From: Cetorhinus maximus
Lineage: Eukaryota
Reading direction: 5' to 3'
Assembly: GCF_964194155.1 (NCBI RefSeq)
Contig: NC_135901.1
Coordinates: 21,266,001-21,330,000, forward strand
Length of the DNA: 64,000 nucleotides
In this document: in pieces, positions 1 to 64,000 of the stretch
Layout of the letters: every line of letters begins with the position of its first letter
How positions within the stretch are numbered: position 1 is the stretch's first letter
Position numbers and translations under genes: made by a program
The notes under the pieces: generated by a model
Database searches by the model: none
What the model saw: the letters and a program-made list of their open reading frames with translations, nothing else
Told to the model about the DNA's origin: nothing

Positions 1-1225
1 AGAGTATAATCCCAGTCTACTCAATCTCTCATCATAGTGCAACCCCATCATCCCAGGAATCAATCTAGTGAACATTCTCAGCACCTTCCATTAAATTGCA
101 CAGAGTATAGGCCCAGTCTACTCAATCTCCCGTCATAGCACAACCCCATCATCCCAGGAATCAATCTGCTGAACATTTGTTACAATTCCTCTAAAGCAAG
201 TAAATCCTTCATTAGGTAAGGAGGTCAAAATGGTAAACAGTAGTCTAGATGTGATCTCACCAGAGCCCTGGACAATTGTAGCAATACTTCCTTACTCTTG
301 TACTCCAATCCTCTTGGAATCAGCACCACCATATCATTTATTTTCTAATTGTTTGCTGCACCTGTATGTTCACTTCCTTTGCTTCTTGTACAAGCAAACC
401 CAAACCCCTCTGAACAACAACATTTAGTTTCTCACCATTCAAGAAAGGTTCAGTTTCTCTCTGCTTCTTTCCCAAGTGAATAGCCTCACATTTTCTCATA
501 TTATACTCAATCTGCCACCTTCTTGCCTACTCATTCAACCTGTCCATGTTCCTTTGCAGACTCGTGTCCTCCTCACAGCTTACTTACCCACCTAACTTGG
601 TATGATCAACAAACTTAAACACATTGGACTCAGTTCCTTGAAATAAGTCTGAATATAGACTGTAAATATCTGAAACCCCAGTCACATTGCTCGTGCTGTT
701 TCACAATTACAGCCCGCTGACCTCAACATGACATGTTTATTCCTAATCTCTGTTTTCTGTCCTTTAAGCACTCCTCTACCCATGCTAATATTCTACCCCC
801 AACCCCATGAGCCCTGACTTTGTGCAACAACCTTTTATGTGGCACCTTATCAAATGACTTTTCAAAATTCAATCATTATATACTCCCTTGTTCCCCTTTA
901 TCAAATCTGCGAGTTACATCCTCAAGAAATTCAAACAGCTTTCTCAAACACGGTTCCCCTTTCATCAAACCACGTTGACTTTGTCTAATCATATTGTCCT
1001 TTTCTAAGTGCTCTGTTACCACTCCTTAATAATAGATTCCAGTACTTTCCTGATGACTGATGTCCAGCTAAATGGCCTGTAGTTCCCTGTTTCCTCTCTC
1101 CTACTTTTCTTGAATATTGGGATTACATCTTCCACCTTCCAATCCATTGGCACCATTCCAGAATCTAGGGAATTTTGAAAAATCACAAGCGGTGCATCCA
1201 ATATCGGTGCAGCCACCTATTTCCG
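1..1225 (-). mobile_element. CR1-clade LINE ORF2 fragment (RT region), decayed
   Basis: ORF 1016..1216 gives 'VPMDWKVEDVIPIFKK..NYRPFSWTSVIRKVLESII', the CR1 RT entry motif; further frameshifted CR1-like sequence runs toward position 1. Confidence 0.8.
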
Positions 1226-1399
1226 AATCCTGGAATGTAGGCAGTGAGATCCAGGGATTTGTCAGCTTTCTTTCCCAAAAATATCCAAAAATGGAGCAGT
1301 CGGTTACAGGAGGCCAATGAGTCTCCTCTTATCCTGGAGAAATCAAGGAGTCAGCACACACAGAGGTGATTCATTGGACACCAAACCCCAATTCAGAAT

Positions 1400-1995
<596 letters not shown>

Positions 1996-2185
1996 AAAAG
2001 TGAAGGAACGACAATATATTTCCAAGTCAGGATGGTGAGTGACTTGGAGGGGAACTTCCAGGTGGTGGTGTTCCCACCTATTTGCTGCCTTTGTCCTTCT
2101 AGATGGTTGTGGTCGTGGGTTTGGAACATGCTGTCGAAGGAGCCTTGGTAAATTACTTGGTCTCCTTGTAGATTGTACACATTGT
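1996..2185 (-). mobile_element. HER1-type LINE 3' region fragment
   Basis: Matches the 3' part of the LINE at 22400-22600 ('ccaccacctggaagttcccctccaag...ccatcctgacttggaaatat'). Confidence 0.7.
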
Positions 2186-3448
2186 TATGGATAGCAAGCA
2201 GGTTACGGGTGTTCCACAGGGAGCAATGCTGGGACCACTGTTATTCACAATTTACATAAATGATTTGGACCCAGAAATTGAAGCTCCAATTTTAAAATTT
2301 GAGAGCAGAATTACAGTAAATCACTGATAAGAATTCCCAATCAACAAAACTTTGTAGCATAGTTCATTAAATCTTTAATTCTGTTGCTGCCTGAACAAGG
2401 ACACAAGGACCTGATGCAGTTAATACTGAGCAAGACTGCAGCAAAATCCTTGGATCTAAAATGCACACATGAATAAAACAGGGAGTTCCTGGAAACATGC
2501 TGCAGGTTCTTCATTACCTGGAGATCAAATGTCTGTTGTATAATTGTCCCAGCAGTTAACACGATCTTGTGAACTTTTGCATGTGTTATTTTAATACAAG
2601 CTTTAAACTATATATTTGAACTGAATTTTATTATGTTAAAGATGCTATATCAATACAAGTTGTTGCTGATGTTGGCTTAAAGTGGTAGATTCAGGACTGT
2701 CACTAAAATATCTTTAAAACTTCACAGGATAATCACAGTCACTTTTAAACTGGAAACTTAATCCTGGTGTTTAAGTTTCAGTGAAGGATAGAGCACAGTT
2801 TTACACAGATCTCTGATTTAACAGCATATTTCCAGTCTGCTGACTCAGGTTGAACAGCCACAGTTGTAAAGGAACCTTCTGCTCTGTGCCTAGGAGCTTT
2901 GAACCATGATGGTTACAAACCAGAAATCAGAGGGTTAGATTTACAGGGAGTTTGTATTTTTCCATCCATTTTCCTATGTAGCCTTGGACTCCACGCAGCC
3001 TGACCTTGGTCATCTTTAGGCTGTACGTACTGCACAGAAGTGGCTGTGACACATTTCTTGCACACCTCAGGATTAATCCACATGTGGGTTTTGCTGTCAG
3101 TGAAGAGAAATGAGTAAGGCCAAAGTGCCATTTGTCCCTCTCAGCGTGACCCTGAAGGACTGTGTCCAGGCTGAAGTTCTGTTCCTGCCGTATGATCCTC
3201 CCCCAGATTGTCTTTTCTGAGCTCCAACCAGGTGATGTTAAACACTCAAGTGGGAAGGATAAAAATCTACAGCAATGTGTTCAAAACAAAGCTTGACATG
3301 CTATTCGACATCTATACAAAATATTAACCAGCAGCCCAATTATATGGTCCATTAAAATCTGCAGAAACAAACCCAACTGTCAGAATGAAAGAATTCAATC
3401 CTGAACATGATTAACAGCAGCAAAAAATGCAGAATCCAACCCCTACAG

Positions 3449-4318
3449 TCACTTGTGAATTCGCTGGTGCGTCAGCCAGGAGCCTGACTGAGTGAATCCC
3501 TTCCCACACATGGAGCAGGTGAATGGTCTCTCCCCAGTGTGAACTCGTTGGTGTATCAGCAGATCCTTTCTACTTTTAAATGTCTTCTCACAGTCAGAAC
3601 ATTCAAAACGTCTCTGATCAGTATGAACAAGTTGATGTGTCAGAAGGTGCGATGACCGAGTGAATCCCTTTCCACACATCGAACATGTGAATGGCCTCTC
3701 GCCAGTGTGAACTCGCTGGTGTGTCAGCAGGTCAGAGGAATTGGTGAATCCCTTCCCACACATGGAGCAGGTGAATGGCCTCTCCCCAGTGTGAATTCGC
3801 TGGTGTGTCAGTAGTTTGGATGGTCGATTAAATCCCTTGCCACAGATAAAGCAGGTGTATGGACTTTCCCCAGTGTGAATGCGTTGGTGTTTCAGAAGCC
3901 TAGACAATCGATTAAATCCCTCCCCACACAAGGAACAGATGAACAGACTCTCCCTCGTGTGAATTCGCTGGTGTGTCAGCAGGTAGGATGACTGAGTAAA
4001 CCCCTTCCCACAAATGGAGCAGGTGAATGGCCTCTCTCCACTGTGAGTTTGCTGGTGCCTCAGAAAGTTTGATGAATGACTGATTGCCTTCCCACACACG
4101 GAGCAGATGACTGAACTCTGCTCAGTGTGAATGTGCTGGTGTCTCAGAAGGTTGGATGAATGAGTGAATCCCTTCCCACACACGGAGCAGGTGAACGGCC
4201 TCTCCCCAGTGTGACTGCGTTGATGAATTTCCAGCTTTGATGGGGAACCAAATCCCTTCCCACAGTCCGCACATTTCCATGGTTTCTCCATGGTGCCGGT
4301 GTCCTCGTGGCTGTCCAT
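3449..4318 (-). CDS. C2H2 zinc-finger protein (unit B), 10 tandem fingers, no effector domain
   Basis: 289-aa ORF with 10 C-x2-C-x12-H-x3-H repeats and TGERP linkers; splice acceptor at ~4533; conserved 3' UTR follows the stop. Confidence 0.9.
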   Translation of the reverse strand: MDSHEDTGTMEKPWKCADCGKGFGSPSKLEIHQRSHTGERPFTCSVCGKGFTHSSNLLRHQHIHTEQSSVICSVCGKAISHSSNFLRHQQTHSGERPFTCSICGKGFTQSSYLLTHQRIHTRESLFICSLCGEGFNRLSRLLKHQRIHTGESPYTCFICGKGFNRPSKLLTHQRIHTGERPFTCSMCGKGFTNSSDLLTHQRVHTGERPFTCSMCGKGFTRSSHLLTHQLVHTDQRRFECSDCEKTFKSRKDLLIHQRVHTGERPFTCSMCGKGFTQSGSWLTHQRIHK

Positions 4319-4604
4319 GTTGGATGATCAGATCAAACCTCATTCACACAATTTATTCCCACTATGAATGGTGCGATGCTTTTTCAGGCTGTGCAATTGG
4401 TTAAAACATTTCTCCTTCTATATTAAACGTTCAATGATATCCAGCTCCTGATGTATTGAGTGAATCAGTCAGATTTTGACGTGATGTTTGGTTTGAGTTT
4501 CCTCCTGTCAGCAAATCTTCCTGTTCAAATATCCTATAAAAGGGGTTCACAAAAGTCAGTACAGGATAGAAATCCAGAACAGATAATCATAGTTTCTTTC
4601 CTTT

Positions 4605-4805
4605 TTCTAATCTGTTCATGCGATGTTGGTGTCACTGACAAGGCCAGTATTTGTTGCCCATCTGGAATTGCCTTGAGAAGGTGGTGGTGAGCCAATTCCT
4701 TGAACTGCTGTAATCCATGTGGTGTCGGCGCTGTTAGGAAGGGAGTCCCAGGATTTCAACCCAGCGACAATGAAGGAACGGCAATATATTCCCAAGTCTG
4801 ATATA
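4605..4805 (-). mobile_element. HE1/HER1 shared 3' tail fragment
   Basis: Reverse complement of '...caccaccttctcaaggcaatt..gatgggcaacaaatactggcc..'. Confidence 0.7.
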
Positions 4806-5239
4806 TGACGGAAGAAAGGTTATTGATAAAGCAGCTGAAGTTGGTTAAGCCTAGGATACTGACCTGATGTAGTCCAGCAGCGATGTCCTGGGATTGAAAT
4901 AACAAAGAATAAATAAAAAATTTTAAAACTGTTAAATAATGTTGTTGATAAAATAAATACTCATTCAATTTTTCAGAGATGACTGATTTCCCAGGGGTTC
5001 ACTCTGACTCCTCTGACTGACTGACTTAGGGTCCAGTCCTCAATCCCCCGAATGGCGACTGAACTCGCTGCTCCTTTGCTCCTCCGGCCTCTGAGCTCCT
5101 CTTGCTGTTGTTTCGCAGGACAGTCAATGCCCGCTCTCCAACATGACCCTGTCAGATGGAGTTCAGGGGCTCAGAGGGAGAAAAGAAAATGAGGCGGTGA
5201 ATCTGAGTTGGGAAAAACAAGGAGAGAAACAGGATTCAA

Positions 5240-5600
5240 TGGAGAAACTGAGCGGGGGGCGAGCGCAGCCTCAGGAACAGCGGCTCTCAGAGGCCGAATG
5301 AGAGCGGCCGGGCCCGGCGGCCGTGCGGTGATCTCCCCGGGCTGGGGGACTGGGGGTCGGGGCTGCCCATTAAAGCGATGCTGCAGCATCTCCCCCATCC
5401 TCGCCGCCGCTTCCCGGTCTCTTCTCCCGTTTCCACCGAGTCCGACACACAACAAAGGAGCCGCCCAGAATGCCCCGCGGCTGGTCCTGGGGAGCATGCG
5501 CACTCTCAGCGCCTGGGGGAAAGGAGCGAGTTGGATAGAGTAGTTTCTGGGGCGCGCGGATTTGTGGGAACGATGGCCACCATTAATGAGCAGCTGTCGA
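5240..5600 (-). promoter_or_regulatory. CpG-island promoter/first exon of unit B; possibly shared divergently with unit C
   Basis: GC/CpG-rich; minus strand reads 'aatggtggccatcgTTCCCACAAATCC', homologous to the other cluster promoters; GCATGCGC at ~5495. Confidence 0.7.
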
Positions 5601-6029
5601 TATGTGTTTTCCTGCATCCTGGCAAAAACTCAACGGCATGAAATTCTTTTTCGGTTCTCTCTGCGCATATTCTGTTTAAACAACATAATATTTCCAATAT
5701 TTGCCTCAGGATTGGAGTTAGATGCCCTTGCCTGTCCCTGGCCTCCTGAGTGGATCTTTATTGTTGTATTAGTTCGAAAAGGAATATGGATGGGGGAGAA
5801 TATTCTGTGTAGTTTTCAGACCAGTTATGCCCCAAAATTCCCAATGTGTGGGACTGCCAGGGGAGGTAGATTTCTCTGGGATGTTCGGTTGCTAAACAGA
5901 CACAACCCCTAAAAGTAAACAAGCATTGTCTTCAGAGCAATAATTTCAGTAACGGCTTTTAATTCATTTCCATTTAGGTTTTCAAATTAATTCTTGGGAT
6001 GCGGGCTTTTGCGAGCAAGGCCAGCAAAT

Positions 6030-6510
6030 ATGGTGGATGAGTGTAGCTCCAATTACACTCTGGAAGCTTGGCAACATCCAGGACAAAGCAGCCTGCATGA
6101 CTGACACTCCACCAACCAGCTTAAATATCCACTCCCTCCACCACAGATGCAGAGTGGTAACAATGTGTACCATCTATGAGATGTACTGCAGCAACTCGCT
6201 AAGTTTTGTTCGACAGCACCTTTCAAACACAGCTTTTATCACCTAGAAGGACAAGGCCAACAGACTCATGGAACACTGCCACCTGCAATTTCCCCTCCAA
6301 GCCACCCACCATCTTGATGTGGAATTATATCACCATTCCTTCACTATCAGCTGATCAAAATCCTGGAACTCCCTTCCTAGCAGCAGTGTGGTGTACCTTC
6401 ACTACATAGACTGCAGCAGCTCAAGAAGGTGACTCACCACCGCCTTCTCGAGGGCAATTAGTGATGGGCAATAAATGCTGGCCTCGCCAGCAACACCCAC
6501 ATCCCGTGAA
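6030..6510 (+). mobile_element. HER1-type LINE 3' end
   Basis: Colinear with 22290-22770, ending 'gatgggcaataaatgctggcc..cccacatcccgtgaa'. Confidence 0.8.
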
Positions 6511-7080
6511 GTCCAACCTGCTCCACATGAAGCTGATTGTGGGCCTTCTTGATCCACAGCTGTCCTTGTGCTGAAGGCACTTTGATAATACTGTTACGTA
6601 AGGGATTGCAGGATTTTCGCCCAGCAATGATGAAGAGACAGTGATATGTGTCCAAGTCAGGATGGTGTGTGTGACTTGAAATGAACATGAAGGTTTCCGC
6701 ATGCACCTGCTGTTATTGTCTTTCAAGTGGGTGTAAGTCACAGTTTTAGGAGGTTCTGCCTAAGTTCATGTCGACATGTCAATGTGTAAGATCCCTCTCT
6801 TTCAGTATCATTCCCATGCCACGGACCCAAACCTTCTACCTCTCATCTGCTTCTGTTGAGGCCAGAGTCTTATGGTCGGTCAATATTAGGTGGCAGGTTC
6901 CCTACCCTGATGGACATCAATGACCCAGATGGGTTTTACAATCCAACAGTTTTCATGGTCACTTTTTCCTCGTGTTGGCTCCACAAATGACTAAATTCAT
7001 TCAGTTCAGTTTCATCACCTATCTGTGCTTTAGTGCATTCTCCCTCACTCCCCTTGTCTTGTTTTAAATTCATTTTACAG

Positions 7081-7880
7081 GGTGTTAGAAGGGGAGGATT
7101 GCAGACGGAAGCTAAAAACAAATATCAAGTCAAAATCTGACAGTATGCCTTTGAATGTGGAAGGAAAAAGTACTGTTCACAGCGGGGATGAACCATACAC
7201 ATGCTTTGTGTGTGAACGAGGCTTCAGCCATTCATCTGGCCCGTCGAGACACAAGCACAGTCACACTGAGGAGAAACCAGATAAATGTGAGGACTGGGAG
7301 GAGGTATTTAATTACCCATTTCAGCTGGAGACTCATCAACACAGTCACACTGGGCAGAGGCCATTGACCTGCTCCGAGTTTGGGAAGGGGTTCTTTCATT
7401 TCTCTGTCCTGCTGACATACCTGCTTAGCTGCTCTCAGTGCGGGTAGGGGTTCAGGCAATTGTCCAACCTGCGAACAGACCAACGAGTTCATACCGGGGA
7501 GAGGCCGTTCACGTGCTCCGATTGTGGGAAGGGACTTCCTTGTTCATCCCACCTACTCGTGCATTAGCTAGTTCACACTTGGAAAAAGCCCTTCACTTTC
7601 TCTGAGTTTGGGAAGGGTTTCTCTGAGTCGCCCCATCTTCACACTAGAGAGAGACCATTCACCTGCTGTGTGCGTGAGAAGGGATTCATTATTTCATCTC
7701 ATCTGTGAAGACATTAGCGCATTCAGACTGATAAGGCAGCATTTCAATACCAAACGTAAAAATGGTCTGCTGACATATCAACATATCACACTGAAGAAAG
7801 TCTGCTCATCTGCTTCATGTGTGGGGTACGATTTACTCAGTTATCCACTCTGCTGACTCACCAGCGAGTTCACAAGTGAC
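7081..7880 (+). pseudogene. C2H2 zinc-finger pseudogene (unit C)
   Basis: Acceptor 'ttttacag|ggtgttagaagg' at 7080; '[23 protein letters not shown]' start with ATG>GTG; many stops and indels; conserved 3' UTR with AATAAA at ~8010. Confidence 0.85.
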
Positions 7881-8399
7881 TGCAGGGGTTGGAATCTGCT
7901 GTTAATCACAGGCAGGATTGAACCACGTTCCTTGTTAGAGTCAGGGTTTGTCTCGGATGGTAATAACCCCATCATTGGGCTTGAGTTTAATATTCTGGTT
8001 GAATGTGGAATAAATCAACTTTGGTTTAATCACATTGTTGTAGATTTTTGTCTTTCTCAATTGAGTGTTCATCACCTAGCTGGAGCTCAGAAAGTACAAT
8101 CTGGGGGAAATTCATAGGGAAGGAACAGAACTTCAGCCTGGACACAGTCCAGGAGCACGATAACCATCCACATCAAGTCCCTGTTGGATAAAATGAAACA
8201 CAGCGTTTATTCCCCATGTAGTTATCTGACCTTTTCATTTTGTACTGTTTACACTGATCTCCATGGTAACTCAGATATTGTGCTTTCCTTCCTCATTTCC
8301 AATTAACTAATATAAGATTTGATTCTCCCAATTATCCCGAACATCATATGGATCTTCCCACCTAGCCTCCTAGCCCCACCTCTTTTCACAATGTTTTTT

Positions 8400-9560
8400 T
8401 TAAACATTACTTCATCTTCCATTTAGGAGTTAGTGTAGCGGATGGGGTTGATCTCCCTGGAGGTGTTGAATAGGCTCCTTCCACGACAGCTTTTCTCAGT
8501 GTTGTTTATCCAGAGTGATTAAAGCTCTCGAGCATCCCACCGGACTCTGGGTGATAGGGAATGTGGAAATGTAGTTCCACACCCATAAGATGACAGAGCT
8601 GTTGCATTACCTCTGCTGTTAAATGAAAATCAAATTAGAGCCATCCATGTAATAGAAAAACCTCATCATGTAGGAGGAGGGATGAGGTGAAGTCTCCGAA
8701 AGTGTATGACTTCTTTGACCATAGTCACATCAGGGTCAGGGTCCTGACAAGTTTTTAAATCAGGTTTAACTGGAGCCTGTCATACCAGTGCCAATGATGG
8801 AGTTTTGGGTGGATGCCAAGCAGATCCAAGCAGCATTTCTGGTGAGTCAGTCTGCCTGGTTATTACTCTCTTCACTAACTCCTGCTGTTAATGTACCTTC
8901 GCCTTACAAATAGCAATTTGTCCTGGACACTTACCAGCAATATCCCAAATCATTCGGCGTTTGGAGTGGTGGGTTAGTGTTTCCCTTTCTGTTGTGTTTT
9001 TTTTGGCCGGAGAAATAGGTTTTCCCTGAGGGAGTTACAACCAAAGGAAGTTTCAGAATAGTTGCTGATTCTATCAGTGATGGTTTGAAGGGCTTTGATC
9101 ACAATAACTTCAGATCTCTGGGCTAAGTATTTTGGTGGGCGTTTACTAAGGATACTATGGCTGTCATGGGGAATCAAAGATGTAGTACCAGTCTAATATG
9201 GTCCCTGTTCATAAAACCAAGATCCATCCACATAAACCCCAGTGGAGTCCAACAGTTGTGCGGCTTTAATAGGTCCATTGTATATGGCCTCTTTCACCTG
9301 GCAACTATGTGGGGTTCCTTCATACTGCAACATTCCAGCCAATTGGTAAGTTTTTCAGTTTTAGGGTATTAATGTCATTTTGTAACTTAATTCATCTACT
9401 CTATCACACCAGGGATATTCCCTTGCCTTGGCCTTTAACTAATAATGTCACTGCAGTATATGGTGGTTTGTAGAATTTTTGAATTTAACTCCACCAAATA
9501 CTCTGTGTGCTTAACCAAATAGTGAACACTCAATTCTGCTTAATAAACTGGACAATTGAT
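8400..9560 (-). mobile_element. Endogenous retrovirus pol remnant (connection/RNase H and integrase core)
   Basis: Manual minus-strand translation: 'VYVDGSWFYEQG' (~9205-9240) and 'AQRSEVIVIKAL' (~9087-9122), RNase H motifs; 'EVMQQLCHLMGVELHFHIPYHPESGGMLESFNH' (~8515-8615), integrase motif. Confidence 0.75.
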
Positions 9561-10024
9561 CTTTCCACAGTGTTGAGTGTGTCTGAGAAGTCTCCAACTG
9601 GAAAACCTTTCCTTTCACCGCTTCCATTTTTACAGCAGATATACATTGTCCTGACAGTGCCAACTGTCTGAGGAGTTAAATGGATAGATCTTCCAAAGAG
9701 TCAGCACAGGCATGATGGGCTGAATGGTTTCCATTTGTGTTGTATCATTCTATAAAACAGTGAATATTCAATATCAGGGGATAGCGAGATAAAAAGAGAG
9801 GAAACAGCTACTGTGGGATTGAAGGCAGCCAGAATCAACACCTTCAGAGGAGGAGAGAGAGGGAAACCAGGAAGAAAAGTTTTAAAAAGTCAGTGTAGTG
9901 CCACAGGAGAGCAGCGGTTTGAATAACTTTGAGAAAGGAAAAACGGAATTGACAACTATTTATGTGATTTTTAAATTAATTTATCTCAGTTGGTAACAGA
10001 ATTATTTTCACTTCTCTGTCTGGA

Positions 10025-10560
10025 CTATCAATGGCGCTGCTGTTACCCAACATTCCCTGCGGATGTGAATATGCCCTATTCCCTCTACAGGAGCCCAGTG
10101 CGCAGGAGCAATATTGGACTGTGTCCAGAGCATGCGCAGTGTCACTTTGGTCAGAGCCTTGTGAGTGCCGGAGACGCATTTTGCAGCGGGCGAGAGTCGG
10201 TTAGGCGAAAGGAGGGATGGAGCCGGGAGTCGGGGTGGGGAGGAAGAGGAGGCTTCATAAAGACCTGGTGTAGGCCGCAAGGCCTGAATAAGACCCCGCG
10301 GGTCCTGCGTTTACAGCTCCAGGACTTTTTCCCGGGAATAGGCCCAGCTTAATGGTCACCATCCTGGTTCAGTAGGGAACGGATCGCATGAGCGGCTGTG
10401 TTGGTGATGCAACAGAGGGGCGGGGCTTCAGGGTCCCCGTGACCAGGAGAAAAAAAAACATTGACTCATCGATTTTATTCTGCGAACAAGAGCTGGTGAC
10501 AGGCCCGAGTTAATTGCCACCATCTTTAGAGGGTCAAGGTGCTGCAGGGCGTTTGCGCGG
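10025..10560 (+). promoter_or_regulatory. CpG-island promoter/first exon, likely for unit D
   Basis: CAATGGCG (YY1-like), TTACCCAACATTCC (ZNF143/Staf-like), GCATGCGC (NRF1-like), CCACCATCTT; homologous to the 18185 promoter. Confidence 0.75.
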
Positions 10561-10569
10561 CCACCCTAA

Positions 10570-11610
10570 GAACATCAGAAATAGGAGTGGGCCACCGAGC
10601 CTGCTCTGCCATTCAATAAGAACATGGCTGATCTGATTGTGACCTTAACTCCACTTTGCTGCCTGCCCCCTATAACTCCCTTGTAGATTAAAAATCTATC
10701 TAACTCAACTTTGAATATATACAATGAGCCAGCCTCCATTGCTCTCCGGGGAAGAAAATTCCAAAGATTAGCAACACTCTGAGAGAAGAAGTTCCTCCTC
10801 ATCTCAGCCTTAGATGAGAGACCCCTTATTTTTAAACTGGCCCATTAATTCTAGAATCCTCTTTGAGTGGAAACATCCTCTCCGATCTATCCTGTCAATA
10901 CCCCAGATTCTTACAGGTTTAAATAAGATCACCTCTCATTCTTCTAATCCCCAATGAGTATAAACCCAAACTGCTTAACCTTTGCACCGAAAATAAATGC
11001 CCTAATCCCAGGAATCAGCCGAGTGAACCTTCTCTGAATTGCTTCCAATGCACATATGTCCCATAAGATGTAGGAGCAGAAGTAGGCCATTCAATGAGAT
11101 CATGGCTGATCTGACAATCCTCAACTACACTTTCCTTCCTTTTCCCCATTACCCTTGATTCCCTTACTGATTAAAAATCTAAGCCTTCAATATACTTAGC
11201 GACCCAGCATCTACAGCCCTCTGTGGTAAAGAGTTCCACAGATTGACTACCCTCTTAGAGAAGAAATTCCTCCTCATCTCTGTTTTAAATGGGCGACCCC
11301 TTACTCCGAGATTATGCCATCTGGTCCTGGACTCTCCTACAAGGGGAGAGCATCTCAGCATCTACCCTGTCAAACCCCCTAAGAATCGTATATGTTTCAA
11401 TAAGGTCACTTCTCATTCTTCCAAAATCCAATGATTACAGGCCCAAGTTACTCAACCTCTCCATATAAGAAAATCCCTCCATACCTGGGATCAACCTCGT
11501 GAACATTCTCTGGACTGTCGCCAATGCCAGTATATCTTTCCTGAGATAAGGGGACCAAAACAAAATTGTTCACAATATTCCAGATGTGGTTTAACTAGTG
11601 CTTAAGTAAT
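10570..11610 (-). mobile_element. Two CR1 LINE 3' ends in tandem
   Basis: 'MRRNFFSQSVANLWNFLP' and 'EMRRNFFSKRVVNLWNSLP', the CR1 ORF2 C-terminus, each followed by 3' UTR. Confidence 0.85.
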
Positions 11611-11639
11611 CCTGGGACAGGCAGCAGGTGGAGAGAATC

Positions 11640-11830
11640 ATGTGAATTTCTATCCTGGACTGACGGTGATGGATTTTGGAAATCTCTTTAACAGCGGGTT
11701 AGAATGAGACGATTTACACACAGCAAATTGAAACCAAGAGAAATATTTGTCTCTTCTAAACTTATATCCTGAACTGACACTTATTGCTTTTGTAATCTCT
11801 TTTTACAGGGAGTTAGAAGATTTGAAAATT
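11640..11830 (+). repeat. Tandem ~110-bp splice-acceptor units of the ZNF 5' UTR
   Basis: Two copies of 'tatcctg(g/a)actgac..ttttg(g/t)aa..cttt..acag|gg..ttagaa'. Confidence 0.65.
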
Positions 11831-12329
11831 GTGAGATTTTTCTCTGACTCCAGTGCTTCTGCTATCTTTTCAACTGCAGGCTCCAGCAGATTAAAATTTT
11901 GAAAACAGTGAAATTGTTTCAGAGGTGAGTATTATTGAACATTCATCTACTATTTAGAGCTTTTAGTGCTGTGCTTTGGTTCCATGGCTCTGGGGCTGGT
12001 GTGGCTCCTTTACTGTGGTTCTGAATCCATGTCTATCCATTGCTCTGTTTCACTCTGCCTTCCCTGACCACCTCTCTGCCATTGTCTAACTTCCTCTGCC
12101 TCTAATAATGGATGTATTTTAACCATGTTTAGTATATTACTGTTATTTCTTCTAAATGAGGCTTCCACCATTGCCCATCCCTAGTCTATTCAATGGTGAT
12201 TTACCAGCTTTATTTTCCAATGGTCAGGAATTGTTTTTCCTGCACTAAAGATCGTTTCTATTCTGCTCCTGAGCTCATATTGACCATCAAATTCAGCTCC
12301 ATTTTTATTCCCTGGAATTGATTCTGCAC

Positions 12330-12450
12330 ATCCTGAAATGTTAACTCTCTTTCTCTCTCGACAGTTACTGTCTGACCTGCTGAGTATTTCCAGCATTTGC
12401 TCTTTTTATTTCAGATTTCCAGCAACTGCGGTATTTTGCTTTTTTTTTGC
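12330..12450 (+). mobile_element. Penelope-like element 3'-terminal fragment with tail
   Basis: 'gacctgctgagtatttccagcattt...cagatttccagcaactgcggtattttgctttt' matches the PLE ends at 27660-27743. Confidence 0.7.
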
Positions 12451-13224
12451 TGCCGGCGTTTCTCTCTGAACTGAATCGAGAAACAGGGATGGACCAATTA
12501 AAAACTGATTTGCATCAGGGTGGGTGTTGGTTGTAGAGGTTGGTCCCTGGCCCCCAGTGTAGGTCCTTTTTATGCAGTCATAGAATGTTTATAATACAGA
12601 CAGAGGCCATTTAGCTCATCATTCCCTTGCTGGCGCTCTCAAGAACAAATCAGCTAGTCCCACCCTCCTCCCCTTTCCTCATAGCCCAGCAATTTTTCCT
12701 CTCTAGGTGCTTATTCAATTCCCTTTGAAAGCCTTTGTTGTATCAGTTTGAGCTGGAGTGGAGACGGAGGAGAAGCTGCTGGGTTTAACCCTGAGGATTT
12801 TGGAACACAGTTGGGCCCAGCAATTTCCACTGTGAAATTGTCGAGGGAGGTAGATACTAGATGCGACCAGGTTAATAAACAGACACTGTCCAGGCAATGT
12901 AATTGTTTTCGGAGCAAAGATTTCTTTTGACGCTTTTGATCCATTTGACATATGCATGTTTTAAAAATTTATTCTTGGGATTTGGGCATCACTAGCAAGA
13001 CCAGCAGTGTTTATTACGCATCCCCAGTTACCTGTGAAGAAGATGATGTTTGACTTTCCTGAACCACTGCAGTCCATGTGGTGAAGCTGCTCCTACAATG
13101 CAGTTAGATAAGGAGTTACAGGATTTTCATCCAGCAATGATGAAGGAATGGTGATAAAGGTCCAAGTCAACAATAATACGTTGTATTTATAAAGTGCCTT
13201 TAACATAGCTCCAGCAACTCTAGA

Positions 13225-14310
13225 GGTGTGGTGAAAGTGACTGCCCTCGATATCAAGGCAGCAACTGATTTGACTGCGACATCAAGGAACCCTGGCAAAA
13301 TTGGAGTCAATGTGAATCAGGGGGAAAACTCTCCACTGTTTGGAGTCATACCTAGCACAAAGGAAGATGGTTGTGGTTGTTGGAGGTCGATTATCTCAGT
13401 TCCAGGACATCACTCCAGGAGTTCCTCAAGGTGGTGTCCTAGGCCCAACCATCTTCAGCTGCTTCATCAATGACCTTCCTTCCAACATAAGGTGAGAAGT
13501 GGGGATGTTTGCTGATGATTTCACAATGTTCAGCACCATTCATGACTACTCAGATACTGAAGCAGTCCCTGTCCAAATGCTGCAGACCTGGACAATATCC
13601 AGGCTTGGTCTGGAAAATGGCAAGTAACACTCACGCCATGCAAGTGCCAGGCAATGACCCTCTCCAACAAGATAGAATCTCTCCATTAGCCCTTGACATT
13701 CAATGGCATTACCATTGCGGACACCCCCACCATTTAAATCCTGGGGGTTACTATTGACCAGAAACTGAACTGGATTAGCCATATAAATACTGTGGCTACA
13801 AGAGCAGGTCAGAGGTTAGAAATCCTGCGAGGAGTAACTCACTTCCTGATTCCCCAAAGCCTGCCACCATCTACAAGGCACAAGTCAGGAGTGTGATGGA
13901 ATACTCCCTATTTCCCTGGATGAGTGTAGCTCCAACAACACTCAAGAAGCCTGACGCCATCCAGGACAAAGCAGCCTGCTTGATGACACCCCATCTACAA
14001 ACACTCACTCCCTCCAATACTGATGCACAGTGACAGCAGTGTGTTCTATCTACAAGATTCACTGCAGGAACTCACCAAGACTCTTAGCATCTTCCAAACC
14101 CACGACCGTTACCATCTAAAAAGACAAGGACAGCAAATGCTTGGAAATACACCACCTGGAAGTTCCCCTTCAAGCCCCTCAGCATCCTGACTTGAAAATG
14201 TATCACTGTTCCTTTACTGTTGCTGGGTCAAAATCCTGGAACTCCCTCCCCAACAGCACTGTGGGTGTACCTACATCGCATGGACAGTAGCAGTTTAAGA
14301 AGGCAGTTCA
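13225..14310 (+). mobile_element. HER1-type (CR1-superfamily) LINE, 5'-truncated
   Basis: 'VKVTALDIKAA' and F-A-D-D RT region; colinear with 21610-22700. Confidence 0.85.
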
Positions 14311-14362
14311 TTCTCTCTCTCTTTCTCTCTCTCTCTCTTTCTCGCTCTTTCTCTCTCTCCCT
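14311..14362. repeat. (CT)n microsatellite
   Basis: Direct inspection. Confidence 0.9.
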
Positions 14363-14557
14363 CTTGGTCATGGTCACTTTTCTGGTGCCTTTGTGTTTTT
14401 GTGGGTTCTCTCTCACTGCCTTTTTTCTGTTTTAAATCAATTTGACAGGTTTTTAGAAGGAGAGGATTTGCAGCCGTGAAACTGAAACCAAACATCACAT
14501 CAAAATCTGACAGAGTCACCCAATTTATCGTAACCTGAATATCATTAGATTTTGAAC

Positions 14558-15343
14558 ATGGAAGGAAAAAGCACCATTCACAATGAGGAGAAACCGTATA
14601 CATGTTCTGTGTGTGGACGAGGCTTCAGCCGAACATCTGGCCTCTCGAAACACAAATGCAATCAGAACGGGGAGAAGCCATGGAAATGTGGGGATTGTGG
14701 GAAAGGATTTACCCATTCATCTATCTTGCTGAATCACCAGCGAGTTCACACTGGGGAGAGACCATTCATCTGCTTTGACTGTGGGAAGAGATTCACTCAG
14801 TCATCCCACCTCCTGAGACACCAGCGAGTTCACACTGAAGAAAGACCGTTCACCTGCTCTGAGTGTGGGGCAGGATTTACTCGGTCATTCAGCTTGCTGA
14901 TACACCAGCGAGTTCACACTGGAGAAAGACCATTCACCTGCTCCATATGTGGGAAGGGATTCACTCAGTCCGGCAACCTGCATTTACATAAACTCACTCA
15001 CACTGGGGAGAGACCATTCACCTGCTCAGAATGTGGAGATGGTTTCACTCGGTCACCCGATTTGCTGATACACCAACGAGTTCACACTGATGAGAGACCT
15101 TTTCAATGCCCAGACTGTGGGAAGTGCTTTAAAGGTTCTGGGGCACTGATATCCCATCAACGTGTTCACACCGATGAAAGACCGTTCAGGTGCTCTCACT
15201 GTGGGTCTGGGTTCAAGACATCATCTAATTTCACTGTACACCAGCTAATTCACACTGGAGAGAGACTGTTCACCTGCTCTGACTGTGGGAAGAGATTCAC
15301 TCGGTCATCCAACCTACTTAAACACCAGCGAGTTCATGAGTAA
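14558..15343 (+). CDS. C2H2 zinc-finger protein (unit D), 9 finger repeats, no effector domain
   Basis: ATG at 14558 (MEGKSTIH...), open to TAA; acceptor AG at 14447-14448; in-frame stops upstream of the ATG. Confidence 0.9.
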
Positions 15344-15409
15344 CTCCCATGATTTGATTTTGCTGTTAACCACACCCAGGACTGAACCATTTTTAATTGG
15401 GATCTGTTT

Positions 15410-16695
15410 TTTTCTTCTTCATCTTCGTCCCATTTTACTTGGGGTCACCACAATGCTGCTTGATCACCTTCTCCATCTCCTCCTGTCACTCACACATTCT
15501 TCTTCCAATCCCACTGCATTTCTGTCTCTGGCCACCACATCTTTCCATCTGGCCCTTAGACCTTCCTCTTCTCCTTCTTCCTGACAGTCCCATGTCCATC
15601 ACTCACCTCACCACATTTCCTCTTTCTCTCCACAATGGATGACCAGACCAGTTCAATCTCTTCTCAGCTACTTTCTTTGATGTTTCCACAATCTTCACTG
15701 ACCCCCGATATACTGGTTCCTGATCTTGTCCTTTCTTGTCACTCCACACATCCATCTCAGCATCTGTATCTCATTGTATCCAGTCATTGTTCCTCTCTTC
15801 TTGATATTGCCCAAGTTTCTACTCTGTATAACAAGGCCGGTCTCACAACTGTCCTGTAGATTCTTCCTTTTCAGTTTCAGTGACACTTTTCGATCACATC
15901 ACATTTCACTGCACTTCTTCCAATTACTCCAACCAAAGCTAATCTAATTCTTAATTTCCATACTTCCATCTTCTGCCATCGCTGGCCCCAGGCACTTGAA
16001 GCTACTCACATTCTCGAAGTATTCACCCCTAGTCTCTTCATCTTCACTCTGATTCTCTTTCCTAGGCTCAAACCGACAGTCCATGAATTGGGTCTTTGGT
16101 TCACTAGTGAAGGAAGGATTTTCTTCTTTTTAGGGAATGAAATCAGCCGTCCTCATCCAGTCTGGCCTACGTGACTCCAGAACGACAGCAATGTAGGCGA
16201 CTCTTAACTGCCCCCAGCAATGGCCTAACAAGTCAGTCAGTTCAAGGGCAGTTAGGCATGGGCAACAAATGCTGGTCTTATCAGTGACTCTGCATTTCAT
16301 GAAAGAATTAAAAAAAACTAATCTTCATACCTGTGCTTTTCTTCAGTTCCCCAGATACTCAGTCATGTTCTCATCATAGCTCAGTGTCATCTGCAAATTT
16401 CACTCCGTCTCACAGTTACAACATGCGAATCAGGAAGAGGAAGGGATTCAGTGTCAATCCTTGGCGCAATCCAACTTTGATTTTGAAAAACTCACTCTCC
16501 CACAAGAGTCTGGAACTCCTTGGTCATGTCCTGTAATAGGCATACATACTTCTCAGAGACTCCATGAATTTGAACACATCTCCAGACTTCCTCCCTGGGC
16601 ACCTGATCATAAGCCTTCTCCAGATCTATGAATACAAGCTTCGTGTTGCATTGACCCCCCCAATATTTCCCCCTCACTTGTCTCAAAATGAAAAT
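15410..16695 (-). mobile_element. RTE-clade LINE inserted in the unit D 3' UTR, itself interrupted by an HE1 SINE (~16120-16318)
   Basis: 'LVFIDLEKAYDQVPREEVW' and 'EIQMLRWMCGVTRKDKIRN' are RTE-type motifs; GAA-rich tail; 'attgggatct' flanks both ends. Confidence 0.75.
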
Positions 16696-16829
16696 AGCAT
16701 TGGGATCTTTTCTGCAAATGTTAATAAAATCTAGTCCAGTAAAAGTAAAATAAATCAGCTTTATGTTAAACACACAGTGTGACGAGTCACTTTAATATCT
16801 TTAACACAAGTTAGTTCCTTTTGAAGGGC

Positions 16830-17420
16830 TCTCCCTCTCCCCTGTCTCCTCCATCCTCACCTCAAACAGAAAGTGTGAGGAGCTCACAGATTTCCTTGTC
16901 TCTCAGCTTGAGACAATCTAACCAGCTGCCTTTGCTGCTTCCCTCCTTTCCACTTGACCATCGGGCCCAACTTCCTCTAAAGATCTGCCCGGCTCTGGCC
17001 CTGAACTCATCTTTCTTTAGTTTCTCTCCGATCTCCCCTTATCCTTTCAAGAACTCATCTTGTCCATGAGACCCACCTTCTGCTCTATTGACCTTATTCC
17101 CACTAAACTGCTGTCCACAGAAGAGTTTTGAATGAGCATACCTTTATGGAGGGTGGAAGATGGGACACCAGTCATGAGAGCATTGGAATAGTCGAATCTA
17201 GAGGCAACAAAGGCATGGATGAGGATTTCAGCAGGAAATGAGCTTTGGCAGGATGGGGACAACCGATATTACAGAGGTGGAAGGAGGTGATCTTAAAGAT
17301 GGAGAGCACACTTTGTCAGTAGCTGAGCCCTCAGCTCAGGCTCAAATAGGAAACTAAGGTTGCAATTAGTCTGCTTCAACCTCACACTGTGGTAAGGGAG
17401 GGGGCTGGAGTTGGTGATGA
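16830..17420. mobile_element. L2-type LINE fragments (plus then minus)
   Basis: 'AEILIHAFVASRFDYSNAL' is an L2 ORF2 C-terminal motif; same starting segment as 33200, 35930 and 63185. Confidence 0.7.
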
Positions 17421-18184
17421 GGTAACAGAGTTTATGGTGGGGGTGGGCTTTTGTGGGCCCAAGTATTAAATCACGGCCTGTACAGACTCGAGCATTAATT
17501 AATCGCATTAATTATCCCTTGGAATAACATTACAGAAACAGGTCCAGTCTCGATGTGGTGATAAATTTTTTGTTCACTGATTGGACTTTAACTGACACTG
17601 TTACAATCCATAGTTTTCCATGTGCCAGAATGTGCCTCATCAATGACTACAGGAGCCCAGTGTGATTACTCAGGTTGTACTCTGAGCATGTGCAGTACAA
17701 GTGGTGGATGTGCAACATGGTGATCAGGAGCAAGTAGATCACATTGAATTACAGAGAATATGGAGTCCAGAAACAGTGCATTCTGTTCAACTGATCTGCT
17801 GGTGTTTATATTTCAAACAAGACATATTCCATTCCATCTACCCCATCTTAGCTTTTCAGGTAATTTTTTTTTACAGAGGTACCAGCAGTGAAACAAAAGC
17901 AAAACACTGTGGATACTGGAGATCGGAAATTTAAAAAAAAGTGATGGAAACTCAGCAGGTTCTTTCCACCAGTTTGTACCAGCACTGATCTTTGTGAATT
18001 TCAACCTTCAACATTTTTCCAATCTGAAATTTCAGGTGGAGGTGGGGGAGAATTGCACAGATTGCATCAGGGAGGAAGGTCCAGACATTTGGGTATCTCC
18101 ACATTTTAAATACATATTTTGTGTGTTGCGCCCCGGGTCCCGAACTCGATTGGGAAGCCGATCCATTGAATTTTGAGTTGCCAA

Positions 18185-18690
18185 TTCAATGGCGGATTAT
18201 TTACCCAGAATGTCCCGCGCCGGAGAAAGTCCCCTATCAATGACTATAGGAGTCCAGTGCGCAGGTGCAGTGTGGGTGTGCGCTCTGAGCATGCTCAGTG
18301 TCAGTCATGGGGACAGAGTGAGGAGGAGCAGACGGTTCGGGAGGCGGGAGGAGATTGTGAGCACAGGGTAGGAATGGAAACCGCAGCTGGATTGGGAACT
18401 GGATCAACTTCTGGAGTAGGCCACAGGCCCCGAATACAGAGGCCGTAGGGCCGTGTTTACCCCGCTGTAACAGGCCCGGGGGCAGCGGGCTCACTGGCCA
18501 CCATCTTGCAAGTGGGAGTCAGGGCGGATCAGGGAGACGGGACTTCTTCCCCGGTGACAGGCCCGGGGTAGCCAGGCCACCATCTTGGGAGGCGAAGGCG
18601 GGGCTTGTTTCGGGAGCGAGGCGCATGGGCAGCCATCTTAGTGAGGGAAGAGGCAGTGGGCGGGGCTTCAGGGACCCATCAGTCTGTGCG
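18185..18690 (+). promoter_or_regulatory. CpG-island promoter/first exon of unit E
   Basis: CAATGGCGG + TTACCCAGAATG + 'gactataggagtccagtgcgcagg' + GAGCATGCTC + three CCATCTT (YY1-like) motifs. Confidence 0.75.
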
Positions 18691-19455
18691 GCATTGTAAG
18701 ATGGAATTCACGTCCCCATTGCACATATTCAAGGCTGAGTTAGCTGCACTGATTTTTGATCCACAAGGCAGTCATGGATTATGGCTGCAGGGAGAAAAGT
18801 GGAGTGAAAACCAGAATCAGATCAGCCATGATCTTATTGAGCAGGCCTCTGCTGCTCCTATTTCTTACATCTTATGAAGGCGGGGCTGCTTCAGCGAGCT
18901 GAGTGTATTTATGGCCATCTTGTAGGGGAACAGAGATTTGGTGGTATTTCAGCATCGCAGAGATCAGGAGGGGGAGTGTTTGGGACAGGTGTGTTGGGGA
19001 AACAAGAGAGGAAAAATGCTGCGTAGAAACTAGAATTGCCTGCTCTGAATTTCTGTTCTTTACTGACAGTGGTACTTTTGTAAACTCCTTTTACAGGGTA
19101 TTAGAAAGGGAGGATTTGCAAATAAAAGCTTAAACCAAACATCGCATCAAGACCTGACAATCACTTTTTCATCAGGGCCTGAATATTTTCCACCTTTGAA
19201 TATAGAAGGAGAAATGTTTGTCTGTTCTTTCTGTGGGAAAAGATTTCAAGCATTAGTGTGACTGGAAAATCACCGAGACAAACACACCCGAGTGACCGTG
19301 TTCCAGTGAAGTGACTGTGGAAAGAGTCTTAACCAGTTAAACAACGTGTAAAACATTACCCCATTCACAGTGGAGAGAAACCACACACGTATTCTGTAAG
19401 TGTATGAGGCTTCAACTGATCATCCAATCTGGAGAGACACAAAGACACCCACACC

Positions 19456-20121
19456 ATGGAGAAATGTGGGGACTGTGGGAAGGGTTTCAGTTACCCTTCT
19501 GAGCTGGAAATTCATCGCTGCACTCATACTGGGGAGAGACCGTTTACCTGCTCCACTTGTGGGAAGGGATTCACTCAGTCACCCAGCCTGTTGACACACC
19601 AGTATGTTCACACGGATCAGAGACCTTTTGAATGTTCTGACTGTGGGAAGAAATTTAAAAACAAAAAGTATCTGCTGAGACAACAACACATTCACAGTGG
19701 GGAGAAGTCATTCACCTGCTCAATGTGTGGGAAGGGATTCACTGCTGCCTCTAACCTGCAGAAACACCAGAGAGTTCACACTGATGAAAAACCTTTTAAA
19801 TGCCCAGACTGTGGGAAATGCTTTAAAAGTTCTGGGGAACTGACATGCCATCAACGTATTCACACAGACGAGAGACCGTTCAGATGCTCTCACTGTGGGA
19901 CTGGGTTCAGGCGATCATCTGAACTCACTGTACACCAGCGAATTCACACTGGGCAGAGGCCGTTCACCTGCTCTGCATGTGGGAAGGGATTCACTCAGTC
20001 ATACAACCTGCTGAAACACCAGCGTATTCACTCTGATATGAAACCCTTTAAATGTTCTGACCCTGAGGAGAGCTTTAAAAGCAGCAATAATCTGCTGAGA
20101 CGCCAGCGAGTTCATGAGTGA
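19456..20121 (+). CDS. C2H2 zinc-finger protein (unit E), 8 finger repeats (2 degenerate)
   Basis: 221-aa ORF; acceptor at 19095-19096; decayed fingers with stops at 19200-19455; conserved 3' UTR start. Confidence 0.85.
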
Positions 20122-20477
20122 CTGCAGGATTTGGATTCTACTGTTTTTGTTGCTGTTAATCACATCCTGGACTGAACATGTGGGTTAATCCTGAGGTGTG
20201 TAAGAAATGTATCCCAGCCGCTCTCTTCCATGGTTCAGAGATCCTAGACACAGGAAAGAAAGCTCCTTTACAACTGTGTTGAGAGCCAGTAAGATTAACG
20301 ATGAATGCTGGAAACTAAGATTTTAGTCTGGGACTTACAGATTACCCAAAAGGGGAGTTGAAGTCATTGAAGGTGATTTTTCAGCATTTTATTAAGAGGC
20401 AACAGTTTAGATATGATACATCAGTTAAATATTCAGATAAGACACACAACCCATAACAGCTGAGAATGGTTTACTGA

Positions 20478-22778
20478 TCCTTGACATACTTGACCTCATC
20501 AACCTGCCTGCCACAGATGCAGCTGTCCATGACAGTATCGATCGGAGTGACCATCGCACAGTTGTTGTGGAGACAAAGTCTCACCTTCACATTGAGGATA
20601 CCCTCTATCATGTTGTGTAGCACTATCGCCGTGCTAAATGGGATAGATTTCGAACAGACTAGCAACTCAAGACTGGGCATCCATGAGGTGCCGTTGGCCA
20701 TCAACAGAATGGTACTTGAGCACACTCTGTAACCTCATGACCTGGCATACCCTCCACTCTACCATTACCATCAAGCCAGGGGATCAAGCCTGGTTCAATG
20801 AATAGTGCAGGAGAGCATGCCAGGAGCAGCACCAGGCTAAAATGAGATGTCAACCTGGTGAACCTATAACACAAGACTATTTGCATGCCAAACAGCATAA
20901 GCAGCAAGTGATAGACAGAGCTAAGCGTAACCACAACCAACAGATCAGATCTAATCTCTGAAGTCCTGCCATATCCAGCCATGAATGGTGGTGGACAATT
21001 AAACAACTCACTGGAGGAGGAGGCTCCACAAATATCCCCATCCTCAATGATGGAGGAGCCCAACACATCAGTGCAAAAAATAAAGCTGAAGCATTTGCTG
21101 CAATCTTCAGCCAGAAGTACTGAGTGGATGATCCATTTCGGCCTCCTCCGGAGGTCCCCAGCACCACAGATGCCCGTCTCCAGCCAATTCGATTCACTCC
21201 ATGTGACATCAAGAAATGGCTCAAGGCACTGGATACTGCAAAGGCTTTGGGCCCTGTCAATATTCCGGCAATAATACTGAAGACTTGTGCTGCAGAACTT
21301 GCTGCACCCCTAGCCAATCCAGTACAGCTACAACATTAGCATCTACCCCGGCTATGTGGAAAATTGCCCAGGTATGTCCTGTACACAAAAAGCAGGGCAA
21401 ATCCAACCTGGCCAATTACCGCCCCATCAGTCTGCTCTCTATCATCAGTAAAGAAATGGAAGGGGTCATCAACAGTGCTATCAAGCGGTGCTTGCTTAAC
21501 AATAACCTGCTCGTTGATGCCCAGTTTGGGTTCCACCAGGGCCATTCAGCTCCTGACCTCATTACAGCCTTGGTTCAAACATGGACAAAAGAGCTGAACT
21601 CCAGAGGTGAGGTGAAAGGCCCTTGACATCAAGGCCGCATTGACAGAGTGTGGCATCAAGGAGCCCTAGCAAACCTGGAGTCAATGGGAATCAGGGGGAA
21701 AACTCTCCACTGGTCGGAGTCATACCTAGCACAAAGGAAGAAGGTTGTGGTTGTTGGAGGTAAGTCATCTCAGCTCCAGGACATCACTGCAGGAGTTCTT
21801 CAGGATAGTGTCCTAGGTCCAACCACCTTCAGCTGCTTAATCAATGACCTTCCTTCCATCATAACATCAGAAGTGGGGATGCTTGCTGATGATTGCACGA
21901 TATTCAGCACCATTCACGACTCCTCAGATACTGAAGAAGTCCATGTCCAAATGCAGCAAGACCTGGACAATATCCAGTCTTGGGCTGACAAGTGGCAAGT
22001 AACATTCGTGCCACCTAAGTGTCAGGCCATGACCATCTCCAACAAGAGAGAATCCAACCATTGCTCCTTGATGTTCAATGGCATTACCAACGCTGAATCC
22101 CCCACTATCAACATCGTGGGGGGTTATCATTGATTAGAAACTGACTGGACTAGCCATATAAATACTGTGGCTACAAGAGCAGGTCAGAGGCTAGGAATCA
22201 TGCAATGAGTAACCACCTCCTGACTCCTCAAAGTCTGTCCACAATCTACAAGGCACAAGTCAGGAGTGTGATGGAATACTCCCCACTTGCCTGGATGAGT
22301 GCAGCTCTCCAACACCCAAGAAGCTTGACACCATCCAGGACAAAGCAGCCCACTTGATTAGCACCACATTCATAAATATTCACTCACTCCACCACCGACA
22401 CACAGTGGCAGTAGTGTGTACCATCTACAAGATGCATTGCAGGAATTCACCAAGGTTCTTTCAACATCACCTCCCAACCCACGAAAACTACCATCTAGAA
22501 AACAAGGACAGCAGATAGATGGGAACACTGCTGCCTGGAAGTTCCCCTCCAAGCCACTCACCATCCTGACTTGGAAATATATCGTGGCTGTTCCTTCACT
22601 GTCGATGGGTCAAAATCCTGGAACTCTCTCCCGAACAGCACTGTGGGTGTAGCTACACCACATGGACTGCAGCGGTTCAAGAAGGCAGCTCACCACCACC
22701 TTCTGCAGGGCAACTAGGGATGGGCAATAAATGCTGGCCCAGCCAGTGAAGCCCACATCCGAGGAATGAATTTAAAAA
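20478..22778 (+). mobile_element. HER1-type LINE, ~2.3 kb, endonuclease C-terminus to 3' tail
   Basis: 'NYRPISLLSIISKEMEG', 'AQFGFHQGHS', 'GVLQDSVLGP', 'LADDC' RT motifs; HE1-shared tail ending 'gaatgaatttaaaaa'. Confidence 0.9.
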
Positions 22779-23124
22779 TAGATTATTAGATGGTGATATT
22801 TCAGAAAACATGCTGTCCATTCAGAGATGTGTGTAAAACTGTGATCTGTTCCTGACTGAAAGTGAAGTTTCCAGCCTGAAAGTTTCCAAGTGTTTATGTG
22901 ACATTCTGGAGTCTCCCAATGCAAGGCAGTGACAACAATGCCTTGGATTTACCCTTGAACAGATTAAAATGTCCCAAGTCCCTTCACAGAGGATCAAAAG
23001 CTGGGTCAAAAAGGTAAGGAGATAGGTTTAGTGAGGGAATTCCAGCCCTTAGGACCTCAGCAGGCGAAAGCACCTTTCCCAATGGTGGAGTGATGTGGGT
23101 CAGGGAAGTTGAAAGGGTTAGAAT

Positions 23125-23510
23125 TTTAGTTTCATTCTTTCATGGGATGTGGGGGGTCACTGGAAAGGCCAGTACTTGTTACCCATCTCGAATTGCCCTT
23201 GAAGTGAGTGGCTTGCTGGGCATTAGTGTCAACCACATTGGCGTGGCTCTGGAGCCACATGTAGGCCAGACTGGGTAAGAATGGCAGATTTCCTTCCCTA
23301 TCCTTTCCTATTTCCTTTCCAGATGCGTTTTTACAACAATTAGAATAGGGTCATGGCCACCATTATTGAGACTAGCTTTACATTCCAGATCTATTAATTG
23401 AATTTAAAATTCGCCAGCTATCAGGATTTGAACCCATGTCCCCAGAGCATTAGCCTGGGGATCTGGATTACTGGTTCAGTAAAATTTAAACTACACCACC
23501 TTGCCCCTTA
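23125..23510 (-). mobile_element. HE1-type tRNA-derived SINE
   Basis: Minus strand has B-box 'gggttcaaatcc', central domain and HER1-shared tail; matches 42415-42740. Confidence 0.75.
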
Positions 23511-24519
23511 CTTGGAGGAGTGCAGGGAGCTCGGAAGGTCATAGGGCTGGAGGAGGTTCCAGAGACTGTCTGTTACGGAGAGAGTGGCTGCCTCCATGGA
23601 ACTTCAAGCACGGCTCTGAAATGGGTCCATGTAGGTCATGACCACAGCCGTGCAGGAGATGTCTGCTGCCTTAAACAGCCACAGACACTGTATCTGTGAC
23701 CTTACAACACATCACTGACCTCCACCAAGCTGGTCTGCAGCAGAGTGGGAGGAATGATGTTTCGCTGGTCCAGGAGAGGGATGATGGAGAAAGGAGACAT
23801 GGAAGTGGGAACATGGATCAAAGCGCTCCCACTTCTCACTCATTGCCCCACCCAACCCCCATCTCCCTTGACATACCGTCCCGTCTCCCGCCAGGTGAGT
23901 TTTCTCCTGTACAAACATAGGTGGACCAGTCTTTGCCAGGACCCTCAGGGGTGCTCAAACCCAGAGGGTGGAGACCACAAGCCTCTCGGCAGTGAGAGCA
24001 GGGATGTGAGCAGCCTGTCTCTCCCTCTGCTGAAACCACACAGGATGCACTATGTAGAAGCAATAGTTAGGGTCTGGGCCAGAAATTGTAATTCACCAAG
24101 GGTGTGCACAGGGGCGTTTGATAAAATATTAATTTCCTTTTTAAATAATGACACAGAAAATGTATTGATTGGAACCACTTCCAGCTCTTGTCCATTCTGA
24201 CATCCCGAGGGCCAGCTCACCCTCTCACTGGGTTCATGCTGGATGTCAATCCGGGCTGGGAGCCATTGGGTGGATGTGCACTGGGTGGATGAGTGGGTGA
24301 AGGAATGTTCAGTGAACAGGGAGGGGGGGTTGGTGCTGCTGGTGGGAACTCCATTCTGATGGAGATCCACCTGAAACAGCGACCATTCATTTATCATTTT
24401 GAAATGATTGAGCTGCTGTGTATTGTTCTTTTTGTTCGTTTAGTTTTCCAGGATTCATATATATATATTATTTTTATTAAAACATTTTTGTTGTAACACT
24501 GAAATCCAGAGGGGTTGAA

Positions 24520-24780
24520 GTTCTTTAAAGTCAATCTCCATGAGTACAATGACTACCATGAAACCATTGTCGATTGTCATAAAAACCGATCTGGTTCCCT
24601 AATGCCCTTCAGGGATGGAAATCTGCCATCCTTACCAGATCTGGCCAACATGTGACTCCAGATCCACAGCAATGTGGTTGACTCTTAAATGCCCTCTGAA
24701 CAAGGGCAATTAGGGATGCACAATAAATGCTGACCTAGCCAGTGACACCCACATCCCATGAACGAATAATAATAAAAAAG
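24520..24780 (+). mobile_element. HE1-type SINE, 3' part
   Basis: 'ccatgaaaccattgtcgattgtcataaaaacc..ctggttc..atgtgactccagatccacagcaatgtgg..cccacatcccatgaacgaataa'. Confidence 0.8.
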
Positions 24781-25250
24781 GATGCAAGTCCCTCCAGTAC
24801 TTCCTCTCTCACTATGCTTATTGTGTTTAATATTTCACACTCTTCCTCTTTCATGAGAATGTCTGCATCATCCTGCTCCTCAGTGAAGACAGAGACAAAG
24901 TACTCATTGAGAACCCTGCCCCCAACTTCTGCACCAACCTACAAGTTACCATGTACACCTCTGATAGGCCCTACCTTTTCCTTAGTTATTCACTTGCTCT
25001 TAATGTACTGGTAAAAGATCTTAGCATTTTCTTTGATTTTACCTAGCAATGTTTTTTGTATCCTCTCTTTGCTTTCCTAATTCCCATTTTTACTTCACCC
25101 TGTACTTTCTGCACTCCTCTAGGTTTCTACAGTGTTAAGTCTTTTGTGACTGTCATCGGCTTCCCTTTTCTGCTTTATCTTGGCCGAAATGTTTCTGGTT
25201 AACCAGGGGGCTCTAGATTTGCCAGTACCACCTTTTTCCTTTGTGGGTTG
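24781..25250 (-). mobile_element. CR1 LINE internal fragment
   Basis: Minus strand reads 'aatgagtactttgtctctgtcttcac' (NEYFxSVFT), typical of CR1 ORF2. Confidence 0.65.
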
Positions 25251-25516
25251 GGAAAAAAGAAATTGATTGCTTATCCCACGTACTGAGTCTCCAGTGAGTA
25301 TTCATCGAACTGTTGAGATGTTAATTTCTATTAATAACACACACAGGATAGAACTATGGTGGACGGCCCATACACTTTGGTTGCTGTATAAATTGATGTG
25401 ATAATTTTATATCTTGACCCTATGACTGGTCACGAAACATAATTTTCGATTCAACAATATCATCTTTCAATGGCCTGGGGTTACCCAGCATTCACAGCGG
25501 GGCAGAATATGCCCTA

Positions 25517-27743
25517 AAACAAAAACAGAAATACCTGGAAAAACTCAGCAGGTCTGGCAGCATTGGCGGAGAAGAGTACAGTTGACGTTTCGAGTCTTCA
25601 TGACCCTTCAACAGAACTGAGTAGAAATAGGAAAGGGGTGAAATATAAGCTGGTTTAAGGGGGAGGCGGGGGGGGGGGGGGGGGGGGTTGGGGGAGAAGG
25701 GGGGGGCGTTGTTGGGACAAGCAAGCAGTGATAGGAGCAGATAACCAAAAGATGTCACAGACAAAGGAACAAAGAGGTGTTGAAGGTGGTGATATTATTT
25801 AAAAGAATGTACTAATTAAGATTGGAGAGCAGGACGAGCAAGGTAGCTCTAGTGGGGGTGGGGTGAAATAAACCATGGGTGGAATACATTTTAAAATAAT
25901 GGAAATAGGTGGGAAAAGAAAAATCTATATAAATTATTGGAAAAAACAAAAGGGAGGGGGAAGAAACGGAAAGGGGGTGGGGATGGAGGAGGGAGTTCAA
26001 GATCTAAAGTTGTTGAACTCAATATTCAGTCCGGAAGGCTGTAAAGTGCCTAGTTGGTAGATGAGGTGCTGTTCCTCCAGTTTGCGTTGAGCTTCACTGG
26101 AACAATGCAGCAAGCCAAGGACAGACGTGGGCAAGAGAGCAGGGTGGAGTGTTAAAATGGCAAGCGCCGGGGAGGTCTGGATCATTCTTGCGGACAGACC
26201 GTAGGTCTTCTGCAAAGTGGTCGCCCAGTCTGCATTTGGTCTCTCCAATGTAGAGGAAACTGCATTGGGAGCAACGAATGCAGTAGACTAAGTTGGGTGA
26301 AATGCAAGTGAAATGCTGCTTCACTTGAAAGGAGTGTTTGGGCCCTTGGACGGTGAGGAGAGAGGAAGTGAAGGGGCAGGTGTTGCATATTTTGCGTTTG
26401 GATGGGGAGGTGCCGTAGGTGGTAGTTGAGGAGTAGGGGGTGATGGAGGAGTGGACCAGGGTGTCACGGAGAGAACGATCCCTACAGAATGCCACTAAGG
26501 GGGGTTAAGTGAAGATGTGTTTGGTGGTGGCATCATGCTGGAGTTGGCGGAAATGGCGGAGGATGATCCTTTGAATGCGTAGGCTGGTGGGGTGATAAGT
26601 GAGGACAAGGGGGACCCTATCATGTTTCTGGCAGGGAGGAGAAGGCGTGAGGGCGGATGCGCGGGAGATGGGCCGGACACGGTTGAGGGCCCTGTCAACT
26701 ACCGTGGGTGGAAAACCTCGGTTAAGGAAGAAGGAGGACATGTCAGAGGAACTGTTTTTGAAGGTAGCATCATCAGAACAGATGCGACGGAGGCGAAGGA
26801 ACTGAGAGAATGGGATGGAGTCCTTACAGGAAGCGGGGTGTGAGGAGCTGTAGTCGAGGTAGCTGTGGGAGTCGGTAGGCCTGTAATGGATATTGGTGGA
26901 CAGTCTATCACCAGAAATTGAGACAGAGAGGTCAAGGAAGGGAAGGGAAGTGTCAGAGATGGACCATGTAAAAATGATGGAATGATTCCCCTCTACGTTG
27001 GAGAGACCAAACGCAGACTGGGCGACCGCTTTGCCGAAGACCTTTGGTCTGTCCGCAAGAATGACCCAGACCTCGCTAGCGCTTGCCATTTTAACACTCC
27101 ACCCTGCTCTCTTGCCCACATGTCTGTCCTTGGCTTGCTGCATTGTTCCAGTGAAGTTCAACTGGAGGAACAGCACCTCATCTACCGACTAGGCACTTTA
27201 CAGCCTTCCGGACTGAATATTGAGTTCAACAACTTTAGATCTTGAACTCCCTCCTCCATCCCCACCCCCTTTCCGTTTCTTCCCCCTCCCTTTTGTTTTT
27301 TCCAATAATTTATATAGATTTTTCTTTTCCCACCTATTTCCATTATTTTAAAATGTATTCCACCCATGGTTTATTTCACCCCACCCCCACTAGAGCTACC
27401 TTGCTCGTCCTGCTCTCCAATCTTAATTAGCACATTCTTTTAGATAATATCACTACCTTCAACACCTCTTTATTCTTCTGTCTGTGACATCTTTTGGTTA
27501 TCTGCTCCTATCACTGCTTGCTTGTCCCAACAACCCCACCCACTTCTCCCCCCCCCCCCCCACCACTTTAAACCAGCTTATATTTCACCCCTGTCCTATT
27601 TCTACTTAGTTCTGTTGAAGGGCCATGAGGACTCCAAACGTCAACTGTGCTCTTCTCCACCGATGCTGCCAGACCTGCTGAGTTTTTCCAGGTATTTCTG
27701 TTTTTGTTTTGGATTTCCAGCATCCGCTGTTTTTTGTTTTTAT
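25517..27743. mobile_element. Penelope-like element, tail-out inverted repeat (left arm - 25517-26981; right arm + ~26989-27743)
   Basis: GIY-YIG 'LVYCIRCSQCSFLYIGETK' and RT thumb 'LPFLDLSV..HYRPTDSHSYLDYSSSHP'; arms are reverse complements; TSD cagaatatgc(c/a)cta at 25503-25516 and 27744-27757. Confidence 0.9.
25579..25619 (-). ncRNA. Minimal type I hammerhead ribozyme motif (core variant CUGUUGA)
   Basis: CAGTT-CTGTTGA-A-GGGTC-ATGAA-GACTC-GAAAC-GTC-AACTG: helix I 5 bp, helix II 5 bp, palindromic ACGT helix III. Confidence 0.7.
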
Positions 27744-28890
27744 CAGAATATGCACTATCCGCGCTGCAGTAAGAATTTACGCAGGCGCATTACCAGGTAT
27801 GACTCGGGCATGCGCCTTGTGGCGGTTTTGCAGAGCATGCGCACTGGCGGCTACACGAGGAATCGGTCGAAGGAGCTGAGTGCAGGCCGGTAAATTAGAA
27901 GCCGGTAGATGGGGAGGATTGGAGGCGGCGGAGTGGGCAGCGAGTCTTTATAAACATTCACCAGAGGCTTCAACGCCCGAATAAGGAGCTAGTGGTCCCG
28001 TGGTTGCAGCGAACGGACGGGGAGGCGGCTGTGGGCCGCGGTTCTCGGTCAGAAGCCGGAGCTAACGGCCCCATCGTTCCAGGGGCCAAAGTGCATCAGA
28101 GCGCATGCGCAGCCGCCATCTTTACAGGGACAGTGTGCAGCACGGCGCATGCGCGGTCGTCTCTGTCAGCAGGAGGAGAGAATGTTTTGAAATTCTATCC
28201 TGGACTGACAGGGATTGATTTTGGAAACTCCTTTTACAGGGGGATAGAAGGGGAGGATTTACACACGGCAAACGCAAACCAAGAGAAATATTTGTCTCTT
28301 CTGGTATTGGTCTTTAAAATCCTCATTAGGATGGGCATGTCGATGTGGACAGAATGTTTCCACTTGTTGGTCTGCCCGTTACTGGGGGCCGTGTATACAC
28401 AATAGTTACAAATAAATCCAACAGGAAAACTGGAGATATATCTTTCCTCAGGCAGTAATTAGAAGGTGGAACTCACGACTGCAGGAAGTGGTTGAGAGAA
28501 ATACCTGAGACTCTTTCAAAAAGAAACTAGATGAGAACATGAGAGAAAAGGAATTAGAAAGATGTGCTGAAAGACTGAGCTGAGGTCAGCAGAATAGGAG
28601 GAGACTTGTGTGGAGTAGAATCTCCAGTACAGACTAGATAGACTGAATGGCCTGTTTGTATAATGTATATTCCATGTAATTCTTTGTAAACTTATTTTAC
28701 AGGGTAATGGAAGAGGAGATTTAACGGTCAGGAAAATCAAACCAAACCTCACGCCTGATAGAGTCAGTCGGTTCATTGGGATCTGAAGATTTGTACATCT
28801 GAAGGGATTTAATTGACCGTCTCAGCTGGAAACTAGTGACAGGCTGTTCACCTGCTCCTCCTGTTGGAAGGAATTAAAAAGCTGGTCAAC

Positions 28891-30402
28891 ATGCTGACAC
28901 GACAGCGCGCTCGCAATAGTGAGAGTCCGTTCACCTGCTCCGTTTGTGGGAAGAAATTCATGTGTTCATCCAACCTGCTGGCACACCAGCTAGATCACTT
29001 TGATGAGAAACCTCTTCAGTGCCCTAACACTGGGGAAAGCTTTGAAACCCCTGAGGAACTGGTCCAACACCAGCGAGTTCACACTGATGAGAGACCGTTC
29101 AGTTGCTCCCACTGTGGGAAGAGGTTCAGGCTGTCCTCCCGCCTCGCGGAGCACCAGCTCCTTCACACACACGAGAGGCCGTTCAGCTGCTCTCACTGTG
29201 GGGAGTCATTCAGCGAGTCAGTACATCTCACTGAGCACCAGCGAGTTCACACCAAAGACAGGCCATTCAGCTGCCCCCAGTGTGGGAAGAGATTCGCTCA
29301 GTCTTCCCATTACACTGAGCACCAATTGGTTCACTCCGATAAGAGACCTTTTAAATGCTCAGAATGTGAAAAGACCTTTAAAAGATGCAGGGAACTGCTG
29401 AGACACCAGTGCACTCACACCAGCGAGAGGCCATTCACTTGCTCCGTGTGTGGGAAGAGCTTCACCCGTGCAGTTCAACTTCTGAAGCACGAGGGTGTTC
29501 ACACTGGGGAGAGGCCATTCACCTATTCCATGTGTGACAAGAGAGTTTCTGAATCCTCCCAATACACTGAACACAAACACGTTCACTCTGGTAAGAGAAC
29601 TTTTAAATGTTCTGAATGTGAGAAGACCTTTAAAAGAAGCAATGACCTGCTGATACACCAGCGCATTCACACTGGGGAGAGGCCGTTCTTCTGCACTGAG
29701 TGTGGGAAGAGATTCACTTGGTCATCTAATCTGGTGGAGCACCAGCGCACTCACACTGGGGAGAGGCCGTTCCTCTGCTCTGACTGTGGGAAGAGATTTG
29801 CTCATTCATCTGATCTGGTGAAACACCAGCGAATTCACACCGGGGAGAGACCGTTCACCTGCTCTGAGTGTGGGAAGACATTTACTCGCTCATCCCACCT
29901 GCTGACACACCAGCGGGTTCACACAGGGGAGAGGCCGTTCACCTGCTCTGAGTGTGGGAAAGGATTCACTCAGTCATCCAACCTGTGGATACACCAACAA
30001 GTTCACACTGGGGAGAGACCGTTTCTCTGCTCTGAGTGTGGGAAGGTATTCAGCCGGTTAGCCAACCTGTTGAGACACCAGCGAGTTCACACTGAAGAGA
30101 GACCTTTTAAATGCTCTGACTGCGGGAAGTGCTATAAAACTTCTGGAGAACTGATGCACCATCAACGTGTTCACACTGAGAAGAGACCGTTCAGATGCTC
30201 TCACTGCAAGACTGGGTTCAGGAAATCATCTCAACTCACTTTACACCAGCGAATTCACACTGGGGAGAGGCCGTACACCTGCTCCGAGTGTGGGAAGGGA
30301 TTTACTTGTTCACACCACCTGCTGAGACACCAGCGAGTTCACAGGTCACCGGCAACGTTGGATTTTCTCGTTTTTGCTGCTGAGAATAACGTCCAGGACT
30401 GA
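28891..30402 (+). CDS. C2H2 zinc-finger protein (unit F), 17 finger repeats (15 intact)
   Basis: First ATG at 28891 within ORF 28864..30402; acceptor AG at 28701-28702; C-terminus extends into the family 3' UTR motif. Confidence 0.9.
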   Translation: MLTRQRARNSESPFTCSVCGKKFMCSSNLLAHQLDHFDEKPLQCPNTGESFETPEELVQHQRVHTDERPFSCSHCGKRFRLSSRLAEHQLLHTHERPFSCSHCGESFSESVHLTEHQRVHTKDRPFSCPQCGKRFAQSSHYTEHQLVHSDKRPFKCSECEKTFKRCRELLRHQCTHTSERPFTCSVCGKSFTRAVQLLKHEGVHTGERPFTYSMCDKRVSESSQYTEHKHVHSGKRTFKCSECEKTFKRSNDLLIHQRIHTGERPFFCTECGKRFTWSSNLVEHQRTHTGERPFLCSDCGKRFAHSSDLVKHQRIHTGERPFTCSECGKTFTRSSHLLTHQRVHTGERPFTCSECGKGFTQSSNLWIHQQVHTGERPFLCSECGKVFSRLANLLRHQRVHTEERPFKCSDCGKCYKTSGELMHHQRVHTEKRPFRCSHCKTGFRKSSQLTLHQRIHTGERPYTCSECGKGFTCSHHLLRHQRVHRSPATLDFLVFAAENNVQD

Positions 30403-30524
30403 ACCTTTTCTCCTTTCTAACTCTAGATTATTTCAGTTCTCATACCCTCGGTTACTCTCATGGACAAGTCCCAGCTCCTCATACCTTCCAGAGTGCCTCT
30501 CCTAGCCTTGGGATCCAGGAAAGT

Positions 30525-31275
30525 GTAAGATTTTTGATTTGGGAGCCACAGATACCTTAGAAAGGCAGTCAACTATTTGTAAGTAATTTTAAGATAGTTT
30601 ATTAATAAAAAGACAGTTTAGACACGATGCACGAGCTAATTAGACAGAAAAAGTATATGATCTGTGATAGTTGAGAGCAGTTTACTGATCCCAGAGGACA
30701 AACGGACGGTTGGCACAGAGAGCATTGATCTCAGTAGTTTGTGATAACAGCATTCTGCTCTCTAACCGAAGTGTTAGGGAACTCTTCCTTTGGTCTTCCT
30801 CCTCCTTTTCCATCTGGAGAAGGCGGCTGCCTGATGAGCACTGCCACCTCACCAGCCCTGCCCCCTGTCCCTGAGCACTTGTTGATATAACCTTTTCCTG
30901 GTGGCTTACCCAGTGTCAATCATCTATTCAGACCCGTCTATCCAATGGAAACAGGACAGGTACCCAAAATGTCAGGGTGGTTACCTCCTCCCCTGTTCGT
31001 CGCCGTGCTCCAGGTCAGTTTTTTAGTTTCCGACATGCTGAGCGTCATTTCCTGGCCTATTCTAAACACTTGCATGGATAAGGGGGTACACAAGACACCA
31101 TCCTACCAACTTAGGAATGTTAACATGTCAGCCTGAACCAAGTGACCTTGCCGTTTCCAGGGAATGTTTCGTGTTGTTGCCTGTTTAGAAATTGCCTTTC
31201 CAGAAGTTGCCTTTATGGAGGGAGAAAATCAATGCTGTTGAGCTAATTTCATAGAGCTCTATCCTGTGCAGAAAT
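30525..31275 (-). mobile_element. Probable solo LTR
   Basis: Starts TGTAAGA; minus-strand AATAAA (~30600) and TATA-like (~30887) in LTR order; related fragment at 20315-20480; right boundary uncertain. Confidence 0.4.
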
Positions 31276-31294
31276 ACCAATTTATTAAAGTTTG

Positions 31295-32530
31295 TTTTGG
31301 GAAGGTCACGTTTGACAAATTTGATTGAATTTTTTGAGGAGATAACCAGGAATGTTGATGAGGGTAATGCCTTTGATGTGGTCTACATGGACTTTAGCAA
31401 GGCTTTTGATAAGGTCCCTCATGGCAGACTGGTCAAGAAAGTAAGAGCCCAAAGGCAAAGTGGCATGTTGGATCCAAAACTGGCTGAGAGGCAGGAAGCA
31501 GAGGGTGATGGCACAGGGATGTTTCTATGACTGGAAGTCTATTTACAGTGGGCTCTGCAGAGCTCAGTGCTGGGGCCCTTGCTGTTTGTGCTATATATCA
31601 ATGATTTGGACTTAAATGTAGGGAGCATGATCAAGAATTTCACGGATGACACGAAAAGTGGCAGGGTGGTAAATAGTGAGGAGGATTGCCGTAACTGCAG
31701 GAGGGTATCAATGGACTGGTCTGGTGGGCAGAGCAGTGGCAAATGGAATTCAACCTAGAAAAGTGTGAGTTAATGCACTTGGGGAGAGCTAACAAGGCAA
31801 GGGATTACACTGTGAACGGCAGGACCCTGGGAAGTACTGAAGATCAGAGGGAACTTGGTGTACATATCCACAGATCCCTGAAGGTAGCAGGGCAGGTAGA
31901 CAAGGTGGTTAAGAAGGCATACGGGATACTTGCCTTTATTAGCCAAGGCATAGAATACAAGATCAGGGAGGTTATGCTGGTACTGTATAAAACGCTGGTT
32001 AGGCCACAGCTGGAGTGCTGTGTGCAGTTCTGGTCACTACATTACAGGAAGGATGTGATTGCACTGGAGAGGGTGCAGCCTGAGCTGGAGAGTCTGAGCT
32101 ATGAGGAAAGATTGGATAGGCTGGGGTTGTTTTCCTTGGAGCAGTGAACGTTGAGAGGGGACCTGATAGAGGTGTATAAGATTATGAGGGGCAGAGATAG
32201 GGTGGATAGGAAGGCACTTTTTTCCATTAGTAGAGGGGTCAATAATCAGGGGGCAGAGATTTAAGGTAAGAGATAGAAGGCTACGAGGGGAGTTGAGGTG
32301 AAATTTCTTCACCCAGAGTGGTGGGAGTCTGGAACTCATTGCCTGAAAATGTGGTTGAGTCAGAAACTCTTGTAACATTAAAGAAGTATTTAGATATTCA
32401 CTTCTGTTGCCATAGCCTCCAGGGATATGGGCCAAGTGTTGGAAAATGGGATTAGTGTAGTCAGATCTTTGTTGATTTGTGCAGGCATGATGGGCCGAAT
32501 GGCCTCCTCCTGTGCTGTAAACGTCTGTGA
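31295..32530 (+). mobile_element. CR1 LINE, 5'-truncated, RT to 3' UTR
   Basis: 'LTNLIEFFEE..VYMDFSKAFDKVPH', 'LGPLLFVLYINDL', 'LYKTLVRPQLECCVQFW'. Confidence 0.9.
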
Positions 32531-32549
32531 GTCTGAGAGTCTAAATCCC

Positions 32550-32760
32550 ACCATCGGAGACACCAGCGAGTTTACAGATGGCTGCAGGAGTTGGATTTTG
32601 CTATTCATCACGTCCAGGACGGAGCCATGTTCATTGGGGTCTTTTTCTGTTGATGTTATTAAGTTCCAGCCGAGTTATAGATGTCAATATCTGGATAAAA
32701 GTCAAATAAATCAGCTTTATAAACACATCGGGTGATGAGTCATTTTAATATTTCTAACAC
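32550..32760 (+). pseudogene. Orphan ZNF 3' end (last finger residues plus 3' UTR and polyA signal)
   Basis: 'gagacaccagcgagtttac..ggttggattttgctattcatcacgtccaggac..aaataaatcagcttt' matches the 3' ends of D, G and J. Confidence 0.7.
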
Positions 32761-32764
32761 AGGT

Positions 32765-33190
32765 TACTTCCTTGATTGGCACCCAATCCACCACTGTAAA
32801 CATTCACTCCTTCCATCACCGACACACAGTGGCAGCAATGTGTACCATCTACAAGATGCACTGCAACAACTCACCAAGGCTTCTTCAACAGCTCCTTCCA
32901 GCAACCCCTACCGAAGGACAAGGGAGCAGATAGATGGGAGCACCACCACCTGGAGGTTCCCCTCCAATCCAGTCACCAACCTGACTTGGAAATATATCCC
33001 GTTCCTTCACTGTCACTGAGTCAAAATCCTGGAACTCCTTCCCTAACAGCACTGTGGGTGTACCTACACTACATGGACTGCAGTGGTTCAAGAGGATGGC
33101 TCACACCACCTTCTCAAGGGCAGTTAGGGATGGGCAATAGATGCTGGCCTAGCCAGTGACGCCCACTTCCTGTGAACGAATAAAAAAAGT
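32765..33190 (+). mobile_element. HER1-type LINE 3' end
   Basis: Colinear with 22350-22775. Confidence 0.8.
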
Positions 33191-33194
33191 GCTG

Positions 33195-35940
33195 TCCATC
33201 TCCCCTGTCTCCATCCTCATCTCCAACAACAAGTGCGAAGACCTCATGGAGCTTCTTTGTCACAAAGATTGAGACAATTTGATCAGCTGCTTCCCTCCCT
33301 TCCACTAGCCCACAAGGCCAAACTCTCTCTAAAGTTCCCCCTTGTCTGAGCCCTGAACTCACATCTTTCTCCAGTTTCTCTCCTATCTCCCATCATGTCC
33401 TGTCAGAGCTCATCTTATTCACCTCCTAGTCCCTCGACCCTATTCCCACTAAGCTGCTGACCATCCACCTTGCCCAAAGTACTGGGGAAATCGCCTGGAC
33501 AGTATCAGCTGCCACTGTGGATTCACGGTTGAGGAGTTGTTGAAAATGTTCTTTCCTGTGTTGATGGATGATATTGTCATCCCCAAGGAGAGAAACACCA
33601 TCCTGTGAGTGAAGGGGATTTTGTCCATTATCTTGGTCTATTCATGGCCCTGGTGGCTTCAAAAAGCTTTGCTTGTCGTGATGGTCAGCGTATTGTTGGG
33701 TATCTCGGGCTTGCTCCTCCCACCACTTGTACTTTATTGTCTTTGGCCGTCAGCTTTGAGCTGTTGGAACTCTGCCTTCTTGCCACCTCGGGTTGTTCTG
33801 CAGGGCAATGAAGGTTCATTTTTGTTACAGGAGGTCACATTTTGAACATCATTTTCATTGAACCAGTCCTGGTGACGACGATGCTCGAACCCAATGGTCT
33901 GGGAACAGGAGTCTTGTACAGCTGACTTCATCCGATCCCAACGTTCTGAGAAGAAACGACACAGACCAAATGGTACAATTTTGAAGAGGATGCAGAAAAG
34001 GACAGACTTGGGTTTGTTTGTGCACAAATCTCTGAAGGTGTGAGGACAGGTTAACAAACAGTCAATGAAGCAGACGGGATGCTGGGCTTTATAAGCAGAG
34101 ACAGAGAGTACAAAGGTCAGGAAGTCTCACTATAAAAAACATTATTTCTGCCCCGTCTGGAGTATTGTGTCCAATTCTGAGCATCACATTGTAGGGAGGA
34201 CATGAAAGCTTTGGAGAGGGCACAGAGGAGATGGATCACAGGACCACGGATCAATAAGAGAACCTGGGGCTGTTCTCCTTGGAACAGAGAAAGTGAAGAG
34301 GAGATTTGATAGACCTGCTTAAAATCATGAAGGGTTTAGATAGAGTGAATAAGGAGAAAATATTTCCAATGGCCAATGGGTTTGATAACCAGAGGACATT
34401 GATTTAAAGTGATTGGCAAGAGAACCAGAGGCATCAGGAGGAAATCTTTTCAGTAACAAGTGGTTAGGATTTGGAATGCACTGTCTGATGGGGCGATGGA
34501 TACCGGTTCAAGAGTGATCTTCAAAAGGGAATTGGATAAATATTTTAAGGAGAAATGATGCAGGGATGGGATAAAGAATGGGGGAGTGGGACTAACTGGA
34601 TTGCTCATCGAAAGTTACCAGCACAGATTCAATAGGCCAAATGGCCTCTTTCTCTGGTGTACTATTAAGAGATTCCATGATTTATAATACAATGATTCAT
34701 AATAAACATGATATGATAGAATCATAGAGCATGGACGGTGGCCATTCAGCCCGTTGTCCCTGTACTGTGCCTGAAAATGTTACCAATCTGTCCCACTCCC
34801 CTGCTCTTTTCCGATCGCCCTCCAAATCTTTCCTTATGAGATAAAAGTCCAAATCACTTTTGAAAGTTACTATTGAATCTGCTTCTACCAATCATTCCGA
34901 CAATGAAAACAATGACTTCGGTCTTCCCGATATTTAATTGGAGGAAATTTCTGGACACCCACCACTGGATGTCAGACAAACAGTCTGATCCTTTACCAAG
35001 AGTGGAGAAGTTGAGAGAGGTGGTGGTGAGGCAGAACTGGGAGCTGTCAGTGTAAATGTGATAACTGACAAGAGTTTTCAGATTATGTCATTGTTTGGAG
35101 CAGATTAATGAGAAATAAGAGGAGACCAAGGTGTATCCTTTGGGGATACCAGCGGTAACTGTGGGAGTGGGAAGGGAAGACATTACGAGTGATTCTCTGA
35201 CTATGATTCGATAGAGAAGAATGGAACCAGGAGACAGCAGCCCCACCCAGCTGGACGACAGGGGAGAGGTGAAGGTGCAGAATGATGTGGTCAACATTGT
35301 CAAAGGCTGCAGACAGGTCGAGGACGAGAAGGGAGAGTTTATCTTTGTCACAGTCACATAGGGTGTCATTTGTGACTTTGATAAGAGTTGTTTCAGTACT
35401 GTGGCAGGGGCAGAAACATGATTGGGAGGATTCAAAGATGGAGTTCTGGGAAAGATGGGCAGGGATTTGGGAGGTGACAGCATGTTCAAGGACTTTGGAG
35501 AAGAAAGAGAGGCTGGAGATGGGACAGTAGTTTAGGAGGATGGTGGGGTCAAGGATTTATTTTTTGAGAAGGGTATAATGATGGTAGATTTGAAGGTGAG
35601 AGGGACAGTACCTGAGAGAGAAAATTGTTAGCATAGTCAGTGAACATGGAGAAGTTGAGTGATCAGTAGTTTAGTGGGAATAGGGTTGATGAAGGAGGTG
35701 GGACAAGATGAGCTCTGAGAGGGCCTGAGGTGAGATGGGAGGGAAACTACAGAAAGATGTGAGTTCAGGGGTCAGGCAACAGGGAAATTTAGAGAAAGTT
35801 CAGCCCCGTGGGCTAGTGGAAGGGAGGGAAGCAGCAGAGGCAGCTGATCAGATTGTCTCAATCTTAGTGACAAAGAAGCTCCATGAGCTCCTCACACTTG
35901 TTGAAGGTGCGGATGGAGGAGACGGGGAGAGGGAGAGCAC
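33195..35940. mobile_element. Nest of L2 (33195-33470 +; 34900-35940 -), RTE-like (33480-33950) and CR1 (33960-34890) fragments
   Basis: L2 segments are reverse complements of each other; 'RRHQDWFNEND' is RTE-like; CR1 3' ends are recognisable. Confidence 0.7.
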
Positions 35941-36152
35941 TTCAAAAAGAACTAACCTGAGTTAGAGATATTCAAAAAACCTCAATGGATTTGCGTTTAA
36001 CACAAAGCTGCTTATTTGATTTTTATCAAAAATATTAGCCCCTGTAAGTGGTCTGGAGGTTAGTAAAATCAGCAGAAATAGACTCCATTGAACATGGTTC
36101 AGTCCTGGATATGATTAACAGCAAAATCAAATCACTGTAGTTACTTATGAAT

Positions 36153-36758
36153 TCACTGGTGTCTCAGCCAGTGGGATGAGGTAGTGAATCCCTTCCCACA
36201 CGTGGAGCAGGTGAATGGCCTCTCCCCAGTGTGAATTTGCTGATGCTTCAGCAGGTCGGATGACTGAGTGAATCCCTTCCCGCACTCGGAGCAGGTAAAT
36301 GGTCTCTCCCCAGTGTGAATTCGCTGGTGTACAGTGAGTTGGGATGATCGCCTGAACCCAGCCCCGCATTGAGAACACCTGAATGGTCTCTTGTCAGTGT
36401 GAACGTGTTGATGGTACATCAGTTCCCAGGATCTTTTATAGCACTTCCCGCAGTCCAAGCATTTAAAAGGTCTCTCTTCACTGTGAACTCGCTGGTGGCT
36501 CAGCAGGTTGGATGAAAGAGTAAATCCCTTCCCACACATGGAGCAGGTGAACGCCCTCTCCCCAGTGTGACTGCGCTGATGCTTTTCCAGCTCAGCTGGG
36601 GGTTTGAATCCCATCCCACAGTCCCCACATTTCCACGGTTTCTCCCCAGTGTTACTGCACTTGTGTTTCCACAGGCCAGACGATTGCCTGAAGCCTCGTC
36701 CACACACAGAACACGTGTACGGTTTCTCTCCACTGTGAACGGTGCTTTTTTCTTCCAT
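36153..36758 (-). CDS. C2H2 zinc-finger protein (unit G), 7 finger repeats, last one clipped by a CGA>TGA stop
   Basis: ATG at 36758 (MEEKSTVH...); acceptor at ~36869; ancestral 'CAT AAG TAA' end lies just past the premature TGA. Confidence 0.85.
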
Positions 36759-37729
36759 GTTCAAAATCCAATGATACTCAAGTTCCGATCAACTGGACGA
36801 CCCTGTGTCAGGTTCTGATGTGGTGTTTGGTTTGAGTTTCCTGACTGTAAATCCTCCTCTTCTCATACCCTGTGAAATTGATTTAAAACAGAAAAAAGGG
36901 AGTGAGAGAGAACCCACAGAAACATAAACTGAGCTGAATGAATCTGGTTATTTGTGGAATTGACACGAGGAAAAAGTGACCATGAAAACTGCTGGATTGT
37001 CATAAAAACCCAACTGGTTCACTAATGTCCTTCAGGGAAGGGAACCGGAAACCCAGACTGGGTCTACACAAGACTCTGGTCTCCATGGGAGGAGAGAGAG
37101 AGGTGGGATATGCAAGGGGTCAAGAAATGTTTTATACATCTACAACTCATCCAGGAATTTCACAGAATCCCCAGAGCCTCAACCACTACCACCTAGAAGG
37201 ACCAGGGTAACAGGTGTCAGTGAACACTATCACCTCCAACTCACACACTATCCAGTCTGACATCCAGTACAGGATGAGCAGAAATTTCCTCCATTTAAAT
37301 ATTGGGAAGAGGGAAGCCATTGTCTTCAGTCCCCACAACAAACTCCACCCCCTAACCACTGACTCCATTCCTCTCTCTTGCAGCTCTCTGGGCCTGAACC
37401 AGACTGTTCACAATCTTGTTGTCATATTTCAGGCCAAGCTGAATTTCTGACCACATACCACTAAGACTGCCCATTTCCACCTCAGTAACATCACCCAGCT
37501 GTGTCCCTGCCTCAGTTAATCTGCTGTGAAACTCATCCATTCCTTTGTTCCCCCTAAACTGGACGATTCGACTGTGCGTCTTGTCGACCTCCCAGATTCA
37601 ACTCCATGGAAACTGGAGTTCATTCAAAACAGCTGCTTGTCCTTACTCACACCAAATCTTGTTCACCATCATCCCCATCCTCTCTGATCTAGATGGTGGT
37701 AATTTCCAGTCTTACAGCCTTCCAGGATT

Positions 37730-37975
37730 ATCTGAGATCATCAAAATCTGGCCCACCCCCGGCTCCAATTCCTCTTGTACGTCCACAATCTCCTCCAGCC
37801 TCCTGAGCTGCCTGTTCCACCCCAGTCACTCTCCACCAGCCGCACTGAGCATGCTCTGAGCACAGCCCGGCCCCCACGCCGGCGCACTGGGTTCCTATTC
37901 TCATTGACGGGGGCTTTCTGACCCATGAGGCATTCTGGGTAATCCTACCGCCATTGAGGCCAATCAGTGAACAGG
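37730..37975 (-). promoter_or_regulatory. Promoter/first exon of unit G
   Basis: Minus strand reads 'caatggcggtaggaTTACCCAGAATGCC..caatgagaataggaacccagtgcgc..gagcatgctcagtg', homologous to the 18185 promoter. Confidence 0.75.
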
Positions 37976-38959
37976 AAATTTTTTTTCCCAGTTGGTAAAA
38001 CGGAAGTTTCATGGACAAGGGGGATATTGGATGGGAAGCACAATGAAAGCTTCAGACACTTTATTGAATATTCGCAGCAGAAGAACATTAATCTGATCAG
38101 AGATCACTTCCACACGAGCAGCCAGCGGAGTGGAGCATCTTGAGATCCCTGTCCCTTTCCAGTCGGTATTTACAGGAGCTGGGACATGGAAAAGAGTCTT
38201 AGTAAAATCTAGGATTTATTTGTTCACTGTTTTAAAATGGGTCTGGGCTTACACTCGAAGTTTTTGCAGCCTGTGACTCCCTGGGATTATTAATCCTCCC
38301 CCTCCAGACCCTTTGGGCTCTCTATTGTTGGACTCTCTATTGCTTTTCAATGTCCTCCTGGCCTTGTACCTGATCCAATAAAAACCCTCCTTACATCACA
38401 CAGGGAACAGCTTTAGACATGTTCTGACTTTTCACCTCAATCTTATTCTGCTGAATGATCTCACTGACCGTTCCCTTTCTCTCGATCAGTCCGTCCACCA
38501 TCTCTTTTCTGGATTTCACTCCTTCTTGTTGTTCCAGGATTTCATCTCTCTGCCTTTTATTTCTTTTACTGAAGATTCCTGTCCATTGCTGCCTCACAGC
38601 CTCGTCCTGTTCCCACATATTCTCCATGTCTAAGTGCTTCCCAGTGGCCGCGCCAGCTGTGGCCCCTATTCCAGCCCAGTCACTGATCCCTCTCTTCCCT
38701 CCACCCTTTTCACTGGTGTCACTATCACAGGGATGATTTCAGTGTTTTCCAAAACTGCCTTAACATCGGGGTCATGGCTACTGGGTGGTTATTGTCCACC
38801 TACCTCTCTCCCTGCATTCTGACTTACGAAAATCTTGGATAATTCCCTTATCATCCTATCATAAAGGTCCTTGTAGATGGGATGACATAACCTTGGGGAT
38901 GGGTGTATGGTATTCAGGGCACGTATTACAGGAACTATTTTAAATCTTGTATCATTATA

Positions 38960-40175
38960 TAGGCTTTGTGAGTATGGGTGATGATTAAACCATTTGTGGG
39001 ACCAATTTCCTATGGCAGAACAGATTGAGGGGTAGTTAGGGAATCATCTGGGATCTTGGGCTTCATAAATAGAGGTACTGAGTACAAAAACAGGGAAGTG
39101 CACCAACAGAGAGTTGTTCTGATCTGGAAATCTCTCCCTGAAAAGGTGCTGGAACCTAATTCTATGTTTCGACTCCACCTGCTCGTCCTAGATTCCCCAA
39201 CCAGTGGAAATAGTTCCTCTCTATCCACCCTCTCAGTTCCAATTAATATCCCAAAAACTTTGATCAAATCATCTCTTAATCTTCGAAATTCCAGGGATTA
39301 CAACCCTCACAGTGAGGTGATGTATTTTAGCAGGAGGAATAGAGAGGGGAAGATATAATTCATGGCACAGATCTAAACAATGTGAATGGACAGAGGGACC
39401 TGGGGCTGCATGTGCTTTGATCTCTGAAGGTGACAGGATGTATTAAGAGAGAAGTTGGCACAGCAGATTGGATCTTGAGCTACATAAATAGTGGTATTGA
39501 GAACAAAAACATGGAAGTTATGCTGCATCTTTATAAAGCTTTGGTTAGGCCAGAATTTGAGAATTGCATTCAGTTCTGGTCACCTCACTTTAGGAAGGGT
39601 GTGAAGGTCCTTGAAAAAAATGCAGAGGAGATTTACCAGAATGATTCCTGCGATGGAGGTTGAGGGGAGATTGGTAGAGGTGTACAAGATTATGACAGGT
39701 TTAGATAAGGTGGACAAAGAAAAGCTGCACCCATCAGCTGATTGTACAAGGACACAGGTTTAAGATTTTGGGTAAAAGGTATGGGAGATGTGAGGAAGAA
39801 TATTTTTACACAGTGAATGGTAATGAGCTAGAATTTGCTGCCTGTGAGAGGGGTGGAAATGGACATGATGAATGATTTCAAAAGGAAATTGGATAGATGC
39901 TCAAGGGAAATAAACTTGCAAAGATACAGGGATACAGTAGGGGAATGGGGCTGATTGGATTGCTCTAGAGATCTGGCATGAACTCAATGGGCTGAATGGC
40001 CTCCTCTGTGCCATAATGACTCTGTAACTTTTTTGAGTAATCTCATTCTGTAATTTATCCCTTGGGGCTCAGATATCACTCAGGTAAGTGTTACACTACC
40101 TCCAAGACCTTTCTATCCTTTCTGATGTTTGTTGCCCAGAACTGAACACTGTTCTCCAGGTGTGCTGTAACCAGG
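38960..40175. mobile_element. CR1 LINE fragments, mixed orientation
   Basis: 'LYKALVRPEFENCIQFWSPHFRK' and CR1 3' UTR. Confidence 0.8.
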
Positions 40176-40545
40176 GTTTGTGTGTCTCAGCACTTTTCCA
40201 GTCACACCTGAAATCTTCTCCCATAGACAGTTCAGACAAAGCTTTTCATTTCCACATTCAAAGAGCGATGATATTCAGGTCCGGATGAAACGAGTGACTC
40301 TGTCAGGTCTTGATGTGATATTTGGTTTGAGTTTCCCATCTGTCAATCCTCCACTTCCAGTAACCTGCAAGTTTACGGAAACCACCACTGTAAATCCAGG
40401 ATAGAAATTGAAGAGAGAAACATTTCTTTTGATTTAGTTTGCTGTGTGTAAATCCTCTCCTTCTCACCCCATGTAAAAGGATTTTCCAAAATCCATCCCT
40501 GTCAGTCCAGGATAGAAATAGACAATATTCTCCTCTCCTGCTGAC
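40176..40545 (-). pseudogene. ZNF remnant (unit H): acceptor units, leader and first degenerate finger, cut off by CR1
   Basis: Homologous to 19097-19290 and 59257-59580. Confidence 0.7.
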
Positions 40546-40549
40546 AGGG

Positions 40550-40990
40550 ACAAGGATAAGAGCGCATGCGCCCTGCTGCACATTGACCCCCCCGCCCCTA
40601 TAAAGATGGCGGCCGTTAAACCGGGCCTGTGACCCAGAGGAGTTCACGAGCTTTCGCCACGCCCCGCCCCATTCCGTGTAAACAGGATCGGTAGTTTTTA
40701 GTCGGTGTTTGAGGCCTCTACCGAGTGTTTATGAAGCCTCTCCGCCCACTCTCCTGGCTCTAATCCTCTCCATCCACCCAGTGGCTCCATTACTCATCCG
40801 CACTCCACTATTTCTCGCTTCTCTGTCTAACGCCAGGCACAATCTGCACTGCGCATGCCCCAGTCAGAGACCGCCATTGCGCATGCTCCGGTTGTGCCCA
40901 GCAGTGCGCCTGCGCAGGAAGCGCCTGTTGTCTGGATAGGACATATTCTACCCTGCGGCGAATGCTGGGTAAATGCCCCGCCATTGTAAT
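40550..40990 (-). promoter_or_regulatory. Intact CpG-island promoter (uninserted homologue of the two PLE-hit promoters)
   Basis: Minus strand reads 'caatggcggggcaTTTACCCAGCATTCgccgcagggtagaatatgtcctatcc'; three GCATGCGC; YY1-like AAGATGGCGGC on the plus strand at ~40603. Confidence 0.8.
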
Positions 40991-41386
40991 ACGGTCCTAT
41001 TGAAAATTATACTCTTTGTTTTCCGATTTCGGTTGGAGCCATTAGGGCCAAGATACAAACTTATTAAAATCAAATCAGCTAACCTGCTCCTCGCCAATAA
41101 GAATGTTCTGATTGTGCAACAGATCCTTTGAACTTTTGAAGCTCGAGTGCTAGCAGGTGGGAAAATAGAATAAATTCCTCCACACAAGTGAAGTATCTGA
41201 ATGGTGTTCCTCCAGTGTGACTGAGCTGTTGTGTCAATAAATGGGATAACCGAGAGAATCCATTTCCACATTCAGCTGGTGAATGATATTTCGTGGTGAG
41301 ATTTTACTCATGAGTTTCCAGCTCAGACGAGGATCCAAAACTCTTCTGGTAATGAGACCCACACTCTTAACACTACGCAGTTAAAG

Positions 41387-41612
41387 AAAAGCAAAATACT
41401 GCAGATGCTGGAAATCTGAATTAGCAACAACAAAAAATAGTTAACACATCTGCTAACATTTTTGGAGAGGGAGACATAGTTTACATTTCAGGTCTATAAC
41501 CTTTCATCCTAACTGCACCACATCAGTTCATAGACCTGAAACGTTAACTCTGTTAATCAATCTCCAGATGCTGCCAGATATGCTGAATACTTCCAGCATT
41601 TTCTGTTTTATC
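41387..41612. mobile_element. Miniature PLE tail-out inverted repeat
   Basis: Both arms derive from the PLE 3' end; left arm carries the tail; degenerate HHR remnants. Confidence 0.7.
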
Positions 41613-42414
41613 TCCGGTTAAGGAAGTTGCTGCTGAACTGCACATTAGATTTATTACTGACTAAGTTATATTTATTTTCGACCTTGGAAAATGGAAATTC
41701 TTCCACTTATCAACCCTGTAAAAACACTTTTGTTATCTTAAATTCCTTGATCAGGTCACCCCTCACTCGCTTTTCCAGAGAAAACATTTCCATCCTGTTC
41801 AATCTTTCTTGGTATAATCTTTCAGTTACAGCAACACTCCAGTAAATTATTCTTGCATCTTCTCCAGTCCTCATAATATGGAGACCTGGGCTAATCTGAG
41901 CAGCAAACTCACCATTGTCCCCAAATGTCTGTATGTTGCAGCATTTTAGTCATTTTCCCATTAGCTGAATAAAAGATTGGATGGGGTGAGCAGATCCAAC
42001 GAGCCAGTCTGTAACACTATGGAGTCTCTACTCCTTACAGTGAAGCAGTTGGTCATTTCACTCTTAATTCTTCAATTATGACATGCAGAATAGCGTGTCT
42101 GAGAATGACAAGATTTGAGCATGGTGACAGTAGGTCAGGTTAAGTTCAGTTAATGATTGCTGAACAGTGATAGGGGGAACTTGCAATTAATGTGCACCTT
42201 CATTGTGCATTTTCCAGATTAAAATGAATTGATCTCTGCCTTGAGTATATTCATAAGCAGCAATCTGACGAGTGACCAAGTAATCGTGTATTTTTGCTGT
42301 GTTAGTTAAAACATGAATGTTGGTCCCACTGCACCAGGAGAACTCCCATGTGGACAGTATGTGGAGCTGAAAACTCTTTATTTAGAACCTTTCACACCCT
42401 CAGAACAGTGGGGG

Positions 42415-42875
42415 ATGGGGGAGGCAGTGGCATTGTGATGGGACTAGTAATCCAGAGACCCAGGGTAATGATCTGGGAACCTGGGTTCAAATCCCACCAA
42501 AGCAGATGGTGGAATTTGAATTCAATTAAAATCTGGAATTAAAAGCCCAATGACAACCATGAAACCATTGTTGATTGTCGTAAAATCCCATCTGGTTCAT
42601 TGATGCCCTTCAGGAAAGGAAATCTGCTGTCCTTACCTGGTCTGGCCTACATGTGACTCCAGACCCACAGCAAGGTGCTTGACTCTTACATGCCCTCCGA
42701 AATGGCCTAGAAAGCAACTCAGTTGTATCAAAACCACTAAAAACAAGTCAGCACTGTTGGTGTACCTATACCACATGGATTGCAGTAGTTCAAGAAGGCA
42801 GCTCACCACCACCTTCTCAAGGGCAATGAGGGATGAGCAATAAATCCCACACATCACATGAATGAATAAAAAAAT
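42415..42875 (+). mobile_element. HE1-type SINE plus HER1 tail
   Basis: tRNA-like head with B-box GGTTCAAATCCC at ~42484; central domain; 3' tail 'cccacacatcacatgaatgaataaaaaaa'. Confidence 0.8.
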
Positions 42876-42877
42876 GT

Positions 42878-43250
42878 ATCAATAATCAGGACACTGTTAC
42901 ATTAATAATCAGAATCCTACTGCATCAATAATGAGGATCCTCAATGCTTGGGTTCCTATTATATTAATGATCAGAGTCCAATTACTTTAAGATTCAGGAT
43001 CCCAACACATTAATAATCAGGATATTATTGCATTGATAGTTTGGTGCCTATTGCATCAACATTCAGGATCTTATTATATAAATTATATAAATATTAATAA
43101 TCAGGATTCTATTCCATTAATAATCAGAATATAATTACATTAATTACATGGTTCCTACTGCATTAATAATCAGCTGCCTATTGCTTCAATAATCAGGAAA
43201 TTATTGCAATTATCATTATGCTAATACATTAGTAGTCAAAATTATTTCAA
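42878..43250. repeat. Degenerate AT-rich minisatellite, ~23-bp unit 'cattaataatcaggatcctattg'
   Basis: Recurrent 'aataatcagg/aataatcaga' at roughly 22-23 bp spacing. Confidence 0.7.
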
Positions 43251-43254
43251 TTAT

Positions 43255-44350
43255 GATAGAAAGGTAGGTAGGAGAGTAAGTTGTGAAGAGGACATAAGGA
43301 GGCTACAAAGAGAAACGGATAGGTTAAGTGAGTGGGCAAAGATCTGGCAAATGGAGTATAATGTGGGCAAATGTGGAATTGACCATTTTGGCAGGAAAAT
43401 TAAAAGAGAAGCATATTACAGAAATGGTGAGAGATTGCAGAGCTCTGAGATTCAGAGGGATCCTAGGTGTCCTAGCGCAGGAATCACAAAAGGCTAGTGT
43501 GCAGGTACAGCAAGTAATTAAGGAAGCTAAACGAATGTTATCATTTAGTGTGAGAGGAATTGAATACAAAAGTAGGAAGGTTATACTTCATTGTACAGGA
43601 CACTGGTGAGATCATATCTGGAGTACTGTGTATAGTATTGATCTCCTTATTTAAGGTAGAATCGAAATGCTTTATAAGCAGTTCAGGGAAGGTTTACAAA
43701 ACTAATACCAGGAATAGGCGAGTTCTATTATGAGGAAAGACTGGACAGGCTAGGCTTGTATTTGCTAGAGTTTAGTAGAGTAAGAGGCAACTTTATTGAA
43801 GCATATAATATGTTGAGGGGTCTTGACAGAGTGGCAGTGGAGAGGATGATTCCTCTTGTCAAGAACGAGGGGTCACTGTTTAAAAATAAGGGGCCACCCA
43901 TTTAAGACAAAAATTAGAAGAATTTTTTTTCTCTCAGAGGGTTGAGAGTTTTTAGGAATCCCTTCCTCAAAAGGCAGTGGAAGCAGAGTCTTTGAATGTT
44001 TTCAAGGGGAGGTAGATATATTCTTTATAAATAAGGGGTTGAAAGGATATCTGTCATAGGCGAGAGGTTACAGTCAGAGCAGCCATGATTTATTGAATGG
44101 TGCAGCAGGCTCGAAGGGCTGAGTGGCTTATTCCTGCTCCAAACCCAAGCACAAATACTTGGGTGTATATATGCATAGATCATTGAAGGTAGCAGGGCTG
44201 GTGGAGAGAGCAGTTAATCAAGCATATAGCACCCTGGGCTTTATTAACAAGGGTATAGAACACAAGAGCAGGGAGGTTATGCTGAATTTATATTAGACAC
44301 TCATTAGACCTCAGCTGGAATATTGTGCACAGTTCTGGGCACCATATTTT
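43255..44350 (+). mobile_element. CR1 LINE 3' fragments
   Basis: CR1 ORF2 C-terminal region and 3' UTR. Confidence 0.8.
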
Positions 44351-44354
44351 TGGG

Positions 44355-45080
44355 AGGATTGATTGCTTAGCAAGCAGAAAGGCACCCAGCAAGGATGAAA
44401 TTCCAGCTGAACCGCTCAAGCACAGAAAGTCCCATCTACTGCCTCACCTTCATGATCTCTATTTTCTCGGTTGGAACATAGGATCCATTCCACAGGACAC
44501 GTGTGATGCAAGGATCATCACAATAAACAAGAACAAAGGTGACAGGAGATTTCAGCACCTACAGGGACATCTTACTCCCTCACGTCACTGGGAAGACCTG
44601 TGCTGGGTTATGCTTAGAGACTTCATCTACTTGCAGACCAAGTACATCCAGAAGCACAGTGCAGTTTCTGTGCTTCTGGAGAGTGGGAGATGTCTGTCTC
44701 ACAGGAATACAGCTCACAGTAGTGTTCAATCCAGTGAGACATTTGTTTACTTCCATCGGTGAGAACTTCACCATATGCTGATTTCACGGGGTTAATTTTG
44801 GTGATGGTCAGACCATGTGCCTTTGACCCCATCATCCATAACACGGAGGTTTCTATTGGCACAGGCAGTTTGGATTTCTTGACATAGGCTGATCCACTGT
44901 TTATTTACACAGGATCTCCCTGTATTTTGCACAACTGTCGTGGCTACTTTCAAGTTATGCAGTGCTCTTGCTGTTGGGTCTCAAACCAATCTCTGTTGTG
45001 GGTTCCACCGTTACCAAATGTTGCTGCTGCTGTGTCAGAAATGATTGAACTCAGCGACTTCCAAGCTTCATCAATATCAA
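44355..45080. mobile_element. RTE-clade LINE fragment, internally inverted (+ 44355-44680, - 44680-45080)
   Basis: 'RKAPSKDEIPAEPLK..DARIITINKNKGDR' and 'HWIEHY' are RTE motifs; paralog at 46690-48335. Confidence 0.7.
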
Positions 45081-45082
45081 TG

Positions 45083-45291
45083 AAATCAAAATACTGCGGA
45101 TACCGGAGATCTGAAACAAAGACAGAAAGTGCTGACAAACTCAGCAAGTCTGGCAGCATCTGTGGAGACAAAAACACAATTAATGTTTTGAGTTCAACAG
45201 TCATATTCAACTCGAAGCGTTAACTCTGTTTCCCTCTCCAAGGATGCTACCAGACCTTCTGAGTTTTTCAAGCATTTTCTCCTTGTGTTTA
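45083..45291. mobile_element. Miniature PLE tail-out inverted repeat with 13-bp TSD
   Basis: atca(a/g)tatcaatg at 45070-45082 and 45292-45304; single-copy empty site in the paralogous arm at 46686-46698. Confidence 0.8.
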
Positions 45292-45763
45292 ATCAGTATC
45301 AATGTTGATTGATGACGCTTTTATTGATGTCCCTGTAAAATATTTTACTGTTGTGTTTAATGTTCCTTATTAATTTAATTTCATAAAGAAGGTGTAACTG
45401 AAGAAGAATGTGCAAGTCAGTAACAATTGTCAGCAAAGATTAATCAGCACTTTCTAATTGGAGATGTTAATCAGTGGAACCTTTCAGACACTGAATTGTA
45501 GATTTTACACCAAAGATCAATTTAGGATTGAATTAAAAGTTCATAATTTTATTACAAATGAGTTTGTGTTAAGAGATCTTGAGGATTAAGGGGAAAGATC
45601 ACAGGTTGTATGTTTAAAAAGGGATACTGCAGCCCTGAAAATCAGCAACATCTGCAGAATATTAAACTTCAGTCACTTATAGCGGTTGTAAACATCAGCA
45701 GAAACAAACCAAATCCTGGATGAGATTAGCAGCAACAATAGCAGCAAAATCCAACCCCTGTAA

Positions 45764-46280
45764 TCACTTATGAATTTGCTGATGTGTCAGCAGGTGAGAT
45801 GACCTAGTGTATCCCTTCCCACACACGGAGCACGTGAATGGCCTCTCCCCAGTATGAGTACGTTCATGTAACAGCAGGCTAAAGGACTGAATGAATCCCT
45901 TCCCACACATGGAGCAGGTGAACGGCCCCTCCCCAGTGTGAGTGCGTTGGTGTGCAGTGAGGCTGGATGACTGTCTGAAGCTCTTTCTACAGTAGGTACA
46001 GCTGAATGGTTTCTCCTCAGTGTGAATTCGCTGGCGTGTCAGAAGGCTGGATGAATGAGTGAATCCCTTTCCACACACAGAACAGGCGAACGGCCTCTCT
46101 CCAGTGTGAACTCGCTTGTGTGCATTGAGGTCGGATGAACACCTGAACCTCCTTCCACAGTGAGAGCAGCTGAACGGCCTCTCCTCAGTGTGAATTCGCT
46201 GGTGTAACTGCAGGCTGAATGACCACATGAATCCCTTCCCACACATGGAGCAGCTGAAGGGTCTCTACCCTGTGTGAATT
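45764..46280 (-). pseudogene. 5'-deleted C2H2 zinc-finger unit I (6 finger repeats)
   Basis: ORF 45764..46246 begins inside a finger; no acceptor, leader or promoter upstream; abuts an inverted copy of its own 3' flank. Confidence 0.75.
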
Positions 46281-46930
46281 TTCTATATTTCCATATCAGG
46301 TTTGTTCCTGCTTATGTTAACAACCCCTATAACTGGCTGGAGTTTAACATTCTGGAGATGTCAATAATTTTCACGGCTGTCCCTTTTTAAAAGCCATGAA
46401 AGATCTGTGATCTTTCCTCTCTCAACTGGAACTCGTTTACAATAAAGTAATGAACTTTCACTTCAATCCTAAATTGGTCTTTGGTGCAAAATCTACAATT
46501 CAATGTCTGAAAGGTTCCATTGATTAACATCTGCAATTAGAAAGTGCTGATTAATCCTTGCTGACAATTCTTACTCACTTCCACATTCTTCACCGTGACA
46601 CCTCCGTTATGAAATTAAGTTATCAAAGAAGAATCAAAATAGTAAAATATTTTACAGGCACATTAATAAAAGCTTCATCGATCAACATTGATACTGATGA
46701 AGCTTGGAAGTCGCTGAGTTCAATCATTTCTGACACAGCAGCAGCAACATTTGGTTAAGGTGGAACCCACAACAAAGGCTGGTTTGAGAACTGATCAACA
46801 GATATGATATCTGTCATTGAAGTAAAAAGCAAAGCCTACCTGATGCACAACATAGACCCAACAGCTAGAACATCTTGTAACTTGAATGTAGCCAAGACAG
46901 TTGTGTAAAAAACAGGGAGATACTGTTCAA

Positions 46931-47680
46931 TGTCATGAAGCTATTAATGTCAATAATATTTTGGAAAATATTTTTTTTAAAAATAGAGATTTAGTCTGTG
47001 GGTATGTCTTAAGTGTATTAAAGCCAGCTAGTCTGGGTGCTTTGATAGGTACTCATTTTGATATGCAAGAGAGAGAGCGTGCATTTGCATTTTTTGAATA
47101 GAGCATTCAAGAAGTGGAGTGAAAATTGACGCTTTTCTAGCAGCTACCAAGCAATATGTTTATATTACTCATAAAATTGTTATTATGAATGGGGTTTTAT
47201 TCTTAAAAGGTGAAGTTCAAAGAGGTTGTTGAAACAATGAGAATTAACATTCAGTGGGGCTGGTAGGTATAATTTCAGTAGTTTTCAGGCAGAGGCAATG
47301 TAAGATCAAAAGACAGCTGCAAGCCTCCAACTGGCTCCAAAGTGAAAAGAACCTCATTTTGAATTTATGAGGTGAAAATACTTTGCCTGGTGTTTGGTTA
47401 AGTCTATGGGTTGCTGTTGCCTTAATGGAGATTAGTTTGGGAATTTGTTAAAAGCTATAACAGTAGTAATTTGTAGCCATGTGTATATGTTTTAACCTGT
47501 GTAAATTAATAAATGTTTCAATTAGTTTAATGTAAAGCCTCGAGAACTGATGGTCTGATTCCTGAATTTCGGGTCGCACCTCAAACATAACACTTAAAAT
47601 TATAGGTTATGACAGTTGTTTAAAGTTTCCCTCTGGGATTTTTAAATAACTCTACTTCACCAGCTGCATTGGTCATAACA
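46931..47680 (+). mobile_element. Solo LTR (750 bp), probably Gypsy/ERV type
   Basis: TGTCATGA...TCATAACA termini; AATAAA at ~47508; interrupts the RTE sequence with a (t/g)caa 4-bp duplication. Confidence 0.7.
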
Positions 47681-48334
47681 GCAAATAAACACTGGATCAA
47701 CCTGTGTCAAGAAATTCAACCAGCCTGCAACACAGGAAATCTATGTGTTGTGTAGTGATTGGATGAACAGGGCACTTGGTTCGACCATCAACAAAGTTGC
47801 CCCCCACCGAAATCACATGGTGAAGTGCTCATCAACAGAAGTAATCAGATGTCCTGCTGGGTTGAACATTACTGTGATCTGTACAACCATGAGATGGACA
47901 TCTCCCAGTCTCTGTTTGACTCTCCAGGACCTTCCTGTCGTAGTTAGTTCGTCAAGGAACCCTCATGACTCGAGCTTGAAAAGGCCATTGATTGTTCAGC
48001 AAGCAGAAAGTCACCCAGCCTAATGGAATTTCAGCTGAACTGCTCAAGCACGGAAAGTCCCATCTATTGTTAGCACCCACTTCTCTGTTGGGAGGTAGGA
48101 ACCATTCCACATGCGTGACACAAAAATCATCACAATAACCAAAAACAAATGTGACAGAAGAGATTGTGACTACATGGACATCTCACTCCTTAGAATCACT
48201 AGGAAGACCTTCACTCGGGTCATGTTTTAAAGACTTTACCTTTTTGCAGTCTGAGTCTCTGGAGAAGCTCAGTGCAGTTTCTGTGCTGGTAGATCTTCAG
48301 TGGACATGATCTTCTCCATACACCAGCTACAAGA

Positions 48335-51300
48335 GAAGTTGGAGGAAGAAGGAAGGAAGAGCATAGTGACAGGGGATTCATTAGTTAAGGGAACAGAGCG
48401 GTGTTCCTGCGGCCATAAACATGACTCCAGGATGGTATGTTACCTTCTTGGTGCCAGGGCCAAGGATGTCACCGAGTGGGTGAGGGACATTCTTTTGGGG
48501 GAGGGTGAACAACCAGAGGTCGTGGTCCACGTTGGTACCAATGACTTAAGTAGGAAGAGGGATGTGGCCCTGCAGACGGAATTTAGGGAGCTAGGTAGAA
48601 AATTAGCAAGCAGGACCTCAAATGTAATATTCTCCATATTATTTCCAGTGCTATGTGCAAGTGAGCATAAAAATAGGATAAGGCAGATGAATGCGTGGCT
48701 GGAAAGATGTTGCAGGAGGGAGGGCTTTAGATTCCTGGGACACTGGGAGTGGCTCTGAGGGAAAATGGCACCTGCACAAGCCGGAAGGGTTGCACCTGAA
48801 CAGAGCCAGGACTGAGCTCCTTGATGTGTGTTTGCTAGTCTTGTTGTGGGGGTTGGGGGAGGCTTCAAACTAATTCAGCAGGGGTGTGGGAACCAGGAGA
48901 GAATATTAGAGAGTAATAATAAGCTGCAAAAAATACTGGGAGAGACAGATAACATGAGAATAGCAAATAGTAAGGAAATAGGCACAATCGGAGTGAGGGT
49001 GAAAGTAATGCACTCAAAATCAGGGTTATACTATATGTATGTGAATGCACGGAGTATAGTAGATAAGATTGCTGAGTTACAGGTGCAGATTGCCATGTGG
49101 AAATATTACGCTGTGGCGATGACAGAGATCTGGCTCAGGGAAGGGGAGGACTGGGTGTTAACTATCCCTGGGTACAACATGTTCAGGAAAGGTAGGGCAG
49201 GAAGAAAAGGAGGGATGGGTGGCTGTATTGATTAAGGAAAGCTTTGCAGTGCTGGAGAATGAGGATGTCCAGAGAGTTCAAGGACAGAATCAATTTGACT
49301 AATGCCAAGGAACAAAAAGGGTGCAATTACATTGCTCAGTGTAATCTATAAACCGCCAACTAGTAGGAAGGATGTAGAGGAACAAATCTGAAGGAAAATA
49401 GCAGAGAGTTGCAAACATTATAGAGTAGCTATAATGGCGAACTTTAATTTCCTGAATATAGACTGGGATAGTGGCAGTGTAAAGGGTAGAGAGGGGCATG
49501 AGTTCCTAGGGTGTGTTCAGGCAAATTTTCTACAGCAGCATGTGTCCAGTCCAACAAGAAAGGAGGCACTGCCAGACCTGGTTTTTGGAAACGATGTGAG
49601 CCAAGTAGATCAGGTGTCAGTGGGGGAACATTTAGGAGACAGTGATTATTGTATCATAAGGTTTAGGATGATGCTAGAAAAGGACAATGTGCAATCCAGA
49701 GTAAGAATAATTAACTGGGGGAGCGCTGACTTCAATGGAGCAAGAACAGAACTGGGCCGGATAGACTGGAACCAAAGGTTGGTGGGAAGACGTAGCTGAA
49801 CAATGGGCTACCTTGAAAGAAGAAATGATTCTGGCAGAGTCAAGGTATATTCCCTCAAAAGGGAAAGGTAGGGCAATTCAGAGCTCCCTGAATGAAAAAT
49901 GAGATAGAAATTAAGATAAAGAAGAAAAAATGTGCTGATGACAGGTGTCAGGTAGAAAATACAATTGGGAACTAGTCGGACTACAGAAGAAGGTTCAGAG
50001 GGGAGATGAAAATGCAAATAAGAGAAGCAAAGAGGGATCATGAGAAAAAAAACTGGCAGCCAACATAGAGAGGAATGCCAAAGTCTTCTATAGGCACATA
50101 AAACGATGGTAAAAGGAGGAGTAATGTCAATTAGGGACCAAAAGAAAGGATTACACATGGAGGCGGGGGCATAGCTGAGGTGTTAAATGAATACTTTGCA
50201 TCTGTCTTTACCAAGGAAGCAGATGCTACCCAGGCCACGGTGACAGAGGAGGAACCTCTGTCGCTGGAAGGGTAAAAAATTGATAAGGGGGAAGTGTTGG
50301 TTGAACTGTTGGTACTTAAAGTTGACAAGGCACCGGGACTGGATGAGATGCATCCAAGGATATTGAAGGAAGTTATAGTAGAAATTGCAGGGGCACTGGC
50401 CATAATCGTTCATTCTTCCCTTGACTCAGGGGAGGTGCCAGAGGACTGTAGAATTACAAACATTACGCCCTTGTTCAAAAAAGGTTGTAAGGATAAGCCC
50501 AACATTTACAGACCAGTCAGTTTAACTTCTTTGGTGGGGAAGCTTCTAGGGAAAATTATTTGGGATAGAATTAATCATCACATAGAAGAATGTGAGTTGA
50601 TTAGGAAGAGCCAGCAACGTTTTCTAATGGGGAACAAAACCAAGAATTGCTGGAAAAACTCAGCAGGTCTGACAGCATCTGTGGAGAGGAAAACAGAGTT
50701 AACGTTTCGAGTCCATATGACTCTTCATCAAAGAGAAATAGAAATATGGTGAAATATAAGCTGTTTAATGGGGGGTTGGACAGGTGGTGGTGGATAGAGG
50801 GCCAGTGATAGGTGGGGGCAAAGGAGAGATTACCAAAGATGTCATAAACAAAAGGTCAAAGGGGTGTTGACGGTGGTGATATTAGCTAAGGAATGTGCTA
50901 ATGGTGACATTAAGGATAAAAAGCAGGATGAGCAAGTGACAGATGGCCCTAGTGGGGGTGGGGTGGGGGTAGGGGATCGAAATAGGCTAAAAGGTGGGGA
51001 TAAAGCAATGAATGGAAATAAATTTTTAAAATAATAGTAGAAATAGGTGGGAAAAGAAAAAATGTATATATAAAAAATGTATAATAATTATTAGAAAAAA
51101 GGGGATCAAAAAGGGTGAGGATGGAGGAGGGAGTTCATGATCTGAAGTTGTTGAACTCAATGTTAAGTCTGGGAGGCTGTAACGGACTCGAAACATTAAC
51201 TCTGTCTTCCTCTCCACAGATGCTGTCAGACCTGCTGAGTTTTTCCAGCAATTTTTGGGTTTTTGTTTCAGATTTCCAGCATCTGTAGTATTTTGCTTTT

Positions 51301-52555
51301 TTCTAAAGGGGAAATCGTGTTTAACTAACTTGCTAAAGTTCTTTGAAGAGGTAACAGAGAGGGTTAATGAGAGTAATCCTTTTGAACTGTTTATGGACTT
51401 TCAAAAGGCATTCAATACAGTGCTGCACAACAGACGTGAAAAATGTTATAGCTGATAGAATAAAAGGGACAATAGCAACGTGAATACAGAATTGGCTGAG
51501 TAATAGGAAACAGAGAGTAATGGTCAATGGATATTTTTCTGACTGGAGGAAGGTTTCTAGTGGAGTTCCCCAGAGGTCGGTATTGAGATCCTTGCTTTCT
51601 GTGACCAATATTAACGACCTAGATCTTAGTGTGCAGGGGAAAATTTCAAAATTTGCGGATGATACTAAACTTGGAAGCATTGTAAACTGTGAGTATAGAA
51701 CTTCAAAAGGACATGGACAAGGTGGTGGAGTGGGCAGACAGATGGCAGATGAAGTTCAATGTGGAGAAGTGTGAGATGATGCATTTTGATAGGAAGAACA
51801 TGGAGAGACAATGTAAAATAAGGGGTACAATTCTTAAGGGGGTGCAGGACCAGAGGGGCCTGGGTGTATATATGCATAGATCATTAAAGGTGGCAGGACA
51901 GGTGAAGAGAGCTGTTATTAAAGCATACAGTATTCTAGGTTTTTTAAACAGGGGCATAGAGTACAAGAACAAGGAGGTTATGCTGAACTAATATAAGACA
52001 CTAGTTAGACCTCATCTGGAGTATTGTGTACAGTTCTGGGTGTCACAGTATAGGAAGGATGTGAATGCATTTGAGAGAGAGTGAAGAAGAGGTTTACAAG
52101 AATGGTTCCAGGGATGAGAAACCTCAGTTATGAATATAGATTGGAGAGGTTGGGACTGTTCTCCTTGGAGAGGAGAAGGCTAAAAGGAGATTTAATAGAG
52201 ATGTTCAAAATCATGAGGGGCTGGATAGACTAGATAGGGATAAACTGTTCCTGCTCATAAAAGGATAGAGAACAAGAAGGCACTGATTTAAGGTGGTTTA
52301 CAAAAGAAGCAAATGTGATGTGAGAAAAAAACTTATTCACTCAGCGAGTGGTTGGAGTCTGGAATGTACTGCCTGGAAGTGTGTTGGAGGCAGGCTCAAT
52401 TGAGGCATTCAATAGGGCATTGGGTGATTATCTGAATAGAAACAATGTGCAAGGCGACAGGGAAAAGGCAGAGAGCGGCACTAAGTCATAATGCTCATTT
52501 GGAGAGCCAGTACAGGCAGGTTGGGCATCCCTCTGTGCCATAACAATTCTGTGTT
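48335..52555 (+). mobile_element. Near full-length CR1 LINE: ORF1 SGNH-esterase, APE endonuclease, RT, 3' UTR; decayed and interrupted by a PLE
   Basis: 'IVTGDSLV..VVVHVGTND..EGLHLN' (esterase); 'YVNARSI..AMTEIWL', 'HLGDSD' (APE); 'GVPQRSVL..KFADDTKL' (RT). Confidence 0.9.
50635..51298. mobile_element. PLE tail-out inverted repeat (left arm ~545 bp, right arm ~115 bp) inside the CR1 RT
   Basis: TSD ttttctaa(t/a)ggggaa at 50620-50634 and 51299-51313 duplicates the CR1 F-L-K-G codons. Confidence 0.85.
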
Positions 52556-52559
52556 TCTG

Positions 52560-53140
52560 TGATTATCAGAAGGGATTTGAGATCCCAGTTTGAGCTGGAA
52601 ACTCATGGGTAAAATCATGAAAAGGTCATTCACCAGCTCAATGTGGAAAAGACTCATAAAAAAGCCACATACTGCGGATGCTGGAAATCTGAAATAAAAA
52701 ATGCTAGAAAAACTCAGCAGGTTTGGCAGCATCTGTGGAGAGAGAAACAGAGTTAATGTTTCGAGTCCGTATGACTCTTCTTTAGAAGAAGTGATTCACT
52801 CGGTCACCCCATTCGCTGACACAGCAACACAGTTACACCTGAGAGAGGCCATTCAGATACTACATTTGTGCAAAGGGATTTACTCACTTTGCCCACCTGT
52901 TAACACTCCAGTTTTAAACGTTCAGAGGCTTTGATCCAAAATTGCTACATTCCTATTGACAACACAGAGTTTGAATGTTCTGTGTATGGGAAGAAAAGTC
53001 ACTTGTTCAAACTGCCGACTGAGAGTCCAGTGAGTTCACAACTAACCATAGGTGTATGTTCTGTTGTTAATTATACCGGGACAGAACTATGGTGGAGGGC
53101 GAGTACACTTTGGTTGCCGTTTCAATTGACTTAATAATTT
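52560..53140 (+). pseudogene. Highly decayed ZNF 3' end upstream of a promoter, with a PLE fragment at ~52656-52785
   Basis: Finger-like remnants 'gattcactcggtcaccccattcgctgacacagcaacacagttacacctgagagaggccattc'; homologous to 41000-41360 (-) and 25250-25450. Confidence 0.6.
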
Positions 53141-53145
53141 TACAT

Positions 53146-53400
53146 AACACAAACTCAGAAAGTGCTGGAAAAACTCAGCAGGTCTGACAGCATCTGTGGA
53201 GAGAGAAACAGACTTGACGCTTCAAGTCTGGATGATTCTTCTTCAGAGCTGAAGAAGAGTCAGCTCTGAAGAAGAGTCATACGGACTCGAAACATCAAGT
53301 CTGTTTCTCTATCCACAGTTGCTGTCAGAACTGCTGAGTTTTTCCAGCATTTTCTGTTTTTGTTTCAGATTTTCGGCATCCGCAGAATTTTGCTTTTATG
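53146..53400. mobile_element. Miniature PLE tail-out inverted repeat with canonical HHR core CTGAAGA at 53266
   Basis: TSD ataatttta(c/t)at at 53134-53145 and 53401-53412; empty site at ~25401. Confidence 0.8.
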
Positions 53401-54000
53401 ATAATTTTATATCTTGGCCCTGTGGCTCCAATCAGCATCGGATCACAAAACATAATTTTCTGCTGAACAAAATCACATTTCAATGGCAGCCTGTTTACCC
53501 AGCATTCGCCGCGGGGCGGAATGGACCCTATTCTTTTTACAAAACAAAAACAGAATTACCTGGAAAAACTCAGCAAGTCTGGCAGCATCGGCGGAGAAGA
53601 AATCAGTCAACGTTTCGAGCCTCCATGGCCCTTCGGCAGAACTGCAGCATAGTTTCAACAAGGGAGAAATATAAATTGGTTTAAGGTGGGTGGGGGGCGG
53701 GGGGGAAGAGACACATTGAGGGTGTGGTGTGAGCAGATAATAATCAAAAGATGTCAGAGACAAAAGGGTCAAAGAGGTGTTGAAGGTGGTGGTCTTTGTC
53801 TGAGAAAAGTGCTAATTAAGAATGGAAGACAGGATATTCAAAGTACAGCTCTAGTGGGGGTGGGGTGGAAAGACTAAAGGTTTTAGTTTTAGATTTAAAA
53901 ATAATGGAAATAGGTGGGGAAAGAAGAATCTATATAAATTATTGAAAAAAAGCGGGTGGAGGGGGAAAAGAAACGGGGTGGGGATGGGGGGAGGGGGAGT

Positions 54001-55281
54001 TTAAGATCTAAAGTTGTTGAATTCAATATTCAGCCCAGAGGGCTGTAAAGTGCCTAGTCGGAAGATGAGGTGCTGTTCCTCCAGTTTGCGTTGGGCTTCA
54101 CTGGAACAATGCAGCAAGCCAAGGACAGACATGTTGGCAAGAGAACAGGGTGGAGTGTTAAAATGGCAAGCGACAGGGAGGTTTGGGTCTTTCTTGCGGA
54201 CAGACCGCAGGTGTTCCGCAAAACGGTGGCCCAGTTTGCGTTTGGTTTCTCCAGTGTAGAGGAGACCGCATTGGGAGCAACGAATGCAGTAGACTAAGTT
54301 AGGGGAAATGCAAGTGAAATGCTGCTTCACTTGAAAGGAGTGTTTGGGCCCTTGGACGGTGAGGAGAGAGGAAGTGAAGGGGCAGGTGTTGCATCTTCTG
54401 CGTGGGCATGGGGAGATGCCATAAGTGGGGGTTGAGGAGTAGGGGGTGATGGAGGAGTGGACCAGGGTGTCCCGGAGGGAACGATCCCTACGGAATGCCG
54501 TCAAGGGGGGTGAAGGGAAGATGTGTTTGGTGGTGGCATCATGCTGGAGTTGGCGGAAATGGCGGAGGATGATCCTTTGAATGCAGAGGCTGGTGGGGTG
54601 ATAAGTGAGGACAAGGGGGACCCTATCATGTTTCTGGGAAGGAGGAGAAGGCGTGAGGGAGGATGCGCGGGATATGGGCCGGACACGGTTGAGGGCCCTG
54701 TCAACGACCGTGGATGGAAAACCTCGGTTAAGGAAGAAGGAGGACATGTCAGAGGAGCTGTTTTTGAAGGTAGTGTCATCAGAACAGATGCGACGGAGGC
54801 GAAGGAACTGAGAGAATGGGATGGAGTCTTTACAGGAAGCGGGGTGTGAGGAGCTGTAGTCGAGGTAGCTGTGGGAGTCGGTAGGCTTGTAATGGATATT
54901 GGTGGACAGTCTATCATCAGAAATTGAGACAGAGAGGTCAAGGAAGGGAAGAGAAGTGTCAGAGATGGACCATGTGAAGATGATGGAGGGGTGGAGATTG
55001 GAAGCAAAATTAATAAATTTTTCCAGGTCCCGACGAGAGCATGAAGCAGCACCGAAGTAATCATCGATGTACCGGAGAAAGAGTTGTGGGAGGGGGCCGG
55101 AGTAGGACTGGAACAAGGAATGTTCCACATACCCCATAAAGAGACAGGCATAGCTGGGGCCCATGCGGGTACCCATAGCCACACCTTTTATTTGGAGGAA
55201 GTGAGAGGAGTTAAAGGAGAAATTGTTCAGTGTGAGAACAAGTTCAGCCAGACGGAGGAGAGTAGTGGTGGATGGGGATTG
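54001..55281 (-). CDS. 5'-truncated PLE polyprotein (RT C-terminal half + GIY-YIG endonuclease), frame still open
   Basis: Part of ORF 54001..55398; no native start because the N-terminal ~39 aa come from the inverted arm. Confidence 0.8.
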   Translation of the reverse strand, partial: QSPSTTTLLRLAELVLTLNNFSFNSSHFLQIKGVAMGTRMGPSYACLFMGYVEHSLFQSYSGPLPQLFLRYIDDYFGAASCSRRDLEKFINFASNLHPSIIFTWSISDTSLPFLDLSVSISDDRLSTNIHYKPTDSHSYLDYSSSHPASCKDSIPFSQFLRLRRICSDDTTFKNSSSDMSSFFLNRGFPSTVVDRALNRVRPISRASSLTPSPPSQKHDRVPLVLTYHPTSLCIQRIILRHFRQLQHDATTKHIFPSPPLTAFRRDRSLRDTLVHSSITPYSSTPTYGISPCPRRRCNTCPFTSSLLTVQGPKHSFQVKQHFTCISPNLVYCIRCSQCGLLYTGETKRKLGHRFAEHLRSVRKKDPNLPVACHFNTPPCSLANMSVLGLLHCSSEAQRKLEEQHLIFRLGTLQPSGLNIEFNNFRS

Positions 55282-56354
55282 TTTTCCATCCACGGTCGTT
55301 GACAGGGCCCTCAACCGTGTCCGGCCCATATCCCGCGCATCCTCCCTCACGCCTTCTCCTCCTTCCCAGAAACATGATAGGGTCCCCCTTGTCCTCACTT
55401 ATCACCCCACCAGCCTCCGCATTCAAAGGATCATCCTCCGCCATTTCCGCCAACTCTAGCATGATGCCACCACCAAACACATCTTCCCTTCACCCCCCTT
55501 GACGGCATTCCGTAGGGATCGTTCCCTCCGGGACACCCTGGTCCACTCCTCCATCACCCCCTACTCCTCAACCCCCACTTATGGCATCTCCCCATGCCCA
55601 CGCAGAAGATGCAACACCTGCCCCTTCACTTCCTCTCTCCTCACCGTCCAAGGGCCCAAACACTCCTTTCAAGTGAAGCAGCATTTCACTTGCATTTCCC
55701 CTAACTTAGTCTACTGCATTCGTTGCTCCCAATGCGGTCTCCTCTACATTGGAGAAACCAAACGCAAACTGGGCCACCGTTTTGCGGAACACCTGCGGTC
55801 TGTCCGCAAGAAAGACCCAAACCTCCCTGTCGCTTGCCATTTTAACACTCCACCCTGTTCTCTTGCCCACATGTCTGTCCTTGGCTTGCTGCATTGTTCC
55901 AGTGAAGCCCAACGCAAACTGGAGGAACAGCACCTCATCTTCCGACTAGGCACTTTACAGCCCTCTGGGCTGAATATTGAATTCAACAACTTTAGATCTT
56001 AAACTCCCCCTCCCCCCATCCCCACCCCGTTTCTTTACCCCCCCCCACCCGCTTTTTTTTCAATAATTTATATAGATTCTTCTTTCCCCACCTATTTCCA
56101 TTATTTTTAAATCTAAAACTAAAACCTTTAGTCTTTCCACCCCACGCCCACTAGAGCTGTACTTTGAATATCCTGTTTTCCATTCTTAATTAGCACTTTT
56201 CTCAGACCACCACCTTCAACACCTCTTTGACCCTTTTGTCTCTGACATCTTTTGATTATTATCTGCTCACACCACACCCTCAATGTGTCTCTTCCCCCCC
56301 GCCCCCCACCCACCTTAAACCAATTTATATTTCTCCCTTGTTGAAACTATGCTG

Positions 56355-56395
56355 CAGTTCTGCCGAAGGGCCATGGAGGCTCGAAACGTTGACTG
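56355..56395 (+). ncRNA. Minimal type I hammerhead ribozyme motif (core variant CUGCCGA); mirror copy at 53604-53644 (-)
   Basis: CAGTT-CTGCCGA-A-GGGCC-ATGGA-GGCTC-GAAAC-GTT-GACTG; helix II covaries relative to the 25579 copy. Confidence 0.7.
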
Positions 56396-56669
56396 ATTTC
56401 TTCTCCGCCGATGCTGCCAGACTTGCTGAGTTTTTCCAGGTAATTCTGTTTTTGTTTTGTTTTGGATTTCCAGCATCCGCAGTAGCTTTTAGCTTTTTGT
56501 TTTTATCCCTATTCTTTTTATTCATTCACGGGATGTGGGCGGCTGGTTGAGAGGAGATCCTTGCGCAGGCGCAGTACCGGGCAGCGACAGGCACATGCGC
56601 AGTGTGAGCTCAAAGCGGAGCATGCGCAGTCCATAGAGTCCGGAGCTGACCGAAGGACTGAGAAATATC

Positions 56670-57068
56670 GAGAACAAAAACAAAAAGCTAAAAGCTACTG
56701 CGGATGCTGGAAATCCAAAACAAAAACAGAATTACCTGGAAAAACTCAGCAGGTCTGGCAGCATCGGTGGAGAAGAAATCAAATAACGTTTCGAGCCTTC
56801 ACGGCCCTTCGGCAGAACTGAAGCATAATTAGGAGAGGGGTGAAATATAAGCTGGGTTAAGGTGGGGGGGGAGAGAGAAGTTGAGGGTGGGGTGATTGTG
56901 GAGATAAGCAAGCAGTGATAGGAGCAGATAATCAAAAGATGTCACAGACAAAAGGATCAAAGAGGTGTTGAAGGTGGTGATATTTGTCTGAGAAAAGTGC
57001 TAATTAAGAATGGAAGACAGGACACTCAAAGTACAGCTCTAGTGGGGGTGGGGTGGAAAGACTAACAA
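56670..57068 (-). mobile_element. PLE 3' fragment with tail and HHR, inserted in the unit J first exon region
   Basis: Highly similar to the reverse complement of 56130-56506; promoter homology resumes on both sides. Confidence 0.85.
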
Positions 57069-57330
57069 GGTGAGTGAAGGGAGCCAGTGAGTGGGGAGGA
57101 ATGGAAGCGGCGGAGATGGCGGGGATCTTCATAAACACCCAGTAGAGTTATGAAACCGTGAATAAGAAGCTACCGGTCCTGCGGTTGCATCAAACGAGGC
57201 GGCGGCAGGTGGGGCCCGCTTTGCCTTCGTCGAGAGGCCCAAGTAAACGGCCGCCATTTGTATAGGGGACAATGTGCAGCAGGGCGCATGCGCCGCCGCC
57301 ATCTTTCTAGTGGGAAACGTGCAGCTGGAC

Positions 57331-59205
57331 TCAATCACACAGAGCAGAAGGGGCTCTTCGGCCCATCGGGTCTGCACATGAGAAACACCTGACCTACCTA
57401 CCTAATCCCATTTACCAGCACTTGGCCCATAGTTTTGAATGTTATGACGTGCCAAGTGCTCACCCAGGTACTTTTTAAAGGATAAAAGCAAAATACTGCG
57501 GATGCTGAAAATCTAGAACAAAAACAAAAATACCTGGAAAAACTCAGCATGTCTGACAGCATCTGCGGAAGAGGATACAGTTGACGTTTTCAGTCCGTAT
57601 AACCCTTCATCAAAACTAAAACATATAGAAATGAGATGAAATATAAGTTGGTAGAAGGGGGTGGGACAGGAGAGCTCGATAGGGGCCCAGTGATAGGTGG
57701 AGGCCAAGAAAAGATTTCCAGCTTTTAAAGGATGTGAGGCAACCCGCCTTCATCACCCTCCCAGGCAGTGCATTCCAGAACATCACCACCCTTTGGGTAA
57801 AAAAGTTTTTCCTCACATCCCCCCTAAACCTCCTGCCCCTCACCTTGAACGTATGTCCCCTCATGACTGACTCTTCAATTAAGGGGAACAGCTGCTCCCT
57901 ATCCACCCTGTCCATGCCCCTCATAATCTTCTACACCTCGATCAGGTCGCCCCTCAGTCTTCTCTGCTCCAACGAAAACAACCCAAGTCTATCCAACCTC
58001 TCATCATAACTTAAATGTTTCATCCCAGGCAACATCCTGGTGAATCTCCTCTGCACCCCATCCAGTGCAATCACATCCTTCCTATAATGTGGCGACCAGA
58101 ACTGCACACACTACTCAAGCTGTGGCTTCACCAAGGTTCTATACAACTCCAACATGACCTCCCTACTTTTGTAATCTATGTCTCGACTGATAAAGGCAAA
58201 TTCCCCATCTGCCTTTTTTACCACCCCACTGACATGCCCCTCCACCTTCAGAGATCTATGGACACACATGCCAAGGTCCCTTTGTTCCTCAGAACTTCCT
58301 AGTGTCATGCCATTCATTGAATACTTCCTTGTCAAATTACTCCTTCCAAAGTGTATCAACTCACATTTTTCAGAGTTAAATTACATCTGCCACTTATCTG
58401 CCCATTTAATCATCCCGTCTATATCTTCCTGTAGCCCAAGACACTCCCAAAGCAATTAGGAGAGCAAACAGGGGGTATGAGAAAGCTCTGGCTGGAAAAG
58501 CAGGGAAAATCCCAAGATATCCCAGAAGTAAATCAATAGGAAGAGGATAACCAGGAAAAGAGTAGGACCCATTAGGGACCAAGGGGGAAATCTATGGGTA
58601 GAGCCAGAGTGATGGTCTGGAATGTGCTGCCTGGGAGGGTGGTGGAGGCGGGTTGACTCACATCCTTTAAAAAGTACCAGGATGAGCACTTGGCACATCA
58701 TAACATTCAAGGCTATGGGCCAAGTGCTGGTAAATGGGATTAGGTAGGTAGGTCAGGTGTTTCTCACGTGTCGGTGCAGACTCGATGGGCTAAAGGGCCT
58801 CTTCTGTACTCTGTGATTAAGCTCCACCCTGCACTTTTTGTATTCCACTAATGCCTCCACTGATTTGCTCCCCTTGTACCTGCTAAAAGCCTCTCTTTTC
58901 CCTCTCATTGTATCCTGAATATCTCTGGTCATCCATGGTTCTCTCAGCTTGTTACTCCTTCCTATCATCCTAGAGGGAACATGTTGAGCCTGTACCCTTC
59001 CCATTTCCTTTTTGAACGCCCCCTACTGCTCTTCTGTAGATTTCCCCACAAGTAGCTGTTCCTCGTCTACCTTGGCCAGATCCTGCCTTATTTTACGAAC
59101 ATCTGCTCTCCTCCAATCCAAAACATTTTTTTTGCAACTTGTCTATTTCTTTGTCCAAAACAAGCTTAAATTGTACCATGTTGTGGTCACTATCACTAAA
59201 GTGCC
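57331..59205. mobile_element. Rearranged CR1 complex with two 3' tails, containing a PLE 3' fragment (57482-57720, -)
   Basis: The same CR1 tail occurs at 57335-57480 (-) and 58608-58817 (+); the PLE is flanked by a 'ttttaaaggat' duplication. Confidence 0.8.
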
Positions 59206-59224
59206 CCCCACATGTGTGTTCATC

Positions 59225-59580
59225 CCTTTCCCTGTCAGCAGGAGGAGAGAATATTGTGAATGTCTATCCTGGACTGACAGGGATGGATTTTGGAAACTCT
59301 TTTTACAGGGGTTAAAAGGGGAGGATTTACACACACTAAATGTAAACTAAGAGAAATGTATTTTTCCTCTGAATGTCTATCCTGGACTGACAGTCATGGA
59401 TTTTGGAAATTTCTTTTCCAGGGTATTAGAGGCAGAGGATTGATGGACGGGAAACTTAAACCAAACATCACATCAAGATCTGACAGAGTCATGTTATTCG
59501 TCAGGACCTGAATAGCATCAAACTTTTAATGTGGAAGGTAAACAACTTATCTGTTCTACCTGTGTGCAAAGATTTCAAGT
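59225..59580 (+). pseudogene. Tandem acceptor units, leader and truncated first finger (remnant exon)
   Basis: Two copies of 'gaatgtctatcctggactgacag..atggattttggaaa..ctttt.cagg', then the family leader. Confidence 0.7.
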
Positions 59581-61745
59581 AAGGGTAAGAATAATTAACT
59601 GGGGGAAAGCCAACTTTAATGAGGTAAGAATGGATCTGACTGAGGTAAGTTGGAATTTCAAAGGGAATGGAGTTTAAAAATAGGGAAGCCTTGCTAAAAC
59701 TATACAAGGCACTAGTTGGACCACACCTAGAATACTGTGAACAGTTTTGGTCCCCTTCTCTCAGCAAAGATATGCTGGCATTGGAGGCAGTCCAGAGAAG
59801 GTTCTTGAGGTTGATCTCGGGTCTGGAGGGATTTTCTTATGAGGAGAGGTTGAGTAGGCTGGGCCTGTACACATTGGAGTTTAGAAGTGTGAGAGGCGAC
59901 CTTTTTGAAATATATAAGATTCTTCGGGGTCTTGACAAGGTAGATGCTGAGTGTGAGAGTCTAGGACCAGGGGGCATAATCTCAGAGTAAAGGGTCGCCC
60001 ATTTAAGACAGGGATGAGGAAGAATTTCTTCTCTCATAGGGTAGTGAATCTGTGGAATTCTTTCCCGAAGAGGGCTGTAGAGGTTTGGTCGTTAAGTATA
60101 TTCAAGGCTGAGATAGACAGATTTTTAACCTTTAAGGGAATCAAGGGTTATGCAGGAAAGTGGAGTTGAGGATTATCAGATCAGCCATGACCTCATTGAA
60201 TGGCGTACTTCTGCTCCTACATCTTATGGTCTTATGAATCAAAGGTTGGCAGGTGAAACTGTAACTGAGCAATGGTCTGCCTTTAAAGAAGAGAGAGTTC
60301 TGACACAGTAAAGATATATTCCCATGAAGGGGAAAAGTAGGGTAAACAAATCCACAGCCCCCTCGATGAGAAAAGAGATAGAGATTGAGATAAAGGAAAA
60401 ATAGTGTGCTTATGACACACGTCAGCTGGATAATAAAACCAAGAACCAGGATGAAGAGAGAAGGTTCAGAGGGATTTTGAAAACCAAATAAGAAAAGCAA
60501 AGAGAGCATGAAAAGAGACTGAAAGCAAACATGGAAATCAATCAAGAAGTCTTCTATGGGCATGTAAATAGTAAAAGGGTGGTAAAAGGAGGAGTGGAGG
60601 CAATTAGGGACCAAAGAGGTGATTTATGCATGGAGACAGGGGGCATGGATGAGGTATTAAATGAATATTTTGCATCTGCCTTTACCTGCTGCATAGGTGA
60701 TTGTGAAAGAGGGGATAGTTTAGAACCTTGTGGGGTTTAAAATTGATAAGGAGGAGATATTAGATAGTCTGTCTGACAAAGTTGACAAAACCCCGGGACT
60801 GGATGAGATGCATCCAAGGAAACTGAGGGGAAATGAGAGTGGAAATTATGGAAGCGCTGGCCATAATTTTCCAGTCTTCCTGAGATTCAGAGTTGCTGAC
60901 ACAGGGACTGGAGAATTGCAAATGTTACACCTTTGTTCAAAAAAGGTGTAAAGATAAGCCCAACAACTACAGACCAGTCAGTTTAATCTCGGTGCTGGGG
61001 AAGCTTCCAGAAATGGTCATTCAGGACAAATTTAATAGTCACTTGAGAAAATGTGGGTTAATTAAGGAAAGCCAGCAGTTATTTGTTGAGGGAAAATCAC
61101 ATTTAACTAAGTTGCTTTAGGTTTTTGATGAGGTAACAGAAAGTGTTGTTCAGGGTAATGCTGTTAATGTTGTGTTACATGGACTTCCAAATGGCATTAG
61201 ATAAAGTACCATGCAACAAACTTGTGAGCAAAGATTATAGCTCATGGGATAAAAGGGACAGCAGCAACATGGATTCGAAATTGGCTGAGTGACAGGAAAG
61301 AGAGTCATGGTTAATGGATGTTTTTCAGACTGGAGGAAGGTTAAGAGCGGAGTTTCCCAGGAGTCAGTGTTCGGACCCGCGCTGTTCCTGATACATATAA
61401 ATAACCCAGACCTCAGTGTTCAGGCACAATTTTGAAATTTTTGGACAGAGTCTTGAGTGGACGTAGACCACGTAGCAGGTTCCCTTCCCTGAAACGAGGA
61501 AAAGTTTCTCCACTCGGAGGGTGATCAACCTGTGGAATTCTCTACCACAGAAGCCTGTGGAGGCCAGGTCACTGAGTATAGCCAAGGAAGAAATTGATCA
61601 TTTTTTGGTTATTAGGGGCATCAGGGGGTATAGAGAGAAAGCAGGAATATGGCGTTGAGATAGAGGAACAGCCATGATCATATTGAATGGTGGAGCAGGC
61701 TCAAAGGGCTGAATGGCCTACTCCTGCTCCTAGTTTCGATGTTTC
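59581..61745 (+). mobile_element. Nested CR1 LINE fragments
   Basis: 'LYKALVGPHLEYCEQFWSP', 'VLNEYFASAFT', 'NYRPVSLISVLGKL' and two CR1 3' UTRs. Confidence 0.85.
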
Positions 61746-62031
61746 TGAAGGACATTAGTGAACCAGTTGGGTTTTTCGACAATCCAGCAGTTTTCATGGT
61801 CACTTTCTCCTTGTGCCAGCCCCATAAATGACCAGATTCATTCAGCTCAGTTTCACAACCTGCCTTTGTGTTTTTGTAGGTTCTCTGTCACTCACTTTTT
61901 CTGTTTTAAATCAATTTCACAGGGTATTAGAAGGAGAGGATTTGCAGTCGGGAAACTCAAACCAAACATCACATCAGAATCTGACCGAGTCGCCCAATTT
62001 ATCATAACCTGAATGTCATTGAATTTTGAAC

Positions 62032-62985
62032 ATGGAAGGAAAAAGCACCATTCACAGTGGGGAGAAACCGTACACGTGTTCTGTGTGTGGACGAGGCTTC
62101 AGCCAATCATCTGACCTGTCAGAACATAAATGCCGTCACAAGAGGATGAAACCATGGAAATGTGGGGATTGTGGGAAGGGATTCAAATCCCCGTCTGACC
62201 TGGAAAGTCATTGGCGCACTCACACTGGGGAGAAACCGTTCACCTGCTCCGAGTGTGGGAAGGGATTCATTCAGTCATCCAACCTGCGGACACACCAGCG
62301 AGTTCACACTGAGGACAGACCTTTTAAATGTCCGGACTGCGGGAAGTGCTATAAAGGTTCCATGGAACTGATGCGCCATCAACGTGTTCACACTGACGAG
62401 AGACCATTCAGGTGCTCTCACTGCGGGACTGGGTTCAAGTGGTTGTCTCAACTCACTGCGCACAAGCACAGTCACACTGGGGAGAGGCCGTTCACCTGCT
62501 CTGTGTGTGGGAAGGGATTCACTCAGTCATCCAAACTGCTGAGGCACCAGCATGGGCACAGTGATGAGAGGCCATTCACCTGCTCCATGTATGGGAAGGG
62601 ATTCACTCAGTAATCCCATCTGCTGACACACCAACGAGTTCACACAGACGAGAGACCTTTAAAACGCCCAGACTGTGGGAAGTGTTTTAAAAGCTCCCAG
62701 GACCTGATGTCCCATCAAAGTGTTCACACTGGGGAGAGGCCGTTCAGGTGCTCTCACTGCGGGACTGGGTTGAAGCGACCATCTCAACTCATTGTACACC
62801 AGCGAATCCACATTGGGGAGTGGCTGTTCACCTGCCCTGAGTGTGGGAAGGGTTTTACCCAGTCATCCAACCTGCTGACACACCAGCGAGTTCACACTGG
62901 GGAGAGACCATTTCCTTGCTCTGAATGTAGGAAGGGGTTTGCTTATTTATCCACACTGCAGAGACACCAGCAAGTTCACAAGTAA
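62032..62985 (+). pseudogene. C2H2 zinc-finger unit J, 11 repeats, one in-frame TAA at 62611-62613 (truncated 6-finger protein or pseudogene)
   Basis: ORFs 62026..62613 and 62707..62985 are in the same frame; acceptor AG at 61921-61922; ATG at 62032. Confidence 0.8.
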
Positions 62986-63184
62986 CAACAATGGTTGGAT
63001 TTTGCTGTTAATCACATCCAGGACTGAATTATGTGTATTGGGGTCTGTTTCTGATGATGTTAATAAACTCCAGCCCAGTTATTCGGGCTGATATTGTAGT
63101 TATTAGCTTTGTGTTAAACACACAGCGTCTTGAGTCTTTTCAATATTTCTAACCCAAGTTAGTTCCTTCTGACGTGCTCTCGCT

Positions 63185-63300
63185 CACCCCTGTTCCCTCC
63201 ATCCTCACCTCCAACAACAAGTGTGAGGAGCTCATGGAACTTCTTAGTTACTAAGATTGAGACAATCCTATCAGCTGCCTCTGCTGCTTCCCTCCCTCAT
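63185..63300 (+). mobile_element. L2 fragment abutting the ZNF 3' UTR
   Basis: Same junction as at 16835, 33200 and 35930. Confidence 0.65.
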
Positions 63301-64000
63301 TGGCAGCGGCTGTGATTATTTAAATTAGATTTTTACATAATCACTCAGTAAGTGATCAGGTGTCACTGAACTTTGGTAGAAAATTGTTCCATTATCATCC
63401 TCACAGTGACCGTACCTTGCAGACCAAGTGATTCTATCTACACCAGCCATTCTGGAGAAGATCACCAAAGAGTGAAGACATTACAGTCCACAACCCAGCT
63501 CATAGTGGTGCACACATCTGATAAATCCAATTAAAATGCAGAGTATATAGGCCTGCTACAGGTTTATTTATAGGCAGTGATTATCAATCATAAGAAACAG
63601 GAACTAGAGTTCCAGGGTCCCCGGTTTGAAACCAGGCAGAAACATCAAAACATATTTAAGTGTGAGCAATAATTCATCTTTATTGTTAAATATTAACTGT
63701 ATATAATACCTTACAGCCATGTGACATTAGCTCTTCCCCTCTACAGTCTGTACACACTGAAACTAGACAGAATCTTCCACTTGTTCCCATTTCCAGTCCT
63801 GATGGTTCAGAAAGCTTCCCTCAAATCTGCATTTTCCAGCTGATTTGTGTAAGATTATTGAAGGCTCCTGCAGCATGATCTCCATCACGAACAGTCGGTC
63901 AAAGCTACATTTCAGACAGGGCAACAAACCCATCAACGATTCTGTCTTCCCTGCTCCATCGTGACTGAGACAGGGAAAAGCAGTAGGATTTTGCCCCACC

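Follow-up and report, generated by a model that had tools for sequence, protein, structure and literature searches.

Why should two Penelope-like elements have entered paralogous zinc-finger gene (ZNF) promoters at nearly the same position, just downstream of a ZNF143/Staf-like motif? The question was raised by a sequence-only reading of the window analysed here, a 64,000-nucleotide stretch of the Cetorhinus maximus genome (GCF_964194155.1, contig NC_135901.1, positions 21,266,001 to 21,330,000). Chromosomal target choice by Penelope-like elements is little studied, and a literature search turned up no account of their insertion being shaped by promoters or factors.

Two insertions in paralogous promoters

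The site names ZNF143/Staf and YY1 follow from motif shape, and binding is predicted. Offsets are counted from the T of TACCCA in the ZNF143-like motif (+1). The features of the window are as follows.

10029..10080, + strand: empty paralogous promoter
25468..25499, + strand: promoter 1, YY1-like CAATGGC and 18-bp ZNF143/Staf-like site, named by motif shape
25503..25516, + strand: left TSD copy of element 1 (+22..+35), 14 bp
25517..27743, + strand: 5'-truncated Penelope-like element 1; an inverted 5' arm precedes the sense arm, which ends in the tail
27744..27757, + strand: right TSD copy of element 1, 14 bp with one mismatch
27779..27843, + strand: promoter 1, NRF1-like array, moved by the insertion to 2.2 kb from the ZNF143-like site
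28169..28200, + strand: second hotspot, empty copy, probably within intron 1 and beyond a YY1 and NRF1-like pair
28840..30402, + strand: C2H2 zinc-finger exon 3' of promoter 1, single open frame of 520 codons
40940..40990, - strand: empty paralogous promoter
53149..53399, + strand: old Penelope-like fragment in promoter 2, ending at about -97
53482..53513, + strand: promoter 2, YY1-like and ZNF143-like sites
53526..53539, + strand: left TSD copy of element 2 (+31..+44), 14 bp
53540..56506, + strand: Penelope-like element 2, with its inverted arm at 53540-55281
56507..56520, + strand: right TSD copy of element 2, 14 bp, exact
56512..56545, - strand: LINE/SINE 3' tail, short and antisense, one old insertion in 19 promoter copies
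56676..57065, - strand: third young Penelope-like fragment, likely at the end of exon 1 of gene 2
62023..63030, + strand: zinc-finger exon 3' of promoter 2, split into two frames (6+2 linkers)

Much of the initial description was borne out. The empty promoters at 10029 (+) and 40971 (-) have the sequence ascribed to them, both TSDs include CCCTA, 20 bases past TACCCAGCATT, and the motif has been pushed 2.2 and 3.0 kb from the NRF1-like/first-exon region. The two TSDs overlap in offset, yet lie 9 bases out of register. When aligned, the elements are 79-87% identical and differ in their inner junctions, their inverted arms are 92% alike in one and 98.7% alike in the other, and their flanks align only as short patches of 72-85%. 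They are therefore independent insertions, as had been proposed. Promoter 2 also holds two Penelope-like pieces that had not been recorded: an old one (53149-53399), which most members of the LINE-tail lineage have as well in an upstream position, and a young one (56676-57065).

The antisense tail, which we take to be HE1/HER1, does lie at the insertion spot, but it does not represent a third independent event. The same junction recurs in 18 other promoter copies (18 of 23 matches), 16 of which have no Penelope element in the linker, so the tail is one older insertion, inherited by duplication and shared by 19 paralogs. An unrelated LINE tail thus occupies the Penelope hotspot as a single event. 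Sense-strand LINE tails near NRF1-like words gave 10 matches, none of them on contig C24.

Identity of the elements

Judged by their domain features, the window elements are putative EN+ Penelope-like elements of Neptune type. The inverted arm of element 2 encodes an RT end, a CX4CX2C linker and a GIY-YIG endonuclease (frame 54001-55257, minus strand). The GIY-YIG profile PF01541 matched one arm with E 6.6e-05 (23.6 bits against a cut-off of 22.6) and the other with 20.7 bits, while only the C-terminal part of the RT is present upstream of the endonuclease, with a visible YIDD motif and an RVT_1 E of 0.032, below cut-off. A CCHH motif with CxxC lies between GIY and YIG (VYCIRCSQCGLLY[T/I]G, then two histidines), and the RT-EN linker CPRRRCNTC fits the CX2-5CxxC definition of the Neptune/Nematis clades. 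Inverted, 5'-truncated copies with an optional tail are also found, the inverted end coming first in 41 of 48 background copies. A candidate hammerhead in the terminal repeat had no Rfam match; core-like words were recognized by eye only, and the HHR region folded no better than shuffles (z 0.12). The family is dispersed, with at least 16,695 tails and 95,960 anchors genome-wide.

As described in PMC8557442, Neptune/Nematis-type EN+ elements likewise have a C-terminal GIY-YIG with CCHH, a CX2-5CxxC linker, 5' truncation, an inverted 5' copy and a 30-40 bp tail, and they show microsatellite, rDNA or telomere insertion biases. Unlike them, the elements studied here have 11-15 bp TSDs, lie in ordinary DNA, and form base-level clusters by promoter motifs. 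The Poseidon element PAc of Anolis is reported to cut both strands in vitro with a preference for AT-containing sites, and to start copying at two sites, which define the tail (PMC11167929); our elements likewise end in two ways, which match those two start sites. Poseidon has no zinc linker and PAc was studied in vitro without chromatin, whereas the present elements carry the linker.

An insertion hotspot beside the ZNF143-like motif

About 600 near-identical ZNF promoters are present in the genome. In their tandem zinc-finger genes and 18-bp SBS they resemble human KRAB-ZNF clusters, whose SBS promoters are ZNF143-bound according to PMC3627581, whereas no KRAB domain came to notice here and occupancy is predicted from motif shape. 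Strict copies of the motif number 386 genome-wide; of the first 100 in the list, 99 lie on contig C24, and the motif is strongly enriched with NRF1-like words (607 matches against none in the control).

Once copies had been collapsed into events by duplication, orientation and structure, at least 11 independent Penelope-like insertions on the ZNF-gene chromosome were found in the 23-base gap from +22 to +44, 9 of them outside the window. Five independent insertions, in both orientations, start exactly at +22. Six of the 11 came from other, linker-biased searches. An unbiased anchor search returned 40 matches, the six on C24 all being at promoters, with junctions at +34, +35, +38, +42, +44 and +104. 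With the window pair left out, three junctions fall in +34..+44 (11 bp) against 0.11 expected from 650 promoters (28-fold, P 2e-4; 20- to 36-fold if 900 to 500 promoters are assumed), a count of 3 only, in an interval picked after two events had already been seen. Comparison of breakpoints at this offset with background, as the sequence-only reading had suggested, thus gives an enrichment of about 30-fold.

Elements are not unusually dense on C24 (16 per Mb from 3 anchors in 188 kb, 28 per Mb from 8 in 283 kb; 24-30 per Mb across the genome), and +10..+145 as a whole is only 3-fold enriched (4 events against 1.3 expected, P 0.05). The proximal promoter from -145 to +145 holds 13 events without the window pair against 2.7 expected, and the distal upstream region 4 against 2.8. 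Positions -21 and -90 to -103 likewise carry insertion clusters, and no junctions were found between +46 and +103 in intact promoters. Direct sampling of 49 C24 promoters yielded no linker insertion at low power, and pattern searches were therefore used. Where about 1.9 were expected, a search beside NRF1-like words gave 12 matches, from 8 events of which 4 lie off the ZNF chromosome family; this is no clear enrichment outside C24.

The spot beside the motif, put forward as the insertion hotspot, is real and consists of independent events, but it is one of several in ZNF genes and not the strongest. Some 400-450 bp downstream, at least 10 independent insertions all lie within 8 bp, where about 0.1 would be expected (roughly 100-fold), and 29 of 672 copies carry an insertion there.

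Sequence preference and probable shielding

The hotspots could simply be favourable endonuclease substrates, copied 600-fold as the genes duplicated, with no role for chromatin. TSDs end at CTA^TCC in both main hotspots, the upstream clusters and the second site fall on predicted sequence peaks, and the register moves with linker sequence. Target modelling, though weak (about 3 bits, independent positions), predicts a 14-fold peak at the second site, where the GGATA half-site was found in 3 of 96 background cases against 0.2 expected. This accounts for about 14 of the 100-fold enrichment, however. Genome-wide, the CTATCC at the second nick, common to both main hotspots, is preferred by a factor of only 1.5 to 1.7 (first 100 of 245 matches).

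At the motif itself, sequence alone fares worse. In a model derived from 43 background sites, the rate at +19..+37 is below average (0.44), and 62% of local cuts are predicted inside the motif, at a peak that drops from 9.0 to 5.1 once 5 motif-adjacent sites are left out. Stray copies of the motif have 7 of 30 junctions at +16..+25, inside the motif, whereas in promoters none of 5 falls there (Fisher P 0.04 against stray copies; model P 0.008); leaving out the window pair makes the test borderline (0/3, P 0.056). Since the predicted in-motif cuts occur in stray copies and are missing from promoters, we infer that in open germline chromatin a bound factor shields the motif, and judge it unlikely that sequence suffices.

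The explanation that we favour, with moderate confidence, is that a dispersed Penelope-like family landed repeatedly at +22 to +44 since, in open germline chromatin, its endonuclease can reach only the stretches left bare between sites occupied by factors. As their motif shapes suggest, ZNF143, NRF1 and YY1 would occupy their motifs in the germline, in a promoter that is presumably nucleosome-poor. The bound factors would shield their own sites and leave a gap of 23 bases exposed, +22 probably marking the edge of the ZNF143 footprint, and a weak A/T preference may set the exact register. In the lineage whose linker acquired the T-rich LINE tail, the TSD moves from +22..35 to +31..44. The hotspot would then arise passively and would not amount to targeting of repressors; about 600 copies of one promoter are what make it visible. 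The factor-bound open region first invoked as the cause thus agrees with evidence that bound factors shape the hotspot, now as one of several in these genes.

With so many replicate promoters, old insertions would serve as a footprint of chromatin in the germline of an animal for which functional data are scarce. The +22..+35 linker, with or without ZNF143, is a defined substrate for the existing in vitro Penelope assay.

Possible tethering by a host factor

Alternatively, an element protein might be tethered by a promoter factor (ZNF143, or NRF1/YY1) and cut at a fixed distance, like Tf1 beside Sap1. Tf1 is, according to PMC5371812, an integrase element that is mostly promoter-targeted via Sap1 through a known protein contact, and its insertions, like ours, accumulate in open promoter DNA at set distances from a factor that binds DNA. 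The present family, in contrast, is dispersed and endonuclease-using, without a known factor contact. Tethering would suit the +22 boundary shared by five events in both orientations, the equally good predicted cut 21 bases from the second site that is never used, and an enrichment of 30- to 100-fold, which is high for access alone. Insertions do cluster at base level at fixed motif offsets, but only 6 of 40 motif-adjacent matches are at promoters. Beyond the dispersal of the family, several offsets are used, on both sides of different motifs, and one event tracks linker sequence 60 bases from the motif, behind the LINE tail. A LINE with a different endonuclease used the same spot, and SBS-type motifs elsewhere gave no promoter match (0/2, 0/3), at low power. 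Tethering therefore seems to us an unlikely cause. The broader claim, that host promoter factors steer this element (which would be the first such case among Penelope-like elements), with ZNF143/NRF1/YY1 complexes positioning the endonuclease next to their footprints for a staggered cut of fixed width (13-14 bases) and the chromosome of ZNF promoters serving as a base-resolution record of germline occupancy, is rather doubtful.

Possible survival effects, copying and attack on repressors

Even insertion, followed by purging from motifs and the start site and by the spread of survivors through duplication or gene conversion, is a quite improbable source of the pattern. One linker insertion is present in 6 copies and upstream insertions in 5 and up to 12, and the gap from +46 to +103 in intact promoters could reflect purging. 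Copies were, however, already collapsed to events, and purging yields gaps, never rates above the genome average, so that the enrichment weakens this account. Moreover, a cut at +10..+22 would spare the motif equally to one at +22..+35, yet is absent.

It had also been suggested that the elements disrupt genes that may repress them, and selection for disabling the promoters of repressing ZNF genes would carry this further. In zebrafish, young elements are repressed by ZNF families (PMC10547256), and the first array is unbroken in 4 of 11 genes with an insertion, compared with 21 of 28 empty genes located at 16-21 Mb (P 0.03). This apparent excess of gene decay vanished against matched controls, which are unbroken in 3 of 10 cases by lineage and 7 of 10 by region (pooled P 0.71). 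With all controls P was 0.10, and outside the LINE-tail lineage the counts are 4/8 against 28/38 (P 0.22). The CpG content behind the insertion is not lowered (P 0.40), and the two-frame split of the exon at 62023..63030 is present too in uninserted paralogs of the same lineage. With about 2% of ZNF promoters hit, by a tiny fraction of the copies of a dispersed family, and nothing tying these zinc fingers to this element, we set the suggestion aside; such selection is highly improbable, and an arms race between element and ZNF genes finds no support. The insertions are one route by which the promoters of the ZNF cluster have diversified.

Two smaller observations concern the insertion site. 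A 7-base likeness between the promoter linker and the element tail, noted by eye, was taken as chance. In a related organism, one contig spans an empty site with about 90% identity, though it may represent a paralog.

Promoter cassette and the two window insertions

At 21.27-21.33 Mb of C24, the ZNF-gene chromosome (65 Mb of a 4.0-Gb genome), the window contains about ten C2H2 zinc-finger exons. C24 as a whole is one array on the scale of a chromosome, in which some 600 C2H2 zinc-finger genes have a common promoter cassette and include many recent segmental duplicates. The cassette consists of words that we take to be YY1-like, ZNF143-like and NRF1-like; a strict pattern gave 386 matches genome-wide, with 99 of the first 100 matches listed on C24, and a looser pattern gave 607, some counted twice. 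For all offsets, +1 is the first base (T) of TACCCA. In the linker, between the ZNF143-like motif and the NRF1-like array, two window promoters carry Penelope-like elements:

25517-27743, element 1, 14-bp target duplication at +22 to +35
53540-56506, element 2, target duplication at +31 to +44

The sequence-only reading had proposed two independent insertions rather than one duplicated insertion, and the comparison agrees. Judged by their sequences, these are separate events, because they are 79-87% alike by alignment, differ in inner junction, arm identity (92% versus 98.7% within elements 1 and 2, respectively) and duplication register, and have flanks alignable in patches only. The longer arm encodes a putative RT end, then a CX4CX2C linker and a CCHH-bearing GIY-YIG domain, a predicted layout that fits the Neptune/Nematis type as defined in PMC8557442.

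A ~35-bp antisense LINE/SINE 3' end (LINE tail) had been placed at the same spot in promoter 2. It is present there, but as an older insertion: part of it lies within the duplication of element 2, and 18 other promoters carry it too (18/23 matches). We presume it to be HE1/HER1, which a table in PMC3747384 places in sharks and rays; on this presumed label, the repeats point to a shark or ray.

Family background

The family is dispersed, with 16,695 tails and 95,960 search anchors in the genome. Anchor density is 1.5e-5 per strand-base at motif copies outside promoters (34 and 28 matches, ~15,000 sites) and 1.2e-5 from the genome total; C24 has an average element density (3 anchors in 188 kb, 8 in 283 kb). 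In an examined set of 103 tails, a duplication could be traced for 49; for 40 none came within reach, and the other 14 tails were internal. The 49 duplications represent 48 distinct ones of 11-15 bp, and the background targets show a weak bias, towards A/C on the 5' side of each nick. An inverted 5' end beginning at one common internal point was seen in 41 of the 48 traceable copies (L072-L232), a structure consistent with priming of copying from both cut strands. At one locus (L171:1268-1295), a (TA)n run separates the element tail from the target duplication, as though added in priming.

Insertion hotspots in the promoters

A linker-neutral search for element ends 15-150 bases downstream of a ZNF143-like motif placed 6 of 40 matches on C24, all six at promoters. 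Their junctions lie at +34, +35, +38, +42, +44 and +104, the last lying at native linker sequence that the LINE tail has displaced downstream. With the window pair excluded, +34 to +44 holds three junctions versus 0.11 expected (28-fold, P 2e-4), in an interval set by the pair itself; the entire +10 to +145 stretch is enriched only 3-fold (P 0.05). Linker-biased searches found six further events (L136, L138, L171, L253, L305, L281). The hotspot proposed just past the motif thus stands, with 11 independent events at +22 to +44 (~2% of promoters), but it is not the only one in these genes. Five linker events start at +22, two of them in sense and three in antisense orientation. Another two, both in the lineage of promoter copies carrying the LINE tail, have an identical +31 to +44 duplication and lie in opposite orientations. 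A clear duplication is missing from one of the 11, and in two it is short or imperfect; through copying, one linker insertion is now in 6 copies.

The LINE-tail lineage (19 copies; L240-L257 and window 53149-57065) holds three independent linker insertions, and further insertions near -97 and at the exon 1 end. A doubly hit promoter at 37.56 Mb of C24 (L281:1540-1990) has an old linker element and a later, young element duplicating an NRF1-like site; this young element, in an already interrupted promoter, is the sole insertion seen within the NRF1 array.

In an upstream control search, 22 of 50 matches were at promoters, and the 20 fetched resolve into six events at about -21, -22, -90, -96, -99 and -103. 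With wider searches, the proximal promoter has 13 events (window pair left out) versus 2.7 expected, compared with 4 versus 2.8 distal upstream and 7 versus 2.8 distal downstream. A further search, with NRF1-like words as its anchor (96 matches), exposed a second site some 400-450 bp downstream. It probably lies within intron 1, and the window has an empty copy of it:

28169-28200, empty second site, ~45-50 bp past a YY1+NRF1-like pair

It is a stronger hotspot than the linker. Of 672 copies, 29 carry an element (L379-L407), with all junctions inside 8 bp. After merging 17 copies with a common inner junction, at least 10 independent events remain versus about 0.1 expected, a count resting mainly on structure, as the right-hand junction was reachable in 9/29 only. 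A repeat unit on C38, C314, C397, C441, C1557, C1574 and C1800 has an NRF1-like word that precedes an old element tail by ~30 bases; its probable source is a single insertion, duplicated within another gene family.

Sequence preference and promoter access

A target model trained on 43 background sites peaks at -100 to -87 and -25 to -19, where upstream events occur, and within the ZNF143-like motif (+9 to +12); its predicted rate at +19 to +37 is 0.44, below average. At stray motif copies (30 of 34 background matches examined), 7/30 junctions lie at +16 to +25, from cuts inside the motif, and 5/30 at +28 to +46. At promoters, 0/5 linker-neutral junctions came from in-motif cuts (Fisher P 0.04 versus stray copies; under the model, P 0.008, or 0.056 without the window pair). 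Purging fails to explain this, since such a cut would keep the motif whole. CTA^TCC terminates the duplication at both main hotspots, with a genome-wide CTATCC preference at the second nick of only 1.5- to 1.7-fold; a GGATA half-site occurs in 3/96 cases versus 0.2 expected. At the second site the model peaks 14-fold, and another peak of equal height, 21 bases further along, is never used. Sequence thus determines register and part of the rate, and position the remainder.

Most likely, the endonuclease gains access to promoter DNA that would be open in the germline, bound motifs would shut it out, and cuts would pile up on the first free bases past the ZNF143 footprint. In a related element, the endonuclease cuts each of the two strands and has a weak preference for AT (PMC11167929). 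Tethering to a host factor, as described for Tf1 with Sap1 in PMC5371812, is a less likely alternative; searches at other SBS-type sites were empty, in weak tests, and away from the ZNF chromosome no enrichment at NRF1-like words was demonstrated. A literature search of titles and abstract openings turned up no account of Penelope-like elements whose insertion is shaped by promoters. Tf1 already exemplifies this kind of phenomenon; new here are a dispersed Penelope-like family and a pattern readable from hundreds of replicate promoters.

Consequences for the genes

As had been anticipated, the insertions separate the ZNF143-like motif from the NRF1-like array. An effect on these genes is plausible by analogy, because ZNF143 binds promoters of clustered human KRAB-ZNF genes (PMC3627581) and, in fish, young elements are targets of ZNF repression (PMC10547256). 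The suggested disruption of repressor genes finds no support in these data: the first zinc-finger array is unbroken in 4/11 inserted genes (12 examined, one without an array) and 21/28 empty ones (30 examined, two without), versus 3/10 lineage-matched and 7/10 region-matched controls. CpG content showed no change with insertion, and window gene 1 keeps a 520-codon frame. Finger arrays are broken in 7/10 sampled copies of the LINE-tail lineage, which may be a decaying lineage tolerant of insertions.

Follow-up and report, generated by a model that had tools for sequence, protein, structure and literature searches.

Paired inverted insertions of a Penelope-like element in Cetorhinus maximus suggest double-primed insertion

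Introduction

Penelope-like elements (PLEs) of the EN+ type are already known to leave an inverted, 5'-truncated copy with a tail at one end (PMC3846280, PMC8557442). As far as these accounts go, the published insertions resemble those described here in their head-to-head arms, a tail at one end, a target-site duplication (TSD) round the whole unit and partial tandems that give rise to pLTRs. Their TSDs, however, are 8-10 bp long or variable, whereas those of our paired insertions peak sharply at 14 bp with a dyad motif, and their tail sits “often” or “optionally” at one end, whereas one tailed plus one untailed arm is near-obligate in our pairs. In the same accounts the mechanism of inversion is undefined, or is attributed to antisense self-priming or to EN-mediated resolution (PMC3846280, PMC8557442), and the origin of the tandem or inverted insertions and of the one-sided tail is called undefined in the field (PMC8557442).

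In vitro, both strands are cut and extended by PAc, a Poseidon element of the green anole, which uses two internal start sites bounding the tail (PMC11167929). As in the family described here, the tail of PAc continues into the ORF unit. The pLTR of PAc holds a hammerhead-like motif, to which older copies here have a possible counterpart. PAc differs in its Poseidon clade and its ATT cut preference, and the portion of PMC11167929 available to us reports no stagger, no TSD length and no strand difference in start site, nor did we find in it an account of inverted insertions. Within its ORF, 111-118 nt in, an AC-rich stem-loop holds the start, whereas the starts here are T-rich and upstream of the ATG.

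Inverted arms are also produced by twin priming in L1, reportedly described by Ostertag and Kazazian in 2001, where the second primer lands mid-RNA, so that the arms barely overlap. The second overhang primes the same RNA, which yields an inverted arm within one TSD, according to the part of PMC9148063 that deals with it. Our insertions likewise have an inverted and a direct arm inside one TSD and apparently one source template. They differ in having a second start fixed near r3250 (r-numbers are positions on a PLE reference copy), about 47 nt away from the first, and arms that overlap almost completely; pairs are, besides, about as frequent as single arms.

An earlier note on this DNA had correctly counted pLTRs, a short tail and occasional inversions among the known features of PLEs but understated the literature: the one-tail inverted architecture (PMC3846280, PMC8557442) and two starts with extension of both strands (PMC11167929) were in print, as the available parts of these papers show. 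In our literature search, no publication attributed PLE inversions to double priming, although the 2005 article by Evgen'ev and Arkhipova, Arkhipova's 2006 article and the supplementary figures of PMC11167929 might; the accessible portions of PMC3681739, PMC6431247 and bioRxiv 10.64898/2026.07.22.740005 hold nothing on mechanism. New here are the dyad motif, a source haplotype shared by both arms, and coincident 5' ends.

Paired insertions in the window

Coordinates are positions in the window, the whole 64,000-nt stretch of DNA analysed; T denotes a tailed arm, U an untailed arm, and a pair both arms head-to-head. The six PLE insertions listed in the earlier note (E1-E6) were all re-located, with 3' ends outward and one tailed arm each. 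TSDs are readable in five of them (E1, E3, E4, E5 and E6); E2, an old short pair (41387-41612; tailed arm left on the minus strand, untailed arm right on the plus strand), has none, as had been stated.

E1 (25517-27743) is flanked by a 14-bp TSD with one mismatch (left copy 25503-25516, plus strand; right copy 27744-27757). Its untailed left arm (25517-26981, minus strand, r1805-3249) holds a broken 3' part of the RT-EN region plus the pLTR, its tailed right arm (26987-27743, plus strand) starts at r2527 and runs through the tail, and the arms are 92.3% alike. E6 (53540-56506), with an arm-to-arm likeness of 98.65%, lies within a perfect 14-bp TSD (53526-53539, plus strand; right copy 56507-56520). 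Its untailed arm (53540-55280, minus strand, r1509-3251) carries an open 3' half of the RT, a CX4CxxC linker, a GIY-YIG domain and the pLTR, and its tailed arm comprises a body from r2070 (55281-56459, plus strand), with a GIY-YIG domain at 55460-55999 above the Pfam cut-off, and a tail of 47 nt (56460-56506, plus strand). The untailed arm had been described as the longer in the three largest insertions, but this is not a rule.

The other three are E3 (45083-45291, or 45070-45304 with the TSD; tailed arm left, untailed right), whose 13-bp TSD has one mismatch (copies 45070-45082 and 45292-45304); E4 (50635-51298, or 50620-51313 with a 15-bp TSD containing one mismatch; untailed arm 50635-51182, minus strand, tailed arm 51184-51298, plus strand), which is surrounded by LINE-like sequence; and E5 (53146-53400, or 53132-53412 with the TSD; untailed arm left, tailed right), whose TSD can be read as 12 bp with one mismatch or 14 bp with two, and whose inner junction holds a short duplicated stretch.

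Empty paralogous sites, also claimed earlier, exist within the window for E3, E5 and E1, whose flanks meet once on one paralogue. At 46686-46698 (minus strand) the target occurs once and the E3 flanks overlap by 13 nt; the E5 flanks overlap by 12 nt at 25401-25412 (plus strand), and those of E1, clearly, by 12 nt at 10060-10085 (plus strand). For E6 the last site is weak, because its right flank aligns only distally.

Four single tailed arms, absent from the earlier list, also lie in the window: an old one at 12335-12448 (plus strand), and others at 52659-52786, 56676-57065 and 57481-57720 (all minus strand), the last with an 11-bp direct repeat at both ends, read by eye. Single arms of either kind had been left out of the earlier note.

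Identity of the family

The family has about 40,000 exact 3'-motif matches genome-wide. A natural full-length copy (L035) contains a single ORF of 917 aa with an RT plus, at its C terminus, a GIY-YIG endonuclease (RVT_1 E 7.9e-7, GIY-YIG E 4.7e-4, both marginally below the Pfam cut-offs). The RT motifs DKG and YIDD are present, the CxxC of a CCHH motif lies in the EN core at residues 821-835 with histidines downstream, and a CX4CxxC linker stands at residue 783, between RT and EN; of 67 aligned proteins, 60 have the linker motif upstream of this core. Homologues at E<=1e-20 numbered 745 among 8000 scored. According to the relevant part of PMC8557442, a CX2-5CxxC linker defines the Neptune/Nematis clades and is missing from the Penelope/Poseidon clade. 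An initial assignment to Poseidon was abandoned because this Zn-finger-like linker motif is present, and the linker identifies the family as a putative Neptune/Nematis-type PLE. With those clades it shares the C-terminal GIY-YIG domain with CCHH motif and the CX2-5CxxC linker, but it differs in that the TSDs read show no microsatellite targeting. No solved structure matching the ORF was found, and a predicted complex of two copies of residues 1-175 scored 0.00, the monomer fold itself being uncertain.

One tailed and one untailed arm

The earlier note had set its reading against random 3' endpoints and against pairs with both or neither arm tailed at chance frequency. In the tail-unbiased sets, T+U was found in 63 of 65 simple pairs, and T+T and U+U are rare (one each), an excess of T+U over independent arm choice with P about 6e-17. 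All 292 clusters together gave 127 simple pairs, of which 115 were T+U, 3 U+U and 2 T+T; only the remaining 7, T+other, look L1-like. Among 100 tail matches, the sole tail-out neighbour pair resolved to T+U. The 3' endpoints are likewise not random, with starts falling in two ranges: where the pair is young and its 14-bp TSD perfect, T arms start at r3289-3302 and U arms at r3227-3257.

Single arms are about as common as pairs, with 61 (41 U, 20 T) in the tail-unbiased sets. The U ends of pairs and singles have a common peak (medians r3251.5 and r3253.5) and single arms of both kinds exist, indicating that both sites prime alone.

Target-site duplication and target motif

A TSD is present in 60/60 young T+U pairs versus 11/300 shuffled flank pairs. 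The length peak anticipated by the earlier note was found at 14 bp, the length in 31 of the 60; TSDs of at least 13 bp occur in 56/60 pairs versus 4/37 singles. The motif around the 14-mer, new here, is mirror-symmetric, with a pyrimidine 3 nt beyond the inferred nick (+3) at 92 of 94 nicks and at 24/24 in a held-out set, where a spacing scan of the motif matrix again peaked at 14. For single arms the matrix scan gave a broad spacing of 12-14 with its peak at 13, not sharply at 14, and a plain position count for the second nick was uninformative.

Double priming on one RNA

We propose, with a probability of roughly 65%, that pairs arise from a cut staggered by 14 nt, both ends of which prime on the two tail-bounding sites of one RNA; the double-primed insertion suggested earlier is supported, as judged from finished genomic products. 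The GIY-YIG domains of a protein dimer, assumed by analogy with the anole element, would place one nick in each strand, immediately 5' of a G-N-pyrimidine-like motif and 14 nt from the other nick, which would leave two 14-nt 3' overhangs, as the observed motif and TSD suggest. One overhang would prime at the tail end with about 2 nt of pairing and the other about 47 nt upstream; the start sites are observed, and their simultaneous loading is how we would read them. Both cDNAs would then grow along the same template, on which the trailing strand would displace the leading one, and would often reach the same template end, as the shared haplotypes and coincident ends imply. Their 3' ends would be joined by microhomology or templated-insertion end joining, signatures of which are seen at the junctions and suggest the enzyme involved, followed by fill-in. 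Were only one end to prime, a single T or U arm would result, with the TSD shorter or lost.

The chances are about even that PLEs have an integration route of their own. In it, both overhangs of a fixed 14-nt dyad cut, made by a dimeric RT-endonuclease, would be loaded telomerase-style on two dedicated sites within one RNA; the tail would then represent the distance that separates two active sites, and the second cDNA would form the inverted pLTR. If so, double priming would be a normal pathway of the PLE class and not an accident as in L1.

One template or two

Both arms share a source haplotype: the same allele stands in both at r2965 in 30 of 32 pairs, where 14.7 would be expected, and at r3036 in 36 of 37 (24.7 expected), and discordant polymorphic sites number 0.31 per kb within pairs versus 2.23 in random pairs, leaving eight in 57 pairs, two of them in E6. 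The arms thus come from the same source lineage and not, as the earlier note had considered, from different subfamilies; a tree of arms over 435 nt was mostly unresolved, with 3 of 42 inner branches well supported. Gene conversion was judged insufficient to explain the likeness, because private changes common to both arms are few (6/44 CpG, 21/83 non-CpG) against an agreement of about 94-97% at common polymorphic sites.

The 5' ends of both arms lie within 30 nt of each other in 27 of 54 young pairs (permutation mean 3.1, maximum 11). Two RTs travelling in lock-step would leave ends about 47 nt apart, but such ends were seen once in 54, with no peak near +47. We therefore rejected travel in step and have to postulate a template end common to both cDNAs.

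Shared haplotypes alone are compatible with a single RNA, but also with two transcripts of the same locus or with one arm having been copied as DNA; combined with the dyad motif and the coincident 5' ends, they point to one RNA molecule. If each subunit carried its own RNA molecule, both transcribed from the same source locus, double priming would account for the shared haplotypes, the dyad motif and the full 14-bp TSD with no need for strand displacement, and would fit the few discordant sites; short pairs ending at the 5' hot spot (r3140-3150, where 33 of 189 arms end) could then do without a common molecule, provided that transcription starts there. We nevertheless consider this variant unlikely, since it offers no reason for T+U over T+T or U+U and leaves unexplained the 23 of 55 pairs (permutation mean 3.0) that, away from the hot spot, end together at scattered internal positions.

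Copying back from one arm

Improbable, too, is a fold-back in which the tail-primed cDNA turns back, copies itself up to the U site and joins the other target end, with later loss of the palindrome centre making the arms unequal. It predicts shared haplotypes and coincident 5' ends directly, and the seven T+other pairs fit it. Pair U ends are also somewhat more scattered, with 8/54 pairs versus 0/20 singles below r3244 (P 0.10), a short-end tail that early-stopping copy-back would also give. A fold-back-like product is seen in the young T+T case L036, which shows that DNA fold-back occurs; this product, however, continues beyond the tail into host sequence, of which 127 nt are mirrored, and lacks a TSD. 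Also at odds with double priming at the two sites is one U+U pair, L221, with a clean 14-bp TSD. Direct fold-back would make the T arm always the longer, yet the offsets in the 27 coincident pairs are sign-symmetric (the U arm is the longer in 11, the T arm in 11, and in 5 they are equal), and of the 54 young pairs, 16 have a U arm more than 30 nt longer and 11 a T arm longer by that margin. The earlier note had taken a longer U arm to exclude fold-back; such pairs do exist but are insufficient by themselves, because a palindrome could lose its centre later. U-primed singles outnumber T-primed ones 41 to 20, so that U+U should be common and not 1 in 65, and copy-back would have to halt exactly at the priming site used by singles. 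Of the 54 inner junctions, 31 were readable base-exactly. Extra events would be required for loopless palindromic centres on self-complementary words (L182, L216, L187 and L203), and for L203 in particular, whose T arm lacks 409 nt present in its U arm.

Other explanations

Self-priming on an antisense template, proposed for rotifer PLEs in the part of PMC3846280 concerned, would form the inverted junction before integration, and palindromic junctions do occur. It is very improbable here, as neither the fixed T and U ends that match the priming sites of single arms nor the contrast in TSDs between pairs and singles would follow from it, and the anole protein, as described in the available text of PMC11167929, primes on sense RNA from both cut strands.

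Two nested look-alikes (L178, L215) and one recurring junction position (L050, L142) could point to independent insertions at one and the same place, or to source elements that were already palindromic when copied. These readings are more doubtful still, being largely refuted already by the single TSD, which encloses both arms in 60/60, and by unique junctions: the recurring one has its T and U sides swapped and the other 52 differ. In 80/80 pairs the partner arm matches at least as well as the median other copy. Long palindromes are error-prone in assemblies, but an assembly or sequencing fold-back artefact can practically be discounted, since private changes distinguish the arms, which stop at two distinct fixed sites and lie inside TSDs with empty paralogous sites, and old, diverged pairs show the same T+U pattern.

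The preferred reading, double priming on one RNA, comes with hard numbers (a 14-nt stagger, a dyad cut motif, two starts about 47 nt apart, one per end, and a shared template) from a family that offers hundreds to thousands of near-identical copies, and these turn an open PLE question into direct assays with the existing in vitro system. This one family has probably scattered palindromes by the many thousands through the genome, where they would be sources of double-stranded RNA, of instability and of misannotation as DNA transposons or microRNA-like hairpins.

Tandem units and a hammerhead-like motif

An upstream partial unit, giving a pLTR by partial tandem, is found in L035, L047, L214, L224, L252 and L253, and in the tandem full-length copies L035 and L047 the 47-nt tail continues into the 5' end of the ORF unit. 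Hammerhead motifs of the type found in PLE pLTRs (PMC4209133) have a possible counterpart in the E5 tailed arm (53266-53293, plus strand). No hammerhead was detected by Rfam, which at E5 matched hairpins weakly to microRNA models and nothing else, and MFE folds did not show such a structure. The hammerhead-like core and the 5-bp stem II are visible by eye in older copies such as E5, and the core is altered in the youngest subfamily.

The insertions and their element

The window (G000:C24:21266001-21330000) is filled by a C2H2 zinc-finger gene cluster and LINE fragments, in a genome of 4 Gb. An earlier note had described here six Penelope-like (PLE) insertions, each a head-to-head pair of 5'-truncated arms with 3' ends outward, one tailed (T) and one untailed (U), and this arrangement was confirmed for all six: E1 (25517-27743), E2 (41387-41612), E3 (45083-45291), E4 (50635-51298), E5 (53146-53400) and E6 (53540-56506). 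Their target-site duplications (TSDs) match that description, E2 having none that is readable; of the empty paralogous sites, those for E1, E3 and E5 are clear and that for E6 is weak. Four single T arms in the window had gone unlisted, so the six elements are a selection. E1, E5 and E6 sit at almost identical positions in paralogous units of the zinc-finger gene cluster (window 25401-25516, 53132-53539 and 10060-10085), just upstream of GC-rich promoter-like sequence, and the target 14-mers of E1 and E6 share a 5-nt overlap; this position is a possible insertion hot spot.

Coordinates marked r are those of a natural full-length copy (locus L035, 6204-9500), whose tail is r3251-3297. Its 917-aa ORF matches reverse transcriptase and, C-terminally, GIY-YIG endonuclease, and contains DKG and YIDD motifs, a CCHH-type endonuclease core and a CX4CxxC linker, the last present in 60 of 67 aligned proteins. 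Judged by its sequence against the definitions in excerpts of PMC8557442, the element is Neptune/Nematis-type, not Poseidon. The two named matches of highest identity to its protein (68% and 65%, both partial) come from bamboo shark. In tandem copies the tail continues into the next unit, and both 3' ends are therefore internal RNA sites. Genome-wide there are 39,698 occurrences of the 29-mer directly preceding the U end, of which 17,299 run on into one spelling of the tail, and 700 of a 34-mer from a young subfamily.

Pairing of tailed and untailed arms

Four samples were drawn from across the genome: the 40 best matches to the tailed end of E6 (A, tail-biased), the first 100 of the 700 matches of the young body 34-mer (B, tail-blind), the first 100 of the 39,698 matches of the body 29-mer (C, tail-blind) and 35 further loci out of the first 100 full-tail matches (D). 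Two 10-kb stretches 42 kb apart on contig C5 (L040 and L041), 99.99% alike through either recent duplication or duplication in the assembly, were entered as one.

The pairing noted in the window holds in these samples. Among the 147 clusters of B and C, simple pairs comprised 63 T+U, 1 U+U and 1 T+T, an excess of T+U over independent site choice with P about 6e-17; the remainder were 21 complex clusters, 41 single U and 20 single T arms, a tally in which BLAST can miss short or diverged partner arms (2 of 61 "singles" had one). Simple pairs in all 292 complete clusters were 115 T+U, 7 T+other, 3 U+U and 2 T+T. Neighbours within 7 kb of 100 body matches were tail-out in 27 cases vs tail-in in 4, and the only tail-out neighbour among 100 tail matches belonged to a T+U insertion with an internal pLTR.

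At L178 and L215, young copies nested inside older opposite-strand copies mimic inverted pairs and were told apart by arm identity. The second arms of L045, L046, L101 and L261 end at r3184-3197, adjoining the hammerhead-like motif, and the TSDs are 11-14 bp long; this interval may be a minor third start site.

Target site

In 110 young complete clusters, all 60 T+U pairs had a TSD, compared with 11 of 300 shuffled pairs. Its length was 14 bp in 31 and 13-15 bp in 51; TSDs of at least 13 bp were found in 56 of 60 pairs but in 4 of 37 singles. The flanks of 14-bp TSDs are mirror-symmetric. Counting 3' of the inferred nicks (n=94), +3 is a pyrimidine in 92, +5 is G in 46 and +7 is a pyrimidine in 77, while +1 is G in 53, a figure biased by TSD calling; sample D repeats the +3 pyrimidine in 24/24. 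Pairs with other called TSD lengths scored best at a spacing of 14, and singles broadly over 12-14. The TSDs and flank motif suggest that the same specificity makes both nicks, which would give 14-nt 3' overhangs that stay whole when both prime.

Template of the two arms

Source alleles at the two commonest polymorphic sites agreed between the arms of one insertion in 30 of 32 and 36 of 37 cases (14.7 and 24.7 expected), random pairs had 2.23 discordant polymorphic sites per kb and the two arms of an insertion 0.31, and 21 variants common to both arms of an insertion were absent from every other copy. In 80 of 80 pairs compared, the partner arm matched at least as well as the median among other copies. 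Evidence against one template comes from 8 polymorphic sites at which the arms disagree among 57 pairs; E6 has two of these.

Of 54 young pairs, 27 had arm 5' ends at most 30 nt apart, with no sign bias; permutation gave a mean of 3.1 and a maximum of 11 such pairs. A hot spot at r3140-3150 (window about 56350-56360) held 33 of 189 arm 5' ends, and away from it coincident ends were found in 23 of 55 pairs. Its sequence includes a word that we take to resemble an initiator motif; priming close to the transcript 5' end may account for short palindromic copies, E3 and E5 among them.

Of 54 inner junctions, 31 could be read base-exactly. Microhomology of at least 2 nt was present at 15 of the 19 without insert (null 15%), 7 of 10 inserts of at least 5 nt match nearby sequence (no null computed), and three junctions are loopless palindromes. 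At L203 both arms start at the same base, yet the T arm lacks 409 nt. At the T site the TSD end overlaps the RNA by 2.3 nt, compared with a null value of 0.5; the overlap at the U site, 0.85 nt, falls within the null range (null value 0.46).

Mechanism of insertion

We favor, with a probability of roughly two in three, a model where both ends of the cut prime on a single RNA, at the two sites bounding the tail, because it would cover the T+U rule, the coincident internal ends, the shared alleles and the failures of fold-back. The model requires two assumptions, that strands are displaced and that both cDNAs stop at a common template end. Fold-back, in which one cDNA copies back on itself to give the second arm, accounts for shared alleles and coincident 5' ends, but it predicts that the T arm is always longer and that U+U pairs are many, and copying would have to halt at the singles' own priming site; on weighing, we consider it less probable. 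Its sole clear likeness, L036 (374-3468), which looks from its structure like a DNA fold-back product, has both arms tailed, ran into host DNA (127 nt of flank mirrored) and has no TSD. Templating of the arms by two sibling RNAs is disfavored, as it leaves both the T+U rule and the coincident internal ends unexplained.

The structure of these insertions is already known. Excerpts of PMC3846280 and PMC8557442 describe the inverted copy, one-sided tail and TSD, and those of PMC4209133 opposite-strand hammerhead pairs 100-700 bp apart. In the portions seen of PMC11167929, both strands are cut and extended, two start sites bound the tail and a dimer is predicted, later steps being left open. The T+U rule, 14-nt dyad target, shared haplotype and this mechanism were not found stated in the literature searched, outside which two key reviews lie; the numbers and the proposal that a single RNA is primed twice seem to be new and open to direct test.

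Ribozyme, splice-like words and derivatives

The youngest subfamily, which has been active most recently, carries an altered hammerhead-like core (seen at window 56360-56395 and in young copies), and the ribozyme may thus be dispensable. At window 56435-56475, a word resembling a splice donor directly precedes the U end, and one resembling an acceptor lies within the tail; PLEs are known to retain introns. A head-to-tail array at L226 (3649-4794; G000:C1 near 45.24 Mb) consists of 267-nt units that contain the hammerhead-like motif, each made up of a pLTR end, the tail and the next unit's first 104 nt, and is by this composition a putative retrozyme-like non-autonomous derivative. Comparable units with internal deletions, in some cases arranged as inverted pairs, occur at L018, L110, L132, L227, L234 and L241.

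Follow-up and report, generated by a model that had tools for sequence, protein, structure and literature searches.

Minimal type I hammerhead ribozymes have been described at the 3' ends of Penelope-like elements (PLEs), with many families per genome (PMC4209133; here and below, published work is cited for the portions of each paper that were available). They feature helices I and II of 5 bp, an unpaired nucleotide that separates position 9 from 10.1, a G10.1-C11.1 pair, a palindrome at 15.1-16.1 and no helix III loop, and all these traits are shared by the motifs analyzed here. Such hammerheads reside in fish Neptune, Poseidon and Xena elements, and helix II of an Acropora Neptune is very similar to that found in this work. 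A6 is present in 56/56 published PLE representatives (Fig. S3 of that paper), although the descriptor used there required A6; U3-A8 is the sole core variant described in the portion covered, and cartilaginous fishes are absent from its table. In contrast, the youngest subfamilies analyzed here have U6 or C6. The short-stem-III hammerheads of Lunse, Weinberg and Breaker are also PLE-associated, and feature a palindromic, very short stem III and cleavage as dimers (PMC6765202). This class of ribozyme, the idea of dimers and the inverted insertions have all been described already. The reason why PLEs keep the hammerhead is unsettled: cleavage is weak in vitro and dispensable for insertion in the one reconstituted system, and some clades have no motif.

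Ten hammerhead copies mark the window, as we call the whole stretch of 64,000 nucleotides of Cetorhinus maximus DNA under analysis (Table 1). The eight positions listed in the original prediction all hold within ~5 nt. The full motif CAGTT-CTGNNGA-A-helix II-GAAAC-GTH-RACTG, assigned there to all eight, was found in three (25579(-), 53604(-), 56355(+)), all without A6; the other five depart from it.

Table 1. Hammerhead copies and PLE insertions in the window.
Feature	Position	Strand	State
Minimal type I hammerhead, U6U7 (CUGUUGA)	25579-25619	-	stems I and II 5/5 pairs; ACGU palindrome; C17
Partner arm, core CUGUUGA	27607-27647	+	decayed, with TAGTT, G12>C and C-A in place of a pair at 10.4-11.4
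Older-family copy, core UUGAUGA (A6, U3)	50696-50736	-	helix II intact; stem I without 5' strand
Older-family copy, core CUAAAGA (A6, G5>A)	52750-52790	-	decayed; absent from the original prediction
Older-family copy, core CUGAAGA	53211-53251	-	decayed; left arm of short palindromic insert; absent from the original prediction
Older-family copy, canonical CUGAAGA core	53261-53301	+	helix II intact; stem I 2/5 pairs; palindrome broken (ACAT)
Minimal type I hammerhead, C6C7 (CUGCCGA)	53604-53644	-	scaffold intact; U17
Minimal type I hammerhead, CUGCCGA	56355-56395	+	same sequence as 53604-53644
Separate insertion, core CUGCCGA	56780-56820	-	stem I 3' strand damaged, 1/5 pairs broken
Copy basal to U/C6 clade, core UUGAUGA (A6, U3)	57578-57618	-	helix II closing pair lost
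Left arm, youngest inverted PLE insertion (short tail)	53539-55280	-	RT-linker-GIY-YIG ORF remnant from 54001
Right arm, youngest inverted insertion (long tail)	55281-56506	+	8 substitutions/1,178 aligned columns vs left arm; GIY-YIG frame 55460-56002
14-nt target-site duplication (TSD), youngest insertion	53526-53539	+	exact repeat at 56507-56520
Left arm, older inverted PLE insertion (short tail)	25516-26981	-	14-nt duplication 25503-25516 / 27744-27757, 1 mismatch
Right arm, older inverted insertion (long tail)	26987-27744	+	33 substitutions/719 aligned columns vs left arm
Single 5'-truncated PLE end, C6C7 subfamily (long tail)	56676-57065	-	31 substitutions/357 aligned columns vs 56.36k copy

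Four sites in the window fit a strict hammerhead pattern, vs 0 in each of 100 shuffles. Helices I and II have 5/5 pairs each in three copies, the ends of which are joined in helix I. These three intact-scaffold copies have U6 or C6, and keep every other invariant core position. The canonical core C3U4G5A6N7G8A9...G12A13A14A15.1 is thus found in none of them, and copies with A6 are decayed elsewhere, so that A6 and an intact scaffold coexist in none of the 10 copies. Helix pairing reaches 81% in the true alignment, vs 18-41% in slid controls. The unpaired A9a and the U16.1-H17 step are conserved in 10/10 copies, the G10.1-C11.1 closing pair in 7/9 distinct rows, the ACGU palindrome in 8/10 copies. 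An Rfam scan of the window yielded 12 weak matches at E up to 10, none to a hammerhead family, the minimal PLE forms being perhaps unmodelled; a mir-3747 match at 53225 was discarded, as it corresponds to a palindromic PLE insert. The motifs are real: they are hammerheads of the minimal type I, have the palindrome ACGU, reside in PLE 3' ends and belong to the known class (PMC4209133), as originally predicted.

In the youngest insert, each arm has its hammerhead ~360 nt 3' of the stop that ends the GIY-YIG ORF. YIDD (RT) and GIY-YIG share one frame in the ORF remnant, which is the layout of EN+ PLEs, and a CX4CxxC linker is located at residue 292. Full-length RT+EN relatives (146, identity up to 54%) carry PF00078, many also PF01541, and among those listed 113/120 have a CX2-5CxxC linker. 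This RT-EN linker marks Neptune/Nematis vs Penelope/Poseidon (PMC8557442); by its linker sequence the host element is probably a Neptune-type PLE, the mark being common to Neptune and Nematis. Non-LTR retrozymes are head-to-tail tandem non-coding units with a type I hammerhead each (bioRxiv 10.64898/2026.07.22.740005), and this identity was rejected, since the copies belong to elements which carry an ORF, and are either single ends or inverted.

Both arms of each inverted insertion have the same core, as the original prediction stated. Arm identity excludes post-insertion decay, but is insufficient to define a subfamily because both arms share one source. The further claim that the variants are subfamily states holds because of an independent copy, the tree and the reads. 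CUGCCGA was found in two independent insertions (the 53604/56355 insert and the 56780 copy). In the tree, from which positions 3-7 were excluded, grouping is at 86/92 for the five U/C6 rows and at 95/96 for the three C6C7 rows, with A6 rows outside. U/C6 copies are one clade nested among A6 copies. The order U6 before C6 is not firmly set on this tree of 94 columns with a midpoint root. DNA reads of run X19 have U at position 6 in 2,383/8,437 cases (~220 start places), a tally in which the A6 share falls within 36 unitemised rows, and U at position 7 in 4,321/8,537; they were chosen by likeness to the C6C7 copy, so that A6 families are under-sampled, and the remaining position-6 reads are probably mostly C. 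Runs X17 and X18 yielded 2 and 0 such reads. U6 and C6 are supported as inherited subfamily states. Read sets of organism labels B-E share 24-50% of the words of the young element's end, and are silent on the core.

A search in which positions 6-7 were left free found A6 in 20/20 matches from unrelated metagenome contigs (8 distinct motifs). None of these matched the window in blastn, that is, none is a relative of the window's family, and the scan serves therefore as an A6 control only. Pyrimidine-6 hammerheads in viral contigs were treated as chance: a loose pattern hit at least 120 loci, and among the matches listed 9 had a helix II of at least 3 bp, none also a helix I. Other origins of the position-6 change were tried and rejected. 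Removal of AUG from CUGAUGA would be achieved at no cost by a change at position 7, and young loops have an AUG in any case. A new strand with which positions 6-7 would covary fails as well, as U6U7 can pair with A14-A15.1 and C6C7 cannot. A coding constraint is unsupported: of three copies translated, the 27.6k copy keeps a frame open across the motif and the other two have stops, and this open frame is unlike the N-termini of the 7 relatives inspected.

The helix II types originally reported, GGGTC/GACTC, GAGTC/GACTC and GGGCC/GGCTC, all pair, but the copy at 27607 is GGGCC/GACTC, with a C-A mismatch. The covariation claimed for the helix is reduced to one compensatory pair: 10.4-11.4 alone changes on both sides, and the signal in the 10-copy window alignment is reached by 142/500 and 126/500 shuffles, and is not significant. 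In X19 reads, 10.4 is C>U in 63.5% and 11.4 is G>A in 60.2%, shares which match but are marginal, not linked. Intact U6U7 and C6C7 copies differ at 7 sites, none breaking a pair: positions 6 and 7, both members of pair 10.4/11.4 (compensatory), one base of the loop, H17 (C to U), and pair 1.1 (U-A to U-G). The 12 other core and palindrome positions are spared by these changes (P = 0.07, random placement).

We favor, with confidence evenly divided as to the whole of it, an attenuated pLTR hammerhead, the fold of which is kept, and which is tolerated since insertion uses uncut RNA. Sequence, placement, inheritance and read abundance of the motifs are observed, and from them we infer the direction of change, the reduced rate and the residual function. 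In one Neptune-type lineage, U would have taken the place of A6 in the source elements (CUGUUGA), with C6C7 (CUGCCGA) following at a later stage, and both subfamilies would have gone on amplifying. The change probably lowers self-cleavage strongly, by analogy with studied ribozymes, and the attenuation originally envisaged is the expected effect: in Mg2+, cleavage is poor for both a natural phage A6C and an engineered A6C (PMC7151607; kobs below 0.1 per min in PMC3088659), and CUGA mutants score low in a mutational scan (PMC9901934). No cleavage assay of A6U was found in the hammerhead literature covered, and the portions available of PMC11014351 and PMC6155905 hold nothing on position 6. Sequence 5' of the cut site is retained in 15/15 PLE ends (three rows were scored by eye, the regex having taken another match there); as both cut sides are kept, insertion of RNA uncut at the hammerhead site is the best reading. 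Reverse transcription would start in the tail, 3' of the motif, and have to copy through the cleavage site; loss of A6 may cost the element little because the template must be uncut (or religated) at this site. Catalytically dead hammerhead mutants insert normally in vitro in the one PLE studied (PMC11167929). The fold would still be kept under some selection, most likely because the element cleaves slowly, with help from protein, either later on or in a step apart. The data suggest that young, heavily copied subfamilies spread with a weakened ribozyme.

Cleavage may instead have been lost outright with A6, the motif surviving as the subfamilies descend recently from an active one. In U6U7, predicted pairing joins the core to A14-G16.2, which includes the palindrome, and the open hammerhead fold has a probability of 0.01; yet the argument is weak because some natural A6 motifs are also low (0.04-0.07). 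The P value of 0.07 is compatible with neutral drift of a dead motif, and Naiads proliferate well without a hammerhead (PMC8557442), but two mutually compensating substitutions and a wobble became fixed once A6 was gone, and A6C is slow yet not dead (PMC7151607, PMC3088659). We consider such a relic rather unlikely.

Less probable still is a ribozyme restored to normal activity by the RT-EN protein or by Mn2+, in which U6/C6 would delay cleavage until protein is bound. The PLE hammerhead of Anolis cleaves only with protein, but is not reported as a position-6 variant in the portion of PMC11167929 covered, and zero RNA-seq reads start or end at its cut site (PMC11167929). A6C is well active in Mn2+ (0.18-0.31 per min), though the biological relevance of Mn2+ is doubted by the same authors (PMC7151607). 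C6C7, with a predicted open-fold probability of 0.22 and a dimer cost of +3.8 kcal/mol, falls inside the range predicted for natural A6 motifs (0.04-0.55 and +2.0 to +5.6 kcal/mol).

As an alternative to attenuation, the original prediction proposed that the motif may mainly be an RNA dimerisation site, joining two RNAs via ACGU and supplying both templates of the inverted double insertions. Minimal PLE hammerheads are thought to act as dimers (PMC4209133; review PMC6765202), the palindrome is retained in all five U/C6 copies, and the two arms of inverted inserts, both of which begin at the 3' end, have overlapping sequences. However, the energy modelled for the double hammerhead exceeds that of two monomer ensembles by 3.8 (C6C7) and 7.1 (U6U7) kcal/mol, a duplex of ACGU alone is computed at -1.7 to -3.5 kcal/mol, and U6U7 is predicted to hide the palindrome. 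Inverted pairs occur with A6 (50.6/51.3, 53.15/53.4), U6 and C6 cores, and Naiad/Chlamys PLEs, which have no canonical hammerheads, form tandem/inverted inserts too (PMC8557442). An inverted insert tailed on one side is ordinary anatomy for a PLE, and is already explained by cutting and extension of both strands by a predicted protein dimer (PMC11167929). In all 5/5 TSD-bearing inverted pairs, a short-tail arm is joined to a long-tail arm (P = 0.03 had the start sites been picked independently by two RNAs), as would fit two start sites being used in order, possibly on a single RNA. Both parts of the dimer proposal are thus very improbable.

A broader proposal is less likely than not: in the sources of a vertebrate PLE lineage, A6>U and after it C6C7 would have become fixed, and the lineage would have amplified to thousands of copies with the fold kept. 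The hammerhead would now be a switch gated by protein or metal, or else an RNA element devoid of catalysis, leaving the template whole until reverse transcription is past it. If true, the elements would represent a eukaryotic, multi-copy family of hammerheads varying at position 6, and a natural A6U core; neither was found in print, the survey of Lunse et al. being outside the scope of the search. A natural A6/U6/C6 series in one scaffold, with variants on recently successful branches, offers a direct comparison of whether cleavage matters. Descriptor searches demanding CUGANGA miss whole young families.

Among known systems, the hammerhead of phage Bcep176 also has C6, and reduced activity in Mg2+ is expected here by analogy (PMC3088659, PMC7151607). 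In contrast to the window motifs, it is a lone, rare intergenic example, not associated with a retroelement, neither of the minimal dimer type nor multi-copy, and no U6 form is reported alongside it in the portions of these papers covered. Poseidon PAc of Anolis (PMC11167929) shares with the elements described here the location of the hammerhead at the pLTR/ORF junction, a tail set by two RT start sites, AT-rich targets, and cutting and extension of both strands. It differs in belonging to the Penelope/Poseidon clade without CX2-5CxxC linker; the ORF of PAc begins within the hammerhead. Inverted PLE inserts reported by Arkhipova et al. in 2013 (PMC3846280) similarly feature inverted pLTRs and a tail in one arm (~31 bp there), but come from another host and clade, and are flanked by TSDs of 8-10 bp, vs 12-15 nt here.

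A recognisable hammerhead core is found in 10 copies within the window, 8 of which had been listed in the original prediction, and a strict motif pattern matches 4 times, against none in 100 shuffles. The motif as then stated fits 3 of the 8 listed copies, 5 deviating in stem I, helix II, core or palindrome; A6, the adenine at position 6 of the canonical core CUGANGA, is combined with an intact scaffold in none of the 10. Helix II is paired in 93% of the cells of the 10-copy alignment, and the assertion that all its variants preserve pairing fails at copy 27607, which has a C-A mismatch. The proposed covariation reduces to one pair (10.4-11.4) changed on both sides, a count reached by 142 of 500 shuffles of the 10 copies. 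An Rfam scan of the window gave no hammerhead family among 12 weak matches. Two hammerhead-led stubs form a 215-nt near-perfect palindromic insert at 53149-53363, from which a spurious mir-3747 match arises (38 bits, under the gathering score).

Coordinates of hammerheads, Penelope-like element (PLE) ends and related features in the window
Feature	Position	Strand	Remarks
Intact-scaffold hammerhead	25579-25619	(-)	core CUGUUGA (U6U7)
Intact-scaffold hammerhead	53604-53644	(-)	core CUGCCGA (C6C7)
Intact-scaffold hammerhead	56355-56395	(+)	core CUGCCGA
PLE end	56676-57065		separate insertion, core CUGCCGA; 31 substitutions in 357 columns vs 56.36k arm
PLE ORF remnant	54001-55281	(-)	YIDD, CX4CxxC linker, GIY-YIG domain
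Inverted pairs	25.5/27.7k, 45.1/45.3k, 50.6/51.3k, 53.15/53.4k, 53.5/56.5k		possibly also 41.4/41.6k
Flanks compared, U6U7 vs C6C7 insertion site	25399-25516 + 27744-27900 vs 53399-53539 + 56507-56675

The presence of the same core in both arms (inverted halves) of an insertion excludes post-insertion decay alone, and nothing more. That the variants are subfamily states is nevertheless upheld by the separate CUGCCGA insertion, by the copy tree and by U6 in reads. In the tree (94 alignment columns, positions 3-7 omitted, midpoint root) five rows with U or C at position 6 cluster with support 86/92, A6 rows falling outside, and three C6C7 rows form a subgroup inside this clade (95/96). Between its arms the C6C7 insert, the youngest, has 8 substitutions in 1,178 columns; the older U6U7 insert has 33 in 719. 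Raw DNA reads of a capture library (run X19, whose species label best matched the end of the young element) were aligned to 56230-56530 at 80% likeness, a filter biased toward relatives of the C6C7 copy; 50,568 passed, and U was read at position 6 in 2,383/8,437 and at position 7 in 4,321/8,537. A6 is absent from the best 40 of 76 variant rows, four C>A rows standing among the remaining 36; from the row ranking, its share is probably <19%, the lowest listed. The 5,148 reads ending their match at 56380 have a mixed consensus (agreement 0.74), likewise CUGUUGA. The depth of ~8,400 over the motif, in a run of 1,733 million letters, suggests thousands of element copies, a rough figure that depends on genome size and the off-target share of the library.

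The change at position 6 would lower self-cleavage, insertion templates staying uncut or religated at the cut site. A6C, natural (phage) or engineered, loses most Mg2+ activity (PMC7151607); its rate is <0.1 per min in PMC3088659, where core variants are termed rare, and CUGA mutants score low in a pairwise mutational scan (PMC9901934). No A6U cleavage assay was found in the literature search. In the predicted U6U7 fold the core pairs with A14-G16.2, and the open-fold probability is 0.01, as would suit a dead relic without cleavage; C6C7, at 0.22, falls among natural A6 motifs, which span 0.04-0.55. A relic is nonetheless rather unlikely, because the 7 differences between intact U6U7 and C6C7 copies comprise, besides positions 6 and 7, one compensatory pair, one wobble, a loop base and a permitted change at H17, suggesting that the fold may have remained under selection (simple placement test, P = 0.07). 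Full restoration of activity is more doubtful still; in its favour, A6C keeps 0.18-0.31 per min in Mn2+ (PMC7151607), and the PMC11167929 hammerhead cleaves with protein only. In 15/15 PLE ends found, sequence is retained on either side of the predicted cut, so templates were uncut or religated there. The A6C data, folding, copy differences and uncut templates therefore make us prefer a ribozyme that is attenuated but retains some role, a prediction given an even chance.

Short copies at about 12335, 41528, 45193, 45210 and 51182 start at helix II or slightly within it, on the upstream side of the predicted cut, as if RT frequently stopped at this hairpin. In older families, e.g. 50660-50710(-) and 53290-53325(+), the post-cut sequence bears a resemblance, by splice consensus only, to a branch point, a pyrimidine tract and a CAG acceptor, then ATG; in young families the acceptor-like AG is gone and a donor-like CAG-GT lies farther downstream.

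Inverted pairs with 12-15-nt target-site duplications number five in the window. In all 5 a short-tail arm is joined to a long-tail arm (P = 0.03 if the tails were chosen independently; four pairs scored by script, the fifth from the arm alignment), and the single PLE ends scored (12.4k, 52.7k, 56.7k, 57.5k) are long-tailed in 4/4. This pattern is consistent with RT using two start sites in order, perhaps on a single RNA; two such sites bound the tail in PMC11167929. That an RNA dimer of the hammerhead supplies both templates, as originally proposed, is very unlikely, since pairs occur with A6, U6 and C6 cores alike and also in PLE clades that lack canonical hammerheads (PMC8557442), a predicted protein dimer that cuts and extends both strands (PMC11167929) explains them without an RNA dimer, and in the model the double hammerhead lies +3.8 (C6C7) or +7.1 (U6U7) kcal/mol above two monomer ensembles (natural A6 motifs, +2.0 to +5.6). 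Dimer cleavage within a tandem transcript would be possible.

The window is a C2H2 zinc-finger gene cluster with retroelement remnants, its repeats presumably resembling those of cartilaginous fishes. The ORF remnant has 146 full-length relatives (at least 747 residues; identity up to 54%), and a CX2-5CxxC linker is present in 113 of the best 120. Judged from sequence by the RT-EN linker definitions of PMC8557442, which separate these clades, the PLE would be of Neptune/Nematis and not Penelope/Poseidon type. Insertion points of the U6U7 and C6C7 elements lie at most ~10 nt apart across two paralogous GC-rich regions of the cluster; their target-site duplications differ: one site was hit twice, independently, a hint of a local target preference.

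The hammerhead class, the dimer model and inverted inserts are already described. No position-6 variant in young multi-copy PLE subfamilies was found in the literature search, which left outside the largest survey (Lunse et al.) and part 3 of the PMC4209133 supplement; the accessible text of a bioRxiv preprint on retrozymes, one chondrichthyan included, has no passage on 'catalytic core'. When the pattern leaves positions 6-7 free, 20/20 matches in metagenome contigs still have A6; they comprise 8 distinct motifs and are unrelated to the window family. One contig (L007:301-386) carries two A6 minimal hammerheads in a head-to-head palindrome as in the window. Minimal hammerheads occur in fish PLEs, cleaving not at all as monomers and little as dimers (PMC4209133). 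The window motif is like these metazoan forms in being type I, with short helices, an extra nucleotide after A9, G10.1-C11.1, a palindromic 15.1-16.1 and location in PLE ends. The one-sided tail of its inverted pairs is shared with PLEs of PMC3846280, where a tail on one of two inverted terminal repeats is established anatomy, and uncut or religated templates agree with the normal insertion by catalytic mutants in PMC11167929. In contrast to the 56/56 A6 representatives of PMC4209133 Fig. S3, whose descriptor demands A6, the intact window copies carry U6 or C6.
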